Translations under genes and position numbers: made by a program
Notes under the pieces: model-generated
Told to the model about the DNA's origin: nothing
The model's input: only the letters and a program-made list of their open reading frames with translations
Databases searched by the model: none
Shown here: positions 1 to 61,361 of the stretch, one piece after another
How positions within the stretch are numbered: position 1 is the first letter of the stretch
Layout of the letters: every line of letters starts with the position of its first letter
From: Chiloscyllium plagiosum
Taxonomy: Eukaryota
DNA: 61,361 bases
Reading direction: 5' to 3'
Assembly: GCF_004010195.1 (NCBI RefSeq)
Contig: NC_057718.1
Location: 31,343 to 92,703, forward strand

Positions 1-1445
1 ATTGTTGCCATGTTCCTAACCTCCCTACACTCCAGGTTCTGCACCCTAAAGCTACAGTCTGGGTTCCCATGCCCCTGCAGAGTTAGTTTAAACTCCCCCC
101 AAGAGCACTAGCAAACCTCCCAACAAGGATACTGGTGCCCCTTAGGTTCAGGTGTAGACCATCCTGTTTAAATGGTCCCACCTTCCCCAGAAAGAACCCC
201 AGTTATCCAGATACCGGAATCCCTCCCTCCTGCACCATCCCTGTAGCCACGCATTTAACTGTTCTCTCTCCCTATTCCTCGACTCTCTATCACGTGGCAC
301 GGGTAACAAACCAGAGACAACAACTCTGTTCGTTCTAACTTTGAGCTTCCAACCTAGCTCCCTGAAAGCCTGCCTAACATCCTCAGCCCTCCTCCTACCT
401 ATGTTGTTGGTGCCAATGTGGATCACTACTTCGGGCTGCTCCCCCTCCCCCTTAAGGACCCGGAAAACACGATCAGAGACGTCAAGTACCCTTGCACCTG
501 GGAGGCAACATACCAAACGTGAGTCTCTCTCGCCTCCACAGAACCGCCTATCCGTGCCCTGAACTATCGAGTCCCCAATAACTATTGCTCTGCTCTTCTC
601 CACCCTTCCCTTCTGAGCAATGGGGAGAGGCTCCGTGCCAGAGGCCTGAACCCCACTGCTTACCCCTGGTAAGTCGTCCCCCCCACAAGTATCCAAAACG
701 ATATACTTGTTCTTGAGGGGAACCGCCGCAGGGGGTCCCTGCACTGGCTGCTTCCTCCCAGTCCCCCTCACTGTCACCCGTCTGTCTGCAATCTTTGGAG
801 TTACTACTTCCCTAAAGCTCCGGTCTATGACCCCCTCTTCCTCCCGAATGATCCTAAGTTCATCCAACTCCAGCTCCAGTTCCCTAACACGGTCTTGGAG
901 GAGCTGGAGATGGGTGCACTTCCTGCAAGTGTAATCAGCAGGGATGTCCATGGCATCCCTCACTTCAAACATGTTGCAAGAGGAACATTGCACTTCCTTC
1001 ACTGCCATCCCTCTAAAAGTAACCTTTTAAAAAAAAAACTAGGTCTAAAGAATTGAACAAGCAAAATGCAACACTTACCTACTTACCACAACGGGTCTTA
1101 TTATTAGGTTAGAGGAGGATGGAGGGTGGGAGGCACTACCTCTGTAGTGCCTCGGGTTCCTCTCCTGCGCGCTTTTATAAGCCTTCCGGGTTCGCTTAAA
1201 CTCAGCTGCTGCTCGCACTCAAAATGACCGTTGGCGTCGATGGGTGAGTATTTATACTCACTGCTTTCCTTCCCGGCTGCCCCTCTGGTCGTCGTCACTT
1301 CCCCCTGCTGCTCCCGCTCTTTCTGTGAAGAGAAAAATAAACACCGTTGCCCGCTACCGTTAAGTAATTTTAAAACAAACTGTCTCACCTTAGCTGTAGC
1401 CTTCCAGGATCGTTTAAACTCAGCTGCTGCTCGCACTCAAAAAAA
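1..1445 (-). mobile_element. 5' part of a CR1 LINE (5'UTR plus ORF1), continuing off the left edge of the window
   Basis: CpG-rich 5'UTR at ~1009-1445 with an internal ~45 bp repeat, followed by ORF1 on the minus strand. Confidence 0.9.
83..1008 (-). pseudogene. CR1 ORF1p (zinc finger, coiled coil, SGNH esterase) with one frameshift near 170
   Basis: CxxC...CxxC, LQDRVRELELELDEL, IVIGDSIV, CLPGARV and VIHIGTNN motifs. The DGLHLN...SLN* tail continues in another frame to a stop at 83-85. Confidence 0.88.
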
Positions 1446-1449
1446 ATAA

Positions 1450-3768
1450 GTAATAAGATATTGATCATGGAAAAGGTAGGGCCAATCAGAGATAGCGTAG
1501 GGAACTTGTGTGTGGAGTCTGAGCAGATGGGGAAGCCTTAAATGAATTTTTTGCTTCGGTTTTCACTTGGACCTTGTTGTGAATGAGAAATTTGAGGAGC
1601 TGGGATACAGGCCTGAAAAGATCAAAATTGATGAAGTTGATGTGCTGGAAATTTTGGAAAACATTAAGATTGATAAGTCCCCAGGGCCAGACCAGATTTA
1701 TCCGAGGCTGCTCCGGGAAGCGAGAAAGGAGGTTACCAAGCCGCTGGCGAGGATATTTGCCTCCTCAATCTCCACAGGAGTCGTACCGGAGGATTGGAAG
1801 GAGGCAAATGATGTTCCTCTTTTCAAGAAGGGGAATAGGGAAATCCCTGGCAATTACAGACCAGGCAGTCTTACGTCTGTGGTCAGCAAAGTTTGAAAAG
1901 AAATCTGAGGGATAGGATTTATGACTATTTGGAAAAGCATAGCGTGATTAAAGGCAGTCAGCATGGATTTGTGAGGGGAAGGTCATGCCTCACAAATCTT
2001 ATTGAGTTCTTCGAGGAAGTGACAGAATAGGTTGATGAAGGTCGAGCAGTAGATGTGGTGTATGCGGATATCAACAAGGCATTTGATAAGGTTCCCCATG
2101 CTAGACTCATTCATAAAGTCAGGAAGTATGGGATATGGGGAGATTTGGCTCTCTGGATTCAGAATTGGTTGGCTGACAGAAGGCAGAAAGTGATTGCAGA
2201 TGGAAAGTTTTCTGCCTGGAGGTCAGTGGTGAGTGGGGTTCTTGGGCCTCTGCTCTTTGTAGTTTTTATAAATGACTTGGATGAGGAGTTTGAGAGGTGG
2301 CTTAGTAAACTTGCAGATGTTAGAGGTGCCGTTGATAGTATCGAGGCTATCGCAGACTGCAGCATGACATAGACAGGATGCAGAGCTGGGCTGAGAAATG
2401 GCAGATGGAGTTCAACCTGGATAAATGCGAAGAGATGCATTTTGGAAGGTCGAACTCAAATGCTGAATATAGGATTAAAGACAGGATTCTTGGCAGTGTG
2501 GAGGAACAGAGGGACCTTGGTGTTCAAGTACATCTTTCCCTCAAACTTGCCATCCAAGTGGATAGGGCTGTTAAGAAAGCAAATGGTGTTTTGGCTTTCA
2601 TTAACAGGGGATCGAGTTTAAGTGCCGTGAGGTTTTCCTGCAGCTTGACAAGTTGCTGGTGAGACCACTTGGAATATTGTGCCCAGTTCTAGTCGCCCTA
2701 CTATAGGAAAGATACAAAGGCTTTGGAGAGGGTGAAAAGAAGGTTTACCAGGATGCTGCCTGGACTGGAGGGCTTGCCTTCTGAAGAAAGGTTGACTAAA
2801 CTCGGACTTTTCTCTCTGGAGAGAAGGAGGAAGAGAGGTGACCTCATCAAGGTGGATGAGCAGAGGGATCTTAGTGTCCATGTACACAAATCTTTGAAAG
2901 TTGCCACCCAGGTAAATAGTGCGGTGAAGAAGGCATATGGCGTACTGGCTTTTATTGGTAGAGGAATTGAGTCCCGGAGTNNNNNNNNNNNNNNNNNNNN
3001 NNNNNNNNNNNNNNNNNNNNNNNNNNNNNNNNNNNNNNNNNNNNNNNNNNNNNNNNNNNNNNNNNNNNNNNNNNNNNNNNNNNNNNNNNNNNNNNNNNNN
3101 NNNNNNNNNNNNNNNNNNNNNNNNNNNNNNNNNNNNNNNNNNNNNNNNNNNNNNNNNNNNNNNNNNGGTGCTAGGTATAGGACAGATGTTAGGTGTAGGT
3201 TCTTTACTCAGCGAGTCGTGAGATCATGGAATGCTCTGCCAGTAGCAGTGGTGGACTCTCCCTCATTATGGGCATTTAAGCGGGCATTGGATAGGCATAT
3301 GGAGGATAGTGGGCTAGTGTAGGTTAGGTGGGCTTGGATCGGCGCAACATCGAGGGCCGAAGGGCCTGTACTGCGCTGTATTCTTCTATGTTCTATGTTC
3401 TAAGGTATACAAGATAATTAGAGACATAGATAGAGTCAATAGCCAGAGACTTTTCCCCAGGGCAGGATTGACTGGTATGAGGGGTCATATTTTAAGATAT
3501 ACAGAGAAAGGTATAGAGGAGACGTCAGAGGAAGCTTCTTTACGCAGAGAGTTGTGAATGCATGGAATGCGTTGCCAGCAGTGGTGATGGAAGCAGAGAC
3601 ATTAGGGACATTTAAGTGACTGCTGGATGTGCACATGGATAGCAGTGAATTGAGGGGTGTGTAGGTTAGGTTATTTTATTTTACATTCGGATTAATCCTT
3701 GGCACAACATCATGGGCCAAAGGGTGTGTTCTGTGCTGTACTTTTCTATGCTCTATGTTGCATGTTCT
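1450..3768 (+). mobile_element. Decayed 5'-truncated CR1 LINE (RT region to 3' tail) with a nested CR1 insertion
   Basis: [39 protein letters not shown] motifs with stops and frameshifts; 3' tail ttctatgctctatg at ~3745-3765. Confidence 0.92.
2854..3401 (+). mobile_element. Younger CR1 3' fragment nested in an older CR1
   Basis: Ends in (TTCTATG)n at 3383-3401; aaggt duplicated at 2849-2853 and 3402-3406; the host CR1 resumes in register afterwards. Contains the N gap 2981-3166. Confidence 0.8.
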
Positions 3769-3769
3769 T

Positions 3770-6620
3770 TCCCACATTCTGTTCCAAAAATCCCATGAGG
3801 AATGTTGAGACTGGGGGATGGCTCAGTTCTTTCCTGGTGGACTCCAGAACCACTCAATCACCTGCACCTCCCTCAGCGGAACACACCTCGAGCTCTGAGA
3901 CAGTCCGAATCATGGGGGCTTCAGGAATACCCATGGTGGAACCACTGTCCCATCCCGTGCAGTTCAGCGTAGGACCAGACACGGTCCCACATGCTGCCAT
4001 CATCTCTGCCTCCTGTCCAGTTGCTCTCCTGGGTTGCCAGACGCTGTGCAAGTTAAATGTCAGCATCCATTGCTCCCCGCAAGGTCTCACACTCGAGATC
4101 CCTGAAGCAAACTATTCCAAGGTGCAGGCAGCCATCTCCCACAGCCCCAAGTCCTCCGACCAGGCACACTCCTGCTACACCTGGTTGCGCCCACCAGAAC
4201 TTACTCGCGTCCTTCTTGACCCTCTCCTCTCCCGGCTATCAACCACCCCTTCATCCTCCATGTTATCCTTCTTCCAGTGGGTGACATGGACAGGCCACTT
4301 TGTGCATCTTCTGACCCACAGGAACAGGCATCAGTATATGCTGCTATTGCAGACTCACATCTCGAGCTCACCTCCCCACTAAAGATCACTGGCAAGTACT
4401 TTGTTGGACTGCAGGGTGTTGCAGCAGAAGTGCAATTCAGCTCAGACCCCGTGGCTCCCCAAAAATCTAGGAACCATGATAGCACGGCTCATGCAACCAC
4501 CACTACATTTCACACCCCTTGAGCAAGACACAGACCCCTTAGTGGACAAGACGAGTTTTGTGCACACTGCGCTCCTGCATTGCTACAAGTTACTTTTACA
4601 AAAGGGAGCCCAGATGCAGCCCCCTCCTATGACAGCCCCCTCTATTAGCTGATCTCTCGAATCCACTGTGGGCACAGCACTGGAACCACACAGGCCAGGT
4701 GTTGTCCACCCCACCCCATACAGTTACACTCAGACAGGGAGCGTCCTACCGTCAACACGACAATATCTGTTATCACTCACAGCAGGAGAGAGGATCAAAC
4801 CAGTTATTGACTCACTTCTGCAACAGGGAGTCCAAGTGCCCACAACCAGTCTGAGCAACACGCCCATCTCACCTATCCCAAAGCCCGGAAGACCAGGCAT
4901 GAATGCTATCCTGACCAATATCCTCGGTCCACCACCTACTTCTCTGTAATCAACCTATGCTCAGCCTTCTTCTCCATTAAATTGTCCCCTGAAAGCCAAT
5001 ACCTTTTTGCTTTTATATGCGGCAGCTGCCAATATACATCAACCCGGCTTCCCCAAGGGTATATGGAGAGCCCCACAGTTTATGCTGCTGCAGTACCCTG
5101 CACCCTGTCCACCATCCACCTGCCATGCCACAGCATCCTCCTCCATAATGTGGATGATCTGCTATTGGCTGCTGCTCTGCTGCTCCATGTATGCAGGATA
5201 CGGTGACCTTGCTCCACTGTCGAGAAAATGCAGCTCTGTCAGCGAAAAGTCCAGGATCTGGGGTGTGACCTTTCACATGGCCTCAGAGCAATGTCCCGGG
5301 AGCAGTGGCTGCCAGTCCCCAACTTTCCCCCACCTGCCACAAAGACGCAACTGCAAGCTTTTCTGCGGATGGTAAACTACTGCAGGCATTGGACCTCTGA
5401 TCACCTTGTCATTGACGCACCTCTGTGGGATGCAACTTCTCCTGAACAGCCAGCCAAAGTGAAGTTGACACCCAAAATGGAATGGGCATTCACTGAACTG
5501 AAGCAACAACTAATCTCTGCTCCTGCTCTGCGAGTCCCAGATTACTCACAGCTCTTCTATCTTTATGTAACTGAGTCAGGGTTTGTGTCCGGCATCTTAA
5601 TGCAGCTTCATGGGGATCTCGGTCACCCTGTTGCCTTTTATTCTGTACATTTCCCACTTGTTGTGAGGAAATGCCGGCATGTTAGCGTGTGGTAGAAGCA
5701 GCTGCAGTGACAGTGGATAAGGCCACCCCCATTATGCTAGATCACTTATGTACTGTTTTGGTCCCACACTCGGTCTCCCAGCTGCTTAATTCAGCAGCAA
5801 CCCAACATTTTACTGCAACTCAGAGAACTGGCTATGAAATTGTTTTGCTATCTAAGGCAAATCTCTCCCTACAGCCTCAAACCCCACCACCCTCCTCCCG
5901 CTCGCCCAGTCTGATGCTGTGGATTACCATGACTGTTTAGACGTGGTTCAGCAGATCGCTACCCCATGTCGTGACCTGTCCGAGACACCTCTAGAAAACT
6001 CTGACCTGATACTTTTCACTCACGGCCCTTTGTTCCAGCCATCAGACCAATGCACATTAGCAGGATAGGCCATCTGTAACCCCTTCACCACCTTGGAATC
6101 AGCTGCATTACCAGATGGGGCATCCACAGAGGCTGCAGAGCTCTTTGCTCTCAACAGAGCCTTCATCCTGGCAAAGGGTAGTACAACCAACCTCTACACG
6201 ACCTCCTGAAGAAGGGCTAATGCCCGAAACATCGATTCTCCTGTTCCCTGGATACTGCCTGACCTGCTGCGCTTTTCCAGCAACACATTTTCAGCTCTGA
6301 TCTCCAGCATCTGCAGTCCTCACTTTCTCCTCTACACAGACTCCAGGTATGCCTTTGACACAATATGGAATCAGAAGGGGTTCCTCACCTGGGCAGGGAG
6401 ACCACTCCAACATGCTGCACTCATCACCAACCTCCGAGAAGCAGTCCTGCTACCCTTTGCTGTAGCAATTATAAAACGTGCCACCCACACGTCTGCCACC
6501 GATCCCGTCACCCAAAGGAACACCGCAGCTGATGCAACAGCCCGGGAAGCTGTACTACACCTGTCCACCAATGTCCTGCAGACCCCGGGTGGCAAAACCT
6601 CCAGACCTCCAGAGTAGGCA
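3770..6620 (+). mobile_element. Endogenous retrovirus pro-pol remnant, class I epsilon-like (protease, RT, connection, RNase H)
   Basis: FLVDSRT (protease site), LLGCQTLCKL, PLWAQH, NTPISPIPKPG, SQYLFAF, LPQGYMESP, HNVDDLL, QLQAFLRMVNYCRHW, GHPVAFYS, VPHSVSQLL...TGYEIVLL, AAELFAL, NLYT/DSRYAF, RNTAADATA. Many stops and frameshifts. Confidence 0.88.
6200..6328 (+). mobile_element. Short PLE-derived element with hammerhead motif, inserted in the ERV RNase H
   Basis: TSD cctctacac at 6191-6199 and 6329-6337; CTGAAGA-A-GGGC-TAAT-GCCC-GAAAC-ATC at 6206-6233. Confidence 0.85.
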
Positions 6621-6624
6621 TGTC

Positions 6625-9405
6625 CCTTTGAAAACAAGGGATAGGAAAGGCAAGATTCATGAACTGTGAATGACAGGAGAAATTGTGTGATTAACCCAAG
6701 AGGAAAAGGAAAGCGTACATAAGGTCCAGGCAGCTAAGAACAGAACAGGCCCCGGAGGAATATCGGGAGGATAGGACCAATCTTAAATGAGGAATCAAAA
6801 GAGTGAAAAGGGGTCATGAAATAACTTTAGTGAGCAGAATTAAGGAGAATCCCAAGTCATTTTATTCATATATATGGAGGGTAACTCGAGAAAGGATTGG
6901 TCCACTAAAGGATAATGAAGGAAGGTTGTGTGTCAAACCTGAGAAAATGGGTGAGATTCTCAATGATTACTTTGCATCACTGAGGAGAGGGACATGATGA
7001 ATGTTGAGATTAGAGATAGAAGTTTGATTACTCTGGATCACATTGACATAAGGAGGGAGGGTGTGTTGGGCAGGCTAAAGGATATTAAGGTGGACAAATC
7101 CCCAGGACCGGATGGGATCTATCCCAGGTTGCTGTGGGACATGAGAGAGGAAATAGCTGAGCCCCTGACAGGTATCTTTGTACCATCCTTCAACACAGGG
7201 GAGGTGCCGGAGAACTGGAGAGTTGCTAATATTGTCCCCCTGTTCAAGAAGAGTAGTAGGGATATTCTAAAAACTACAGACCAGAGAGCCTGACGTCAGT
7301 GGTGGGAAAGTTACTGGAGAAGGTACTGAGGGAACAGGATCTATTTATATTTGGAAGAGAATGGGCTTATCGTAATAGGCAACATGACTTTGTGTGGGGA
7401 AGATCGTGCCTTACCAACTTAATAGAGTGACCTTTGAGGAAGTGACCAAGTTGACAGATGAAGGAAGGGCTGTAGATGTCATATACATGGACTTTAGTAA
7501 AGCAGTTGATAAGGTTCCCCATGTACACTAATGAAGAAAGTGAAGTCACATAGTGTGCATGGTGTCCTAGCTAGGTGGATAAAGAACTGGATTAGTGGTG
7601 CTGGAAGAGCACAGCAGTTCAGGCAGCATCCGAGGACAGGCAAAATCTGAGGACAGGCCTGGTTGAGCAATAGGAGACAGAGAGTAGTGGTTGAAGGGAG
7701 TTTATCAAAATGGAGAAAGGTGCCCAGTGGTGTTCCACAGGGATCAGTGCTGGGGCCACTGTTGTTTGTGATATACATAAATGATCTGGAAGAGGGCATT
7801 GTTGGCATGATCATCAAGTTTGCAGAAAGACACGAAGATTGGTGGAGTAGCAGAAAGCATAAGGGACTGTCAAAGTATACAGGAGAATATAGATAGACTT
7901 AGAAAATTGGGTGGAGAAGTGGCAGATGGAGTTCAGTCCAGGCAAATGTGAGGTGATACATTTTGGGAAGTCTAATTCTACAGCGAACTATACTGTAAAC
8001 AGAAGAACCTTGAGAAAAGTTGATGAGCAGAGAGATCTGGGAGTTCAGGTCCATTGTACCCTGAAGGTTACTGCACAGGTGGATAGAGTGGTCAAGAAGG
8101 CACATGGTATGCTTGTCTTCATCGGAGTGGGTATTGAATGTAAGAGTTGGCAGGTCATGTTAAAATTGTACAAGACTTGGTTCGGCTGCATTTAAAATAC
8201 TGTGTACAGTTCTGGTCACCACATTATCAAAGGATGTGGATGCTTTGGAGAGGGTGCAGAGAAGGTTTACGTGGATGTTGCCTGGTATGGAAGGTGCTAG
8301 CTATGAAGAGAGGCTGAGTAGGTTAGGATTGCTTTCATTAGAAAAAAGGAGATTGAGGGGGCACCTGATTGAAGTGTATAAAATCATGAAGGGTATAGAC
8401 AGAGTAGATAGAGATAAGCTTTTTTTTTCAAAAATATACTTTATTCATAAATAATTTGATGGTCTGTACAATTGGTCATGCCATACGTATGTAAACATTT
8501 ACATACAGAGTTCAAAACTCATCATTTTTATACAGGTCTGTACATTTTTTGATCATATGCCCATATAATTAGCTGAGGCGTCAGCAGAGCCCAAATGACT
8601 GCATGGGCCCCCTTGTTCTTCGTTAGGCAGGCAGACTTTACACAGTGGTTTTTCCCCACCGCGCCTTGGCGGCAGCTGCCCCAAGCTTCAGCGCGTCCCT
8701 CAACACGTAGTCCTGGACCATGGAATGTGCCAGTCTGCAATACTCAGTCGGGGTCAACTTCTTCAGCTGAAAGATCAGCAGGTTTCGGACCATCCAGAGA
8801 GCGTCCTTCACCGAGTTGATGATCCTCCAGGCACAGTTGATGTTCGTCTCGGTGTGCGTCCCGGGGAACAGGCTGTAGAGCACGGAGTCCCGCATCACTG
8901 CGCCCAGGCCCATCCTTCGCAACACCGGGGACAGGTAGAACCTCAGTACGTAGTGACACTTGGTGTTTGCGTACCGGGGATCCATGCACAGCTTGATGCA
9001 GCCACACACAAAGGTGGCCATCAGGGTGAGGGTGGCATTGGGTGTATTTTTTCCCCCGTTGCCCAGAGTAGATAGAGATAAGCTTTTTCCCAGGATGAGG
9101 GATTCAATAATGAGAGGACACGCTTTGAAAGTGAGAGGAGAAAAGTTTCAGAGGGATACACGCAGAAAGTACTTTACACAGAGGGTGGTGGGTGCTTGGA
9201 ACGTGTTGCCAGGAGAGGTAGTAGAGGCAAGCACGGTAGATTCACTTAAGGTGTATCTGGACAGATGCATGAGTAGGTGGGGAGCAGAGGGATACAGATG
9301 CTTAGGAATTGGGCGATAGGTTTAGAAGGTGGAATTGGATTGGCTCAGGCTTGGAGGGACGAAGGGCCTGTTCCTGGGCTGTAAATGTTCTTTATTCTTT
9401 GTTCT
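6625..9405 (+). mobile_element. Decayed CR1 ORF2 and 3'UTR, interrupted by a short PLE fragment (~7590-7660) and a Tx1/L1 insertion
   Basis: [42 protein letters not shown] motifs; 3' tail ttctttattctttgttct at ~9388-9405. Confidence 0.92.
8420..9063 (-). mobile_element. Tx1/L1-clade LINE 3' fragment with poly(A) tail
   Basis: TSD of 20 bp or more, cagagtagatagagataagc, at 8400-8419 and 9064-9083; T-run at 8420-8428; C-terminal ORF2-like peptide (VKDALWMVRNLLIFQ...VQDYVLRD); internally deleted. Confidence 0.8.
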
Positions 9406-10900
9406 AACCCAAATCCTAACAGTAGCCCTGGCCTTAAGCATAAACCTAATCCTATACCTAAAACTAATCCAAGCTATAACCCCAAATCTAACTGTCACCA
9501 CCCATATCCCTAAACCCAAAATGACCCCAACCCTAACTCTAACTCTAAAGTCTAACCCTCAGACGAACCTTAACCAGAAATCTAACATTAACAGTAAAAC
9601 TAAACACTAACCCTAACACAAATACTATCCTTAAAACCAACCCTGACCTCTAAACCTCACCCTAACCTAAACCTAACCCTAGCCCTAACCTCTAACCCTC
9701 ACCCGAACCCAAAACTAACAATCTTGCATTGCCGAACCCTAACTGTAAAAAGAAAACTGACCTAACCCAAATCCTAAACCAAAAATTCCAAACTCACACA
9801 CCAACCTTCGCACAACCCACAACATAACACTTACCTTATGCCTAACACTCACGCTCACACTATACCGGACCCTGATATAATCCTAACACTAACTCGACCC
9901 TAACACTACCCTTAATCCTAACCCTAAGGCTAACTATAACCTTAACCCTCACCTTCACCTAATGCTAACACCAACCACAAAATTACCATCCCCTTCATCC
10001 TAACCCTAACTCTAAATCTAGAGATAATACTAATCCATAGCCAAACCCTACCCCTAAACCTCATCCTAACCCTAACCCTCAGTCTAACCCTAACCCTATC
10101 ACTCTAACCATCACCTTTACCCAAATCCTTATGGTAACCCTAAACCTAAACTTCATGCTAACCCTAAACCTAGCCAACATCCTAACCCTAAACATGACCC
10201 TAACTCTAACCATCACATTAACCATAACCTTCAAACTAACCAAATCATCACTCTCACCCTTACCCTTAACTTCACCCTCTCCCAAATCCTAACACTAATC
10301 CCTAAATAACCCTAACTCTAACCCTGAACTGAGCCTTAATGTGAACCATAACATTAAACTAACTCCAACCGTAAACCTAAATACACACCAACCTTAACTC
10401 TGACCTTAAACCTAACCCTAAACTTAACCTAACTGTACCCATCATACTAAACCTCACCCTAAGTCCTCAACCTAAGCCTACTCCTAACCCAAACTTTAAC
10501 CTTAACACTAACACTAAACTCTAATTATCATGCGAAACCTCATATTAACCATAATCCTAAACCCTAACTTTACCCCAACCTAACCCTAAACCCAAAATCT
10601 TAACCCCTAACCCAAAGCCTAACCCTAATCTCCAAACCCTATCATAAATCTGATATTCACCCCAATTTTATTGCCCACCCTATTCCTTTCCCTTACCCTT
10701 AACCCTAATCCTTACCATCACCATCACCTGACCCTTGCCCTAAACCCAACCCAAAGCCTTACCTTGACACTAACCCTGATACTCACCCTAATCCTGACTC
10801 TAACCCTGACCCTGGCCCTAACTCTAACGCTCACCCTGAATCGCACCCTTATCCTAACCCTAATCTTAGCCAAATCCCTTCCACTTTCCCTACCCTAACT
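9405..10900. repeat. Degenerate telomere-like hexamer array (CCCTAA)n, interstitial
   Basis: About 1.5 kb of CCCTAA and variants (CTCTAA, CACTAA, CCTAAA, CCCTCA, CCCTTA); G is nearly absent from the + strand. Confidence 0.9.
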
Positions 10901-10904
10901 GTAA

Positions 10905-13620
10905 CCATCCTGGTACAAAGTTCTTGGTCATGGGCTCAGCAATCCCATCACTTGCTTCTTTGAATAACCTGCAGACGGTACCTTCATCTGAAATGTAATC
11001 CTCTTCAGAAGTCCAAACACTCTTTCTTTGTTGGTCTCAAAGTTTCGTGGCATTTTAGCCTGTCCTATGTGAATCTCATGATCCTCCACATCGATCCACT
11101 CGTTGAATATCAAAGCTAGGTATTCACTTGGGATATCACCCAATCCTCTGTGTCCAAGCGCAAGATCCCTCCTTTATCATTGAGTTGTCCTACCGACTTA
11201 CTAGTTATCATCTTGCTTTGAAATTATTGTTCAAATAGAACATAGAACACTACAACGCAGTACAGGCCCTTCGGCCCTCAATGTTGCTCTGACTAATGGA
11301 ACCAATCTGAAGCCTATCTAACCTACACTATTCCATTTTCATCATATGTTTATCCAGTGACCATTTAAATGCCCTTAAAGTTGGCGAGTCTGCTACTGTT
11401 GCAGGCAGGGCATTCCACGCCTCGACTACATTTTGTGTAAAGAAACTACCTCTGACATCTGTCCTATACCTATCATCCCTCAATTTAAAGCCATGTCCTC
11501 TCGTGCTAGCCAAAACCATCTGAGGAAAAATGCTCTCACTGTCTATCCTATCTAACCATCTGATTATTTTTTTAGATTACTTACAGTGTGGAAACAAGTT
11601 TTCCGGCCTAACAAGTCCACACCGAGCCACCGAAGCGCAACCCACCCAGACCCATTCCCCTACATTTACCCCTCCGCGGGGAGAATGTGCAAACTCCACA
11701 CAGAGAGTCGCCTGAGGCGGGAATTGAACCCAGGTCTCTGGTGCTGTGAGGCAGCACTGCTAACCACTGTGCCACCGTGCCACCCACAATATTATCGTAT
11801 GTGTCTCAGTTAGGTCACCTCTCAACCCTCTTCTCTCTAATAGAAACACCCTCAAATCCCTTAACTTTTCCTCTTAAGACCTTCCTTCCATACTAGTCAA
11901 CATCCTAGTAAATTGCCTCTGAACCTTTTCCAAAGCTTCCACACCTTATAATGTAGTGACCAGACTGTACGCAATACACCAAGCGCGGCCGCACCAGTGT
12001 TTTGTACAGCTACTTCATGACCCTGGTGGCTCCCAGACTCAATCCCTCTACCAATAAAAGATAATATGCCTTCTTAATAACCCTGTCCATCTGGGTGGCA
12101 ACTTTCAGGGATCTATGTACATGGACACCGAGATCTCTCTGCTCATCTACACTGCCAAGAATCTTACCATTAGCCCAGTATTCTTTATTCCTGTTGCTCC
12201 TTCCAGTGTACATCAACTCACACTTTTCTGCATTAAACTCCATTTGCCAACTCTCAGCCCAGCTCTGCACCTTTATATATCCCTTTGTGACTTGCAACAT
12301 CCTTCAGCAATGTTCACAACTTCACTGACCTTAGTGTCAGCTGCATATTTACTAACCCATTTTTCTACACCCTCATCCAGGCCATTTATAAAAATGACAT
12401 ACAGCAGTGGACCCAAAACAGGTCCTTGCAGAGCACCACTATGAACCAAACTCAAGAATGAACATTTCCCATCAGCCACCACCATCTGTCTTCTTTCAGC
12501 TAACCAATATCTGATCCAAACTGCTGAAACACCCTCAATCCCATGCCTCTGTATTTTGTGCAATAACCTATCGTGGAGAAGCTTACCAAATGCCTTGCTG
12601 AAATCCATATACACCACATCATCCACTTTACCCTCATCCACCTGCTTGGTCACCTTTTCAAAGAACTCAATAAGTTTTGTGAGGCACAACCAACCCTTCA
12701 CAAAATCATGTTGACTATCCCTAATCAACTTATTCCTTTATAGATGATTATAAATCAAATCTTATGTAATCTTTTCCAACGTTTTGCCCACGACTGAAGT
12801 AAGGCTCACTGGTCTATCATTACCAGGATTGTCTCTAACTCTCCTTCTTGAATAATGGGACAACATTTGCTATCCTCCAGTCTTCCAGCAGTATTTCTGT
12901 AGACAATGATGACATGAATATCAAAGGTAAAAGCTCTGCAATCTCCTCCCTGGTGTTCTAGAGAATCTGAGGATAAATCCCATCCGGCCCAGGGGACTTA
13001 CCTATTTTCGCACTTTACAGGATTTATAAACCTTCTCCTTGTGAACCTCAATCCTTTCTAGTCTAGTAGCCTATACCTGAGTAATCCCCTTGACAGCATT
13101 GTATTTTTCCAGGGTAAATACTTGACATTCTTTTTAATCTTCTTGCCACGGACATTTCATGGCTCCTCATTGTTCTCTTAATTTCCTGCTTGAGTTCATT
13201 CATGCATTTTACTTCATATTCCTCATGGCACCTGTTTGATTTTAGATCCCAAACTTTACATTTTATTTCTTTCTATTTTTGACTAAATTTAGAACCTCTG
13301 TCGTCATACCTTATCATCTTTGTCCCTCCTCCTCACTTGAACATGCTGGTCCCGAATTCTGATCAGTCTCGGTCTCCATGTGTCAAATGTGGACTTGTCC
13401 AATAACAGCTTGCCCCAATTCACACCCCTAGTACCTCCCTAAAACTGTCATAATGTGCCCTGCCCTAGCTTAATATCTTTATTTAAAGTCCATACCTATT
13501 CTTATTCATCGTTATCTTAAAACATATATAATTATAATCACTTTTTCCAAAATGCTCTGCTAGTTTTAGGTCAGTCATCTGGCCAGGCTCATTTACAATA
13601 GAATGTCCAGTTTGGCGTCT
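10905..13620 (-). mobile_element. Nested CR1 fragments: a younger copy at 11236-13105 inside an older, highly decayed copy
   Basis: (TAGAACA)n tail at 11236; ORFs 12273-12728 and 12010-12300 give RT motifs (YMDFSKAF, LGPLLY, YAADTK); flanks give weak CR1 EN/linker peptides. Confidence 0.85.
11572..11785 (-). mobile_element. HE1/V-SINE, internally deleted
   Basis: Reverse complement of the tRNA-like head (tggcacagtgg, ggttcaattccc) and of the CR1-derived tail seen at 15265-15583. Confidence 0.85.
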
Positions 13621-13654
13621 ACTCCCATTCCAAAAACTTTCAAGTGTGGATAGC

Positions 13655-14310
13655 ACACTGCTCACTGGTTAACACTGCTTCCGTGCAGCACTAGGGACCT
13701 ATGTTCGGTTCCACCCTCCAGCAATTGTCAGTGTGCAGTTTGCATATTCTCCCCATGTTTGCATGCATTTCCTCCCACAGTCCAGAGGTTGTGTAAGTTA
13801 GGTTTATTTTCACTGGAAAAAAGGAGATTTGAGGGGGGGACCAGATTGAGGTTTACAAAATCATGAAGGGTACAGACAGGGTGGATAGAGACGAGCTTTT
13901 TCCAGGGTGAAGGATTCAATAACGAGAGGTCATGCTTTCAAGGTGAGAGGTGTAAAGTTTAAGGGGGATACACATGGCAAGTACTTCACACAGAGGATGG
14001 TAGGCATTTGGAACACGTTGCCAGCAGAGGTGGTAGAGGCAGGCACGGTAGATTAATTTAAGATGCGTCTGGACAGATGCATGAGTAGGTGGGGAGCAGA
14101 GGGATACAAATGCTTAGGAGTTCACTGATAGGTTTAGACAGTACATTTGGACCGGCTCAGGCTTGGAGAGCTGAAGGGCCTGTTCCTGGGCTGTAAATTT
14201 TCTTTGTTCTTTCTTTGTTGTTTGTATATAGAGGTTAGGTGAGTTAACCATTCTATGAGGGTTGCAGAGGTGAATCCAGGCAAGATGCTCTTCAAAGGTT
14301 AGTGTGGACT
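13655..14310 (+). mobile_element. Old V-SINE (13655-13800 and ~14225-14310) split by a CR1 3' fragment (~13800-14220)
   Basis: V-domain-like tgtgcagtttgcatattctcccc; CR1 3' end with (TTCTTTG)n tail. Confidence 0.75.
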
Positions 14311-15264
14311 GAAAGTGCGAAATTGCATGGTTTCACATTATGTGTATTCTATGAAGCCATTTTGGAACACTCAACATATTCTGACCCATCTATGCCTCTC
14401 GCTCCAAAGAAGTCCCAGTCAGTAATAGAAATATTAAAAATCACCAATATGAAAATCCTGTTGTTTTTGAAACTTTCCATAATCAGCCAACATATCTGTA
14501 CTCAATGTTTTGTGTCATAATTCCATCAGAGTAATTAGAACTTTTTGTAAAGCTCCAGCCATATTGCCTCAGTAGATGACCCCTCCAATTTGGCCTGTCT
14601 GAGTGTAGCTGTGACCTTCTCCCTAATTAATAATGCAACTCCTTCAACTCCTTCGCCTCACTCTCTATGTTGTCAAAAACATCAAAATCCTAGAACTTTG
14701 AACAGCCAGTCCTATCCATTTCTCAAGTGGGTCTATATAATGGCAAGGATATACTCATCTAAGCTCTGAACTCATCTACCTTACCCATAATACTCCTTGC
14801 ATTGAAACGCGCGCACACACACACCATGCAGCCTGTGCACTCGATGGAGCTTGCGTATCATGGGGAGGCCCTAAGCAATTGAAGTGCCTGCATCAGCTGT
14901 TTGGTCTGAATCAAGGTATGCTTAAGATTTGAAGCATCTGCATCAGTTCTTACAACCATGCTGTCCAGGAAAGACTCATCATCTGCGTGCTGCTCATCTA
15001 AACGAGTGTTACTTTCCAGCACATTTTTAAAATTCTTAATGGGAATAGGTTCCAGCTGGTTGAGCCAGCATGTTTTGTGCATTCCTGTTTGCGAGAGGGC
15101 AGTTAATAGTTCGTCACATTGTTCTGCATCTAAAGTCACATGTCGGCCAATCCAGGTAAGGTCGGTAGTTTCCCCCTGTACATGGCATTCGTGAACCAGA
15201 TGCTTTTTCTTTCCTCACAACGGACATAGAGTCACCATGCCCATAATCATCATTAGACAATGGT

Positions 15265-15583
15265 GGGCGGCACGGTGGCACAGTGGTTAGCACTGCTGCC
15301 TCACAGCGCCTGAGACCCGGGTTCAATTCCCGCCTCAGGCGACTGACTGTGTGGAGTTTGCACGTTCTCCCCGTGTCTGCATGGGTTTCCTCTGGGTGAT
15401 CCGGTTTCCTCCCACAGTCCAAAAGATGTGCAGGGTCAGGTGAATTGGCCATGCTAAATTGCCCGTAGTGTTAGGTAAGGGGTAAATGTAGGGGTATGGG
15501 TGGGTTTCGCTTCGGCGGGTCGGTGTGGACTTGTTGGGCCGAAGGGCCTGTTTCCACACTGTAATGTAATCTAATCTAATCTA
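15265..15583 (+). mobile_element. Full-length HE1 SINE (tRNA-derived V-SINE)
   Basis: A box tggcacagtgg, B box ggttcaattccc, central V-domain tgtgtggagtttgcacgttctccccgtgtctgc, CR1-like tail ggccgaagggcctgt, (AATCT)n end. Confidence 0.93.
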
Positions 15584-16745
15584 AAAAAAAATTAATTACA
15601 AAGTTTTTTTAAAAATTCAAATTTCACCATCTGCAGTAGCAGAATTGAACCTGGGACCTGCACAGAAATTTCCCTTGGTCTTTATATGAACAGTCCAGTG
15701 GTAGGCCATCTCCTGAACCATTTTCCTTGAATGTAATGGCATTTCAAATGCTCATCCAAGAATTTTTAATGGTTTGAGCCTACCTTACTACTCACCAGCT
15801 CCCCCAGTCAGTAACAACCCAGAAATTGATCATCCTGTTGGTGATTTTTTTTTCAAAACCGCTCTAAACGTTATAACTTTCACCTTAAATTGATTCCCCT
15901 TGTCATTGAACTTCAGCAACAGGGAAGAGTTGCATTTTCACAAATCTAATGCCATTCGTAACCATTTACATCTCCTATACATCCCACTCAACTTTCTCTG
16001 CTCTAATGAAACAACCAAAGCTCCTCCATCTTCCCTGCAAAGTTGAGTTACTTCACCCCGGACATCATTGCAGTGAATTTCCTGCTTCCCTCCCATGCAT
16101 TCATATCCTTCCTATTGTGCGGTTACCTGAACAGCCCACTGTACTCCACGTGTACATAGAACATTACAGCGCAGTACAGACCCTTCGGCCCTTGATGTTA
16201 CACCGACCGTCATACCAATCTGAAGCCCATCTAACCTACACTATTCTATGTACGTCCATATGCCTGTCCAATGGCGTGTGGTCTGACCGAAGTTCTGTAC
16301 ACATAGCCTTACGGATTTTATCATCTTTTGTTAATGTTTATAGTTTCTATACTGAATTTTAGAGCACAGTTGCAAACACAGGTAGCATTTAATATTAAAT
16401 GATTGCCCAACCTTAAATTTGCAGCCGAACACCTTAGCGCAGCATAACCGAATTCAAACAGAGTCCCTTACATTTTGAATCTAATTACTTATTGGCGACA
16501 GTAAAATGTAGGACAGTTTTGAAACAATATCAAATCGAGAGGTATAGCTGACTGTGTAGTGAACACTATGCTGACTGAATATGTTGATTAATTAGCACAT
16601 TTCAGTGCTAAGCATTGTCGCCACAACAGTGAATTAATTCCCTGTCACACTCTGATTCCTTTTGGAATTTGTTTTCTTAATAAACATAATACACAAAAGC
16701 ACAAAAATGCTGTAACATCACCGTCACAGATGTGATCCCTCAGGG

Positions 16746-16754
16746 TATAAATTA
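16746..16754 (+). promoter_or_regulatory. Candidate TATA box of the GPCR gene
   Basis: TATAAATTA 87 bp upstream of the ATG at 16833, in unique sequence. Confidence 0.5.
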
Positions 16755-16832
16755 AAGACACTAGCAATGTATGAGATCACACTTTCATGGAAAGAGGTCA
16801 CCTGCAAGGCACAGACTAGCTCCATATGGAAA

Positions 16833-16899
16833 ATGATTGAAGCATTTTACACTGTTTTGAAAGTATATTACACGATTCTTGGTGTTATTGGTGTTTTTG
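16833..16899 (+). CDS. GPR139-like orphan GPCR, coding exon 1
   Basis: MIEAFYTVLKVYYTILGVIGVF (start of TM1), then a phase-1 donor G|GTAAGT at 16900. An alternative in-frame ATG lies at 16767. Confidence 0.82.
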
Positions 16900-17515
16900 G
16901 TAAGTGTGTACAACCATTGAAGCTTTGTGATCTTTATAAGAGCTAAGTTCTAATTTGACATGATGCCTGACGACATTCCATTATCATGGTCTGCATAATA
17001 TGGAAATTCAATCAGCATTATTATTTTGTTTTATTTCAAGTATCATCAAATATCTCTGTGGTTTTATTCTATGTAACTGACATTAATTTCTCTCAAAGCT
17101 TCTACCTGTTTCCGGTCCTGGTAGGTATTGTTGGTTGCCTACTTTGAGAACGTCCTTTCACTCACTTCTCTTTACATTTCTAACTGCATGGTTTAGCTCA
17201 GTACACCAGTAATTCCAGTATGAGATGTTGACTGCGTGTCCAAACTTCTTCTGACCTGCTACCCTATATTGCTCAGTGCCTGCCCTAGTTTCCCTCTTCC
17301 ATCTGCTCCTGCGGGTGCTGCTAACAGCCTATCCTGCCTTCCTTTACTCGCCTGATCCTCTCGATGTTTTTGATTTAATCTCTCTGCTTGATTAACGTCT
17401 GTACTCCTCCAGGTGCTGTTGAAACTTCTCCCGATTTTTGGCTCTCCTCTCCATCCTTAGCTGCTGGTGTCTGTTTTGGGATCCTTTTCCCGCCATCAGT
17501 TTCAGAACGCCACCC

Positions 17516-17762
17516 CTTCATCAACCACCTGATGAAGGAGCAGCGCTCTGAAAGCTAGTGCTTCCAAATAAATCTGTTGGATTATAGCCTGGTGTTGTGT
17601 GATTTTTAACTTTGTCCACCCCAGTCGTGTTAGGTGAAGGGATAAATGTAGGGGAATTGGTCTGGGTGGGTTGCACTACGGCGGGTCGGTGTGGACTTGT
17701 TGTGCCGAAGGGCCTGTTTCCACACTGTAAGTAATCTAATCTAAACACGGCACCTCCAAATC
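17516..17762 (+). mobile_element. PLE-type terminal fragment with hammerhead motif, split by the 3' half of an HE1 SINE (~17628-17743)
   Basis: CAC-CTGATGA-A-GGAGC-AGC-GCTCT-GAAA-GCTA-GTG at 17526-17560; SINE tail ends in (AATCT)n. Confidence 0.75.
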
Positions 17763-17848
17763 TATAAGAATTGCTGACATTAAGCTTCGGGTGACTATAT
17801 TAATTTTTCTTTTATTTCTCTTTCATGAATTGTAAAATTTATCATACT

Positions 17849-18115
17849 AGGTAAAAACAAGGACTGCAGATACTGGAAACCAGATTCTAGATTAGAGTAG
17901 TGCTGGAAAAGCACAGCAGGTCAGGCAGCATCCGAGGAGCAGGAAAATCGACATTTTTGGCAAAAGCCCTTCATATGGAATAACACCCTGTGAAGGGCTT
18001 TTGCCTGAAACATCAAGTTTCCTGCTCCTTGGATTCTGCCTGACCTACTGTGTTTTTCTAGCAGCACTCAAATCTAGACTCTTGTTTCCAGCATCTGCAG
18101 TCCTTGTTTTTACCT
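17849..18115. mobile_element. Symmetric fold-back PLE-derived element (arms ~125 bp)
   Basis: aggtaaaaacaaggactgcagat... is the reverse complement of ...atctgcagtccttgtttttacct; degenerate hammerhead cores flank the centre. Confidence 0.85.
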
Positions 18116-18130
18116 GTATTAACCATTAGC

Positions 18131-18350
18131 TGAAAATGTGTTGCTGGAAAAACGCAGCAGGTCAGGCAGCATCCAAGGAGCAGGAGAATCGACGTTTCGG
18201 GCATGAGCCCTTCTTCAGGAATCCTGAAGAAGGGCTCATGCCCGAAACATCGATTCTCCTGCTCCTTGGATGCTGCCTGACCTGCTGCACTTTTCCAGTA
18301 ACACATTTTCAGCTCTGATCTCCAGCACCTGCAGTCTTCACTTTCCCCTC
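18131..18350 (+). mobile_element. Fold-back PLE-derived element with two opposed hammerhead motifs
   Basis: 14 bp TSD tattaaccattagc at 18117-18130 and 18351-18364; ~90 bp inverted arms plus a ~35 bp unpaired 3' tail. Confidence 0.9.
18219..18256 (+). ncRNA. Minimal type I hammerhead ribozyme motif
   Basis: GAATC-CTGAAGA-A-GGGC-TCAT-GCCC-GAAAC-ATC-GATTC: stem I 5 bp, stem II 4 bp. The triplet is AUC here and GUC in the minus-strand arm. Confidence 0.75.
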
Positions 18351-18476
18351 TATTAACCATTAGCCAATTCACAGTGACTAACTCCTGTTTTACAGTTATA
18401 ATATAGTTATTATGGGTCTCATACCAGATACTTTGATTAATAACTTCAATGGTGCTTACTTTTATCTCTACTATAG

Positions 18477-19378
18477 TTAATCTACTAGGAATTATGATCC
18501 TGTCCTGTGGCAAGTGTGGCCTCTCCACATGCACCACATGCTACCTGATGGCAATGGCAATGGCAGATCTCCTTTCCATTATCATGGTTGTCATACTCTG
18601 GGAGATCAGTTGGTATTATCTCCCTTGGACATTTTTGCACATAACTCCTGTGTGTACAGCAGTTGCTGTCCTGATGTCTGCAGCCGTAGATTGTTCTGTT
18701 TGGTTTACTTTCACTTTCTCCTTTGATCGATTTGTGGCCATTTGTTGCCCAAAGCTGAAAATAAAATATTGCACGAAGAAATCTGCATCAGTGGTTCTAA
18801 CTACAACCTGCATTCTGCTGTGCATTAGGAACATCCCCTTCTCCTTTATCTATGAACCATGGAAGATAATCAACAACGTTCCGTGGTACTGTGACCTAAA
18901 GCCAAGCTATTATGTTGATCCAGGTTGGGTGGCATTTGATTTGTTTGATAAAATTATAAACCCATTGCTTCCTTTTGTTCTAATCCTGTTGTCCAACACA
19001 CTGATGGTAAGACACATTGTGGTGACTAGTCGAGTCCGCAAGGAACTGAAGAGTCAAAGAAAGGGGGGATGTCTCAATGACCCAGAGATGGAGAGCAGAA
19101 GGAAGTCTATGATTTTACTCTTCGCAATATCTGGCAGCTTCATCCTCCTTTGGTTGGTGTATGTTATTGAATTAATTTATCGTAACATTACAGGAAAAGA
19201 TCCTGAGAATTACAATGATTCTGAATATGTATTTCTACATGTCAGTCAGATGCTGCGGAATTTAAACAGTTCTACCAACACATTCATTTATGGGATTACT
19301 CAATCCAAGTTCAGGCAGCAGCTCAAAAGTGCCATTAAATATCCATTAGTAGCAATCAGGCGATTAATGAAGAAATAA
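18477..19378 (+). CDS. GPR139/GPR142-like class A orphan GPCR, coding exon 2 (spliced product about 322 aa)
   Basis: Pyrimidine tract and TAG acceptor at 18475-18476 join in phase (G+TT = Val). Intact ORF with hydrophobic TM segments and YLMAMAMADL, FSFDRFVAIC, DPEMESRRKSMILL, NTFIY, KFRQQL. AATAAA overlaps the stop. Confidence 0.9.
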
Positions 19379-19639
19379 AACAACTGAGACCAATCACAAT
19401 GCATGCCTGTTCTGAATTAGTGCATATCTGTGTATGTGTGCATCAGTATATGTTCCAGTGTTTGACTTTTTGTGTGTGTGTGTGAATGTTGTATGTGAAT
19501 TTGCAAGAGTATTTCTGTCTCTACATATCTGTGTCTGTCTGTCTCCGTGTCATTGTGTGCATGTGTTGCGTTTATTTGTTTGTTTCGTTATTTTTTTTCT
19601 TCCTGCAGTTTGTCTCTGTCTGTCTTTTTTTCAAAGAGA

Positions 19640-20130
19640 ATTCACTCCTGTGCATCGCTGGCTGGCCAGCATTCATTTTGCATTCCCAGTTACCATTGAA
19701 AAGGTGTGGATGAGTTCCCTTCTTGAACAGTCCAAGTTGCAGTCCAAGTGCTGAAGGTTGACCCACAATGCTGTTAAGGAGGGAAATCCAGGAATTTGAC
19801 ATAGTGACAGAGAAGTAACGGCGATATATTTCCAGGTAAGGATGGTGAACAGCTTGGAGGGAAACATACTAGTTGTAATGTTCCCACATAGCTGCTGTTC
19901 TTACCTTTCCAAATGGAAATGGTCATGGGAGTGGAAGACATTGACACTGTCACGATGTCAAAGTCCTGGAAGTGCCTTCCGAATGACATTGCGGGTCAAA
20001 ACATAGCAGATGGACTGCGATGATTCAAAACGGTAACTCGCCTTCACATTCTCAAGGGCAACTTGGAGCAGGCAATAAATTATAGCCAGGCAGAAATGCT
20101 CACATCTCACAAATGAATGAATAATATATT
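19640..20130. mobile_element. Two old LINE 3'-end fragments in opposite orientation
   Basis: 19640-19760 resembles the reverse complement of 20005-20125 (ttctcaagggcaa...gcaataaat...aatgaatgaataa). Clade not determined. Confidence 0.45.
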
Positions 20131-20440
20131 TTTAAAAAAGTCTTCAGGAGGGAATACAATTTGCTGAAGACTGGTTTCTGGGCACACCTGCGGGAAACCC
20201 AGCTGGATCAGCCACTCAGCATTTCTGACTAAAGACCACTGCAAATGCATTAGCCTTATTCTTTGCACTAACGTGTTGGGCTGTTCTACTATGGAGGATG
20301 GGACATTTTTGCAGATAGTTCTGTTTGTGTGTGTAGCTCCATGTCCAACTAATAGTATTTACCATGTGTTTGTATGTGTGTGTTCTATGTTTATTTTTGT
20401 CATTGCTTCTGCCCGTGTCTCTGCTTATTAGTTCATGTAC

Positions 20441-21510
20441 ATAGAACATAGAACATAGAAGAATACAGCGCAGTACAGGCCCTTCGGCCCTCGATGTTAA
20501 AGATTCTCACTGTCGGCCCTATCTAAACCCCTAATCATCTTGTACACCTCTGTCAAGTCACCCCTAAACCTTCTTTTCTCCAATGTAAACAACCCCAAGT
20601 GCCTCAGCCTTTCCTCATACGATCTTCCTACCATACCAGGCAACATCCTGGTAAACCTCCTCTGCACCCGTTCCAGTGTCTCCAGATCCTTCCTATGGCG
20701 ACCAAAACTGCACACAATACTCCAGATGTGGCCGCACTAGAGTCTTATACAGCTGCAACATGACCTCAGGACTCCGAAACTCAATTCCTCTACCAATAAA
20801 ATGATTTTATAAAGTTCTTTAAGGTCACCCTCAGCCTACTACTGTGCAGGGAAAATGTCACAGACTATCCAGTCTCTCCCAAAACTCAAAACTTCCTGTC
20901 TCAGCAATGTCTTTGTAAATCATTTTTTGCTCCCTTCCCAGTTTAGTAGCTCCTTCCTAAAGCAGGGAGTCCAGAATTCCTGTTTTACCAGTATCCTCCA
21001 CAGCTCTACAATGACCACCCAATTGTTGTACTCAATGCTCTGACTGATAAAGGCAAGCGTGCCAAGTGTCTTCTTGAACATTCTGTCTACTTGTGATGAC
21101 AATTTTGAGAAACTATATATCTGCACCGTTAGGTCTCTCTGTTTCACAACACTCTCCAGGGTCTAACATTAACTGTGTAAGTCCAGCCTTAGTTTGTCTC
21201 TGCAAAATGCAACAGCTCACCTTTAATTGTATTAAAGTCCACTTGCCATTTCTGGCCCACTGACCAGTTGATCAAGAGCTCTTTGTACCCTTACATAAGT
21301 TTCTTAAGTTTCCGCCATACTGCCAACTTAAGTGTCATCTACAAACTTACTAAGCATGCTTCCGATACTTTCATCCAAATTGTTTACATTAATGCTGAGC
21401 AACGGTGTACCCAGCCCCAATCCTTCCTTCACAGCGCTGGTCACAGACCTCCAGTCTGATAAACCTTCTGCCATCAGCCTCTGTCTCCTCACATCAATCC
21501 AAGGAAAAAG
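20441..21510 (-). mobile_element. CR1 fragments (young, deleted copy at 20441-20800; older copy beyond)
   Basis: (TAGAACA)n tail; [13 protein letters not shown] and SKFVDDT peptides. Confidence 0.85.
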
Positions 21511-22494
21511 GAAAACAGCACCAAATCTGTTCAGACCTGTTGCAAGTTTCTGCGTTTCAATCAGCTCCTCTCTCAACATTCTAAAATCATTAAAGTAGCT
21601 ATGAGATCTTCAAAGGCTTCCTAGCATTTCGTTGCCAATTCAAGCTTTATCAGTTTTCATACCAAGTTGGTTAAAAGTACGGATATCATACCAAAATGAG
21701 TTTCAAATGTCTTGTAGCGTCCACACGTTCCTGAAAACCCAATTATCTCTCATTTTCGAAGTGAGAAGCCAATTAAAAATGTTACCATTGCTGTTGTTGA
21801 TGAGAGTTGTCATTGATATAAATTGTGATGGACAGTTTGTAGGACTGGCAGAATCAGTTTTAGGAGTTAGGAAATAGGTTCAAAGACAGGGTCATCAACG
21901 AAGTATAAATCTATTCTACCAGGGAGGACATTGTGCCAGATCAGATGCTAGTCAATGAAGAAAGCCATATAGAGACAATTAGAATGGGGGGAAGGGCATG
22001 TGGGAAATAATGATCAAGATATAATAAGGATCAATATTATTTGGAAATACTTACAAAACAGTCAATGATTAGGACTCCACACTGGAAAGGGCAGATCTTC
22101 AGGATAGACAAGTTGAACACAAGCAGGTTAGAAAACTAAACGTCTCAAAGGATATAACAGTGAATGAAAATTGAGAGATTTTCAAAAGAGAGATGAAGAT
22201 ACTGCAAGCTCTGTACTTACTCATAAGAAGTGAATGCAGTGTACACTGGATGAGAATGATATTAAAGAGAAAACAAGAAGAAAAAGAATGGATCTGATGC
22301 ATACCAGAATACTGATAGCAATAGAAATCAGGAAAACAATCTCAAATAGACTAAGGCAAGAATAAAGAACATTTAGAGGAAGCATGAGGAAAGGATGGTA
22401 GGCTGTGCTAAAATACATCAATCGTAAAATATTAGCAAAGGATAGATTGGGGTCCTTAAGAAACACACAAAGTAAACTATTAATTGCAGTAAAG

Positions 22495-24778
22495 GCAGGG
22501 CACTGGAAAATCACAACAGGTCAGGCAGCATCTGAGTACCAGGAGAGTTGGTGTTTTGGGCATAAGCCCTTCATCAAGAATTTGGGAGGAGGGGTAGGGG
22601 GCAAAGAGATAAACAGGAGGGTGGGAGTAGGAATGAGAGTGGGGGAAAGGTAGCTGGAAACCCGATAGGTAGGTACAGGTCAGGGGTGACAGGGATAGGG
22701 TGGAGGGGAAGATGGAGCGAACAGATCTGAAGGAAGATGGACTGATAGGACAGATGAAGAGGACGGTGCTGAGTTGGAGGTTTGGATCTGGGATGAGATG
22801 GGGTAGAGGGGAGATAAGGAAACTGTTGAAATTCACATTGATTCAGTGTGTTTGGAGGGTTCCATGCCGGGGGGGGGGTGTTCTTCCTCCAGGTGTCAGG
22901 TGGCTACAGTTTGATGGTAGAGGAGGCCCGGGTCTTGCATGCCCTTGGTGGAGTGTCATAGAGTCATAGAGATGTACAGCATGGAAACAGACCCTTCGGA
23001 ACAACCCCTCCATGCCGACCAGATATCCAAACCCAATCTAGTCCCACCTGCAAGCACCCAGCCCATATCCCTACAAACCCTTCCTATTCATAAACCCATC
23101 CAAATGCCTCTTAAATGTTGCAATTGTACCAGCCTTCACCACTTCCTCTGGCAGCTCATTCCATACACGTACCACCCTCTGTGTGAAAAAGTTGCCCCTT
23201 AGCTCTCTTTTATATCTTTCCCCTCTCACCCTAAATCTATGCCCTCTAGTTCTGGAGGTGTGGTTTTCTGGTGCGTGTGTCTAAGAGATGTCCCTTGAAA
23301 TGCTCTGCGAGTTGATGTCCTGTCTCCTCAATGTAGTGCAGACCATATCGAGAGTGAAAGACACCGTCAATTTGCTGCTTGGAAAATTCTGCCAGATGTG
23401 AAAAGATCCTTTGGGACTTTGGACAGAGGTGATGGAGAAGGTGTAGGTACAGGTTTTACAGCTCTTGTGGTGGCAAGCCAACATGCTGGAAGTGGAGGGT
23501 AGGTTGGTACGGTGTGTACACCTAATGAGGAAGGCACAGTGGGTATGGTCTCAGTGGAACACAGTTAGGGGTGGGGAGGGAAATATATCTCTGGTGGTAG
23601 GGTTTGATTATAGGTGGCAGAAATTGTGGAGCATAGTGTGCTGTATCCGGGCATTAGATTAGATTCCCTACAGCGTGCAAACAGGCCCTTCGGCCCAACC
23701 AGTCCACACCGACCCTCCGAAGAGTAACCCACCCAGACCCATTTCCCACTGACTAATGCACCCAGCACTATGGACAATTTAACATGGCCAATTCACCTGA
23801 CCTGCACATCTTTAGACTGTGGGAGGAAACCGGAGAACCCAGAGGAAACCCATGCAGACATGGGGAAAATGTGCAAACTCCTCACAGTCGCCCAAGGCTG
23901 GAATCGAACCTGGGACCCTGATGCTGTTAGGCAGCAGTGCGAACCATTGAGCCACCGTGTCGCATTAGTGGGGTGAAAGATAAGGACCAAGGGGGGGTGT
24001 AAAGTTTTTGCAGTTGGAGGGGTGGGGTTCAAGGGCAGAGGTGCAGAAGTGGAGGAGATATGCTAGAGGGCATTGTTAATCATGTGGGAAGGAAATTTGT
24101 GATCCTTGAAATAGGAAGTCATCTTGGACATCCTGGAGTAGATTTGCTCCTTCGGGGATAACACACAGCAGAGGCACAAGAATTACAAATAAGGGATAGA
24201 GTTTTTACAGAAGGGAGAGTGGGAGGAGGTGAAGTCCAGTTAGCTGTGGGGTCTGTGGGTTTGAAATAGAATGTCCATGTTGAGTTGGTCTCCAAAAATG
24301 GAGACAGAGAGGTCCAGGAAGGAATGGGAGGTTTCTGAGATTGCCGAGGTGAACTTAACTTCAGAGTGGAAGGTGTGAGTGAAGTTGGTGTACTGCTCAC
24401 CCTCTCATGGGAGCACGTGATGGCTCCAGTACAGCTGTCAATATTGCAGGGGAAAAGGTAGGGGTTGGTGCCAGTGTAACTGCAGCACTGCCCTCTTGAA
24501 CTGTCCGACCTGTCCATCTTCCTTCCCATCTGTCCATCCCACCCTATCACCCCCCACATTCATCTACCTATCGCCTATCCAGCTACCTTCCCCCCATCCT
24601 CACACGCACCTTCCCGTTTATCTCTCAGCCCCCTCACCCCCTCCACTTTCCTGATGAAGGACTTATCCCCGAAACGCCGACTCTCCTGCTCCTTGATGCT
24701 GCCTGACCTGCTCTGCTTTTCCAGGTGCAATGCTTTTTGACTCTGACTCTCCAGCATCTGCAGTCCTCGCTTTCTCCT
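22495..24778 (-). mobile_element. Penelope-like element remnant with inverted terminal repeats, containing nested CR1 (~22953-23255) and HE1 (23658-23961)
   Basis: RT and GIY-YIG-like remnants (FYFKPTD, CKTCTYT, GSFHIWQNF); ~24485-24778 is an inverted copy of ~22495-22775; degenerate hammerhead cores at ~22555-22580 (-) and 24651-24680 (+). Confidence 0.8.
23658..23961 (-). mobile_element. HE1 SINE
   Basis: Head, V-domain and tail present; TSD gcattag at 23651-23657 and 23962-23968. Confidence 0.9.
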
Positions 24779-25984
24779 ATTACAGCAATGGGTTTGGCAA
24801 AGATGCTAAATAGATCTTCTGCTTCTGTGTTTGGTACATTTGAACATGGTGACAATAACCTAGTTGAAAGTGTGGGTGTTGAGCAACTGAATGACAGAGT
24901 GGTAGGGAACAAAATGCTAAAGAGGCTGGCAGAACTGTGGACAGAGAAGTATCCAGGTCCTTGGAAACATCCTAGATTACTCATTGAAGCACGGGAACAA
25001 ATGGAGAAGTGCACAGAAATTTTCCAAACCTGTTTAAAGACAGGATTAGTGCTGGGGGCCTAGAGAATTGCAAGTGTGAACCCATTATTTAAGAAAGGGA
25101 CCAAGGACGACTCAGAAAAGTATTGAGCTGTCAGCTTGACATTAATCATGGAAAACTTGATGGAGGCCATGGTACAGGACAAGATAAGATTATACTGAGA
25201 AATCAAGAAATTAATACGCTGCAGTTAAAAATGGCCTTGTCAGAGGCATGCCATGCCTGTCAAATTTATTTGAGTTCTTTGACGAGATGACACAGGCAGT
25301 GGATGAGAGTAGTGGTGAATATGTTGTGTATTTAGACTTCCAGAAAACATTTGATGCAGTGCCACATGATAGGTTGTTTAGCAAATTTGAGTCTTGATCA
25401 TCATTATAAAAGATATAAAACAGAAAGAAGGTACAGATGGGCATTTCTCAATCGGAAGATGAGTTGAAAGTGGTGTTCTCAGAGATCACTGTTGGAAACC
25501 TTGCATTTTCTGATTCATATAAAAGATTAGGAGATAGCTGATGAGGAAAAGCTCTAAATTTTCTGATGACACGAAGGTACCCAGCTCATTCTATTCTCCA
25601 GTCCTCCCAATTTATCACTTTCGAATGATTATCCAGTTCTATTTCTAAAACCTATGGGATCCACTTCTAGCAGAGCACCATACAGCATATTCCAAATCCT
25701 TAGTAGCTCTCTGAGTAACGAAGTTTCTTCTCATCTCACTCCTAGCTCTCTTGCCAAGAATCATGACATTGTGACCCCTCGTTACTGACTTACAGACTGT
25801 TAGAAACAGAATACCCTTCTTCACCTGTCGAAATTGATCGTAATTTTCAACACCACAATCAGGTCACCGTTTTAATCTTCTCTTCTGTAAGGAGAAGAAT
25901 GCTACTTTCTCTGGTGTCTCCATGTACCGAAAATCCCTCAAAAGTGATATCATCCAATAAATCTGCATTGCACTCACTCCAAGG

Positions 25985-26755
25985 CTCTGACAGAAGGCAG
26001 AAAGTTGGGATAAAAGGTTCTTTTTCAGAATGGCAGCTGGTGACAAGTGGTTTCCTGCAGGGTTCAGTGTTGGGGCCGCAGCTGTTCACTTTATATATTA
26101 ATGATCTGGATGAAGGTACTGGGGGCATTCTGGTGAAGTTTGCTGATGATATGAAGTTAGGCGGACAGGCAGGTAGTTCTGAGGAGGTGAGGAGGCTGCA
26201 GAAAGATTTAGAGTGTTTAGGAGAGTGGTCCAGGAAATGACTTTTGAAATTCAATATGAGCAAATGTGAGGTCTTGCACTTTGGAAAAAAGAATACAGGC
26301 ATGGACTATTTTCTAAACAGTGAGAAAATTCATAAAACCAAAGTACAAAGGATCTGGGAGTGCTAGTCCAGGACTCTCCAAAGGTTGACTTGCAATTTGA
26401 GTCCGTGGTTAAAAAAGCAAATGTAATGTTGTCATTTATCCCAAGAGGATTGAAATATAAAAGCAGCGATATGCTACTGAGACTTTATAAAGCTCTAGTT
26501 AGGCCCCATTTGGAGTATTGTGTCCAGTTTTGGGCCCCATACCTCAGAAAGGACATACTGGCACTGGGGCGTGTCCAGCGGAGATTCACACAGATGATCC
26601 CTGGAATGGTTGGTCTAACATACGAGGAACGGCTGAGGATCCTGGGATTGTATTCGTTAGAGTTTAGAAGATTGAGGGGAGATCTAACAGAAACTTACAA
26701 GAGGATGCATGGCTTAGAAAGAGTAGATGCTAGGTATTTGTTTCTGTTAGGTAGG
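25985..26755 (+). mobile_element. CR1 RT C-terminal fragment
   Basis: QGSVLGPQLFTLYINDLD, FADD, LVRPHLEYCVQFW. Confidence 0.9.
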
Positions 26756-26965
26756 GAGCTTTTCTGGGTGTTTGGTTTAATTAGCAGATGGGTTCACCAC
26801 TGTCTCCAAACACATTTAAGGTATCTTAAGTTGCAAGGGTGTGGGATAAATGCAAGAAATTAGGATTGGTGTGCCTTTGGTAGTCATGATTGTTGATGCA
26901 AACATGATGGGCCCCAGGGCCTTTCTGTGCTATATGTTTCCATGACACCATAACTCTCAATGTGA

Positions 26966-28548
26966 GGTCATAGAGTCATAGAGTCATAGAGATGTACAGA
27001 ATGGAAACAGACCCTTCAGTCCAACTCGTCCATGCCGACCAGATATCCTAACCCAATCTAGTCCCACCTGCCAGCACCCGACCGATATCTCTCCAAACCC
27101 TTCCATTTCGTATACCCATCCAAATGCCTCTTAAATGTCGCAATTGTACCAGCCTTCACCACATCCTCTGGCAGCTCATTCCATACACGAACCACACTCT
27201 GTGTGAAAAAGTTGACCCTTAGCTCTCTTTTATAACTTTCCCCTCTCACCCTAAACCTATGCCCTCTAGTTCTGGACTCCCCGACCCCAGGGAAAAGACT
27301 TTGCCTATTTACCCTATCCATGCCCCTCATAATTTTGTAAACCTCGATAAGATCACCCCTCAATCTCCGACGTTCCAGGGAAAACAGCCCCAGCTTGTTC
27401 AGCCTCTCCCTGTAGCTCAAATCCTCCAACCCTGGCAACATCCTTGTAGATCTTTTCGGAACCCTTTCAGGTTTCACAACATCTTTCCGATAGGAAGAAG
27501 ACCAGAATTGCACGCAATATTCCAACAGTGGCCTAACCAATGTCCTGTACAGNNNNNNNNNNNNNNNNNNNNNNNNNNNNNNNNNNNNNNNNNNNNNNNN
27601 NNNNNNNNNNNNNNNNNNNNNNNNNNNNNNNNNNNNNNNNNNNNNNNNNNNNNNNNNNNNNNNNNNNNNNNNNNNNNNNNNNNNNNNNNNNNNNNNNNNN
27701 NNNNNNNNNNNNNNNNNNNNNNNNNNNNNNNNNNNNNNNNNNNNNNNNNNNNNNNNNNNNNNNNNNNNNNNNNNNNNNNNNNNNNNNNNNNNNNNNNNNN
27801 NNNNNNNNNNNNNNNNNNNNNNNNNNNNNNNNNNNNNNNNNNNNNNNNNNNNNNNNNNNNNNNNNNNNNNNNNNNNNNNNNNNNNNNNNNNNNNNNNNNN
27901 NNNNNNNNNNNNNNNNNNNNNNNNNNNNNNNNNNNNNTAAGTCCTGCTAAGATTTGCTTTCCCAAAATGCAGCACCTCGCATTTATCTGAATTAAACTCC
28001 ATCTGCCACTTCTCAGCTCATTGGCGCATCTGGTCAAGATCCTGTTGTAATCTGAGGTAACTCTCTTTGCTGTCCACTACACTCCAATTTTGGTGTCATC
28101 TGCAAACTTACTAACTGTACCTCTTATGCTCACATCCAAATCATTTATGTAAATGATAAAAAGTAGAGGACCCAGCACCGATGCTTGTGGCACTCCACTG
28201 GTCACTATCAATGATATAAATATCTCAGCAAGAGGCCCAGGAATCACTTCTCTAGCTTCCCACAGTGTTCTAGGGTACACCTGATCAGGTCCTGGGGATT
28301 TATCCACTTTTATGCGTTTCAAGACATCCAGCACTTCCTCCTCTGTAATCTGGACATTTTGCAAGATGTCACTATCTATTTCCCTACAGTCTATATCTTC
28401 CATATCCTTTTCCATAGTAAATACTGATGAAAAACACTCATTTAGTATCTCCCCCATTTTCTGCAGCTCCACACAAAGGCCGCCTTGCTGATCTTTGAAG
28501 GGCCCTATTCTCTCCCTCGTTACCCTTTTGTCCTTTATGTATTTGTAA
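26966..28548 (-). mobile_element. CR1 copy with internal deletion and N gap (27553-27937)
   Basis: (CATAGAGT)n tail; [26 protein letters not shown]; jumps from the linker straight to SGVPQ. Confidence 0.9.
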
Positions 28549-29288
28549 AAGAATAACAGGAGGCAGAATACTGAGTAAATGGAAAGATTCTTGGTAGTGT
28601 AGATGTGCAGAGGAATCTTGAAGTCCATGGACATAGATCCTTGAAAGTTGCCACCCAGGTTGATAGGCTGTTAAGAAGGCATTCGGTGTGTTAGGTTTCA
28701 TTTGTAGAGGGATTGAGTTCCGGAGCCGCAATATCATGCTGCAACTATACAAAACGCTAGTGCGGCCACACTTGGAATGTTGTGTACAGTTTTGGTTGCC
28801 ATATTTCGGGAAGGATGTGGAAGCATTGGAAAAGGTGCAGAGGAGATTTACCAGGATGTTGCCAAGTCTGGAGGGAAGGTCTTATGAGGAAAGGCTGAGA
28901 GACTTGGATCTGTTCTCATCGGAAAGAAGAGGCTAAGAGGGGATTTGATAGAGACATACAAGATGATCAGAGGATTAGATAGGGTAGACGGTGAAAGTCT
29001 TTTTTCATAGGATGATGATATCAGCTTGTACGAGGGGGCATAACTACAAATTGAGGGTTGATAGATTTAAGACAAATGTCATAGGCAGGTTCTTTACTCA
29101 GAGAGTGGTAAGGGTATGGAATGCCCTACCTGCCAATGTAGTTAACTCAGCCACATTAGGGAGATTTAAACAATCCTTGGATGAGCACATTGATAATGTT
29201 GGGATAGTGTAGGGGACAAGCTGAGAATAGTTTACGGGTCAGTGCAACATTGAGGGCCGAAGAGCCTGTTCTCTGTTCTATGTTCTAT
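28549..29288 (+). mobile_element. CR1 3' fragment
   Basis: LVRPHLECCVQFW, FFTQRVVRVWNALP, (TTCTATG)n tail. Confidence 0.9.
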
Positions 29289-30003
29289 GAAACATATAGC
29301 ACAGAAAGGCCCTGGGGCCCATTGTGCTTGCATCAACAATAATGACTGCTGAAGGTGTGCTAATCCTAATTTCTTGCATTAATCCCACAGCCTTGAATTT
29401 TAAGGTACTTTAATTGTGTTAGGAGATGGCAGTGAACCCTTCTGTTTATTCAACTAAGCACCCAGAATAGCTTACCTCACCTCATAATCTGTTAAAGTAC
29501 GAGTGACAGAGAACTCCCAAATTCTACTACTTAAACAAAATAATATTAATTTATTCCTTAACTCTAAAAGTGAACATTAAAAACCAACTAATTACAACTT
29601 GAAGCCCTATTTCTCTTAACTGCTTATTATCTGCCTCCAATTCTATAAGATTAGAAAGGCAGGAGGCTGGAACAATACAATAAGCCAGGCAGCCTCCTGC
29701 CTGTCTATTTTGGATTCCATCATCTGCAGATTTTTCTTTTGTCTGCGGTTCTATAATAACATACAAAGGTACCTTTGATAGAGAGTGTTTTTGAATGGCA
29801 GATATGCTTGGTGGCAGTAACTCTCTCAATGGCTCATGTGTTTGTGACTAACTGACAAGTGCAGACGCTGCTGTTAATTGATAATATGTACATTGGCTTG
29901 GGGTTATGCATTGATGTGAAGTCAACGAGATTTGAATCTAACCAATTAACTTAAATTATGCTCAGGATATCAAAAGCCAAATGATTTTTATTCTGATTAT
30001 ATT

Positions 30004-30236
30004 GAGCTGAAAAATGTGTTGCTGGAAAAGCGCAGCAGGTCAGGCAGCATTCAAAGAACAGGAGAATCGACGTTTCAGGCATAAGCCTTTCTTCAGGAAT
30101 GAGCTCATTCCTGAAGAAGGGCTCATCCCCGAAATGTCGATTCTCCTGCTCCTTGGATGCTGCCTGACCTGCTGCGCATTTCCAGCAACACATTTTTCAG
30201 CTCTGATCTCCAGCATCTGCAGTCTTCACTTTCTCC
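30004..30236 (+). mobile_element. Fold-back PLE-derived element with two opposed hammerhead motifs
   Basis: 14 bp TSD attctgattatatt at 29990-30003 and 30237-30250; perfect central palindrome cttcaggaatgagctcattcctgaag. Confidence 0.9.
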
Positions 30237-30585
30237 ATTCTGATTATATTCACAATATTGGACCAATGAGGAGGTACAAGTCTTGAGGATTTAACAAGGA
30301 AGGACATTTTATAAATGAGGCAGAGCTAATTGGCCATCAAACATGAGAGCACATGTCACCTGAAAAGCTTCTCATTGCTCTCAAACAAATCTCTCAGAAT
30401 GCATCAGCTATTAAAGGTGCCAACAAATTTTACATAAGCATTCGCAGTAAAAATAAAACATAGAAGATGAACTAGGTAGAAGATAGCAGAATCAGAATGA
30501 AGGAAAGAAATAGCAGATTTGGAAGTCTGGAAGGAAGATAGCAAAAGAGACTGTATGGATTTTGAAGAATTAAGTTGATTTCATG

Positions 30586-31060
30586 AGTGTGGTACTGGTA
30601 AAGCACAGCAGGTCAGGCATTATCCGAGGAGCAGGAGAATCTACGTTTTGGGCATAAGCCCTTCATCAGGAACGAGGCTTGTGAGCCGAGAGAATAGAGA
30701 GATAAATGGGAGTGGGGTGGTGTTGGGGGCAAGGTAGCTGAGAATGTGATAGGTTGATGAATGTCGGGGTAAAGGTGATAGTTCGGTGGAGTGGATAAGT
30801 GGGAAGGAAAATGGACAGGTAGGACAGGTCATGAGGATGGTGCTGCATTGAAAGGTTGGATCTGGGATATGGTGTGGGGAAGAAAAATGAGGAAACTGGT
30901 GAACTCCACATTGATTCTGTGTGGTTGGGGGGTTCCAAGGTGGAAGATGAGGTGTTCTTCCTCCAGGTATTGGGTTGTTAGGGTTTGGCAATGGAGGAGG
31001 CCCAGCACTTGCATGCCCTTGTGGATTGGGAGAGGGAGTTAAAGTGTTTTGGCCACAGGG
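30586..31060 (-). mobile_element. Penelope-like element 3' end (GIY-YIG C-terminus plus terminal repeat with hammerhead motif)
   Basis: QVLGLLHCQ...LEEEHLIFHLGTPQPHRINVEF; CTGATGA-A-GGGC-TTAT-GCCC-AAAAC-GTA at ~30641-30669 (-). Confidence 0.82.
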
Positions 31061-31064
31061 CGTC

Positions 31065-31548
31065 AGAGTTGCTTCATGCGTGTGTTGTAGAGATGTTCTC
31101 TTTCGTGTTTTTTTGGAGTCAGCATGGTCTCCTGGCATGGCAGTCTGCCAGAACAGACATTTGGCCTGGTGTGGCTATCCTCTGGCCCAGTGTGGAGTTG
31201 AGATCTCAGCCTCGAGAGCCTCGGAGTGAAGCCATGTGACTGGAGGTGAGGGCTATTGTACACTGGAGGCTAGTCTCTGGCATGGACTGAGTTGCAAGGA
31301 CTTTTGTTCTGAACATGTTCCATCTATTTTCTAACTTATTCCTTCGATGTGCAACATTCACATTTTTATTTCTTAGTTTTCTAATTACTTTCTTCTTTCT
31401 CCTCTTTCTTTTTTCCTAAGGACTTGTAGTGAAGAATCAGTGCCTAGGTATCTTGTACCAATGATGGCGCTATAAGAGGCGATTTGTAAACGTTTCATTG
31501 TAGTCATTTGAGTCCATGTGACAATAAAGCTAATTCAATTCCATTCAT
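31065..31548 (+). mobile_element. Probable retroposon 3' fragment, unclassified
   Basis: Ends catgtgacaataaa followed by an (ATTC)n-like tail; separates two PLE remnants. Confidence 0.4.
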
Positions 31549-31549
31549 T

Positions 31550-32125
31550 CCCTCATTCAAACTGTGCAAGTTCCTCACAATCCCCTACAAGTGCAGGAAG
31601 TGTTTCACCTATCCAGTTAATTCATCCCTCCTGATACTCCAACAGCCCCAGGCATATCTTCCGAGTGTAGCAGCGATTTACCTTCACTTTACTCAATCTG
31701 ACCTACTCTATTCAATGTCCTCAAAGTGATCTCCTCTACACTGGGGAAATGAAGCAAAACACCTATCTTCTGTCCGCAGAAATGATCTTGATCTTCTAGT
31801 TGCCTGCCATTTCAACACACTACCGTGTTCCATGGCCAACGTCTCTGTCTTAGACTTGTTGCAGTGCTCCAGTGAAGCTCAGTACACGCTGGAAGATCAG
31901 CACTTCATTCTCCATTTGGGAACTCTACAGCCTTCTGGATTCAACATTGAGTTCAACAAATTTATGGCTGCAAGGTCTTCTCCGAAATCCTTACCCCCAC
32001 CCTCACACACCAGACCTTGTCATCACATAGGCTACTACCACACACGAACTATTGTCAGCGACTGACAGTCCCTATTTGCAGCTATTCACTGTCCCAGGAT
32101 GACATTTACCTAGTCCTTTCTCTGT
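31550..32125 (+). mobile_element. Penelope-like GIY-YIG remnant
   Basis: LLYTGEMK, LVACHFN, LEDQHFILHLGTLQPSGFNIEFN. Confidence 0.75.
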
Positions 32126-32220
32126 CCAACGTGCAAACTCCATACAGTCAGTCGTCTGAGGCAGGAATTGAACGTGGGTCTCTGGCTGTGAGGTAGCAGT
32201 GCTAACCACTGTGCCGCCCA

Positions 32221-35200
32221 CATTGTTGTACCGACCTGTGAGCCAATCTAAAGCCTATATATCCTACATTATTTCATTTTCATCCACATGCTTATCAAAT
32301 GACTATTTAAATGCCCTTAAAGTGCACGTGTCTACTATTGCTGCTGGCAGTGCATTCCGCACCCTAGTGTTCTGAGTAAAGAACCTACCTCTGACATCTC
32401 CTATATCTATCACCCCTCAAATTAAACCTATATCCCCTCATGCTAGCCATCACCATCCAAGGAAAAAGGCTCTCACTGTCCACCCTGATAATCTTGTATG
32501 TCTCAATTAAGTCGCCTCTCAAACTTCTTCTCTTGAATGAAAACAGCCTCAAGTCCCTCAGCTTTTCCTCATTCAACCTTTCCTCCATACCAGGCAACAT
32601 CCTAGTAAATCTCCTCTCCACCCTTTTCAAAGCTTCCACATTTGGTGGCTCAGTGGTTAGCAGTACTGCCTCACAGTGCCAGGGACCCGGGTTCAATTCC
32701 CATCTCAGGTGACTGTCTGTGTGGGTTTGCTCCAGTTTCCTCCCACAATCCAAAGATGTGCAGGTCAGGTGAATTGGCCACGCTAAATTGCCCATAGTGC
32801 TAGGTTCATTAGCCAGGGGTAAATTTAGGGTAAGGGAATGGGTCTGGGTGGATTACTCTTCGAAGGGTCAAACCTGTTGGGTTGAAGGGCCTGTTTCCAT
32901 ACTGTAGGGAATCTTTAAAAAAATCCTTCCTATAAAGCAGTGACCAGAACTATACGCAATACCCCAAGTGCGGCCACACCAGTGTTTTGTACAGCTGCAG
33001 CATGATCTCATGGTTCCGAAACTCAATCCCTCTACCAATAAAACCTAACACATCATATGTCTTCTCAGCAACCCTATCAACCTGGGTGGCAACTTTCAGG
33101 GATGTATGTACCTGGACACCGAGATCCCTCTGATCATCAACACTACCAAGAGTCTTACTATTAGCCCAGTACTCTGCATTCCTGTTATTTCTTCCAAAGT
33201 GAATCACCTCACACTTTCCCATATTAAACTCCATTTGCCAACTCTCAGGCCAGCTCTGCAGCTTATCTATGACCCTCTGTAACCTGCAATATCCTTCAAC
33301 ACTATCCACAACTCCATTGACCTTAGTGGTATCCACAAATTTACTAACCCATCCTTCTATGCCCTCATCCAGGTTGTTTATAAAAAATGACAAACAGCAG
33401 TGAACCCAAAACAGATCATTGCAGTACACCATGAGTCACTGAACTCCAGGATGAACATTTCCCATTAATTACTACCCTCTGTCTTCTTTCAGCTCACCAA
33501 TTTCTGATCCAAAACATTAAATCACCCTTAATCTCATGCCTCCATATTTTGTGCAATAGCCTACCATGGGGAACCTTATCAAAAGCCTTACTGAAATCCA
33601 TATACACCACATCAACTGGCTTTACCCTCATCCACCTGTTTGGTCGCTATATCGAAGAACTCAATAAGGTTTGTGAGGCATAACCTACCCTTCACAAAAC
33701 TGTGTTGTCTTATCCCTAATCAACTGAACGCTGTCTAGATGATTATAAATCCTATCTCTTATAACCTTTTCTGACACTTTCTCCACAACCGAAGTAAGGC
33801 TCACTGGTTTACTCCCCTTCTTGAACAATGGGATATAATTTACTATCGAGGTAAAAACAATGACTGCAGATGCTGGAAACCAGATTCTGGATCAATGGTG
33901 CTGGAAGAGCACAGCAATTCATGCAGCATCAGGAATAAAGGCCTTTATTCCTGATGAAGGGCTTTTGCCCGAAACGTCGATTTTGCTGAAGCTCCTCGGA
34001 TGCTGCATGAACTGCTGTGCTCTTCCAGCACCATTGATCCAGAATATCATTTACTATCCTCCAGTCTTCTTGCACTATTCCGGTAGACAAAGATGACAGA
34101 GAGTGGTAAGGGCGTGGAATGCCCTGCCTGCCAATGTAATTAACTCAGCCACATTAGGGAGCTTTAAACAATCCTTGGATAAGCACATGGATGATGATGG
34201 GATAGTGTAGGGGGATGGGCTGAGAATAGTTCACAGGTCGGTGCAACATCGAGGGCCAAAGAGTCTGTTCTGTGCTGTACTGTTCTATGTTCTAAAGATC
34301 AGAGCCAAAGGCTTTGCAAGCTCCTCCTTGGCTTCCCAGAGAATCTTAAGATAAATCCCATCTGGCCAAGGGCATTTTCACACTTTCCAGAATTGCTAAC
34401 ACCTCTCCTTGTGAACCTTAATCCTATCCAGTCTGGTAGCCTGGAGCTCAGTATTCTCCTCCACAACATTATATTCTTCCAGTGTGAATACTGATGAAAA
34501 ATATTTATTTAGCACTTCTCTGATCTCATCAGAATCCATGCACAACTTCCCACTACTATCCTTGATTGGTCCTAATCATTCTCTAATCATTCTTTTATTC
34601 CTGTTCGACCAATATAAAGCTTTAGTGTTTTCCTTGATCCTGTATGCCAACCACTTCTCATGTCTCCTCCTTGCTGTTCCTAGCTCTCTCTCTAGGCTTT
34701 TCCTGGCTAACTTGTAACTCTCAAGCACCCCAGCTGAGCCTTCAAACCTCATCTTAACATAAGTCTTTTTCTTTCTCTTGACAAGAGATTCAACTTCCTT
34801 AGTAAACCACGGCTCCCTTGCTCGACCACTTCCTCCCTGCCTAACAGGTACATACTTATCAAGGACACACAGTATCTGTTCCTTGAGTAAGCTCCACATT
34901 TCAATTGTGCCCATCCCCTGCAGTTTCCATTTCTTCCTATGCATCCTAAATCTTGCCTAATCACATCATCATTGCCTTTCCCCAAGCAACAGCTCCTGTC
35001 CTGCATTACATAAACCTATCCCTTTCCATCGTTAAAGTAAACATAAATGAATTGTCATCGCTATCACCAAAGTGCTCAACTACCTCTAACACCTGGCCAG
35101 GTTCATCACTCAGTACCAAATCAAATGTGACCTCACCCCATGTTGGCCTTTCTGTACACAGTGTCAGCAAACTCTCCTGCATATATTGGACCAAAACTGA

Positions 35201-37740
35201 CCTATCTAAAGTCCTCGAACAATGAATGGAAGAGCCTTGGGAAAAGTTTTTGGGCAGAGAGATCTGGGAGTGCAGGTCCATTGTACCCTGAAGGTTGCTG
35301 CACAGGTGGATAGAGTGGTCAAGAAGGCATATAGTATGCTTGCCTTCATTGGACAGGGTATTGAGTATAAGAGCTGGCAAGCCATGTTAAAATTGTACAA
35401 GACATTGGTTCGGCTGCATTTAGAATATTGTGTACAGTTCTGGTCACCACATTACCAAAAGGATGTGGACATTTGGAGAGGGTCCAGAGAAGGTTTACGA
35501 GGATGTTACCTGGTATGGAAGGTGCTAGCTATGAAGAGAGGTTGAGTAGGTTAGGTTTGTTTACATTAGGAAAAAGGAGATTGAGGGGGGACCAGATTGA
35601 GGTTTACAAAATCATGAAGGTTATAGACAGAGTGGATAGAGACAATCTTTTTCCCAGGGTGAAGGATTCAATAATGAGAGGTCATGCTTTCAAGGTGAGA
35701 GGTGGAAAGTTTAAGGGGGATGCACATGGCAAGTACTTCACACAGGGTGGTGGGTGTCTGGAATGCGTTGCCAGCAGAGGTGGTAGAGGCAGGCACGGTA
35801 GATTCATTTAAATTGCATCGGGACAGATGCACGAGTCGGTGGGGAGCAGAAGGATACAAAAGATTAGGAATTGACTGACAAGTTTAGACAGTACATTTGG
35901 ATCAGCTCAGGCTTGGAGGGCCGAAGGGCCTGTTCCTGGGCTGTAAATTTTCTTTGTTCTTAGTTTGTTCTTTGTTTATAGCATTTCCAGTCAATATTTG
36001 GAAAGTTAAAGTCCCCCTTAACAACTACCCTGTCACTCATGCTCCTATCGAGAATTATCTTTGCTATCCTTTCTTCTACATCTCTGGAACTATTCGGAGG
36101 TCTATAAAAAACTCCCAACTCCAGCCCATGCTCCTAACTCCAGCCCATGCTACCTCAGAAGACGAGTCCTCAAACGTCCTTTCTGCCACAGTAATACTGT
36201 CCTTGTCTAACAATGCCACACTTCCTCCTCTTTTACCATCTTCCCTATTCTTACTGAAACTTTTAAACCCTGGAACGTACAACAACCATTCCTGTCCCCG
36301 CTCTATCCATGTCTCCGAAATGGCCACATCATCCAAGTCCCAGGTACCAACCCATGCTACACGTTCACCCACCTTATTCCGGATGCCCCTGATGTTGAAG
36401 TAGACACTCTTCAAACCAGCTTCCTGCTTGCCAGTGAACTCTTGTGACTTTGAAACCATATTTCTGACCTCACTACTCTCAACCTCCTGGATGCTGGAAC
36501 TACAATTTAGGTTTCCACTCCCCTGTTGAATCAGTTTAACCCTCCTGATCAGCATTAGGAAATTTCCCCCTCCAGGATATTGCTAACCCTATGGTTCAGG
36601 TGTAGACCAACCTGTTTGTAGAGGTTCCACCTCCCTAGAATGAGTCCCAATTATTCAGGTACCTGAAACCCTCCCTCCTGCATCATCCCTGAAGCCACAT
36701 GTTCAACTCCTCTCTCTCCCTTTTCCTCACCTCACTAGCACATGACATGGGCAACAAACCAGAAAAAACAACTTTTTGTTCTAGCACTAAGATTCTACTC
36801 TAGCTCCCTGAATATCTGCCTTAAATCCCCAACTCTCTTCCTATCTATATTGTTGGTGCCTATGTGGACCACGACCTGGGACTACTCCCCCTCCCCCTCA
36901 AGGATCCCGAAAACACGTTCAGAAGCATCACAAACCCTGGCACCTGGGAGGAAACACACGAATCATGAATCTCTTTCGTTCCCACAGAACCTCCTATCTG
37001 CCCCCTTAACTATGGAGCCCCCAATGACTAATGCGCTGCTCCTCTTCCCCCTTCCCTTCTAAGCAACAGGGACAGATTCTGCACCAGAGACCTGTACCCC
37101 ATGGCTTACCCCTAGTAAGAAACCCCCCCTCCACAACAGCACTCAAACAATATACTTATTATTGAGGGGAATGGCCACAGGGGCTCCCTGCACTGCCTGC
37201 TTGTTCCTTTTCCATTCCCTGACTGTAACCCATTTGGCTCTTTCTTGCACCTGAGGTGTAAACTACCATCCTGTAACTCCTCTCAATAACCCCCTCCACC
37301 TCATGAATGATCCGAAATCCATTGAGCTCCAGCTCCAGTTCCTTAATGCAGTTTTCGAGGAGCTGAAGTTGGGTGCACATTCCGCAGATGAAGTCAGCAG
37401 GGTGACTAGTAGTGACCCTTACCTCCCACATTCTGCAGGTGGAACACTCAACTGCCCTAACAGCCATTCCTACTATTCTAAATTGCCAAAGAGACTGTAG
37501 AAAAATAAAGAATACAAACCTTTTTTTGGTTAGAGGGGGAGGAGGATGGACGGGAGACACCATCTCAGTAGTATTTCAGGGAATGCAACCGCCCAAAATA
37601 AATTACTTAATTTGATCAGCATCCCATGTCCGCTCCTGCTCAGCGTGTACTCCACCAAATCATGTGGTAAGTTTTTAAATCAGTGATTCACATATCTGTC
37701 AGCCCCCCAGTCAATGCTCCCGCTTTTCCTGCTGCTGAAA
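32221..37740 (-). mobile_element. Near full-length decayed CR1 (5'UTR, ORF1, EN, RT, 3'UTR) with four nested insertions
   Basis: ORF1 MAVRAVECSTC...(37467-36530), EN (FNIRGIRNK, AISETW, GGSVALL), RT motifs. Nested: HE1 ~32643-32920, fold-back PLE 33848-34048, CR1 3' ends 34095-34293 (TSD aaagat) and ~35222-35975. Confidence 0.88.
33848..34048. mobile_element. Fold-back PLE-derived element with an intact hammerhead core
   Basis: TSD atttactatc at 33838-33847 and 34049-34058; palindrome catcaggaataaaggcctttattcctgatg; CTGATGA-A-GGGC-TTTT-GCCC-GAAAC-GTC at 33951-33978. Confidence 0.88.
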
Positions 37741-38122
37741 CAAAAAAAATCATCCATCATTGATATCATGACCATCCTCTTTCAGAATAATTCCCTGAAG
37801 CTACTTTGTGAAACCCTTGTCCATCGTACTAGTGAGGCAACAAACCATGCTGGCGTCACACTGATATCCACGGAAAGGCCTACATGGTCCCTTCATTTTC
37901 TTGGTCACCAGTCACATGGGCAAATACTTATGGAAAGTTCAATTAGATACCACTGAGATAGACTTGGAATCAATGAGTGTGATGGAAGGCACTGACAACA
38001 TCAAAGACAGAAACACCATCACAAAAATGCAAACAATGCATTTTTATTGATGGTCTCCAATTTTTATCGTACATTATTACTTACAAAAAGATTCCCAACT
38101 TGTTGAGAAAATGGTGACAGAA

Positions 38123-38733
38123 TGTTATGATCTATTCCAGGCCTCTCAAAACATTTTTCAGCAGGTAGCCCAGGCCATAATTCTGCTTTTTGTTTTCCAA
38201 GGTGTATAGTGGATATTCCTGGAGTAAATTAGTTGGGTCGACTGCCAAGTTTTAAACAAACAAAAATTGTTTTCAAAATTATGGAATGAAACACAAAGAA
38301 CAGAAACAGAATACTGGATAACTTATGCTATCCAAACCTGATTTAATGATGCTGAACCTAAAATACTTGCAACAATCCCAATGCACACATGATCTTCACA
38401 CAAACAGGAAACAATGGCACAGGCAACTTAGTTTGAAATTGTAAGGGCAGAAGGACAGAGAGAAGGCTTCCAGTCTTGCTTATGACTCTTGCTCAACTCA
38501 CTCTTGAACTGAATTGAACTATAAGCCAGAGAGCTGGCCATGCTCCCTTGATTTTACCAGTTTTTTCAAAAGATCTTTCAAGCTTTTGGCCTAAAGCACT
38601 ATCTGTTAAGGGAAACAGCAAGGGCCCTACAAGCCATTCCAACTTCAAATACAATGGACCTTGGCCAATTACCCTCCTCTTCAAAAAAATGCTCAACAGC
38701 AAAGTAACCTTGTCCCACACCAGCATTGTGACA
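38123..38733. mobile_element. Probable solo LTR
   Basis: TGTTAT...GTGACA termini; flanks cagaa/cagag; weak similarity to the reverse complement of 47109-47708. Confidence 0.55.
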
Positions 38734-39499
38734 CAGAGGGAACATTTTCAATAAACATTGAGAGAGCAGTTAGGAATATTGTTTGAAATGACATATTCCA
38801 AACCCTTTTTAAAGTGATACAAAAATGCAAAGCAATTACAAATTGAATTATTTTAAAATCTTCTTTTATAAATAGAAGAGACGTTATGCCCCATATGGTG
38901 TTAATGAATCTATACACAGGAATAAATTGCACAATAAATATGCATGTCACAATGATCTTGAAATATTCTTTCTATTTTTCTGTTTTAACTCGTTAGAAGA
39001 CATAGAAATATTCAAATTTAGAAAACAGAAATATTAAGAATATAGCTAATTCAATCCAATGTGTATCCACAGGTAAACTCAATGAAGTCTATATTGAGAA
39101 AAAAATGGCACTCGCCTTTTTGGAGTAGCTGGAAATGATAGTGGATGAATTCTTGCAATATTATCTACAAATCTACTTCAGGACATCATATCTTGAAACA
39201 AATTTCATCGCCTACCTGAAATGAAGATGAAAACATTGCATACCACCTTTGACTCTATCACTTGAACTTCTCAGTCCTCACTTGATGCTCTCATTTCAGA
39301 GAATGGGGAGAAAGAGCAAGCCTGCTACACTAATATTCGATCAGTAAAGTGTCATGCATCAAAGGAGAAATTGAAGTGTTTCTCTATCTTTTTGCTCAGC
39401 TGGATGTAAAGGACAGCCCAGAGCCTATCTTGAAAAGTAGTAGAGGAGTGGGTGTCCAGAGATCCTTTGGCAAGCATTTATCCTTTGGCAACCTCACAA

Positions 39500-42400
39500 A
39501 ATGCTGAACAGCCAAGTTTCTGGGATTGAGGGTTCTTCTAATGAAATGAGGTGCACCTTGGGTTCCAAGCGATCAATTGTGATAGGGGGCTCTCTAGTCA
39601 TAAACACAGACAGATGTTTCTGCAGCCAACAGTGAAAAATCAGAATGGTGTGTTGCCTCCCTGGAGCCAGGATCAAGGATATCTTAGAGAGCATGCAGAA
39701 TGTTCTCAAAAAAGAAGGGAACCAGCAAGAGATCATTGCACACATTGGAACAAATGACATAGGAAGGGAAAAGGATGGGATTCTGAAGGGAGAATATAGA
39801 AAATTAGGCAGGAATTTAAAAAGGAAGTCCTCCAGGGTAGTAATATCTGGATTACTCTCAGTGTTACCAGCTAGTGAGGATAGTAATAGGAGGATAGAGC
39901 TGATGAATGTGTGACTGAGGAGCTGATGCAGGTGAGAAAGATTCACATTTTCAGATCATTGGAATCTCTTTGGGGTAAATGTGACATTTACGAGAAGGAC
40001 GGATTGCATCTAAATTGGAAGGGGATTAATATACTGGCAAGGAGATTTGCTAGAGCTGCTTAGGAGGATTTAAATGAGTAAGGTGGGACGCAGGGAGATA
40101 GTGAGGAAGGAGATCAATTTGAAACGGGTATAGTTGGAGCAAGTCAACAGTCAGGGCAGGTAGGGACAAAGCAGAGAACAAGGTAGGACTAATAAATTAA
40201 ACTGCACTTATTTCAATGCAAGAGGCATAACAGGAAAGGCAGATGAACTCAGGGAATGGTTAGGAACATGGGACTGAGATCTCATTGCAATCACAGAAAT
40301 GTGGCTCTGGGATGGACAGGACTGGCAGCTTAATGTTCCAGTATACAAATGCGACAGGAAGGATAGAAAGGGAGGCAAGAGAGAAGGCGGTGTGGCATTT
40401 TTGATAAGGGATAGCATTACAGCTGTGCTGAGGGAGGATATTCCTGGAAATACATCCAGGGAAGTTATTTGAGTGGAACTGAGAAATAAGAAAGGGATGA
40501 TAACCTGATTGGGATTGTATTATACACCCCTAATGTTCAGCAGGAAATTGCGAAACAAATTTATAAGGAGATTTCAGTTATCTGTAAGAACGGTAGGGTG
40601 GTTATGGTAGGGGATTTTAACTTTCCAAACATAGACTGGGACTGCCATGGTATTAAGGGTTTAGAACATAGAACATAGAACATAGAAGAATACAGCGCAG
40701 TACAGGCCCTTGGGCCCTCGATGTTGCGCCGATCCAAGCCCACCTAAACTACACTAACCCACTATCCTCCATATACCTATCCAATGCCCTCTTAAATGCC
40801 CATAAAGAGGGAGAGTCCACCACTGTTACTGGCAGGGCATTCCATGAACTAACGACTCGCTGAGTGAAGAACCTACCCCTAACATCAGTCCTATATCTAC
40901 CCCCCCTTAATTTAAAGCTATGCCCCCTTGTAATACCCGACTCAATACGCGGGAAAAGGTTCATACTGTCGACCCTATCTAACCCCCTAATCATCTTGTA
41001 CACCTCAATCAAGTCACCCCTAAACCTTCTTTTCTCGAGGGAAAACAGCCCCAAGTGCCTCAGTCTTTCCTCATACGATTTTCCTTCCATACCAGGCAAC
41101 ATCCTGGTAAACCTCCTCTGCACCCGTTCCAATGCCTCCACATCCTTCCTATAGTATGGCGACCAAAACTGCACACAATATTCCAGATGCGGCCGTACCA
41201 GAGTCTTATACAACTGCATCATGACCTCAGGACTCCGGAACTCAATTCCTCTACCAGGATGGAGAGGTTTAGATGGAGAGGAATTAGTTAAATGTGTACA
41301 AGACAATTTTCTGATTTATTATGTGGATGTACCTACTAGAGAAGGTGCAAAACTTGACCTACTCTTGGGAAATAAGGCAGGGCAGGTGACCAAGATGTCA
41401 GTGGGGTAACACTTTGGGGCCAGCGATCATAATTCTATTAGTTTTATAGTAGTGATGGAAAAGCATAGATCAGATCTAAATGTTAAAGTTCTAAATTGGA
41501 GAAAAGCTAATTTTGATGGTATTAGGCAAGAACTTCCAAAAAGCTGATTGAGGGCAGATGTTCGCAGGTACAGGGACAGCTGGAAAATGGGAAGCCATCA
41601 GAAATGAGATAACGAGAGTTCAGTATATTCCCGTTAAGGTGAAAGGAAAGGCTGGTGGGTGTAGGAAAAGCTGGATGACTACAGAAATTGAGATTTAGGT
41701 TAAGAGAAAAAAGGAATCATACATCAGGTACAGACAGGAGCGATTGTGTGAATCCTTAGAGGAGTATAAAAGCAATAGGAGTATACTTAAGAGGGAAATC
41801 GGGAGGGCAAAAAAGGACATAAGATAGCTTTGGCAAATAGGGTTAAGGAGAATCCAAAGAGATTTTATAAATAGATTAAGGACAAAAGAGTAACTAGGCA
41901 GAGAATAGGACCCCTCAAAGATCAGCAAGGCAGCCCATGTGTCGAGCTGCAGGAGATGGGGGAGATACTAAACGAGTATTTTGCATCAGTGTTTACTGTG
42001 GAGAAAGACATGGAAGACGTAAAATGTGGGGAAGTAGATGGTGACATCTTGAAAAGTGTCCATATTAAAGAGGAGGAGGTGCTGGATGTCTTGAAATGCA
42101 CAAAAGTGAATAAATCCCCAGGACCTGATCAGATGCACCCTAGACTCTGTGTGAAGCTAGGGACATGATTGCCTTTTCTGAGATACCATTGATAGTCACA
42201 GGTGAGGTGTCAGAAGACTGGAGGTTGGCTAACGTGGTACCACTATTTAAGAAGGTGGTGGGGAACATCAGGGAACTGTAGACCGGTGAGCCTAACATTG
42301 GTGATGGGCAAATTGTAGGAGGGAATCCTAAGGGATAGCATATACATGTGTTTGGAAAGGCAAGTGCTTATTAGGGACGGTCAGCATGGTTTTTTGTTTT

Positions 42401-42570
42401 GGAAAATTGGAAGTATAGTGGACAGCAAAGAAAGTTACCGTAGAGTACAATGGGATCATGATCAGATGGGCCAATGAGCTGAGGAGTGGCAGATAGAGTT
42501 TAATTTAGTTAAATGCAAGATGCCGCATTTTGGAAAAGCAAATCAGAGCAGGACTTATACACTTAATGAG
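39500..42570 (+). mobile_element. Decayed CR1 (ORF1 esterase, EN, partial RT with deletions)
   Basis: CCLPGARIKD, HIGTNDIG, DGLHLN, YFNARGI, AITEMW, GDFNFP, KSPGPD. Confidence 0.9.
40661..41257 (-). mobile_element. Young CR1 3' fragment nested in the EN domain of an older CR1
   Basis: Open frame to the ORF2 stop; (TAGAACA)3 tail; ggtttaga duplicated at 40658-40665 and 41266-41273. Confidence 0.92.
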
Positions 42571-42890
42571 GGATGGTCTGCCTGGGGGTGTGATTATATT
42601 GTGTGTATGTGTGTATATCGTGCAGTGGGATCACTATAGTGTGTCATGATCCCAAGGTCACAGTTGAGGATATTCCCATGGTTACCAAACTTTACTTTCA
42701 GCTTCTGCTCAGCTACTCTGCCTTGCTGCTTGACCAGAAGTCCGCCTTGGAGGATGGTCACCTGATTGTCCCGGATTGCTGAAGTGTTCCCCGACTGGGA
42801 GGGAACACTCCTGCCTGGCGATCGTTGTGTGGTGTCCATTCATCCATATCGAAGCGTTTGCTCAGTCTCGCCAATGTACCATGACTCAGG
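42570..42890 (-). mobile_element. Penelope-like GIY-YIG C-terminal fragment (second family)
   Basis: VTILQGGL...RVAEQKLKVKFGNHGNILNCDLGIMTHY. Confidence 0.75.
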
Positions 42891-43929
42891 GATGGGACTC
42901 TTATGTTTGGGATGCATGTGCTTTGCATGTAATTGTTTCCAGCATTTGTTTGAAATGTCTAACACTTTCCCAATGACCATAAAGAACTACAATTGTTAAA
43001 TTGTTTTGGTGTTGAAACCTGAGCTTGATTATTTTTCAGTAGAAGCAATTTGTGACCCCTTGTAATAACAGATTTGTCATCCTGTAATGTCAACCTTGGA
43101 GAAGATAGTGTCAGCCTTTGAAAGACTTGGAAAAATCTAGTGGAGGAATGCTGTCTATTTTTAAAATTTTTTTTTAAAAGTTGCAATTGTCTTGAAATTA
43201 AAATCCCTCCCTATTAAATGATTCTTTCCAATTGACAGTTTTTGATGTAAAGCTCTTTTATAACAAAGAACATTAAACACAGGTACAGGCTGCTCGTTCC
43301 ACCAGAACTGTGCCAACACATGATGCCTTTTTAAAGAAAAATGTTTTGCATCTATGTGACTTGTATCCCCTCTTCCCTGCTGAATCATACAAGACTGCAA
43401 TATATAGGAGTTAAGAGTGTGGTGCTGGAAAAGCACAGCAGGTCAGGTAGCATCCAAGAAGTAGGAGGATTGATGTTTCGGGCACAAGGATATAGGAGCA
43501 GAGTTTGGCCATTTAGATCATTGAGTCTGCTCTGCCATTAGCTGATACTTTTCACAAGTCCATTTTCCTAAATCTTCCACATAACCCTTGATTCCATTAC
43601 CAGTCAAGAGCTTATCTATCTCTGTCTTAAATATACTCAATCTCTCAGCCTTCACAGCCCTCTGCGGCAATGAATTCCATAAATTAACTGAATGCTGGCT
43701 GAAGGCATTTCTCCATCTATCAGTTCTAAACAGTCGCCCCTTCACTCAGAGGCAATGCATTCTTGCCTTGTCTCACCTGCTATTGGAAACATCTACTCCA
43801 TATCCTTTCTATCCAGGACTCTCAACATTCTCTACGTTTCAATTAGATCATCCATCCTTCTTCTAAACTGAATCAAGTACAGACGAAGAGTATTGGCTCT
43901 GCATATGATAAGCCCTTCATCCCCGAGGA

Positions 43930-45790
43930 TTACAGGCTTGCAGGAAAGGAGCTCAGAAATGGACTGAGGAGAGTCACGAGGGGCACAAAAAAGGCTTGGC
44001 AGGAAGAATTAGAGAGAACCCAAAGGCATTTTATTCATATGTAAGGAATAAGAGAATGATCAGGGAGAAGGTAGGGCCGGTCAGGAATAGTGGAGGGAAC
44101 TTGTGCGTGGAGTCAGAGCAGATAGGGGAAGCCCTAAATGAGTTTTTTGCTTTGGTTTTCACCAAGGAAAGGGACCTTGTTGTGAATGAAAACTTTGAGG
44201 AACTGGGAAACAGGCTTGAACAGATGAAGATTGATGAAGTTGATGTGCTGGAAAGTTTGGCAAACATTAAGATTGATAAGTCCCCAGGGCCAGCTCAGAG
44301 AAAGGAGATCGCTAAGCTGCTGGTGAAGATCTTTGTCTCCTCACTCTCCACGGGAGTCGTACTGGAGGATTAGAGGGAGGCGAATGTTGATCCTCTTTTC
44401 AAGAAGGGGAATAGGGAAATCCCTGGCAATTACAGACCAGTCAGCCTTATGTCTGTGGTCAGCAAGGTTTTGGAAAGAATTCTGAGGAATAGGATTTATG
44501 ACTAATTGGAAAAGCATAGCAAGATTAAAGACAGTCAGCATGGCTTTGTGAGGGGCAGGTCATGCCTCACAAATCTTATTGAGTTCTTTGAGGAGGTGAC
44601 GAGGCAGGTCGAGCAGTGGATGTGGTGTATATGGACTTCAGCAAGGCATTTGATAGGGTTCCCCATGGTAAGCTCATTCATAAAGTCAGGAGATATGGGA
44701 TACAGGGAGATTTGGCTGTCTGGATTCAGAATTGGCTGGCTGACAGAAGGCAGAGAGTGGTTGTAGATGGAAAGTATTCTGCCTGGAGGTTAGTGTTGAG
44801 TGATGTCCCACAGGGCTGTTTTTGAGCCTTTGTCCTTTGTAGTTTTTATAAATGACTTGGATGAGGAGGTTGAGGAGTGGGTTAGTAAATTTGCCGATGA
44901 CATAGAGGCTGGAGGTGCCATTGATAGTATCGAGGGTTTTGCAGGCTGCAGCGCAACATAGACAGGATACAGAGCTGGGCTGAGAAATGGCAGATGGCGT
45001 TTAACCTGGATAAATGCGAAGTGATGCATTCTGGAAGGTCGAACTTGAATGCTGAATATAGGATTAAAGACAGGATTCTTGGCAGTGTGTAGGAACAGTG
45101 GGATCTTGGTGTTCAAGTGCATATATCCCTCAAAGTTGCCACCCAAGTGGATAGGGTTGTTAAGAAAGCATATAGTGTTTTGGCTTACATTAACAGGGGG
45201 ATCGAGTTTAAGAGCTGTGAGGTTTTGCTGCAGCTCTACAAGTCCCTGGTGAGACACACTTGGAATATTGAGTCCAGTTCTGGTCACCATATTATAGGAA
45301 AGATACGGAAGCTTTGGAGAGGGTGCAAAGAAGGTTTACCAGGATGCTGCCTGGACTGGAGGGGTTATTTTATGAAGAGAGGTTGACTAAACTCGGGTTT
45401 TTCTCTATGGCGAGAAGGAGGAAGAGAGGTGACCTGATTGAGGTATACAAGGTAATGAGAGGTATGGATAGAGTCAATAGCCAGAGACTTTTCTCCAGGG
45501 CAGGATTGACTGGCACGAGGGGTCATAGTTTTAAGATATTAGGAGGAAGGTATAGAGGAGACGTCACAGATAGGTTCTTTACGCAGAGAGTTGTGAATGC
45601 GTGGAATGCGTTGCCAGCAGTGGGGAAGCAGAGTCATTAGGGATTTTTAAGTGACTGCTGGACATGCACATGGACAGCAGTAAATTTAGGGGTGCATTGG
45701 TTAGGTTATTTTATTTTAGATTAGGAATAGTCTTCGGCACAACATCATGGGCCAAAGGGCCTGTTCTGTGCTGTACTTTTCTATGTTCTA
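43930..45790 (+). mobile_element. Decayed CR1 ORF2 and 3'UTR, same subfamily as 1450-3768
   Basis: RENPKAFYSY, SQHGFVRGRSCLTNL, YMDFSKAFD, ERVQRRF; ttctatgttcta tail. Confidence 0.92.
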
Positions 45791-47108
45791 TTCTTTTCAA
45801 TCTCTTTGGGATCCCCATCAACACTAACATTCTTACATCTTTCCGAGGCCCAAAACTGCTCACAATATTTAAAATGTGTTCTGATTAAATGTGTATATAA
45901 CTTCAGCATTACATCCCTGCTCTTGATTTCTAACCTCCTGAAATGAATGCTCACATTTTACTTGCCTTCTGAACTGCCAACTAAACATTCATGTTACCCA
46001 TAAGCAAGTCCTAACCCAGGAAAATTCCCTTTTTGCTTTATATTTCCAAAGCCGTTCCCCATTTAGTAAATAGTCTGTGCCTTTCTTCTTTGCAACAAAG
46101 TAAATAACCATGCACTTTAACACATTATATCCCATCTACCATTTCTCTGCCAAGTCTTAGAGCCTGTATAATCCTTCTAGAGTCATAGAGATGTACTGCA
46201 GGGAAACCAACCCTTCGGTCCAACTTATCCATGCCGACCTGATTTCCTAAATTAATCTAGTCCAATTTGGCAGCATTTTTCCCATATCCCTCTGAACCCT
46301 TCCTATTCCTATATCTTTCCAGGTGTCTTTTGAATGTTGTTATTATCCAAGGCTCCACCACATCGTCTGGTAGCTCATTCCATACACATACCAAGCCTGC
46401 ATGAAAAAGTTGCCTCTTTGGTTCGTTTTAAATCTTTCCTCTCTCACCCTGAACCTATGCTTTCTAGTTCTGGATTCCCCCACCCTGGGAAGTAGACCCT
46501 GTCTATTTACCCTATCCATGCCTCTCATGATTTTATAAATCTCTATGAAGTCACCTCTCAGCCTCCGATGTTCCAGGGAAAACAGCCCCAGCTTGTTCAG
46601 CCTCTCCCTATAGCTCAAATCCTCTAATCCTGGCAATATCCTTGTAAATCTTTTCTGAACCCTTTCAAGTTTCACAACATCCTTCCAAAAGGACGCAGAG
46701 CAGACTTGCACACAATATTCCAAAAGTGCTCTAACCAATCTCCTGTTGAGCCTTCCTGCAGTTTTCTTGCTTCCTCTGCACGGCATATCCCTCCACCTAT
46801 GTTGTGTCACGTGCAAACTGATCAACAGTGCCCTCAGTTCCTTCGTTCAGATCGTTAATACTTCATGTGAATAGTTGTGGTCCCAACAATGACCCCTGCA
46901 GAGCTCCTCTGGTCATCAGCTGCCAACCCGAAAAATACCATTTTGTCTATCTTTTCGGCCTTCTGCCTGTCAGCCAGCCCTCTATGCATGCCCGTGCCAT
47001 TCCCCTTACAGATTGGACACTTACCTTATTTATCAGCCTTCTGTGCTGCTGCATCTTCCGGAAATCCAAATGGATGATGTCCTTTGTTTTACTTGCTTGT
47101 ATGTGTGC

Positions 47109-47708
47109 TGTGATAATTCTATGGTTTCAAATGGTGAATTTTGACCTTTTTATGAAGAAAGCATGACACAGGTCTGCTCAAAGCCAACAGAGTAAACAGC
47201 TTGTGAGGCTTTGGGTTCTTCTAAAAATTGGAAATACAGAAGCAGCCAGAATGGGATGGTTCATACACCCACAGATGCCGGATTTTTGTTTTGGCTTTCT
47301 GCAGTTGCTGGGGTTTTGGAGCTGGACATGAAAGCATTTATTCCTTTCACGTTACAGCTAAAAACCAATGTTCTCTTCCTGCTTTGAGAATTGCAGGTGT
47401 AACATCTATTTTATTGAATTTGCCTTTGGCAAAGGTGTGTTTATGGGGTGTTACGATGTTGGAATAGTTATTTAGTCATAATAAAATAATATAAATATAT
47501 ATTAGCTAAGCATTTCGGTACAGTTATTTTTGTCTTTATCTTAACTGTAGTGTGAAAATAACATGTTTTTCTTCTTAAAGTCGAGTAGTTTGATCAATCA
47601 AATTGGAACTGGAATGGAGTGTCATACATGTACCTTCAAAATAAGAAAAATCTAGGTCTAGATTATCTTCTTAATACTTTGTGAGTGGGTTTGGCTTGGT
47701 TCATGGCA
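47109..47708. mobile_element. Solo LTR (600 bp), probably Gypsy-type
   Basis: TG...CA termini with a 4 bp TSD gtgc (47105-47108 and 47709-47712); internal AATAAA; interrupts an old CR1. Confidence 0.72.
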
Positions 47709-50027
47709 GTGCAGAGAATTCTAAAAGATTTGTCAGGTATGATCTCCATTTGATGAAGCCATGCTGACTCAGCTGTATTTAACCACGCATTTCCAAGTAC
47801 ATCACAACCTTATCCTTAATAACTCTAACTAACAAACGGCGCAGTTCCCTGTCTTCTGGTTCCCTCTCTTTTTAAGCGGGGGTACAACATTAGCCATTTT
47901 CCCCATCCCTCTGGCACCGTCCCTGACTCCAGTGATTCATGACAGGACCCCAACAAGGCCTTTATGATCTTTTCAGTTATCTCATTCAGAACTCTGGGGT
48001 TCAACCACCTGCAGATCTTTTAGCTTCATCATCACTTCCTTGTGAGAGTTGGCACTTTATTAATTTCTTCCCATGACTCCACTGAAGTTCTGGTATAGAA
48101 ATCTCAAGATGCCTGGTGACGGCTCTACAGTACCCACCTCCACCACCTCCTCTGGCAGCCTATTCCAGGCACTTACCACACTCTCCATGAAATAAAAAAC
48201 AAAACTGACATATTCCGTAAATCTATGCCTCTTCATATTTGATATGTCTTCCCTGGATAAAGGAGTCTGACTATCTATTCTAATCATACCTCTCATAAAT
48301 TTGCAACTTCTATCAGGTCCCCCTTCGTCTCCGATGTTCAAGTGAAAACAAAACAAGTTTGTCCAATCTCTCGTCATAGCAAATACCCTCCAAACCAGGC
48401 AACATCTTACTAAACCGCTTCTGCACCCTTTGCAAAGTCTCCATAGTCTTCTGGTATTGTGGCAGTCAGAAATACATACAATCTCCCAAATGTGACTGAA
48501 GTAAATTTCTATACAGCTGTAACATGATGTGTTACAGCTCTCTATGCACTGACCAGTGAAAGCAAACTCACCACATTCCTTCTTAACCGCTTTTTCCACT
48601 TGTGTTGCCAGTTTCAGGGAAGTTGGAGTTATATGCCCAGATCCTTCTGCATGTTTATGCTGCTGAGGGTTCAGCCCTGTACTGTATACTTTATTCATCC
48701 AGTTGATATTCCAAAGTACATTAGCTGGAATTTGTCTGCATAATTTGGTATTTCCATGCCAAATTATATTATTTACCTATGTATTGCTACTCTGGCTTAT
48801 CTATAACCCTAAGCCTAAGCATAATCCTTCTCATTATCCTCAGTTCCCCCAATCGGTTTGTTGTCTGAAAGCTTGCTGATCAGGTCACCTACATTCTCCT
48901 CCAAATCATGATGTATATTTTACAAACAACAAGGCTCCCAGCACAAATCCCTGCCTAACACCACTTGTCACAGGTCTTCAGTCAGAAAGGCATTATTCCT
49001 CTGCTAGTCTTTTTTGTTTTGGTCTATTATTGTCACATCTATGTAGCTCGGACAAAAAGGTTTGTTTTGTGTTCAGAACAGACAAATTGTAGCATAAAAA
49101 CTGAATAAGGTTAATAGAACTGAGTGAGAAATACAATGTTACCACTGACGAATAGGTGCATAAAGAGCAAGATCAACACTTGTTTTAAAATTGAGACGTC
49201 CATTCAGAAACCTAGTAACAGTGGAGAATAAGCTGTTCTTGCATCTGTTGGTATGTCTGTTTAAGCATTTTATCTTTTGCCCGACAAAGAAGGTAGGAAG
49301 GGATTATAACTGGTGGGGAAGTGGTCTTTGATGATGTTCGCTGCCTCTCTGCGGCAGCAAGAAGTATAGATAGAGTCAATAGATGGAAGGTCAACTTGTA
49401 TGAAGGACTGGACAATGCTCACAACTCTGTGTGGTTTCTTACGGTCCTCAGCAGAGCAGCTGCCATACTAAACCATTATACATTCTTATAGAATGCTTTT
49501 TATGGTGCATCCACAAAAGTTTGGAACAGTCTTTATGGAAGTGCTAAATTTCCTTAGCCTCCGAGGGAAGTAGAGAAGTTATTCTTCTTTCCTGAACCTC
49601 GCATTAACCTAACTGCTGATGATTGTCACTCCTGAGAACTTGATACTGTTGACCATCTTCACCTCACTTCCATTGGTAAAGATAAGACAGCGTTCGTCAC
49701 TTTGCTTCCGGAAGTCAATAACCAGCTCTTTCGTTTTGCATTAGTTGAGGGAGAGATTGTTATCTTTACACCACCCCATGAAGCACTGTACCTCTTTCCT
49801 GTATTCTATCTCATCATTGCTTGACCTAAGTAAGGCTCACTGGCCTGTAATTTCCCAAATTATCCCCGCTGCCCTTCTTGAACAAAGAAACAAAATTAGC
49901 AATTCCCCAGTTGTCTGGGACTTCTCCAGTGACTAAAGAGGATACAAAAGTTTCATACAAGCTTCCTGGAAATTTCCTCACGTGCATACCTCAGCATCCT
50001 GGTACAGAACACTGTAATCTAATCAGT

Positions 50028-50342
50028 TAGATAAGATTCTCTACAGTGTGGAAACAGGCCCTTCGGCCCAACAAGTCCACACCGACCGTCCGAACAGCAA
50101 CCCACCCAGATCCATTTCCCTCTGACTCATACACCTAGCACTATGGGAAATTTAGCATGGCCAATTCACCTGACCTGCACATCTCTGGATTGTGGGAGGA
50201 AACCGGAGCACCCAGAGGAAACCCACACAGACACGGGGAGAATATGCAGACTCCACACAGACAGTCGCCCGAAGCTGGAATCAAACCTGGCACCCTGGTG
50301 CTGTGAGGCAGCAGTGCTAAATACTGCGCCACCGTGCCACCC
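50028..50342 (-). mobile_element. Full-length HE1 SINE
   Basis: Reverse complement of head, V-domain and CR1-like tail. Confidence 0.9.
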
Positions 50343-51039
50343 CCACTTCCTGGGGATTTGTCTAACTTAATGCTTTTCAAAAAAACTATCACCTCCTCCT
50401 CCTTGTTATGTCGACGTGCCTTACAATATCAATATACGCCTCTCAATACCCAACATTGACATGTCCTTCTTTGTGAATACTAATACAATCTTCCTCATGT
50501 TCCATGCATAAATTCCCTCCATTATCCATGAGTGGACCTACCCTTTCCCCAGTTAGCTTCTTGCTCCTTTCATATTTACAGAAGAAATTTATATTTTCTT
50601 GTCTGACAAAGGCATGTGATGCTCCCTCTTTGCCCTCCTGATTTTTTGTTTGTGATTTTGTCCGGCTGTCTTTGTGTTCTTCATGGACTCTGGTTGTCTT
50701 CTGTACATTTAATCTTTGGCTATTAGATTTTCTGGAACTTTATTATTAGTCACAGAATAAATAAGACTTAAGACAGTGATTAAGATTTGGGTATTTTAAA
50801 TTCAAATCAACAAGTGAACAAAGACAATTGCCAGCACTTATCAGTGTGAGGGATTCATCAGGATCACTGTCCAGTTGTCAATGACCATCCTGAGAGTAAG
50901 CGTCTTCATTCTCAGTATCATCATAATCACAGTGAATCCAATTTTCAAGAAAAAGTTGATTTCTGGTTAATTACATTGCAACACACAACACTTACTGCAG
51001 GGAAATTGGATTAAATTGTTAAGTGGTTGAGCTATAAAT

Positions 51040-53400
51040 AGAGATTATACACATTAGACCTGTTTTCTCCAGAATTTAGGAGGTGAAAGGATGATTTGAT
51101 GCAAGTTTTAGTAAAATTAACTAGAAAATGCAGCGCTGATAATGATAAATTATTTTCACGAATTGGGGAGCAGAGTGCAAATATTAGAGCAATGTCATTC
51201 ATGACAGATGTTAAGAAGCACTTCTCCGTACAAAGATTGTTACAGGTGTGAACTCTCCAATGAACTTCAGTTGGTGCTTGATCAGTTGCTAACTTTAAGT
51301 CTAACTTTTGATGGGTAAGGTGTTAATGACCAAAGGCAGGTACTGTATATCGTGTTGGGCCAAAGATCAGTCACGACATCATTGAATAGCAGAGCAGGTT
51401 TGAGGAGCTGAATGGCCTGTTTGCTTCCATATGTTTCTATTTCCTTTACCTCATAACAGAGGAATCTGAGGCGAGGAAATGTTTGTCCTGTACAAAATTA
51501 GATGGAGGAAGCAGAAATCACTTTTTCCTCTTTGGTGGGGGGGATCAATAATTGTAAATTTATACTAAAGGGCAGGTGTTTTAGAAGGATGTGAGGAAAA
51601 AGGTGGTTTCACCGATTGGGGCTGGTGACAATCTAGAACTCACTGCCCTGCAATGGTGGTACGGACCAAAAAACACCTGCAGTTTCTGGAATCCGAAATA
51701 GACAATCAGGAGGCTGGAAGAACTCAGCAAGCCAAGCAGCATCAGGAGGTGGAGAATTCGACATTTCAGCTGTAACCCTGCTTCAGGTTGGAGCACCATG
51801 AGTAGGTCAAAACTTGGAGGGTTTAAAACGTACTTGTGGTCCTTGAGGGATGAGATGGTTGCAAAAACAGCAGCTGAGGAATGTCACGTGGCTGTAGTAG
51901 CGAGTTTCTTTAATCGTACGATCAAACAGCTGGAGGGCTGAGGAGGTCACCGCATTGTGACAGTGAGAAAGAGGCTCAACGAGTGCACATCTGAGGGAGG
52001 CAGAGAACTTCTTCAAAGTGGGCACCCTTTGAAGAGACTTTGCAGTGCAAAAAACTTGGTTAGAGACAAAAAAACTGCAGATGTTGGAATCAAAAGTAAA
52101 CAATCAGGAGGCTGCAAGAACACAGCAAGCCAACCAGCATCAGGAGGTGGAAACTTCGACATTTCGGCTGTAACTCTTTTTCGGGCCTGCTTCTCTACTC
52201 TGCAAAGGTGGTAGGGGCAGGGATCAACCCTGGGACCACAGGTTTTACATTAACGATCTGGAAGAAGAAACTGAGGGTGTTTTTGCTAAGTTTGCAGATA
52301 ACACAAGGATAGGTAGAGGGACAGTAGTACTGAGGTGGCCGAGAGGCTGCAGAAGAACTCGGACAGGCTTGGGATTAAGCAAAGAAGAGTCAGATGTAAT
52401 AATGTAGGGGGACAAGCTGAGAATAGTTCACAGGTCAGCTCAACATCAAGGGCTAAAGGGCCTGTTCTGTGCTGTATTGTTCTATGTATTATGTAATACA
52501 TTGTGAAAAAATGCGAGGCTATGCATTTTGGTAGAAAGCATAAAGATGTCGATGTTTTATTTAATGCCAGTAGGCATCAGAAATCTGAAGGAAAAGGGAC
52601 TCAGGAATAAAGAAACAAGGAACTGCAGATGCTGGAAATCAGAAACAAAAAGGAAATTGCTGGAAAAATTCACTAGGTCTGGCAGTATCCATGGAGACAA
52701 TGCCAAATTAACGACTTAGTTCCAATGACACTTCTCTGAAGGGGAGTTAGGATTCTAGTATAGGATTCCATTAAGGTTGACATGGAGGTTCAGTTGGCAG
52801 GAAGAAGGAAAATAGATTTCTTGTTATACATCTATAAAACATTGCTTCGGCCACAGATGGAGTACTGAGTTCACTGTTGGTTGTCACACTATCAAAAGGA
52901 CATTATTTAACGTGAGGTTGAAGAGAAAAGGATTCAACAGAGTGTTTCTGGGATGAAATGTCTCAATTATGCAGAGACATTGGATAGGCTGGTTTGTTTT
53001 CAGAGCAATGGAGGCTGAGGGGGATCTGACTGAGGTTTGAAATGATGCGATGCTTTGACCGAGTAGATTGTGAGAATCTCTTCCCCATAGCAGATGAATT
53101 AAAGACAAGGAGGCATACATTTAAGGTGAGAAGCAAATAGTTTAGAGGAAATTTGATGAAGATTTATTATTCACCCAGAGGATGGTGGAAACATGGAACA
53201 TGCTGATTGAGGGGGTGATGGAGCCTAATAGTCTCGCAATATTCAGGAAGCATCTGGATGAATATTTAAAATATTGGGGCATTGAAGGTTCTGGACCAAG
53301 TGCAGGTGAATGTGATCAGTGTAGTTTGTCATTTGCTGGATGGCAGAGACATGTAGGGATGAAGGACCTGCTTCTGTGCTGTCAGACTCCATGACTGTAA
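51040..53400 (+). mobile_element. Old CR1 3' fragments with short PLE-derived inserts (~51665-51790, ~52065-52185, ~52610-52745)
   Basis: FADNTRIG and MVETWNML peptides; inserts resemble the ctgcagatgctgga...cgacatttc PLE terminal repeat. Confidence 0.65.
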
Positions 53401-53860
53401 TTAAAGGATCTCTGTTATGTAAACATGTGGAAGTCCAGAGGGAGTGATAGAGAGTACCAAAAATAAAATGAAGTATAATTAAATCAAGAATTACTGAGTT
53501 AAGAAGTATCGAAGCTAGTAAATAGAGAAAAATAAATTTAAAGTAAGAGGATTAGATACAGATCGAGTGAAAATGATATTGATAAATGAAAATGAACAAT
53601 TTGTCAGCATTTGACTTCAAAGGAAGATTCCTGATTGATCCACAAGCAATTCAGTTATGATCTCACTTGGAAGATTGGAATCTCCACAGCTCACAATAGG
53701 ATGATTAGCAATGTGTTCTGCATTAATCCACAATACGTTTTGCAGATAGGAGATTTAGACTCCCTAATCAGATCACCTTCAGATTGTGGACCCTGAGTGT
53801 ATTTCCTGCTCAGAACTGAGATGTGTGGTTTGTAGCCAACAGGAGCAGAAACACAGGATG

Positions 53861-55029
53861 TTGTTGTTGTGGTTCTGTTCGCTGAGCTGGGAATTTGTGT
53901 TGCAGATGTTTCGTCCCCTGTCTAGGTGACATCCTCAGTGCTTGGGAGCCTCCTGTGAAACGCTTCTGTGATATTTCCTCCGGCATTTATAGTGATTTGT
54001 ACCTGCCGCTTCCGCTTGTCAGTTCCAGCTGTCCGTTGCAGTGGTCGGTATATTGGGTCCAGGTCAATATGCTTTTGATTGAATCAGTGGATGAATGTCA
54101 TGCCTCTAGGAATTCCCTGGCTGTTCTCTGTTCTCTACAAAGGTATACAGGAAAGCCACACACACGGACCAAGTCCTAAACTACGAAAGCAACCACCCCA
54201 ACACACACAAAAGAAGTTGCATCAAGACACTGTTCAAAAGGGCCACAACACACTGCAGTACATCAGAACTGCAAAAAGAGGAAGAAGAACACCTATACAA
54301 TGTACTCGCCAAAAACGGATACCCCCACAATTTCATCAACAGATGCCTAAGGGAAAGACAATGGAATGAGGACTTGCCACAACCCAAAGGACTAGCCACA
54401 CTACCATACATCAAAAACATTTCCGAACTGACAGCCAGACTACTGCGACCACCAGGACTCATAACAGCACACAAACCAACAGCCACTCTCAGACAACAAC
54501 TCACCAGGACAAAGGACCCGATACCCAGCTTGAGCAAAACCAATGCAGTGTACAAAATCCCATGCAAGGACTGCACAAAACACTACATAGGACAAACAGG
54601 AAGACAGCTAACGATCCGCATCCATGAACACCAACTAGCCACGAAACGACATGACCAGCCACACACTCAGATGACAAGCAACATGAGTTCAACTGGGACA
54701 ACACTACTATTATAGGACAAGCCAAACAGAGAACAGCCAGGGAATTCCTAGAGGCATGGCACTCATCCACAGATTCAATCAATAAGCACATTGACCTGGA
54801 CCCAATAACCGACCACTGCAATGGACAGCTGGAACTGACAACCGGAAGCGGCAGGTACAAACCACTATAAATGCCAGAGGAAACATATAGAAGCGCTTCA
54901 CAGGAGGCTCCCAAGCACTGAGGATGTCACCTAGACAGGGGACGAAACGTCTGCAACACAAATTCCCAGTTCGGTAAACAGAACCACAACAACGAGCACC
55001 TGAGCTACAAGTCTTCTCTCAAACTTTGA
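53861..55029 (+). mobile_element. 5'-truncated Penelope element: inverted 5' pLTR, RT thumb plus GIY-YIG remnant, 3' pLTR with tail
   Basis: TSD acaggatg at 53853-53860 and 55030-55037; 53864-54131 is the reverse complement of ~54725-54993; NGYPHNFI, TLPYIKNISE, VYKIPCKDC...YIGQTGRQL...RIHEH. Confidence 0.93.
54915..54954 (+). ncRNA. Minimal type I hammerhead ribozyme motif in the Penelope pLTR
   Basis: GCA-CTGAGGA-T-GTCACCT-AGAC-AGGGGAC-GAAAC-GTC-TGC; predicted cleavage after C54951. An inverted copy lies at ~53902-53942. Confidence 0.85.
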
Positions 55030-56235
55030 ACAGGATGATGTGTTTGTGAAAATAAATATGCATTAAATGTTCTCAATATGCGAAGTCTTCTTGTCTATGT
55101 AGTGAACTCACTCTGAAAAGAGTACGGAGAATTACAGACTTTTCTGCAGTCTCAATATTAACGAGTGAAAGAGAAAGGGATAATGGATTTATAATACATT
55201 GACTGCAAGGAAGATTGCTTCAGTTTTCAATGTTGTTCGTCAGACAAAAACGAATATCTAGCCAATGAATTTAGCGTCACGAAGCATATTCTAACTTCTA
55301 AATTTCCAAGTGAGTTTTGGCGCTGTTGTGAGAAAGAGTCGAAATGCTAATGGGATGAGGTGGTGTCTTTCTGGAACTGAACAACATTCTGGGGAAGTTT
55401 CTGTGCTTAAGTTGTTTTTCATCAAGATATTTGTGAAGTCGGATTGCTAAACTTTGATATCTACATGCGCTTGGCATTACGTTTCTGTATAAGTAAGTTG
55501 GGTGAAGTTTGCGAAGGAGATTAGAGATGAACTCAGCTAACTTCTGCGTGAAACAGCAAGAGGCAAAAATAGTTTGAGAGTCATTGGAAAGATGTCTTCG
55601 CAATTGTAGGCAAATGGCCAGTTTGACTTCGCTTTCTAAGTAAGACCATGCAAGTGAACGGACTGCAGTTCAATACTCATGATAGCACAGGATATACATG
55701 TACATATTTTCAGTAAAATATTAGCTATGTTTAAGGAAAATATCATCGTCTTGAAAACGTAATGATATGCAACGTTATTATGTTGTACAACGCATGAACA
55801 CACAGAGAAAACACCCTTGACAGAGATAATGACTTACTTTGACAAACAACGCAACCAGTTAAAGTGGCGTGTTACCCACGCGCACATTTGATATATTTTC
55901 TTTCTCAGTCTAAAAATGATTACAGGTTTCATCTGAATTTTTCCAAACAGATATAACAGGCATAAAACATGCGAAAACATGATTTGCAATATCTTAGATA
56001 GCTTCAATGCATTCCTTCCTGGAAAAGCGTTTGCACTTCCTCGCTAACATTTTCATTACTATAATGGAGATTACATTCTTTCAGTTGTATGCATTGTACG
56101 GGAACATTTCTATTGGATTAGTATGGATATGAATTTGCAGTCGCAGCTATGTAATTTTAATTACTTCATGCAATATAAATATGTTCGTGGTTTCAGTAAG
56201 AAAGATGAAGAGATGGAGAGTTACAGATCAGCTTC

Positions 56236-56610
56236 CTTATGAAGGACTTTTGCCCGAAACGTTGATTTTCTTGTTCATCGGATGCTTCCAGACCTGCATA
56301 AAAGCAAATTACTGCAGATGCTGGAATCTGAAACAAAAAAGAGAAAATGCTGGAAAATCTCAGTAAGTCTGGCAGCATCTGTAAGGAGAGAAAAGAGCTG
56401 ACGTTTCGAGTGTAACTGACCATTTGACCCTTTTTGACAAAGAGTCAGTAGACTCGAAACGTCAGCTCTTTTCTCTCCTTACAGATGTTGCCAGACTCGC
56501 TGAGAGTTTCTAGCATTTTCTCTTTTTTGGCTTCCTGACCTGCTGCGCTTTTCCAGCACCACTCTAATCTAGACTCTGATTTCCAGCATCTGCAGTCCTC
56601 ACTTTTGCCG
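56236..56610 (+). mobile_element. Short PLE-derived element containing a nested fold-back element of another family (56298-56529)
   Basis: TSD gcttcc(a/t)gacctgc at 56284-56297 and 56530-56543; inverted arms around ~56425. Confidence 0.82.
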
Positions 56611-57464
56611 AGTGTGGGAATGTGGCTGACTGTGTGGGATTGTGTGTGGCTGTGTCTGTGTAAGGAGAGAGTTGGATTCATCTCTGATAAAGATTCATAG
56701 AAGAATATTTAAGTATAAGTCTATTTTTCTGTGAATCTGTGGTGACTGTGTCAGAGTGTGTGAATGCATGGATGAGTGTGTTTTTGGTTGTGAGAGAGGG
56801 TTTCAGCATCAGTTTTGTGTGAGATTTAGAAAGTGAGAGCGAGAGTGGGAGAAAGAGTGATGGAGGACATATTTACCAAAGTACGACCGTGTGTGAACTA
56901 GAAACTCGAAAGAGATATTAATATCGTCAATTAAAGGGAAACCCTGACGTAGAGAGATTCACAACCAGACTTCCTCACATCCCTCATATAATTTCCAGGC
57001 AGTAACTAGCAACTTGACTCTACATCATAGTAATTTTCTGATACCAACAACATACCCTGGACAGTAATGTTTAATCAATTTCTCATAATTTTTAAGGCAG
57101 TCCCTTCTTCTTTCAACTCAACTTACTAACATGAATCATATTGCACTGTTATAGTTCATCTGCCAATGTTTGAAAAATACAATTCACATGATACAGACAG
57201 CAAAGTAGATGATTGGATGGGATGTAGTGAACTCTGTTACACTCAGTAACTTCATGTTGCAATTTTATAACATCCAGTCAAAACTCTGCCCTGCCACAGG
57301 GAAAATCCACACTGGGTCTGGAAATGTGGACTGGGCAGGGAACATTAATTTAATATGTCACTGAATAAGTGTGTAAATCTCTGCTGCATATGGACATTTC
57401 TGACATTACATTCCACTTGCCAACTACTTGCCCATGCAGTAAACCTGTCAATATCTTTTTACAG

Positions 57465-57643
57465 GAGAAAGTGAGGGCTGCAGGTGCTGGAGATCAGAGC
57501 TGAAAATGTGTTGCTGGAAAAGCGCAGCAGATCAGGCAGCATCCAAGGAACAGGAGAATCGATGGTTCGGGCATAAGCCCTTCCTGAAGAAACGTCGATT
57601 CTCCTGTTCCTTGGATGCTGCCTGACCTGCTGCGCTTTTCCAG
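57465..57643 (-). mobile_element. Fold-back PLE-derived element, centre partly deleted
   Basis: 16 bp TSD caatatctttttacag at 57449-57464 and 57644-57659; same family as 18131-18350. Confidence 0.88.
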
Positions 57644-58197
57644 CAATATCTTTTTACAGCCTCTTTGGTGGTCGCCACAGCTTTCTTTCACACTCAGTGA
57701 TGTCTTGACAGTGAACTTAGAGACATTACTTTTGTCTAAATCATTGATATTGATTATAAATGACTGTGGTTTTAACAGTGACCATCTGGCACCACCACTC
57801 GTGCAAGCTCACTCAGTTGTAAATGACCTTGTTTACTGCCCATCAGCCAAACCTGCATGCTCCAGGACAGCAAACTCTGTTACACTCAATACACAGTCTG
57901 CCTTAACATTATAATGTTATACTGTACAGTCAGAACTGTCAGAGGTGGGGCATAGAGACAAGCAAAGAGAGAGAGGTAATGGAGGTGGGGGGGAGGGAAG
58001 AGTGAGTCAGAAACAACAGACAGGGACTGAGAGGGAGACTTGTGAAGACTCGCTAAACTGAATAGATCCCTGAATTACGTCACAATATTCAAATTCGAAT
58101 ATAATGCAGTTTTCTAATTTTTAAAAAATTTTGTGAAATGTAAGTATAGTTGATAGATTCTGAGATCCACACTGATTCTTAAAAACTCACCAATGAG

Positions 58198-58590
58198 ATT
58201 GGTAGAGAGATTGAGTTTCGGAGCCACAAGGTCATGCTGCAACTGTTCAAAACTTTGGTGCGGCTGCATTTGGAGTATTGCGTACAGTTCTGGTCACCGC
58301 ATTACAAGAAGGATGAGGAAGTTCTGGAAAGGATTCAGAGGAGATTTACGAGGATGTTGCCTGGTTATGGAGGGAAGATCATATGAGGAAAGGCTGAGGG
58401 ACTTGGGGCTGTTTTCATTAGAGAGAAGAAGGTTGAGAGGTGACTTAATTGAGACATATAAGATAATCAGAGGGTTAGATAGAGTGGACAGTGAGAGCCT
58501 TTTTCCTCGGATGGTGATGGCTGACATGAGGGGACATAACTTTAAATTGTGGGGTGATAGATGTAGTATAGATGTTGGAGATAGTTTCTT
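58198..58590 (+). mobile_element. CR1 3' fragment
   Basis: [31 protein letters not shown]. Confidence 0.88.
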
Positions 58591-59124
58591 TAGAGCTAAG
58601 AGCAGCAAAGAGGGGACATGAAAGNNNNNNNNNNNNNNNNNNNNNNNNNNNNNNNNNNNNNNNNNNNNNNNNNNNNNNNNNNNNNNNNNNNNNNNNNNNN
58701 NNNNNNNNNNNNNNNNNNNNNNNNNNNNNNNNNNNNNNNNNNNNNNNNNNNNNNNNNNNNNNNNNNNNNNNNNNNNNNNNNNNNNNNNNNNNNNNNNNNN
58801 NNNNNNNNNNNNNNNNNNNNNNNNNNNNNNNNNNNNNNNNNNNNNNNNNNNNNNNNNNNNNNNNNNNNNNNNNNNNNNNNNNNNNNNNNNNNNNNNNNNN
58901 NNNNNNNNNNNNNNNNNNNNNNNNNNNNNNNNNNNNNNNNNNNNNNNNNNNNNNNNNNNNNNNNNNNNNNNNNNNNNNNNNNNNNNNNNNNNNNNNNNNN
59001 NNNNNNNNNNNNNNNNNNNNNNNNNNNNNNNNNNNNNNNNNNNNNNNNNNNNNNNNNNNNNNNNNNNNNNNNNNNNNNNNNNNNNNNNNNNNNNNNNNNN
59101 NNNNNNNNNNNNNNNNNNNNNNNN

Positions 59125-59757
59125 TGGACGGACTGAATCTCTCTGGGTAGCCCATGCCGTGTGAAGAAAGTTACTAACTCCTCTACCACCTTTTTTTGCT
59201 TTGATACTCCATAATGGAATTGTCTCCAGAAATCTGGCAAACACATCCATTATGGTTCACAAGTACTAATTCGCACTTTTAGTTCTTAGGAGGGGATCTA
59301 CAAAATCAATTACAACCCATGTGAAAGGTTCTTCAAATGCAGAAATTAGCAACAAAGGTGCTGGTTTTATTACCACCTATGGCTTTCCTACCATTTAGCA
59401 TGTATGACGCGTTCAGCAAAAGTTAACCACATCCGTGTGCATTCTAGGCCAGTAAAAATATTTTTGTACCTTAGCCTGAGGTTTTTGCAGCCCTAGGTGA
59501 CCTCCTATAGGTAGTTCATGTGCTACCTGTAACACTTCCTGTCAGTATGCTACCGGCAACATAATCTGGTGCACTTTGGCCCATTTCTCCTCAGCACTAA
59601 CCTGCCGTGGTCTCCATTTCCATCTGAGGATTCTATCTTTCAGATAATAACCCTCTGCCATATTGCCTGCCTCCTTTTTAGAGTATGAATCCACATATGT
59701 ATCTTTTATCGTCTTGTCTTGCTGTTGCAAGTATCCTAGCCTTTCAGGGCTAAACAT
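59125..59757 (-). mobile_element. Gypsy LTR-retrotransposon integrase fragment
   Basis: YYLKDRIL, AHELPIGGHLG, YFYWPRM...FC..HTC (HHCC zinc domain), EEPFTWVVIDFV, IMDVFARFLETIPL, FFTRHGLPREIQS; adjoins the N gap 58625-59124. Confidence 0.88.
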
Positions 59758-61361
59758 TTAGAACATAGAACATAGAACATAGAACAATACAGCACAGAAC
59801 AGGCCCTTCGGCCCACGATGTTGTGCCGAACTTCTAACCTAGATTAAGTACCCATCCATGTACCTATCCAAATGCCGCTTAAAGGTCGCCAATGATTCCG
59901 ACTCTACCACTCCCACGGGCAGCGCATTCCATGCCCCCACCACTCTCTGGGTAAAGAACCCACCCCTGACATCTCCCCTATACCTTCCACCCTTCACCTT
60001 AAATTTATGTCCCCTTGTAACACTCTGTTGTACCCGGGGAAAAAGTTTCTGACTGTCTACTCTATCTATTCCTCTGATCATCTTATAAACCTCTATCAAG
60101 TCACCCCTCATCCTTCGCCGTTCCAACGAGAAAAGGCCGAGAACTCTCAACCTATCCTCGTACGACTTATTCTCCATTCCAGGCAACATCCTGGTAAATC
60201 TTCTCTGCACCCTCTCCAAAGCTTCCACATCTTTCCTAAAGTGAGGCGACCAGAACTGCACACAGTACTCCAACTGTGGCCTAACCAAAGTCCTGTACAG
60301 CTGCAACATCACTTCACAAATCTTGAATTCAATCCCTCTGCTAATGAACGATAATACTCCATAGGCCTTCTTACAAACTCTATCCACCTGAGTGGCAACC
60401 TTCAAAGATCTATGTACATAGACCCCAAGATCCCTCTGTTCCACCACCTGACTAAGAACCCTACCATTAACCCTGTATTCCGCATACTTATTTGTTCTTC
60501 CAAAATGGACAACCTCACACGTGGCAGGGTTGAACTCCATCTGCCACTCCTCAGCCCAGCTCTGCATCATATCTAAGTCCCTCTGCAGCCAACAACAGCC
60601 CTCCTCACTGTCCACAACTCCACCTATCTTCATATCATCTGCAAATTTACTGACCCACCCTTCGACTCCCTCATCTAAGTCATTAATAAAAATTACAAAC
60701 AGCAGAGGACCCAGAACTGATCCCTGCGGAACTCCACTTGTAACTGGGCTCCAGGCTGAATATTTACCATCTACCACCACTCTCTGCCTACGACCGGTTA
60801 GCCAGTTTTCTATCCAATTGGCCAAATTTCCCTCTATCCCATGCCTCCTGACTTTCCGCATAAGCCTACCATGGGGAACCTTATCAAATGCCTGACGAAA
60901 ATCCATGTATACTGCTCTACCCTCATCCACATGCTTGGTCACCTCCTCGAAGAATTCAATAAGACTTGTAAGGCAAGACCTACCCCTCACAAATCCATGC
61001 TGGCTGTCCCTAATCAAGCAGTATCTTTCCAGATACTCATAAATCCTATCCCTCAGTACCCTTTCCATTACCTTGCCTACCACAGAAGTAAGACTAACAG
61101 GCCTGTAATTCCCGGGGTTATCCCTATTCCCTCGTTTGAACAGGGGCACAACATTCGCCACTCTACAGTCCCCTGGTACCACCCCCGTTGACAGTGAAGA
61201 CAAAAAGATCATTGCCAACGGTTCTGCAATTTCCTCTCTTGCTTCCCACATAATCCTAGGATATATCCCGTCAAGCCCGGGGGACTTGTCTATCCTCAAG
61301 TTGTTCAAAATGTCCAACACATCTTCCTTCCTAACAAGTATCTCCTCTAGCTTACCAATCC
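59758..61361 (-). mobile_element. Young CR1 LINE, RT half and 3'UTR, continuing off the right edge
   Basis: (TAGAACA)4 tail at 59759-59786 and an uninterrupted ORF2 segment. Confidence 0.95.
59839..61320 (-). CDS. CR1 ORF2 reverse transcriptase (partial, open reading frame of 493 codons or more)
   Basis: [46 protein letters not shown]; no stops; a small in-frame deletion is likely at GRAV^YMDF. Confidence 0.9.
   Translation of the reverse strand: MLDILNNLRIDKSPGLDGIYPRIMWEAREEIAEPLAMIFLSSLSTGVVPGDCRVANVVPLFKRGNRDNPGNYRPVSLTSVVGKVMERVLRDRIYEYLERYCLIRDSQHGFVRGRSCLTSLIEFFEEVTKHVDEGRAVYMDFRQAFDKVPHGRLMRKVRRHGIEGNLANWIENWLTGRRQRVVVDGKYSAWSPVTSGVPQGSVLGPLLFVIFINDLDEGVEGWVSKFADDMKIGGVVDSEEGCCWLQRDLDMMQSWAEEWQMEFNPATCEVVHFGRTNKYAEYRVNGRVLSQVVEQRDLGVYVHRSLKVATQVDRVCKKAYGVLSFISRGIEFKICEVMLQLYRTLVRPQLEYCVQFWSPHFRKDVEALERVQRRFTRMLPGMENKSYEDRLRVLGLFSLERRRMRGDLIEVYKMIRGIDRVDSQKLFPRVQQSVTRGHKFKVKGGRYRGDVRGGFFTQRVVGAWNALPVGVVESESLATFKRHLDRYMDGYLI

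Follow-up and report, generated by a model that had tools for sequence, protein, structure and literature searches.

PLE insertions of a characteristic layout have been described. According to Craig et al. 2021 (PMC8557442), PLEs typically include a copy that is inverted and 5'-truncated and have one end extended by a tail of 30-40 bp; Evgen'ev & Arkhipova 2005 and Arkhipova 2006 are cited there for the layout of the unit. In Schistosoma mansoni, minimal hammerheads paired across the two strands at distances of 100-700 bp were regarded as 'probably truncated PLEs' (Cervera & De la Pena 2014, PMC4209133), and a U3-A8 variant of the core is known in Cercyon (PMC4209133). The layout of inverted arm, direct arm, one-sided tail and duplication has been published for PLEs before (PMC8557442, PMC4209133). 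In Drosophila Penelope the promoter is internal and TATA-less, with a start site shortly upstream of the hammerhead (PMC2377424, PMC4209133). The purified anole PLE (PAc, Poseidon of Anolis carolinensis) nicks both DNA strands and extends them (Frangieh et al. 2024, PMC11167929). Its reverse transcription begins at two neighbouring internal sites, between which the tail lies, and RNA 3' of the start site is required (PMC11167929). Animal non-LTR retrozymes are built of 150-450 bp units repeated head to tail in tandem, contain canonical hammerheads and give rise to circular RNAs (Cervera & De la Pena 2020, PMC7229834; Li, Clavereau & Pollet 2026 preprint).

The window analysed here is the whole stretch of 61,361 nt from Chiloscyllium plagiosum (NC_057718.1), and all counts are limited to this one 61-kb window and its units (n=16). 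The term arm is used for the PLE 3' module, and positions within it are given relative to C3/U3 of the hammerhead core, with minus denoting upstream. The short hairpin insertions in the window are probably dead-on-arrival PLE insertion products and not a self-propagating fold-back family (probability about 0.75).

The units resembled canonical EN+ PLE units, as described in the portion of PMC8557442 that was available, in several respects: a direct copy is joined by an inverted one truncated on its 5' side, only one end bears a tail, 5' truncation is heavy, the terminal repeat contains a hammerhead and, in family 3, the body codes for GIY-YIG. They differed in that most were cut to 130-270 bp with the terminal module only, and in that truncation points clustered at the 5' edge of the core, a feature not found stated in that portion of the paper. 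Similarities to PAc included two adjacent 3' ends bounding the tail, AC-rich sequence at the upstream end, a hammerhead that precedes the 3' end by about 65-100 nt, AT-rich TSDs (5/9 units here) and a family 3 insertion that ends within the 5' part of the next ORF, and the unit layout fits the two internal RT start sites and both-strand priming of the anole element (PMC11167929). In contrast to PAc, the arms of families 1, 2 and 4 are non-coding here, and the case for both-strand priming comes from head-to-head products.

The core boxes, the G10.1-C11.1 pair, the lack of helix III, the palindromic ACGU, the opposite-strand pairs and one U3/A8 copy were shared with metazoan PLE minimal hammerheads. 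Unlike those, the families here are vertebrate (shark-type), and the pairs lie as close as 0-10 nt, in direct head-to-head joins. Small non-coding type I hammerhead units, a proposed dependence on PLE enzymes and, when present, TSDs longer than 4 bp are features in common with retrozymes, whereas the fold-backs are inverted, non-tandem and carry the minimal motif, and only the unit at 51662-52199 comes near a retrozyme. Tandem Repeats Finder reported no array over any arm; the arms were inverted pairs or solos, with direct arms only in 51662-52199.

Insertion units and coding remnants

The six insertions listed by the sequence-only reading were all reproduced in coordinates and in TSDs (9, 14, 14, 10, 14 with one mismatch, and 16 bp). 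Four of these belonged to subfamily 1a, including a solo tail-bearing arm at 6200..6328 (+) that starts 2-7 nt upstream of CTGAAGA and is flanked by CCTCTACAC (9 bp, 6191-6199 and 6329-6337). The 1a fold-back at 18131..18350 (+) consisted of a tailless inverted arm (18131-18220) and a direct arm (18221-18350) with a tail of 37-39 nt, with TATTAACCATTAGC (14 bp) as TSD. The 1a fold-back at 30004..30236 (+) was perfectly palindromic around its turn, each arm ending at -7, and had a 33-nt tail and the TSD ATTCTGATTATATT (14 bp), while that at 57465..57643 (-) turned inside the core (+6/+21), had a tail of about 46 nt and the TSD CAATATCTTTTTACAG (16 bp), and was without an intact hammerhead on either strand.

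The remaining two were a subfamily 1b fold-back at 33848..34048 (-) and a family 2 fold-back at 56298..56529 (-). In the former a tail of about 36 nt marks the left arm, both arms end at -9 and the TSD is ATTTACTATC (10 bp). Its tail-bearing arm has lost the hammerhead by a deletion of ~46 nt between two GATG words, and the tailless right arm is the only one keeping an intact CTGATGA...GAAACGTC. The family 2 fold-back carries its tail, about 34 nt long, at the left end and a complete hammerhead with a U3/A8 core on the plus-strand arm (TTGACAA-A-GAGTC..GACTC-GAAACGTC), and its TSD (GCTTCC[A/T]GACCTGC, 14 bp with one mismatch) lies inside its host, a solo tail-bearing 1b arm at 56230..56605 (+). 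The host starts at about -4 of a decayed core and is split by the nested insertion; no TSD was found for it.

Copies absent from the earlier list were located at 17851-18116, 43411-43489, 7582-7648, 52620-52700, 51662-52199 and 53864-55029. The first (17851..18116, no strand assigned) is a 1b fold-back with a tail on both arms and a turn at about -8/-2 of a decayed core, for which a TSD was searched and none found. The insertion point of 18131-18350 is exactly the tail end of this element. The solo tailless arm at 43411..43489 (-) is 5'-truncated within stem II (about +17) with the TSD ATATAGGAG, and the solo tail-bearing family 2 arm at 52620..52700 (-) is 5'-truncated at about +41, with no TSD found. 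An old tailless arm fragment at 7582..7648 (-) has its 5' end within a 17-bp tandem duplication, and again no TSD was found. A non-coding unit of 538 bp from a fourth, old family (51662..52199, -) reads arm, 280 bp, arm between copies of TACCACC[T/A]TTGCAG (14 bp); its arms are direct 118-nt repeats, 84% alike and spaced 398 bp apart (1.3 units of 398 bp).

TSD lengths in the six insertions listed earlier were far above chance. Among 3000 random placements per span, an exact match of at least 9 was seen in 15/3000 at span 130, an exact match of at least 14 in 3/3000 at span 220, and a one-mismatch match of at least 14 in 12/3000 at span 220. A TSD was missing in 4/12 units tested, including 17851-18116 with its tails on both sides, which weighs against the by-product reading. 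The presence of a PLE tail and a retro-type insertion with variable TSDs were supported.

The arms are PLE-derived, as had been proposed, being homologous to PLE 3' ends adjoining GIY-YIG coding, and the same module terminates the longer remnants at 22495-24778 and from ~30582. Searches by tblastn with database relatives located RT-C-terminal, zinc-finger and GIY-YIG remnants at 23383-23652(-), 24131-24322(-) and 30892-31110(-), and further remnants at 31586-31963(+) and 54131-54931(+), each immediately preceding a co-oriented arm. The long unit at 22495..24778 (+) has a tailless inverted arm from 22495 to about 24.3-24.5 kb (about 1.8-2 kb) in which minus-strand remnants of the RT C-terminus, the zinc finger and GIY-YIG occur together with two nested repeats, and a direct arm of at most 300 bp (about 24478-24778) with a decayed hammerhead and the tail; it showed no clear TSD. 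A tailless PLE 3' part at 30582..31110 (-) extends back into the GIY-YIG C-terminus on that strand, with no partner arm found, and at 31586..31963 (+) a zinc-finger and GIY-YIG coding remnant has lost its 3' module.

The third PLE family is represented by 53864..55029 (+), with a tailless inverted arm (53864-54132, 269 bp), a direct arm (54133-55029, 897 bp) and the TSD ACAGGATG[T/A]TG (11 bp). The direct arm carries RT-C-terminal and GIY-YIG coding, a hammerhead (CTGAGGA-T-GTCACCT..AGGGGAC-GAAACGTC) and a 37-nt tail. Among 15 longer relatives of its ORF (54110-54712), PF00078 was matched in 10/15, PF26215 in 14/15 and PF01541 in 1/15, and the domains of these relatives indicate a reverse transcriptase followed by a C-terminal GIY-YIG in one ORF; a GIY-YIG-type motif (...HYIGQTGRQL...HEH) was identified by eye. 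Translated, the family 3 arm matches the N-terminal residues 8-54 of a related PLE protein with 91% identity, and the insertion stops at this point, which indicates that reverse transcription started within the ORF of the next unit.

Families 1, 2 and 4 had only C-terminal remnants in the window, without an RT domain, and their arms were non-coding with stop codons in all frames inspected. No Pfam match was obtained on the window's own fragments, and a profile of 29 relatives searched against the PDB returned nothing. Relatives P0014, P0027 and P0049, from a family other than 3, scored GIY-YIG E values of 0.0021, 0.00087 and 0.0069, below the Pfam cut-off, and atlas clusters combined HTH_animal, GIY-YIG and RVT_1. 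The GIY-YIG assignment for families 1, 2 and 4 is putative, being based on such sub-threshold scores of relatives together with motifs judged by eye.

Hammerhead cores, turns and arm ends

Minimal type I hammerhead motifs were strongly enriched in the window. The pattern CTGANGA-N6-30-GAAAC gave 10 matches versus 1.2 expected, a count reached in 0/100 shuffles, and a stricter minimal-hammerhead descriptor gave 8 matches versus 0.025 expected, with a maximum of 1 in any of 200 block shuffles. The 8 matches have CUGANGA (or U3/A8) and GAAA boxes around a helix II hairpin (GGGC/GCCC, AGGC/GCCT, GAGTC/GACTC or GTC(A)CCT/AGG(G)GAC) without a helix III hairpin. An extra nucleotide was present in 8/8 and the G10.1-C11.1 pair in 7/8, with A-U at 30096(-). 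The palindromic 15.1-16.1 tetrad was ACGT in 5/8 and ACAT, a CpG-type change, in the other 3; the tetrad ACGU would permit a dimeric helix III. Rfam hammerhead models gave no match even at E up to 10, which fits a motif without helix III hairpin; the models may not cover the minimal variant.

The hammerhead is not maintained, and most cores have decayed. The full consensus with GAAACGTC was kept in only 2/15 family-1 arms (18218-, 33951+), the others showing mostly transition and CpG changes. A CTGAnGA core had been claimed for the fold-backs generally, and this did not extend to 56298-56529, with its TTGACAA core, or to 57465-57643. The RNA of 18131-18350 had a predicted fold of -174.4 kcal/mol (z -25.6, matched by 0/200 shuffles), and in such a fold the hammerhead core would be buried in a duplex of roughly 90 bp.

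An inverted 5'-truncated copy beside a direct copy was found in 8 units (17851, 18131, 22495, 30004, 33848, 53864, 56298, 57465). The fold-backs had been said to turn just 5' of the core, and 57465-57643 departs from this by turning inside it; the one-sided tail, 33-39 nt in most units, is about 46 nt in that copy. Mapped relative to the core, the turns of the three 1a fold-backs were at -4/-1 with an AAT spacer, at -7/-7 and at +6/+21, with no inherited junction among them; the fourth 1a copy is the solo arm. Tailless ends coincided across fold-backs, the solo copy 43411-43489 and long copies. Since the three junctions differ while the tailless ends coincide, each fold-back was made anew per insertion and was not a replicating unit; had a fold-back master been truncated at its 5' side, the reverse pattern would be expected. 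The element at 30004-30236 has a private extra T common to both arms, which indicates a single source for the two.

The long coding remnants 22495-24778 and 53864-55029 had the same inverted, direct and tail layout with turns far from the ribozyme. With junctions differing among 1a copies, tailless ends coinciding, this architecture also present in coding PLE remnants, the hammerhead buried in a duplex in fold-back RNA and most cores decayed, the proposal that fold-backs form a distinct non-autonomous retroposon class was not upheld, and a new mobile-element or ribozyme-bearing retroposon class is not established. Stereotyped truncation, which had been offered as the alternative, fits better than a distinct class, but the clustering of 5' ends beside the core goes beyond plain truncation.

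Two discrete 3' ends were observed, about 65 nt or about 100 nt past the minimal hammerhead, and the 33-39 nt between them form the tail. At the other side, at least one arm ended no more than 10 nt upstream of C3/U3 in 7/16 units (6200, 17851, 18131, 30004, 33848, 56230 and 56298). A possible eighth case is the 5' repeat of 51662-52199, which starts at the core edge with an alignment ambiguous by about 14 nt. Random truncation offers no explanation for this 5' hot spot.

Origin of the short copies

Enzymes of the PLE itself, its reverse transcriptase and its GIY-YIG endonuclease, would generate the insertion products. The two discrete 3' ends would correspond to two internal reverse-transcription start sites with the tail as the stretch between them, and a staggered target break would give the variable 9-16 bp duplication. 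Priming by one DNA strand would leave a solo arm, while priming by both strands on the same RNA region would give two cDNAs joined head to head as a fold-back, and with each side taking one of the two start sites the tail would usually be on one side only. In L1 twin priming, both ends of a staggered break prime to give an inverted 5' part and a direct 3' part within one TSD, and the inverted part derives from a more 5' region of the same RNA. In contrast to L1, the two arms here derive from one and the same 3' module, with copying begun at defined internal start sites. We infer both-strand priming and internal initiation by analogy with the anole PLE; that one element, studied in vitro, is the only one for which both-strand priming and a requirement for RNA 3' of the start site are known.

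The 5' ends within 10 nt upstream of the core may mark the 5' end of the PLE RNA, a reading placed slightly short of even odds. Transcription would then start there from an internal promoter, as in Drosophila Penelope, and short copies would be run-off cDNAs from the arm copy near the RNA 5' end rather than from the 3' copy. A more tentative extension takes the ~130-nt arm as an R-like unit whose left boundary is the PLE RNA 5' end, 4-9 nt before the core, and whose right boundary is set by the two RT start sites. Solo arms and fold-backs would in this case be run-off cDNAs primed on one or both strands, and 51662-52199 would be a true mini-PLE.

The same by-products could acquire their hot spot if the RT were blocked, or made to switch template, as soon as it had copied the hammerhead, for example by a second PLE subunit sitting on the ribozyme. 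Cleavage by the anole hammerhead depends on the presence of PLE protein, so that the protein contacts the region, and a dimer is predicted (PMC11167929); the ends are also spread over -9 to -1 and not confined to one base. We consider a block rather unlikely, as the long copies 22495-24778 and 30582-31110 read straight through the site, the complete unit 51662-52199 starts at the same place and Drosophila Penelope is documented to have its promoter internally, close to the hammerhead (PMC2377424).

A true non-autonomous lineage would require an arm-only or mini-PLE RNA from one or a few masters, mobilised by PLE enzymes in trans, with fold-backs as its usual insertion form. Such an RNA would carry the hammerhead, the RT start sites and the 3' binding region, and its mobilisation would be comparable to that of SINEs by LINEs and to that proposed for animal non-LTR retrozymes. 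All four subfamily 1a copies in the window (n=4) were short and 86-96% alike, 5' ends cluster at the core edge, and the complete non-coding 51662-52199 (538 bp, direct arm repeats, 14-bp TSD, 398-bp unit) has the layout that a mini-PLE needs. The lineage is nevertheless improbable: inserted arms end at the RT start sites without the 3' RNA required by the anole enzyme, and each copy is therefore expected to be inert. Junctions also vary among the 1a fold-backs, Tandem Repeats Finder detected no tandem hammerhead array in the window, cores decay freely and no master is demonstrable within 61 kb. The window contains no long 1a copy in its 61 kb, which counts against the by-product view and which a dedicated short master would also give.

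Self-cleavage of the template RNA by the hammerhead as the origin of the 5' ends is highly improbable even with a complete motif in 8 arms. The predicted cut follows GAAAC(G)TC about 32 nt downstream of C3 and no mapped arm starts there, the mapped ends being upstream of the whole core (-9..-1) or at +6, +10, +17, +21 and +41, and the sole copy apparently starting near the cut site (7582-7648) lies in the 17-bp tandem duplication. In the anole, cleavage is dispensable for insertion and no RNA-seq reads started or ended at the presumptive cleavage site (PMC11167929).

Least credible are MITE-like or fold-back DNA transposons and hairpin RNA (miRNA-type) genes, suggested by long inverted repeats with flanking duplications and by sub-threshold Rfam miRNA precursor matches on the fold-backs in E-value mode (for example 56.4 bits versus a gathering score of 160), since neither symmetric TIRs nor a fixed TSD length was found (9, 10, 14, 14, 14 and 16 bp, with a spread of 9-16 bp inside a single family), the tail on one side makes the arms asymmetric, the arms are homologous to the 3' end of coding PLE copies, and no Rfam family reached its gathering score.

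Consequences for PLE annotation and biology

Hundreds of thousands of hairpin-forming pieces of 130-270 bp in shark-type genomes may be counted among miRNA-like hairpins, MITEs or unknown repeats, and such pieces belong in annotation under PLE terminal modules. Mechanistic data on PLEs otherwise come from one anole element in vitro, and the genomic copies independently show two discrete 3' ends and the head-to-head products expected from both-strand priming. The clustering of 5' ends predicts where PLE RNA begins. If the reading of the arm as an R-like unit is true, the solo arms and fold-backs would preserve, as genomic fossils, in vivo traces of target-primed reverse transcription on both strands and of where PLE transcription starts, and if 51662-52199 is a mini-PLE it would connect PLE terminal repeats to vertebrate retrozyme-like repeats.

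Recurrence of the arm module and its hammerhead motifs

All six short insertions listed in the sequence-only reading were reproduced in a flank test with target-site duplications (TSDs) of 9, 14, 14, 10, 14 (one mismatch) and 16 bp. Among random placements, exact duplications of at least 9 bp occurred in 15 of 3000, exact duplications of at least 14 bp in 3 of 3000 and one-mismatch duplications of at least 14 bp in 12 of 3000. A BLAST of one arm, the 3' module of a Penelope-like element (PLE), against the window and an nhmmer profile with 23 matches showed that all the insertions were one module, and recovered copies that had been overlooked. One of the six, the solo (single) arm at 6200-6328, lies inside an LTR-retrotransposon pol remnant at 4811-6614 (RVT_1, RT_RNaseH_2 and a weak RNase_H).

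The hammerhead pattern was enriched, with 10 matches against 1.2 expected and eight of the ten inside arms, while a stricter descriptor gave 8 matches against 0.025 expected. The full consensus core was kept in only two of the 15 family-1 arms, at 18218 (minus strand) and 33951 (plus strand). The TSDs of three insertions stood while other details required revision: the inversion point (turn) of 57465-57643, described as just 5' of the core, lies inside it, with no ribozyme left intact; in 33848-34048 a deletion has removed the ribozyme of the tail-bearing arm; and 56298-56529 belongs to a second family, which has a U3/A8 core. This family includes a complete minimal hammerhead at 56434-56466, the sole copy in the window to keep this part of family 2, in which a U3/A8 core pair replaces C3/G8. 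A flatworm PLE is reported to show the same covariation (PMC4209133).

At gathering scores Rfam gave no match in the window. Its E-value mode gave matches to miRNA-type, snoRNA and lncRNA models, all of them below threshold, and none to a hammerhead family. A metagenome scan with the 32-nt hammerhead pattern found no loci. An arm 19-mer found 48 loci in such a scan, none of which matched the arm over more than 34 nt, and these are therefore regarded as chance matches. Twenty sequencing runs contained the stretch or part of it (eight with at least half its words), with no RNA run among those listed; runs of a related species contained approximately 27% of the words. Arms of families 1 and 2 hold two occurrences of the word TCCAGCA (e.g. 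18290-18350), one approximately 13-16 nt short of the tailless end and the other approximately 21 nt short of the tail end; the pair may be a duplicated signal for two start sites.

The window is a repeat-rich vertebrate stretch that includes three masked N runs and fragments of reverse transcriptases of LINE and LTR type. G+C content was approximately 36-52% in most 2-kb segments and fell to 32% in one close to the 3' end. Elsewhere, a GDSL-type lipase domain (E 1.5e-10) was seen in an ORF on the minus strand at 151-1026, degenerate interstitial telomere-like (AACCCT)n arrays occupied 9566-10863, and GC skew was strongly negative at 10-12 kb. On the minus strand at 59842-61359, an open LINE-type reverse transcriptase ORF of 506 aa (RVT_1, E 2e-34) reaches the window end.

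PLE affiliation and architecture of the units

Frames upstream of the arms and in the same orientation encode, as read in translations, a zinc finger and the GIY-YIG C-terminus typical of PLE ORFs. A phmmer search with the 111-aa GIY-YIG C-terminal ORF returned 59 proteins, three of which reached Pfam GIY-YIG just below the cut-off, and one of these three was placed by the Atlas among clusters combining HTH_animal, GIY-YIG and RVT_1. A first search with this ORF among longer proteins found no relatives, a PDB profile search built on 29 relatives found no match, and Pfam found no match on the window's own PLE fragments. The ORF at 54110-54712 had 15 longer relatives, of which ten carried RVT_1 and one also GIY-YIG. 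The nearest annotated relatives of one PLE ORF were uncharacterised carpet shark proteins of 87-89% identity. The relatives were placed by tblastn at 23383-24322 and 30892-31110 on the minus strand and at 31586-31963 and 54131-54931 on the plus strand. These relatives and placements identify the longer remnants as PLE bodies, as the sequence-only reading had held, and the arm as the PLE 3' module.

Long units were also fold-backs, that is, an inverted and a direct arm joined head to head. The unit at 22495-24778 combines a tailless inverted arm of approximately 1.8-2 kb holding two nested repeats with a tail-bearing direct arm of at most 300 bp. Copies of a SINE-like repeat of approximately 310 bp were seen at 15267-15580, 23653-23963, 32128-32218 and 50027-50336, one of them nested in the long PLE arm. 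The third family, at 53864-55029, pairs a tailless inverted arm of 269 bp with a direct coding arm of 897 bp and has a 37-nt tail, an 11-bp TSD and a larger helix II (GTCACCT/AGGGGAC). The N-terminus of a related PLE protein (residues 1-54; residues 8-54 in the tblastn placement) is encoded by the terminal arm of this family and the insertion stops at that point, so reverse transcription began inside the ORF of the next unit. The hammerhead is thereby located within 5' coding sequence, an arrangement also reported for an anole element.

The arms of the different families stop at two discrete positions approximately 35 nt apart, with the longer end usually on one side of a fold-back and on both sides in 17851-18116. 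The window units share the layout in print for PLEs, where PMC8557442 gives 'An inverted 5'-truncated copy ... adjacent' and 'a 30- to 40-bp extension (tail)'. PLE repeats carry minimal hammerheads, and opposite-strand pairs 100-700 bp apart are called 'probably related to truncated PLEs' in a passage of PMC4209133. For the anole element, both strands are nicked and extended, two adjoining internal start sites bound the tail, and RNA 3' of the start is required while ribozyme cleavage is dispensable (PMC11167929).

The fold-back at 18131-18350 sits exactly at the tail end of 17851-18116 (18112-18131), and a family-2 fold-back is nested in a family-1 arm (56284-56543). These two cases are consistent with homing of the endonuclease to PLE ends. 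An intronless rhodopsin-type GPCR ORF (18437-19375, plus strand, 7tm_1, E 3.5e-22) starts 87 bp downstream of the two adjoining fold-backs.

A fourth family is represented by an old, complete, non-coding unit of 538 bp at 51662-52199 (minus strand). Its two arms of 118 nt stand in direct orientation at a spacing of 398 bp, and its TSD is 14 bp long with a single mismatch. The 280-bp core of the unit had no match elsewhere in the window, and the frames of this core are open with no similarity seen. The unit may be a mini-PLE or a monomer of retrozyme-like type. Non-autonomous hammerhead-bearing PLE derivatives are already in print for tandem retrozymes, in PMC7229834 and in a preprint (Li, Clavereau & Pollet 2026).

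A hot spot of 5' ends near the hammerhead

In 7 of the 16 units, the end of at least one arm lay no more than 10 nt upstream of the core start (C3/U3). The upstream repeat of 51662-52199 starts at the core edge, with an alignment ambiguous by approximately 14 nt. The remaining ends lay at +6, +10, +17, +21 and approximately +41 relative to the core start, or between 200 nt and 2 kb upstream of it. No arm end fell at the predicted hammerhead cleavage site among the units mapped. A copy at 7582-7648 that appeared to begin exactly there was rejected, its 5' end lying within a 17-bp tandem duplication.

This 5' hot spot goes beyond plain truncation. We infer a defined PLE RNA 5' end at the hot spot. 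In Drosophila Penelope the promoter is internal and TATA-less, and its start site lies shortly upstream of the hammerhead (PMC2377424). Reverse transcription starting at an arm copy near such an end would run off after approximately 130 nt, and would leave a solo arm, or a head-to-head pair when both strands prime. The main alternative is that the hot spot arises from a block to the enzyme at the same point.

Fold-backs as probable insertion products

The observation of short fold-back insertions bearing hammerhead motifs was real and accurately described. The four copies of subfamily 1a are 86-96% alike, one a solo and three fold-backs; the subfamily may, less probably, have a short master. 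The sample comprised sixteen units from 61 kb. The proposal that fold-backs form a distinct non-autonomous class was not upheld. Inversion points mapped against the core in the three 1a fold-backs differed (-4/-1 with an AAT spacer, -7/-7 and +6/+21), while the tailless outer end was common to fold-backs, the solo at 43411-43489 and the long copies. Had a fold-back master been copied with 5' truncation, turns would be constant and outer ends variable; the window has the opposite pattern, and the fold-back is therefore not the replicating unit. The predicted fold-back RNA is also a near-perfect hairpin that buries the core (-174.4 kcal/mol, z -25.6), single arms being of ordinary predicted stability (z -0.19 to 0.48), and most cores have decayed.

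An extra T that is present in both arms of 30004-30236 and private to them indicates that they derive from one source. Two template RNAs for these arms were considered, as two sites match other copies, and rejected given a transition-rich arm and the shared extra T. The elements are best read as ordinary products of PLE insertion, in a host lineage that is new for them.

Follow-up and report, generated by a model that had tools for sequence, protein, structure and literature searches.

A U3-A8 minimal hammerhead motif in a promoter-less, two-armed insertion very probably derived from the leader of a Penelope-like element

What is a hammerhead-like motif whose core carries U3 and A8 instead of C3 and G8, and how did it come to lie in a short inverted-repeat unit? 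The question is raised by positions 56298-56529 of the 61,361-nucleotide stretch of DNA analyzed here, referred to as the window. We consider it very probable that the motif belongs to one arm of a promoter-less, two-armed retro-insertion made from the leader of a Penelope-like element (PLE), and that this leader contained a minimal type-I hammerhead with a U3-A8 core.

On the plus strand, positions 56434-56463 read TTGACAA-A-GAGTC-AGTA-GACTC-GAAAC-GTC, letter for letter as given in a preliminary description of the locus. Two further statements made there, that stem II is a perfect 5-bp helix (GAGTC/GACTC) and that the 7-mer departs from CUGAnGA solely at positions 3 (U) and 8 (A), were confirmed for this copy. 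The unit delimited as 56298-56529 also proved to be real. Its inverted arms (56334-56414 and 56449-56529) are 81 nt long each, 93% complementary and spaced by 34 nt, and a target duplication of 14 bp with one mismatch borders the unit; a duplication-finding script recovered 12 of these 14 bp with 1 mismatch. An 18-mer around GAAAC-GTC matched both strands of the unit (2 matches versus 0.01 expected), and the motif together with stem II occurred exactly 852 + 860 times in the genome compared with 0 + 0 for a reversed control. The occurrence of the motif in this unit is not due to chance. The unit had inserted into an older copy of a sister family, termed family B, resulting in the following arrangement.

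56229..56297, plus strand: 5′ portion of the host repeat, an older copy of sister family B with its own motif of the canonical C3/G8-type core
56284..56297, no strand: left target-site duplication GCTTCCAGACCTGC, repeated at 56530-56543 with one mismatch
56298..56333, minus strand: 36-nt 'tail', the 3′ end of the tailed arm, homologous to the tail that sister-family copies may carry
56334..56431, minus strand: body of the tailed arm, recognized from the inverted repeat, with a broken hammerhead motif at about 56395-56431
56432..56529, plus strand: tail-less arm with the proximal 3′ end CTCTTTTTTG, from the window sequence and the inverted repeat
56434..56463, plus strand: flagged motif, U3-U4-G5-A6-C7-A8-A9, an extra A, helix II GAGUC/GACUC with loop AGUA
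Within 56434..56463, plus strand: 3′ half of the flagged motif, G12-A13-A14-A15.1, C15.2-G16.2 and U16.1-C17, with cleavage predicted between 56463 and 56464
56464..56467, plus strand: 3′ strand of helix I, AGCU, whose partner has decayed to CUUU from AGCU
56530..56543, no strand: right target-site duplication GCTTCCTGACCTGC, from the window sequence and the duplication script
56544..56609, plus strand: 3′ part and tail of the host repeat, separated from the 5′ part by the insertion

The window copy is visibly decayed. In helix I, CUUU replaces the AGCU found 5′ of the core in the family, leaving two of the four pairs (U-A and U.G). This weakness had been attributed to the adjacent inversion junction, an explanation that did not hold: it is decay specific to this copy, as the family has AGCT/AGCT flanking the core and GTC. 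A G to A exchange in stem II and a 1-nt deletion in the loop are also private to the window copy; the family carries GGGTC/GACTC, which contains one G.U pair, and the loop AGTTA. A covariance model scored the motif at 56429-56473 (+) with 28.8 bits (E 4.7e-5) compared with 47-50 bits for intact family copies. While the plus arm retains the entire core, the minus arm is more damaged. Its motif at 56390-56448 (-) reached 20.8 bits with U3, U4, A6 and G10.1 altered. The motif of the host repeat at 56229-56277 (+) is decayed at G5 (G5>U, CTTATGA) and scored 33.1 bits. The window copy is a dead, promoter-less relic, about 10% diverged and with no present function.

Copies of the unit are abundant in the 3.56-Gb assembly. 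A first look gave at least 2319 candidates, the best of the others being 87-92% identical. A 33-mer located downstream of the motif occurred 2633 + 2570 times at up to one mismatch and its reversed control 0 + 0 times. Using this 33-mer, 30 arms were sampled blind to the core, of which 8 were truncated or rearranged at the core; all 22 arms still holding both positions carried U3 and A8. Genome-wide, the 20-mer with A8 (TGANAAAGGGTCAGTTAGAC) was found 1712 + 1669 = 3381 times and its G8 version (TGANGAAGGGTCAGTTAGAC) 19 + 17 = 36 times. The covariance model, built from one copy of the U3-A8 family and three of the sister family, gave 154 matches in 295,859 bases, a sample enriched for the U3-A8 family by the way it was retrieved. 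U-A was present at positions 3-8 in 86 of the 96 A-type matches; 4 had C/A, 2 had G/A and none had G8. The B-type matches showed C/G 41 times and never A8. A descriptor for the U3-A8 core (TTGANAA, 10-24 nt, CGAAACGTC) hit the genome 1004 + 1003 times compared with 113 + 104 for its control. Since 87 of the first 100 matches listed belong to the same U3-A8 family, one such family is seen in the genome. These counts settle the check that the preliminary description had called for: UUGACAA is fixed in the family consensus (22/22 arms; 3381 versus 36; 86 versus 0) and is not a decayed CUGAnGA.

The 36 copies with G8 consisted of 23 with TGACGA, 12 with TGATGA and one with TGAGGA, and no intermediate lineage was found among them. 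A proposal that the 12 TGATGA copies represent an ancestral lineage with C3-G8 or U.G was rejected, as they are heterogeneous (8 with U3 and 4 with C3) and include two near-duplicate pairs and one chimera with a further family, family C. This heterogeneity fits a rare A to G change followed by fast CpG decay.

Intact copies allowed the architecture of the motif to be compared with that of a hammerhead. The RNA of such a copy (e.g. L046) reads AGCU-UUGACAA-A-GGGUC-AGUUA-GACUC-GAAA-CG-UC-AGCU. The core boxes N3-U4-G5-A6-N7-N8-A9 and G12-A13-A14 with Watson-Crick-capable positions 3 and 8 are present as UUGACAA...GAAA in the window and in the family. Helix II is closed by G10.1-C11.1 (GAGUC/GACUC in the window, GGGUC/GACUC in the family), with 95.6% of its cells paired. 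The 4-bp helix I, AGCU/AGCU, exists in the family and is retained in the minimum-energy fold of a natural copy. A15.1-U16.1 and a position 17 other than G, as expected for an NUH triplet, are provided by GAAA-CG-UC with C17, the cleavage triplet being GUC. One unpaired nucleotide separates A9 from 10.1; this extra A is shared by the window copy, its family and the sister families B and C. A helix III hairpin or stem within the molecule is absent. Only C15.2-G16.2 stands between A15.1 and U16.1, which makes a loop impossible and leaves the dimer-type minimal form. The 15.2-16.2 step is palindromic, A-CG-U in the U3-A8 family and family B and A-GC-U in family C, and the CpG of A-CG-U is often decayed among the copies (GAAATGTC, GAAACATC). 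These features agree with the published list for PLE minimal hammerheads (Cervera and de la Pena 2014, PMC4209133). In its minimum-energy fold (-10.0 kcal/mol), a natural single arm retains both helix I and helix II, compared with -8.5 kcal/mol for the hammerhead-only structure; as an alternative, the same 39 nt fold into an ordinary bulged hairpin with GAC/GUC pairing.

No Rfam family reached its gathering score anywhere in the window. The Rfam hammerheads (types I, II, III, HH9 and HH10) gave no match at E<=10 to the window copy, to an intact copy or to the canonical-core motif of the sister family. It had been suggested that CUGAnGA searches would miss the motif. Rfam did miss it, not because of U3 and A8; the reason lies in the absent helix III of PLE minimal hammerheads, as the C3-G8 sister motif was missed too.

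The family is connected to longer elements. Copies occur in three forms: short single arms whose first letters are (A)GCTTTGACAAAGGG, two-armed copies made of two such arms joined head to head at this point, and long copies that extend further upstream via a T-run and a TATA box (GTATAAATA...) located 31-33 nt before AGCT. Upstream of these signals, the long copies contain a decayed ORF whose translations displayed, by eye, a YIDD reverse transcriptase (RT) motif, a Cys/His cluster and a GIY-YIG-type block. When loci were retrieved by the ORF, 10 of 11 had the motif or the downstream 33-mer on the ORF strand, 3′ of the ORF wherever the position of the ORF was recorded, and 9 of these 10 had a TATA-box match beside it. 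An alignment of the L062 ORF with an open frame of 893 aa at L073 covers 446 aa with 57% identity (E 6e-173). In Pfam searches, the L073 frame matched RVT_1 with 33.0 bits (cut-off 29.6) and GIY-YIG with 21.2 bits, slightly below the cut-off of 22.6. The nearest ESM Atlas clusters to the PLE ORF comprise HTH_animal, RVT_1 and GIY-YIG (score 0.97) and are commonest in Chordata. Pfam signals on the decayed ORFs of the U3-A8 lineage were weak (L062: RVT_1, E 0.054) and the L033 ORF gave no Pfam hit; these ORFs matched neither NCBIfam nor sequences in the PDB, and all those seen contain stops or are truncated. Apparent open frames of 996-1156 aa were dropped as they turned out to be runs of N. RT together with a GIY-YIG endonuclease domain characterizes Penelope-like elements. 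Hammerheads have been described in the repeats that flank PLEs (Cervera and de la Pena 2014, PMC4209133), and the motif described here is situated in the terminal repeat of an element with these two domains.

Sister families from the same genome served for comparison. Family B, of which the window holds many copies (e.g. 18177-18226 (-) and 33943-33992 (+), and outside it L073 882-931 (-)), has the motif AUUC-CUGA(A/U)GA-A-GGGC-loop-GCCC-GAAA-CG-UC-GA(A/U)U, located about 150 nt past the stop of the 893-aa ORF. It resembles the U3-A8 family in its homologous leader and 3′ end, its overall architecture, its GUC cut site and the existence of two-armed copies (window centres near 18216 and 30100). 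In contrast, it has C3-G8 (CUGAAGA/CUGAUGA), a 4-bp helix II (GGGC/GCCC) and helix I formed by AUUC with GAAU or GAUU, and its ORF lineage, 57% identical to that of the U3-A8 family, includes at least one open frame of 893 aa. Family C has GGAGC/GCUCC in helix II, A-GC-U and a UA cleavage dinucleotide.

In an alignment of 146 distinct sequences from the U3-A8 family and its sister families, which stem from no more than two or three lineages (families A, B and C), so that many sequences reflect few events, pair 3-8 was UA in 82, CG in 41, UG in 3 and other in 9 cases. The two helix I pairs adjoining the core changed in the same manner (CG 82/UA 46 and UA 91/CG 45), as did one pair of helix II (UA 93/CG 43). 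Altogether 91.5% of the cells were paired compared with 25.7-50.5% when the partner was slid, and between the consensus families 7 of 9 pairs were altered on both sides (193 cells versus 71.8 after shuffling). Comparison of the U3-A8 family with the L073 copy of family B showed identity at all 12 other core positions and, outside the core, at only 8 of the 18 positions that could be aligned (one-sided P 0.0015). This difference and the pair-preserving changes in helices I and II point to selection on the motif in the master lineage. In our reading, the hammerhead fold was apparently under purifying selection in the master lineages and U3-A8 is probably a true compensatory state. The preliminary assertion that the ribozyme had been kept under selection thus finds indirect support for the motif in the master lineage.

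How the two-armed copies arose was deduced from their ends and junctions. Of 50 two-armed copies checked with a simple script, 38 were bordered by target duplications, which measured 6-16 bp; such variable lengths fit target-primed retro-insertion and not a cut-and-paste element. The 3′ ends of the arms fall at one of two points, either at CTCTTTTGG or 36 nt beyond it, the additional segment being the tail. In the sample obtained with the 33-mer, each of 10 two-armed copies had exactly one tailed arm. In a second set chosen only by the centre, 20 copies were examined, 5 of which were unclassifiable; 14 of the 15 classifiable ones combined one tailed with one tail-less arm, the remaining copy had a tail on neither arm, and none had two tails. 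The rule was followed in 24 of 25 copies across both sets. At the centre, where the RNA 5′ ends meet, the two arms have one AGCT in common at 358 junctions. The same inverted arm is fused at other points in long and in 5′-truncated elements (L062, L055 and the family B centres 18216/30100), which indicates that the inversion was made during insertion. Tailed and tail-less arms fit the action of a PLE protein that introduces nicks into both strands of the DNA, extends them and initiates at a pair of internal sites separated by 30-40 nt (Frangieh 2024, PMC11167929). We infer from these data a rule of one arm of each kind and a role for the AGCT overlap.

Together these observations suggest the following course of events. 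Because of its distance from the TATA box and because short copies start there, AGCT was taken as the transcription start, which would lie 31-33 nt downstream of the TATA box and behind the RT and GIY-YIG ORF. The source RNA of the window unit would have been the first ~100-137 nt of a PLE transcript, and the resulting copy would have been 'dead on arrival'. The first 39 nt of this RNA are predicted to form a PLE-type minimal type-I hammerhead in which the self-complementary A-CG-U replaces the helix III hairpin, and the master elements presumably carried U3-A8 where the sister PLE family has C3-G8, an isosteric Watson-Crick swap. Both arms may have been copied from such RNAs by target-primed reverse transcription off two nicked DNA strands, the tailed arm being primed at the distal RT start site and the tail-less arm at the proximal site. 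The arms would then have been joined at the RNA 5′ end via the 4-nt AGCT overlap. As to catalysis, we place about equal weight for and against the proposal, made by analogy with published PLE hammerheads, that cleavage after GUC would require a dimer, in which two ACGU stretches form helix III, and/or help from the element protein.

Traces of cleavage in the inserted copies were scarce. Two-armed junctions at or near the predicted cut were found at 4 places in the genome, one of them exact, compared with the 358 at the RNA 5′ end, the two patterns being of unequal stringency. Of the 30 sampled arms none began exactly at the cut; L059 started a few nucleotides upstream of the cut and one L032 arm a few nucleotides downstream. 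The copies retain the whole motif, and the near-absence of starts at the cut site indicates that the inserted RNAs were uncut. The observations count against a large role for cleavage before insertion. This agrees with the published behavior of related elements: PLE minimal hammerheads cleaved poorly in vitro (Cervera and de la Pena 2014, PMC4209133), and in the Anolis PLE cleavage required protein and was dispensable for insertion, with uncut RNA as the main template (Frangieh 2024, PMC11167929). RNA records numbered 139 and 0 in two raw single-cell poly-A runs and 402 and 186 in two contig sets, and at no position did many molecules start or end. The 139 reads came from a 3′-tag single-cell run and displayed no pile-up of starts or ends, a library type and depth (<=40) that cannot reveal a cut. 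Loose read ends coincided with the AGCT start and with the boundary of the tail, a pattern that embedded copies would produce. Contigs from a run with another organism label span the motif, with no alternative letter listed at U3 or A8.

These findings raise the possibility, which we regard as rather doubtful, that catalysis had already been lost at the level of the family. C3>U and G8>A would then be unrelated transitions, the conserved part would be a protein-binding 5′ hairpin, and amplification would have continued since retrotransposition needs no cleavage. Retention of the entire motif in copies that hardly ever start at the cut would be expected in this case, both core changes are indeed transitions, and the alternative hairpin is 1.5 kcal/mol better than the hammerhead-only structure. 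Published data point in the same direction, as hammerhead mutants inserted like wild type in vitro and RNA-seq showed no ends at the cut (Frangieh 2024, PMC11167929), and minimal hammerheads are only weakly active (Cervera and de la Pena 2014, PMC4209133). However, among 14 constrained core positions precisely the two mutual partners changed, and they changed to an isosteric pair, while the other 12 stayed identical and 10 of 18 neighbors changed. Helix I was rebuilt with different pairs. Moreover, no subfamily with U3/G8 or C3/A8 exists at the master level, single changes occurring at the 1-4% level of decay, and U3-A8 ribozymes are reported to be active and natural (PMC3088659). A protein-binding role could nevertheless account for part of the conservation of the motif.

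We hold it improbable that the hammerhead is retained in this PLE lineage chiefly as a pairing scaffold that serves two-template, two-strand insertion, rather than for nuclease activity. In such a scheme, the motif at +1 of the transcript would offer self-complementary AGCU (helix I) and ACGU (the stand-in for helix III), which might let two RNAs or two nascent cDNAs pair. It would explain the 358 joins at a shared AGCT, the combination of distal and proximal arms in 24 of 25 copies and the near-absence of cut copies. If true, U3-A8 would show that the core fold is the target of selection.

A very improbable alternative to the PLE-derived insertion treats the unit as a MITE-like DNA transposon or a microRNA or other hairpin-RNA gene whose hammerhead likeness is incidental. 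The 81-nt, 93% inverted repeat is reminiscent of such elements, a transcript through the whole unit is predicted to fold into a single hairpin of -145.2 kcal/mol, and sub-threshold Rfam hits to microRNAs were obtained (56.4 bits versus a gathering score of 160 and 54.2 versus 90). Yet every Rfam hit was far under gathering, those resembling microRNAs being generic hairpin matches; target duplications vary from 6 to 16 bp instead of having a fixed length; the arms end at two fixed but unequal points, unlike terminal inverted repeats; and the same sequence is also found in single arms and at the 3′ end of long elements with RT and GIY-YIG. Variable duplications, unequal arm ends and sub-gathering microRNA hits contradict this reading. 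Finally, accidental mutation of positions 3 and 8 in one copy of a CUGAnGA family has a negligible probability and is refuted by the family counts (22/22 arms, 3381 versus 36 and 87 of the first 100 descriptor matches in one family), although the window copy is damaged elsewhere (stem II G>A, loop deletion, helix I and minus-arm core).

The U3-A8 swap itself is already known, from hammerheads in 2011 and from a Schistosoma PLE in 2014, and the family described here is a new example and not a new kind. In a literature search that was not exhaustive, a U3-A8 PLE hammerhead in this kind of genome was not found. The family offers a clean natural case of C3-G8 to U3-A8 exchange at high copy number (thousands of arms) in what is probably a chordate. 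It comes with an internal control, as a sister PLE in the same genome has the canonical pair and differently built helices, which eases the design of rescue experiments. It also illustrates that neither motif-string searches nor Rfam models detect PLE minimal hammerheads with either core pair. For research on PLE integration, the two-armed footprint may be of more use than the core variant.

Among known systems, the Rfam hammerhead families share the catalytic core boxes and helices I and II with our motif and differ from it by their helix III hairpin. That C3 and G8 form a core pair and that U3-A8 is a compensatory swap, as the preliminary description had stated, is in line with the literature (PMC4209133 and PMC3088659): covariation to U3-A8 is present in several natural hammerheads and had been proven active in vitro earlier, according to Perreault 2011 (PMC3088659). 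These natural hammerheads have the same compensatory C3-G8 to U3-A8 swap as the PLE family.

The Cercyon PLE of Schistosoma mansoni likewise has a type-I minimal hammerhead in the PLE flanking repeat with U3-A8 (PMC4209133). About 1300 hits of this U3-A8 variant were missed by a CUGAnGA descriptor, and PLE minimal hammerheads are thought to act as dimers in which two ACGU stretches make up helix III (PMC4209133). In both families A9 and 10.1 are separated by an unpaired base, helix II is closed by G10.1-C11.1, helix I is short, the 15.2-16.2 step is palindromic and a helix III hairpin is absent, and in both the copies are mostly dispersed and single, with opposite-strand pairs a short distance apart. 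They differ in host phylum and sequence family as well as in helix II, which has 5 bp here and 7-8 bp in Cercyon. In addition, the motif described here begins at the putative +1 of the transcript.

The Poseidon PLE of Anolis carolinensis (Frangieh 2024, PMC11167929) shares a hammerhead near the start of the unit and uncut RNA as the main template. Its RT start sites are 30-40 nt apart and its copies occur with or without a tail, which in our family comprises 36 nt. In contrast, Poseidon has a C3-G8 core and an ORF that starts inside the motif, and it is supported by biochemical evidence compared with the genomic footprints presented here. We did not see a strict combination of a tailed with a tail-less arm (24/25) described in the Poseidon paper (PMC11167929). 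The ability of the Poseidon protein to nick and extend both strands matches the two-armed copies, and their footprint agrees with two-strand priming in vitro and the uncut template of the Anolis PLE (PMC11167929).

Two-armed copies of family A, the Penelope-like element (PLE) with the U3-A8 minimal hammerhead, consist of two leader arms joined head to head, each with or without 36 extra nucleotides (tail) at its 3′ end. Classification of the loci L032, L036, L040, L043, L045, L047-L051 and L086-L105 showed a single tailed arm in 24 of the 25 classifiable copies. The remaining copy lacked the tail on both arms, and two tailed arms were found in none (0/25). At the junction, both arms share an overlapping AGCT, which was found at 358 places genome-wide. 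Head-to-head insertions also occur in family B, the sister PLE family with a canonical C3-G8 core:

Window ~18177-18265: two-armed insertion of family B
Window ~30055-30152: two-armed insertion of family B

The junctions of these two insertions lie at unequal distances upstream of the core, and the inversion therefore arises anew with every insertion. Immediately following the older family B copy that hosts the flagged unit, window 56600-56860 contains a degenerate GT-rich short-repeat tract with TGTGTG/GGATTGTGTG units.

The predicted cut falls after GUC, and a few arms start 5-8 nt downstream of it, at (C)TTTTCTCTCC, their number being too small to separate a hot spot from chance:

L032: genomic arm
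L062:985-1010: genomic arm
L070 at 3486 and 3488: contigs of RNA run X9

Raw RNA reads of run X19 revealed a variant at helix II position 11.2 (L070:3470), where 13 of 28 plus-direction reads, with 13 distinct starts, carried G for T. This G would face a G within helix II. The resulting GACGC variant is also present in some genomic copies.

The genome search returned 'open frames' of approx. 1000 aa that were spurious, being produced by runs of N, either gaps or withheld bases, which lie within or adjoin PLE copies at L071, L072, L042, L066 and L082. An open frame was found in the sister lineage:

L073:1079-3760, minus strand: PLE frame of 893 aa

Its N-terminal ~170 residues comprise about four tandem copies of a ~40-aa unit.

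A third family with a minimal hammerhead, family C, combines a CUGAUGA core, a GGAGC/GCUCC helix II, an A-GC-U palindrome and UA as cleavage dinucleotide:

L013:3029-3078, plus strand: family C hammerhead
L038: decayed family C copy

The copy at L077 (minus strand) is a chimera, in which leader and core of family C are joined to helix II and the downstream part of family A. The fusion point falls within the hammerhead, and the family C portion has its own inverted arm. The arrangement looks as though copying had switched templates, passing from the RNA of one PLE family to that of another.
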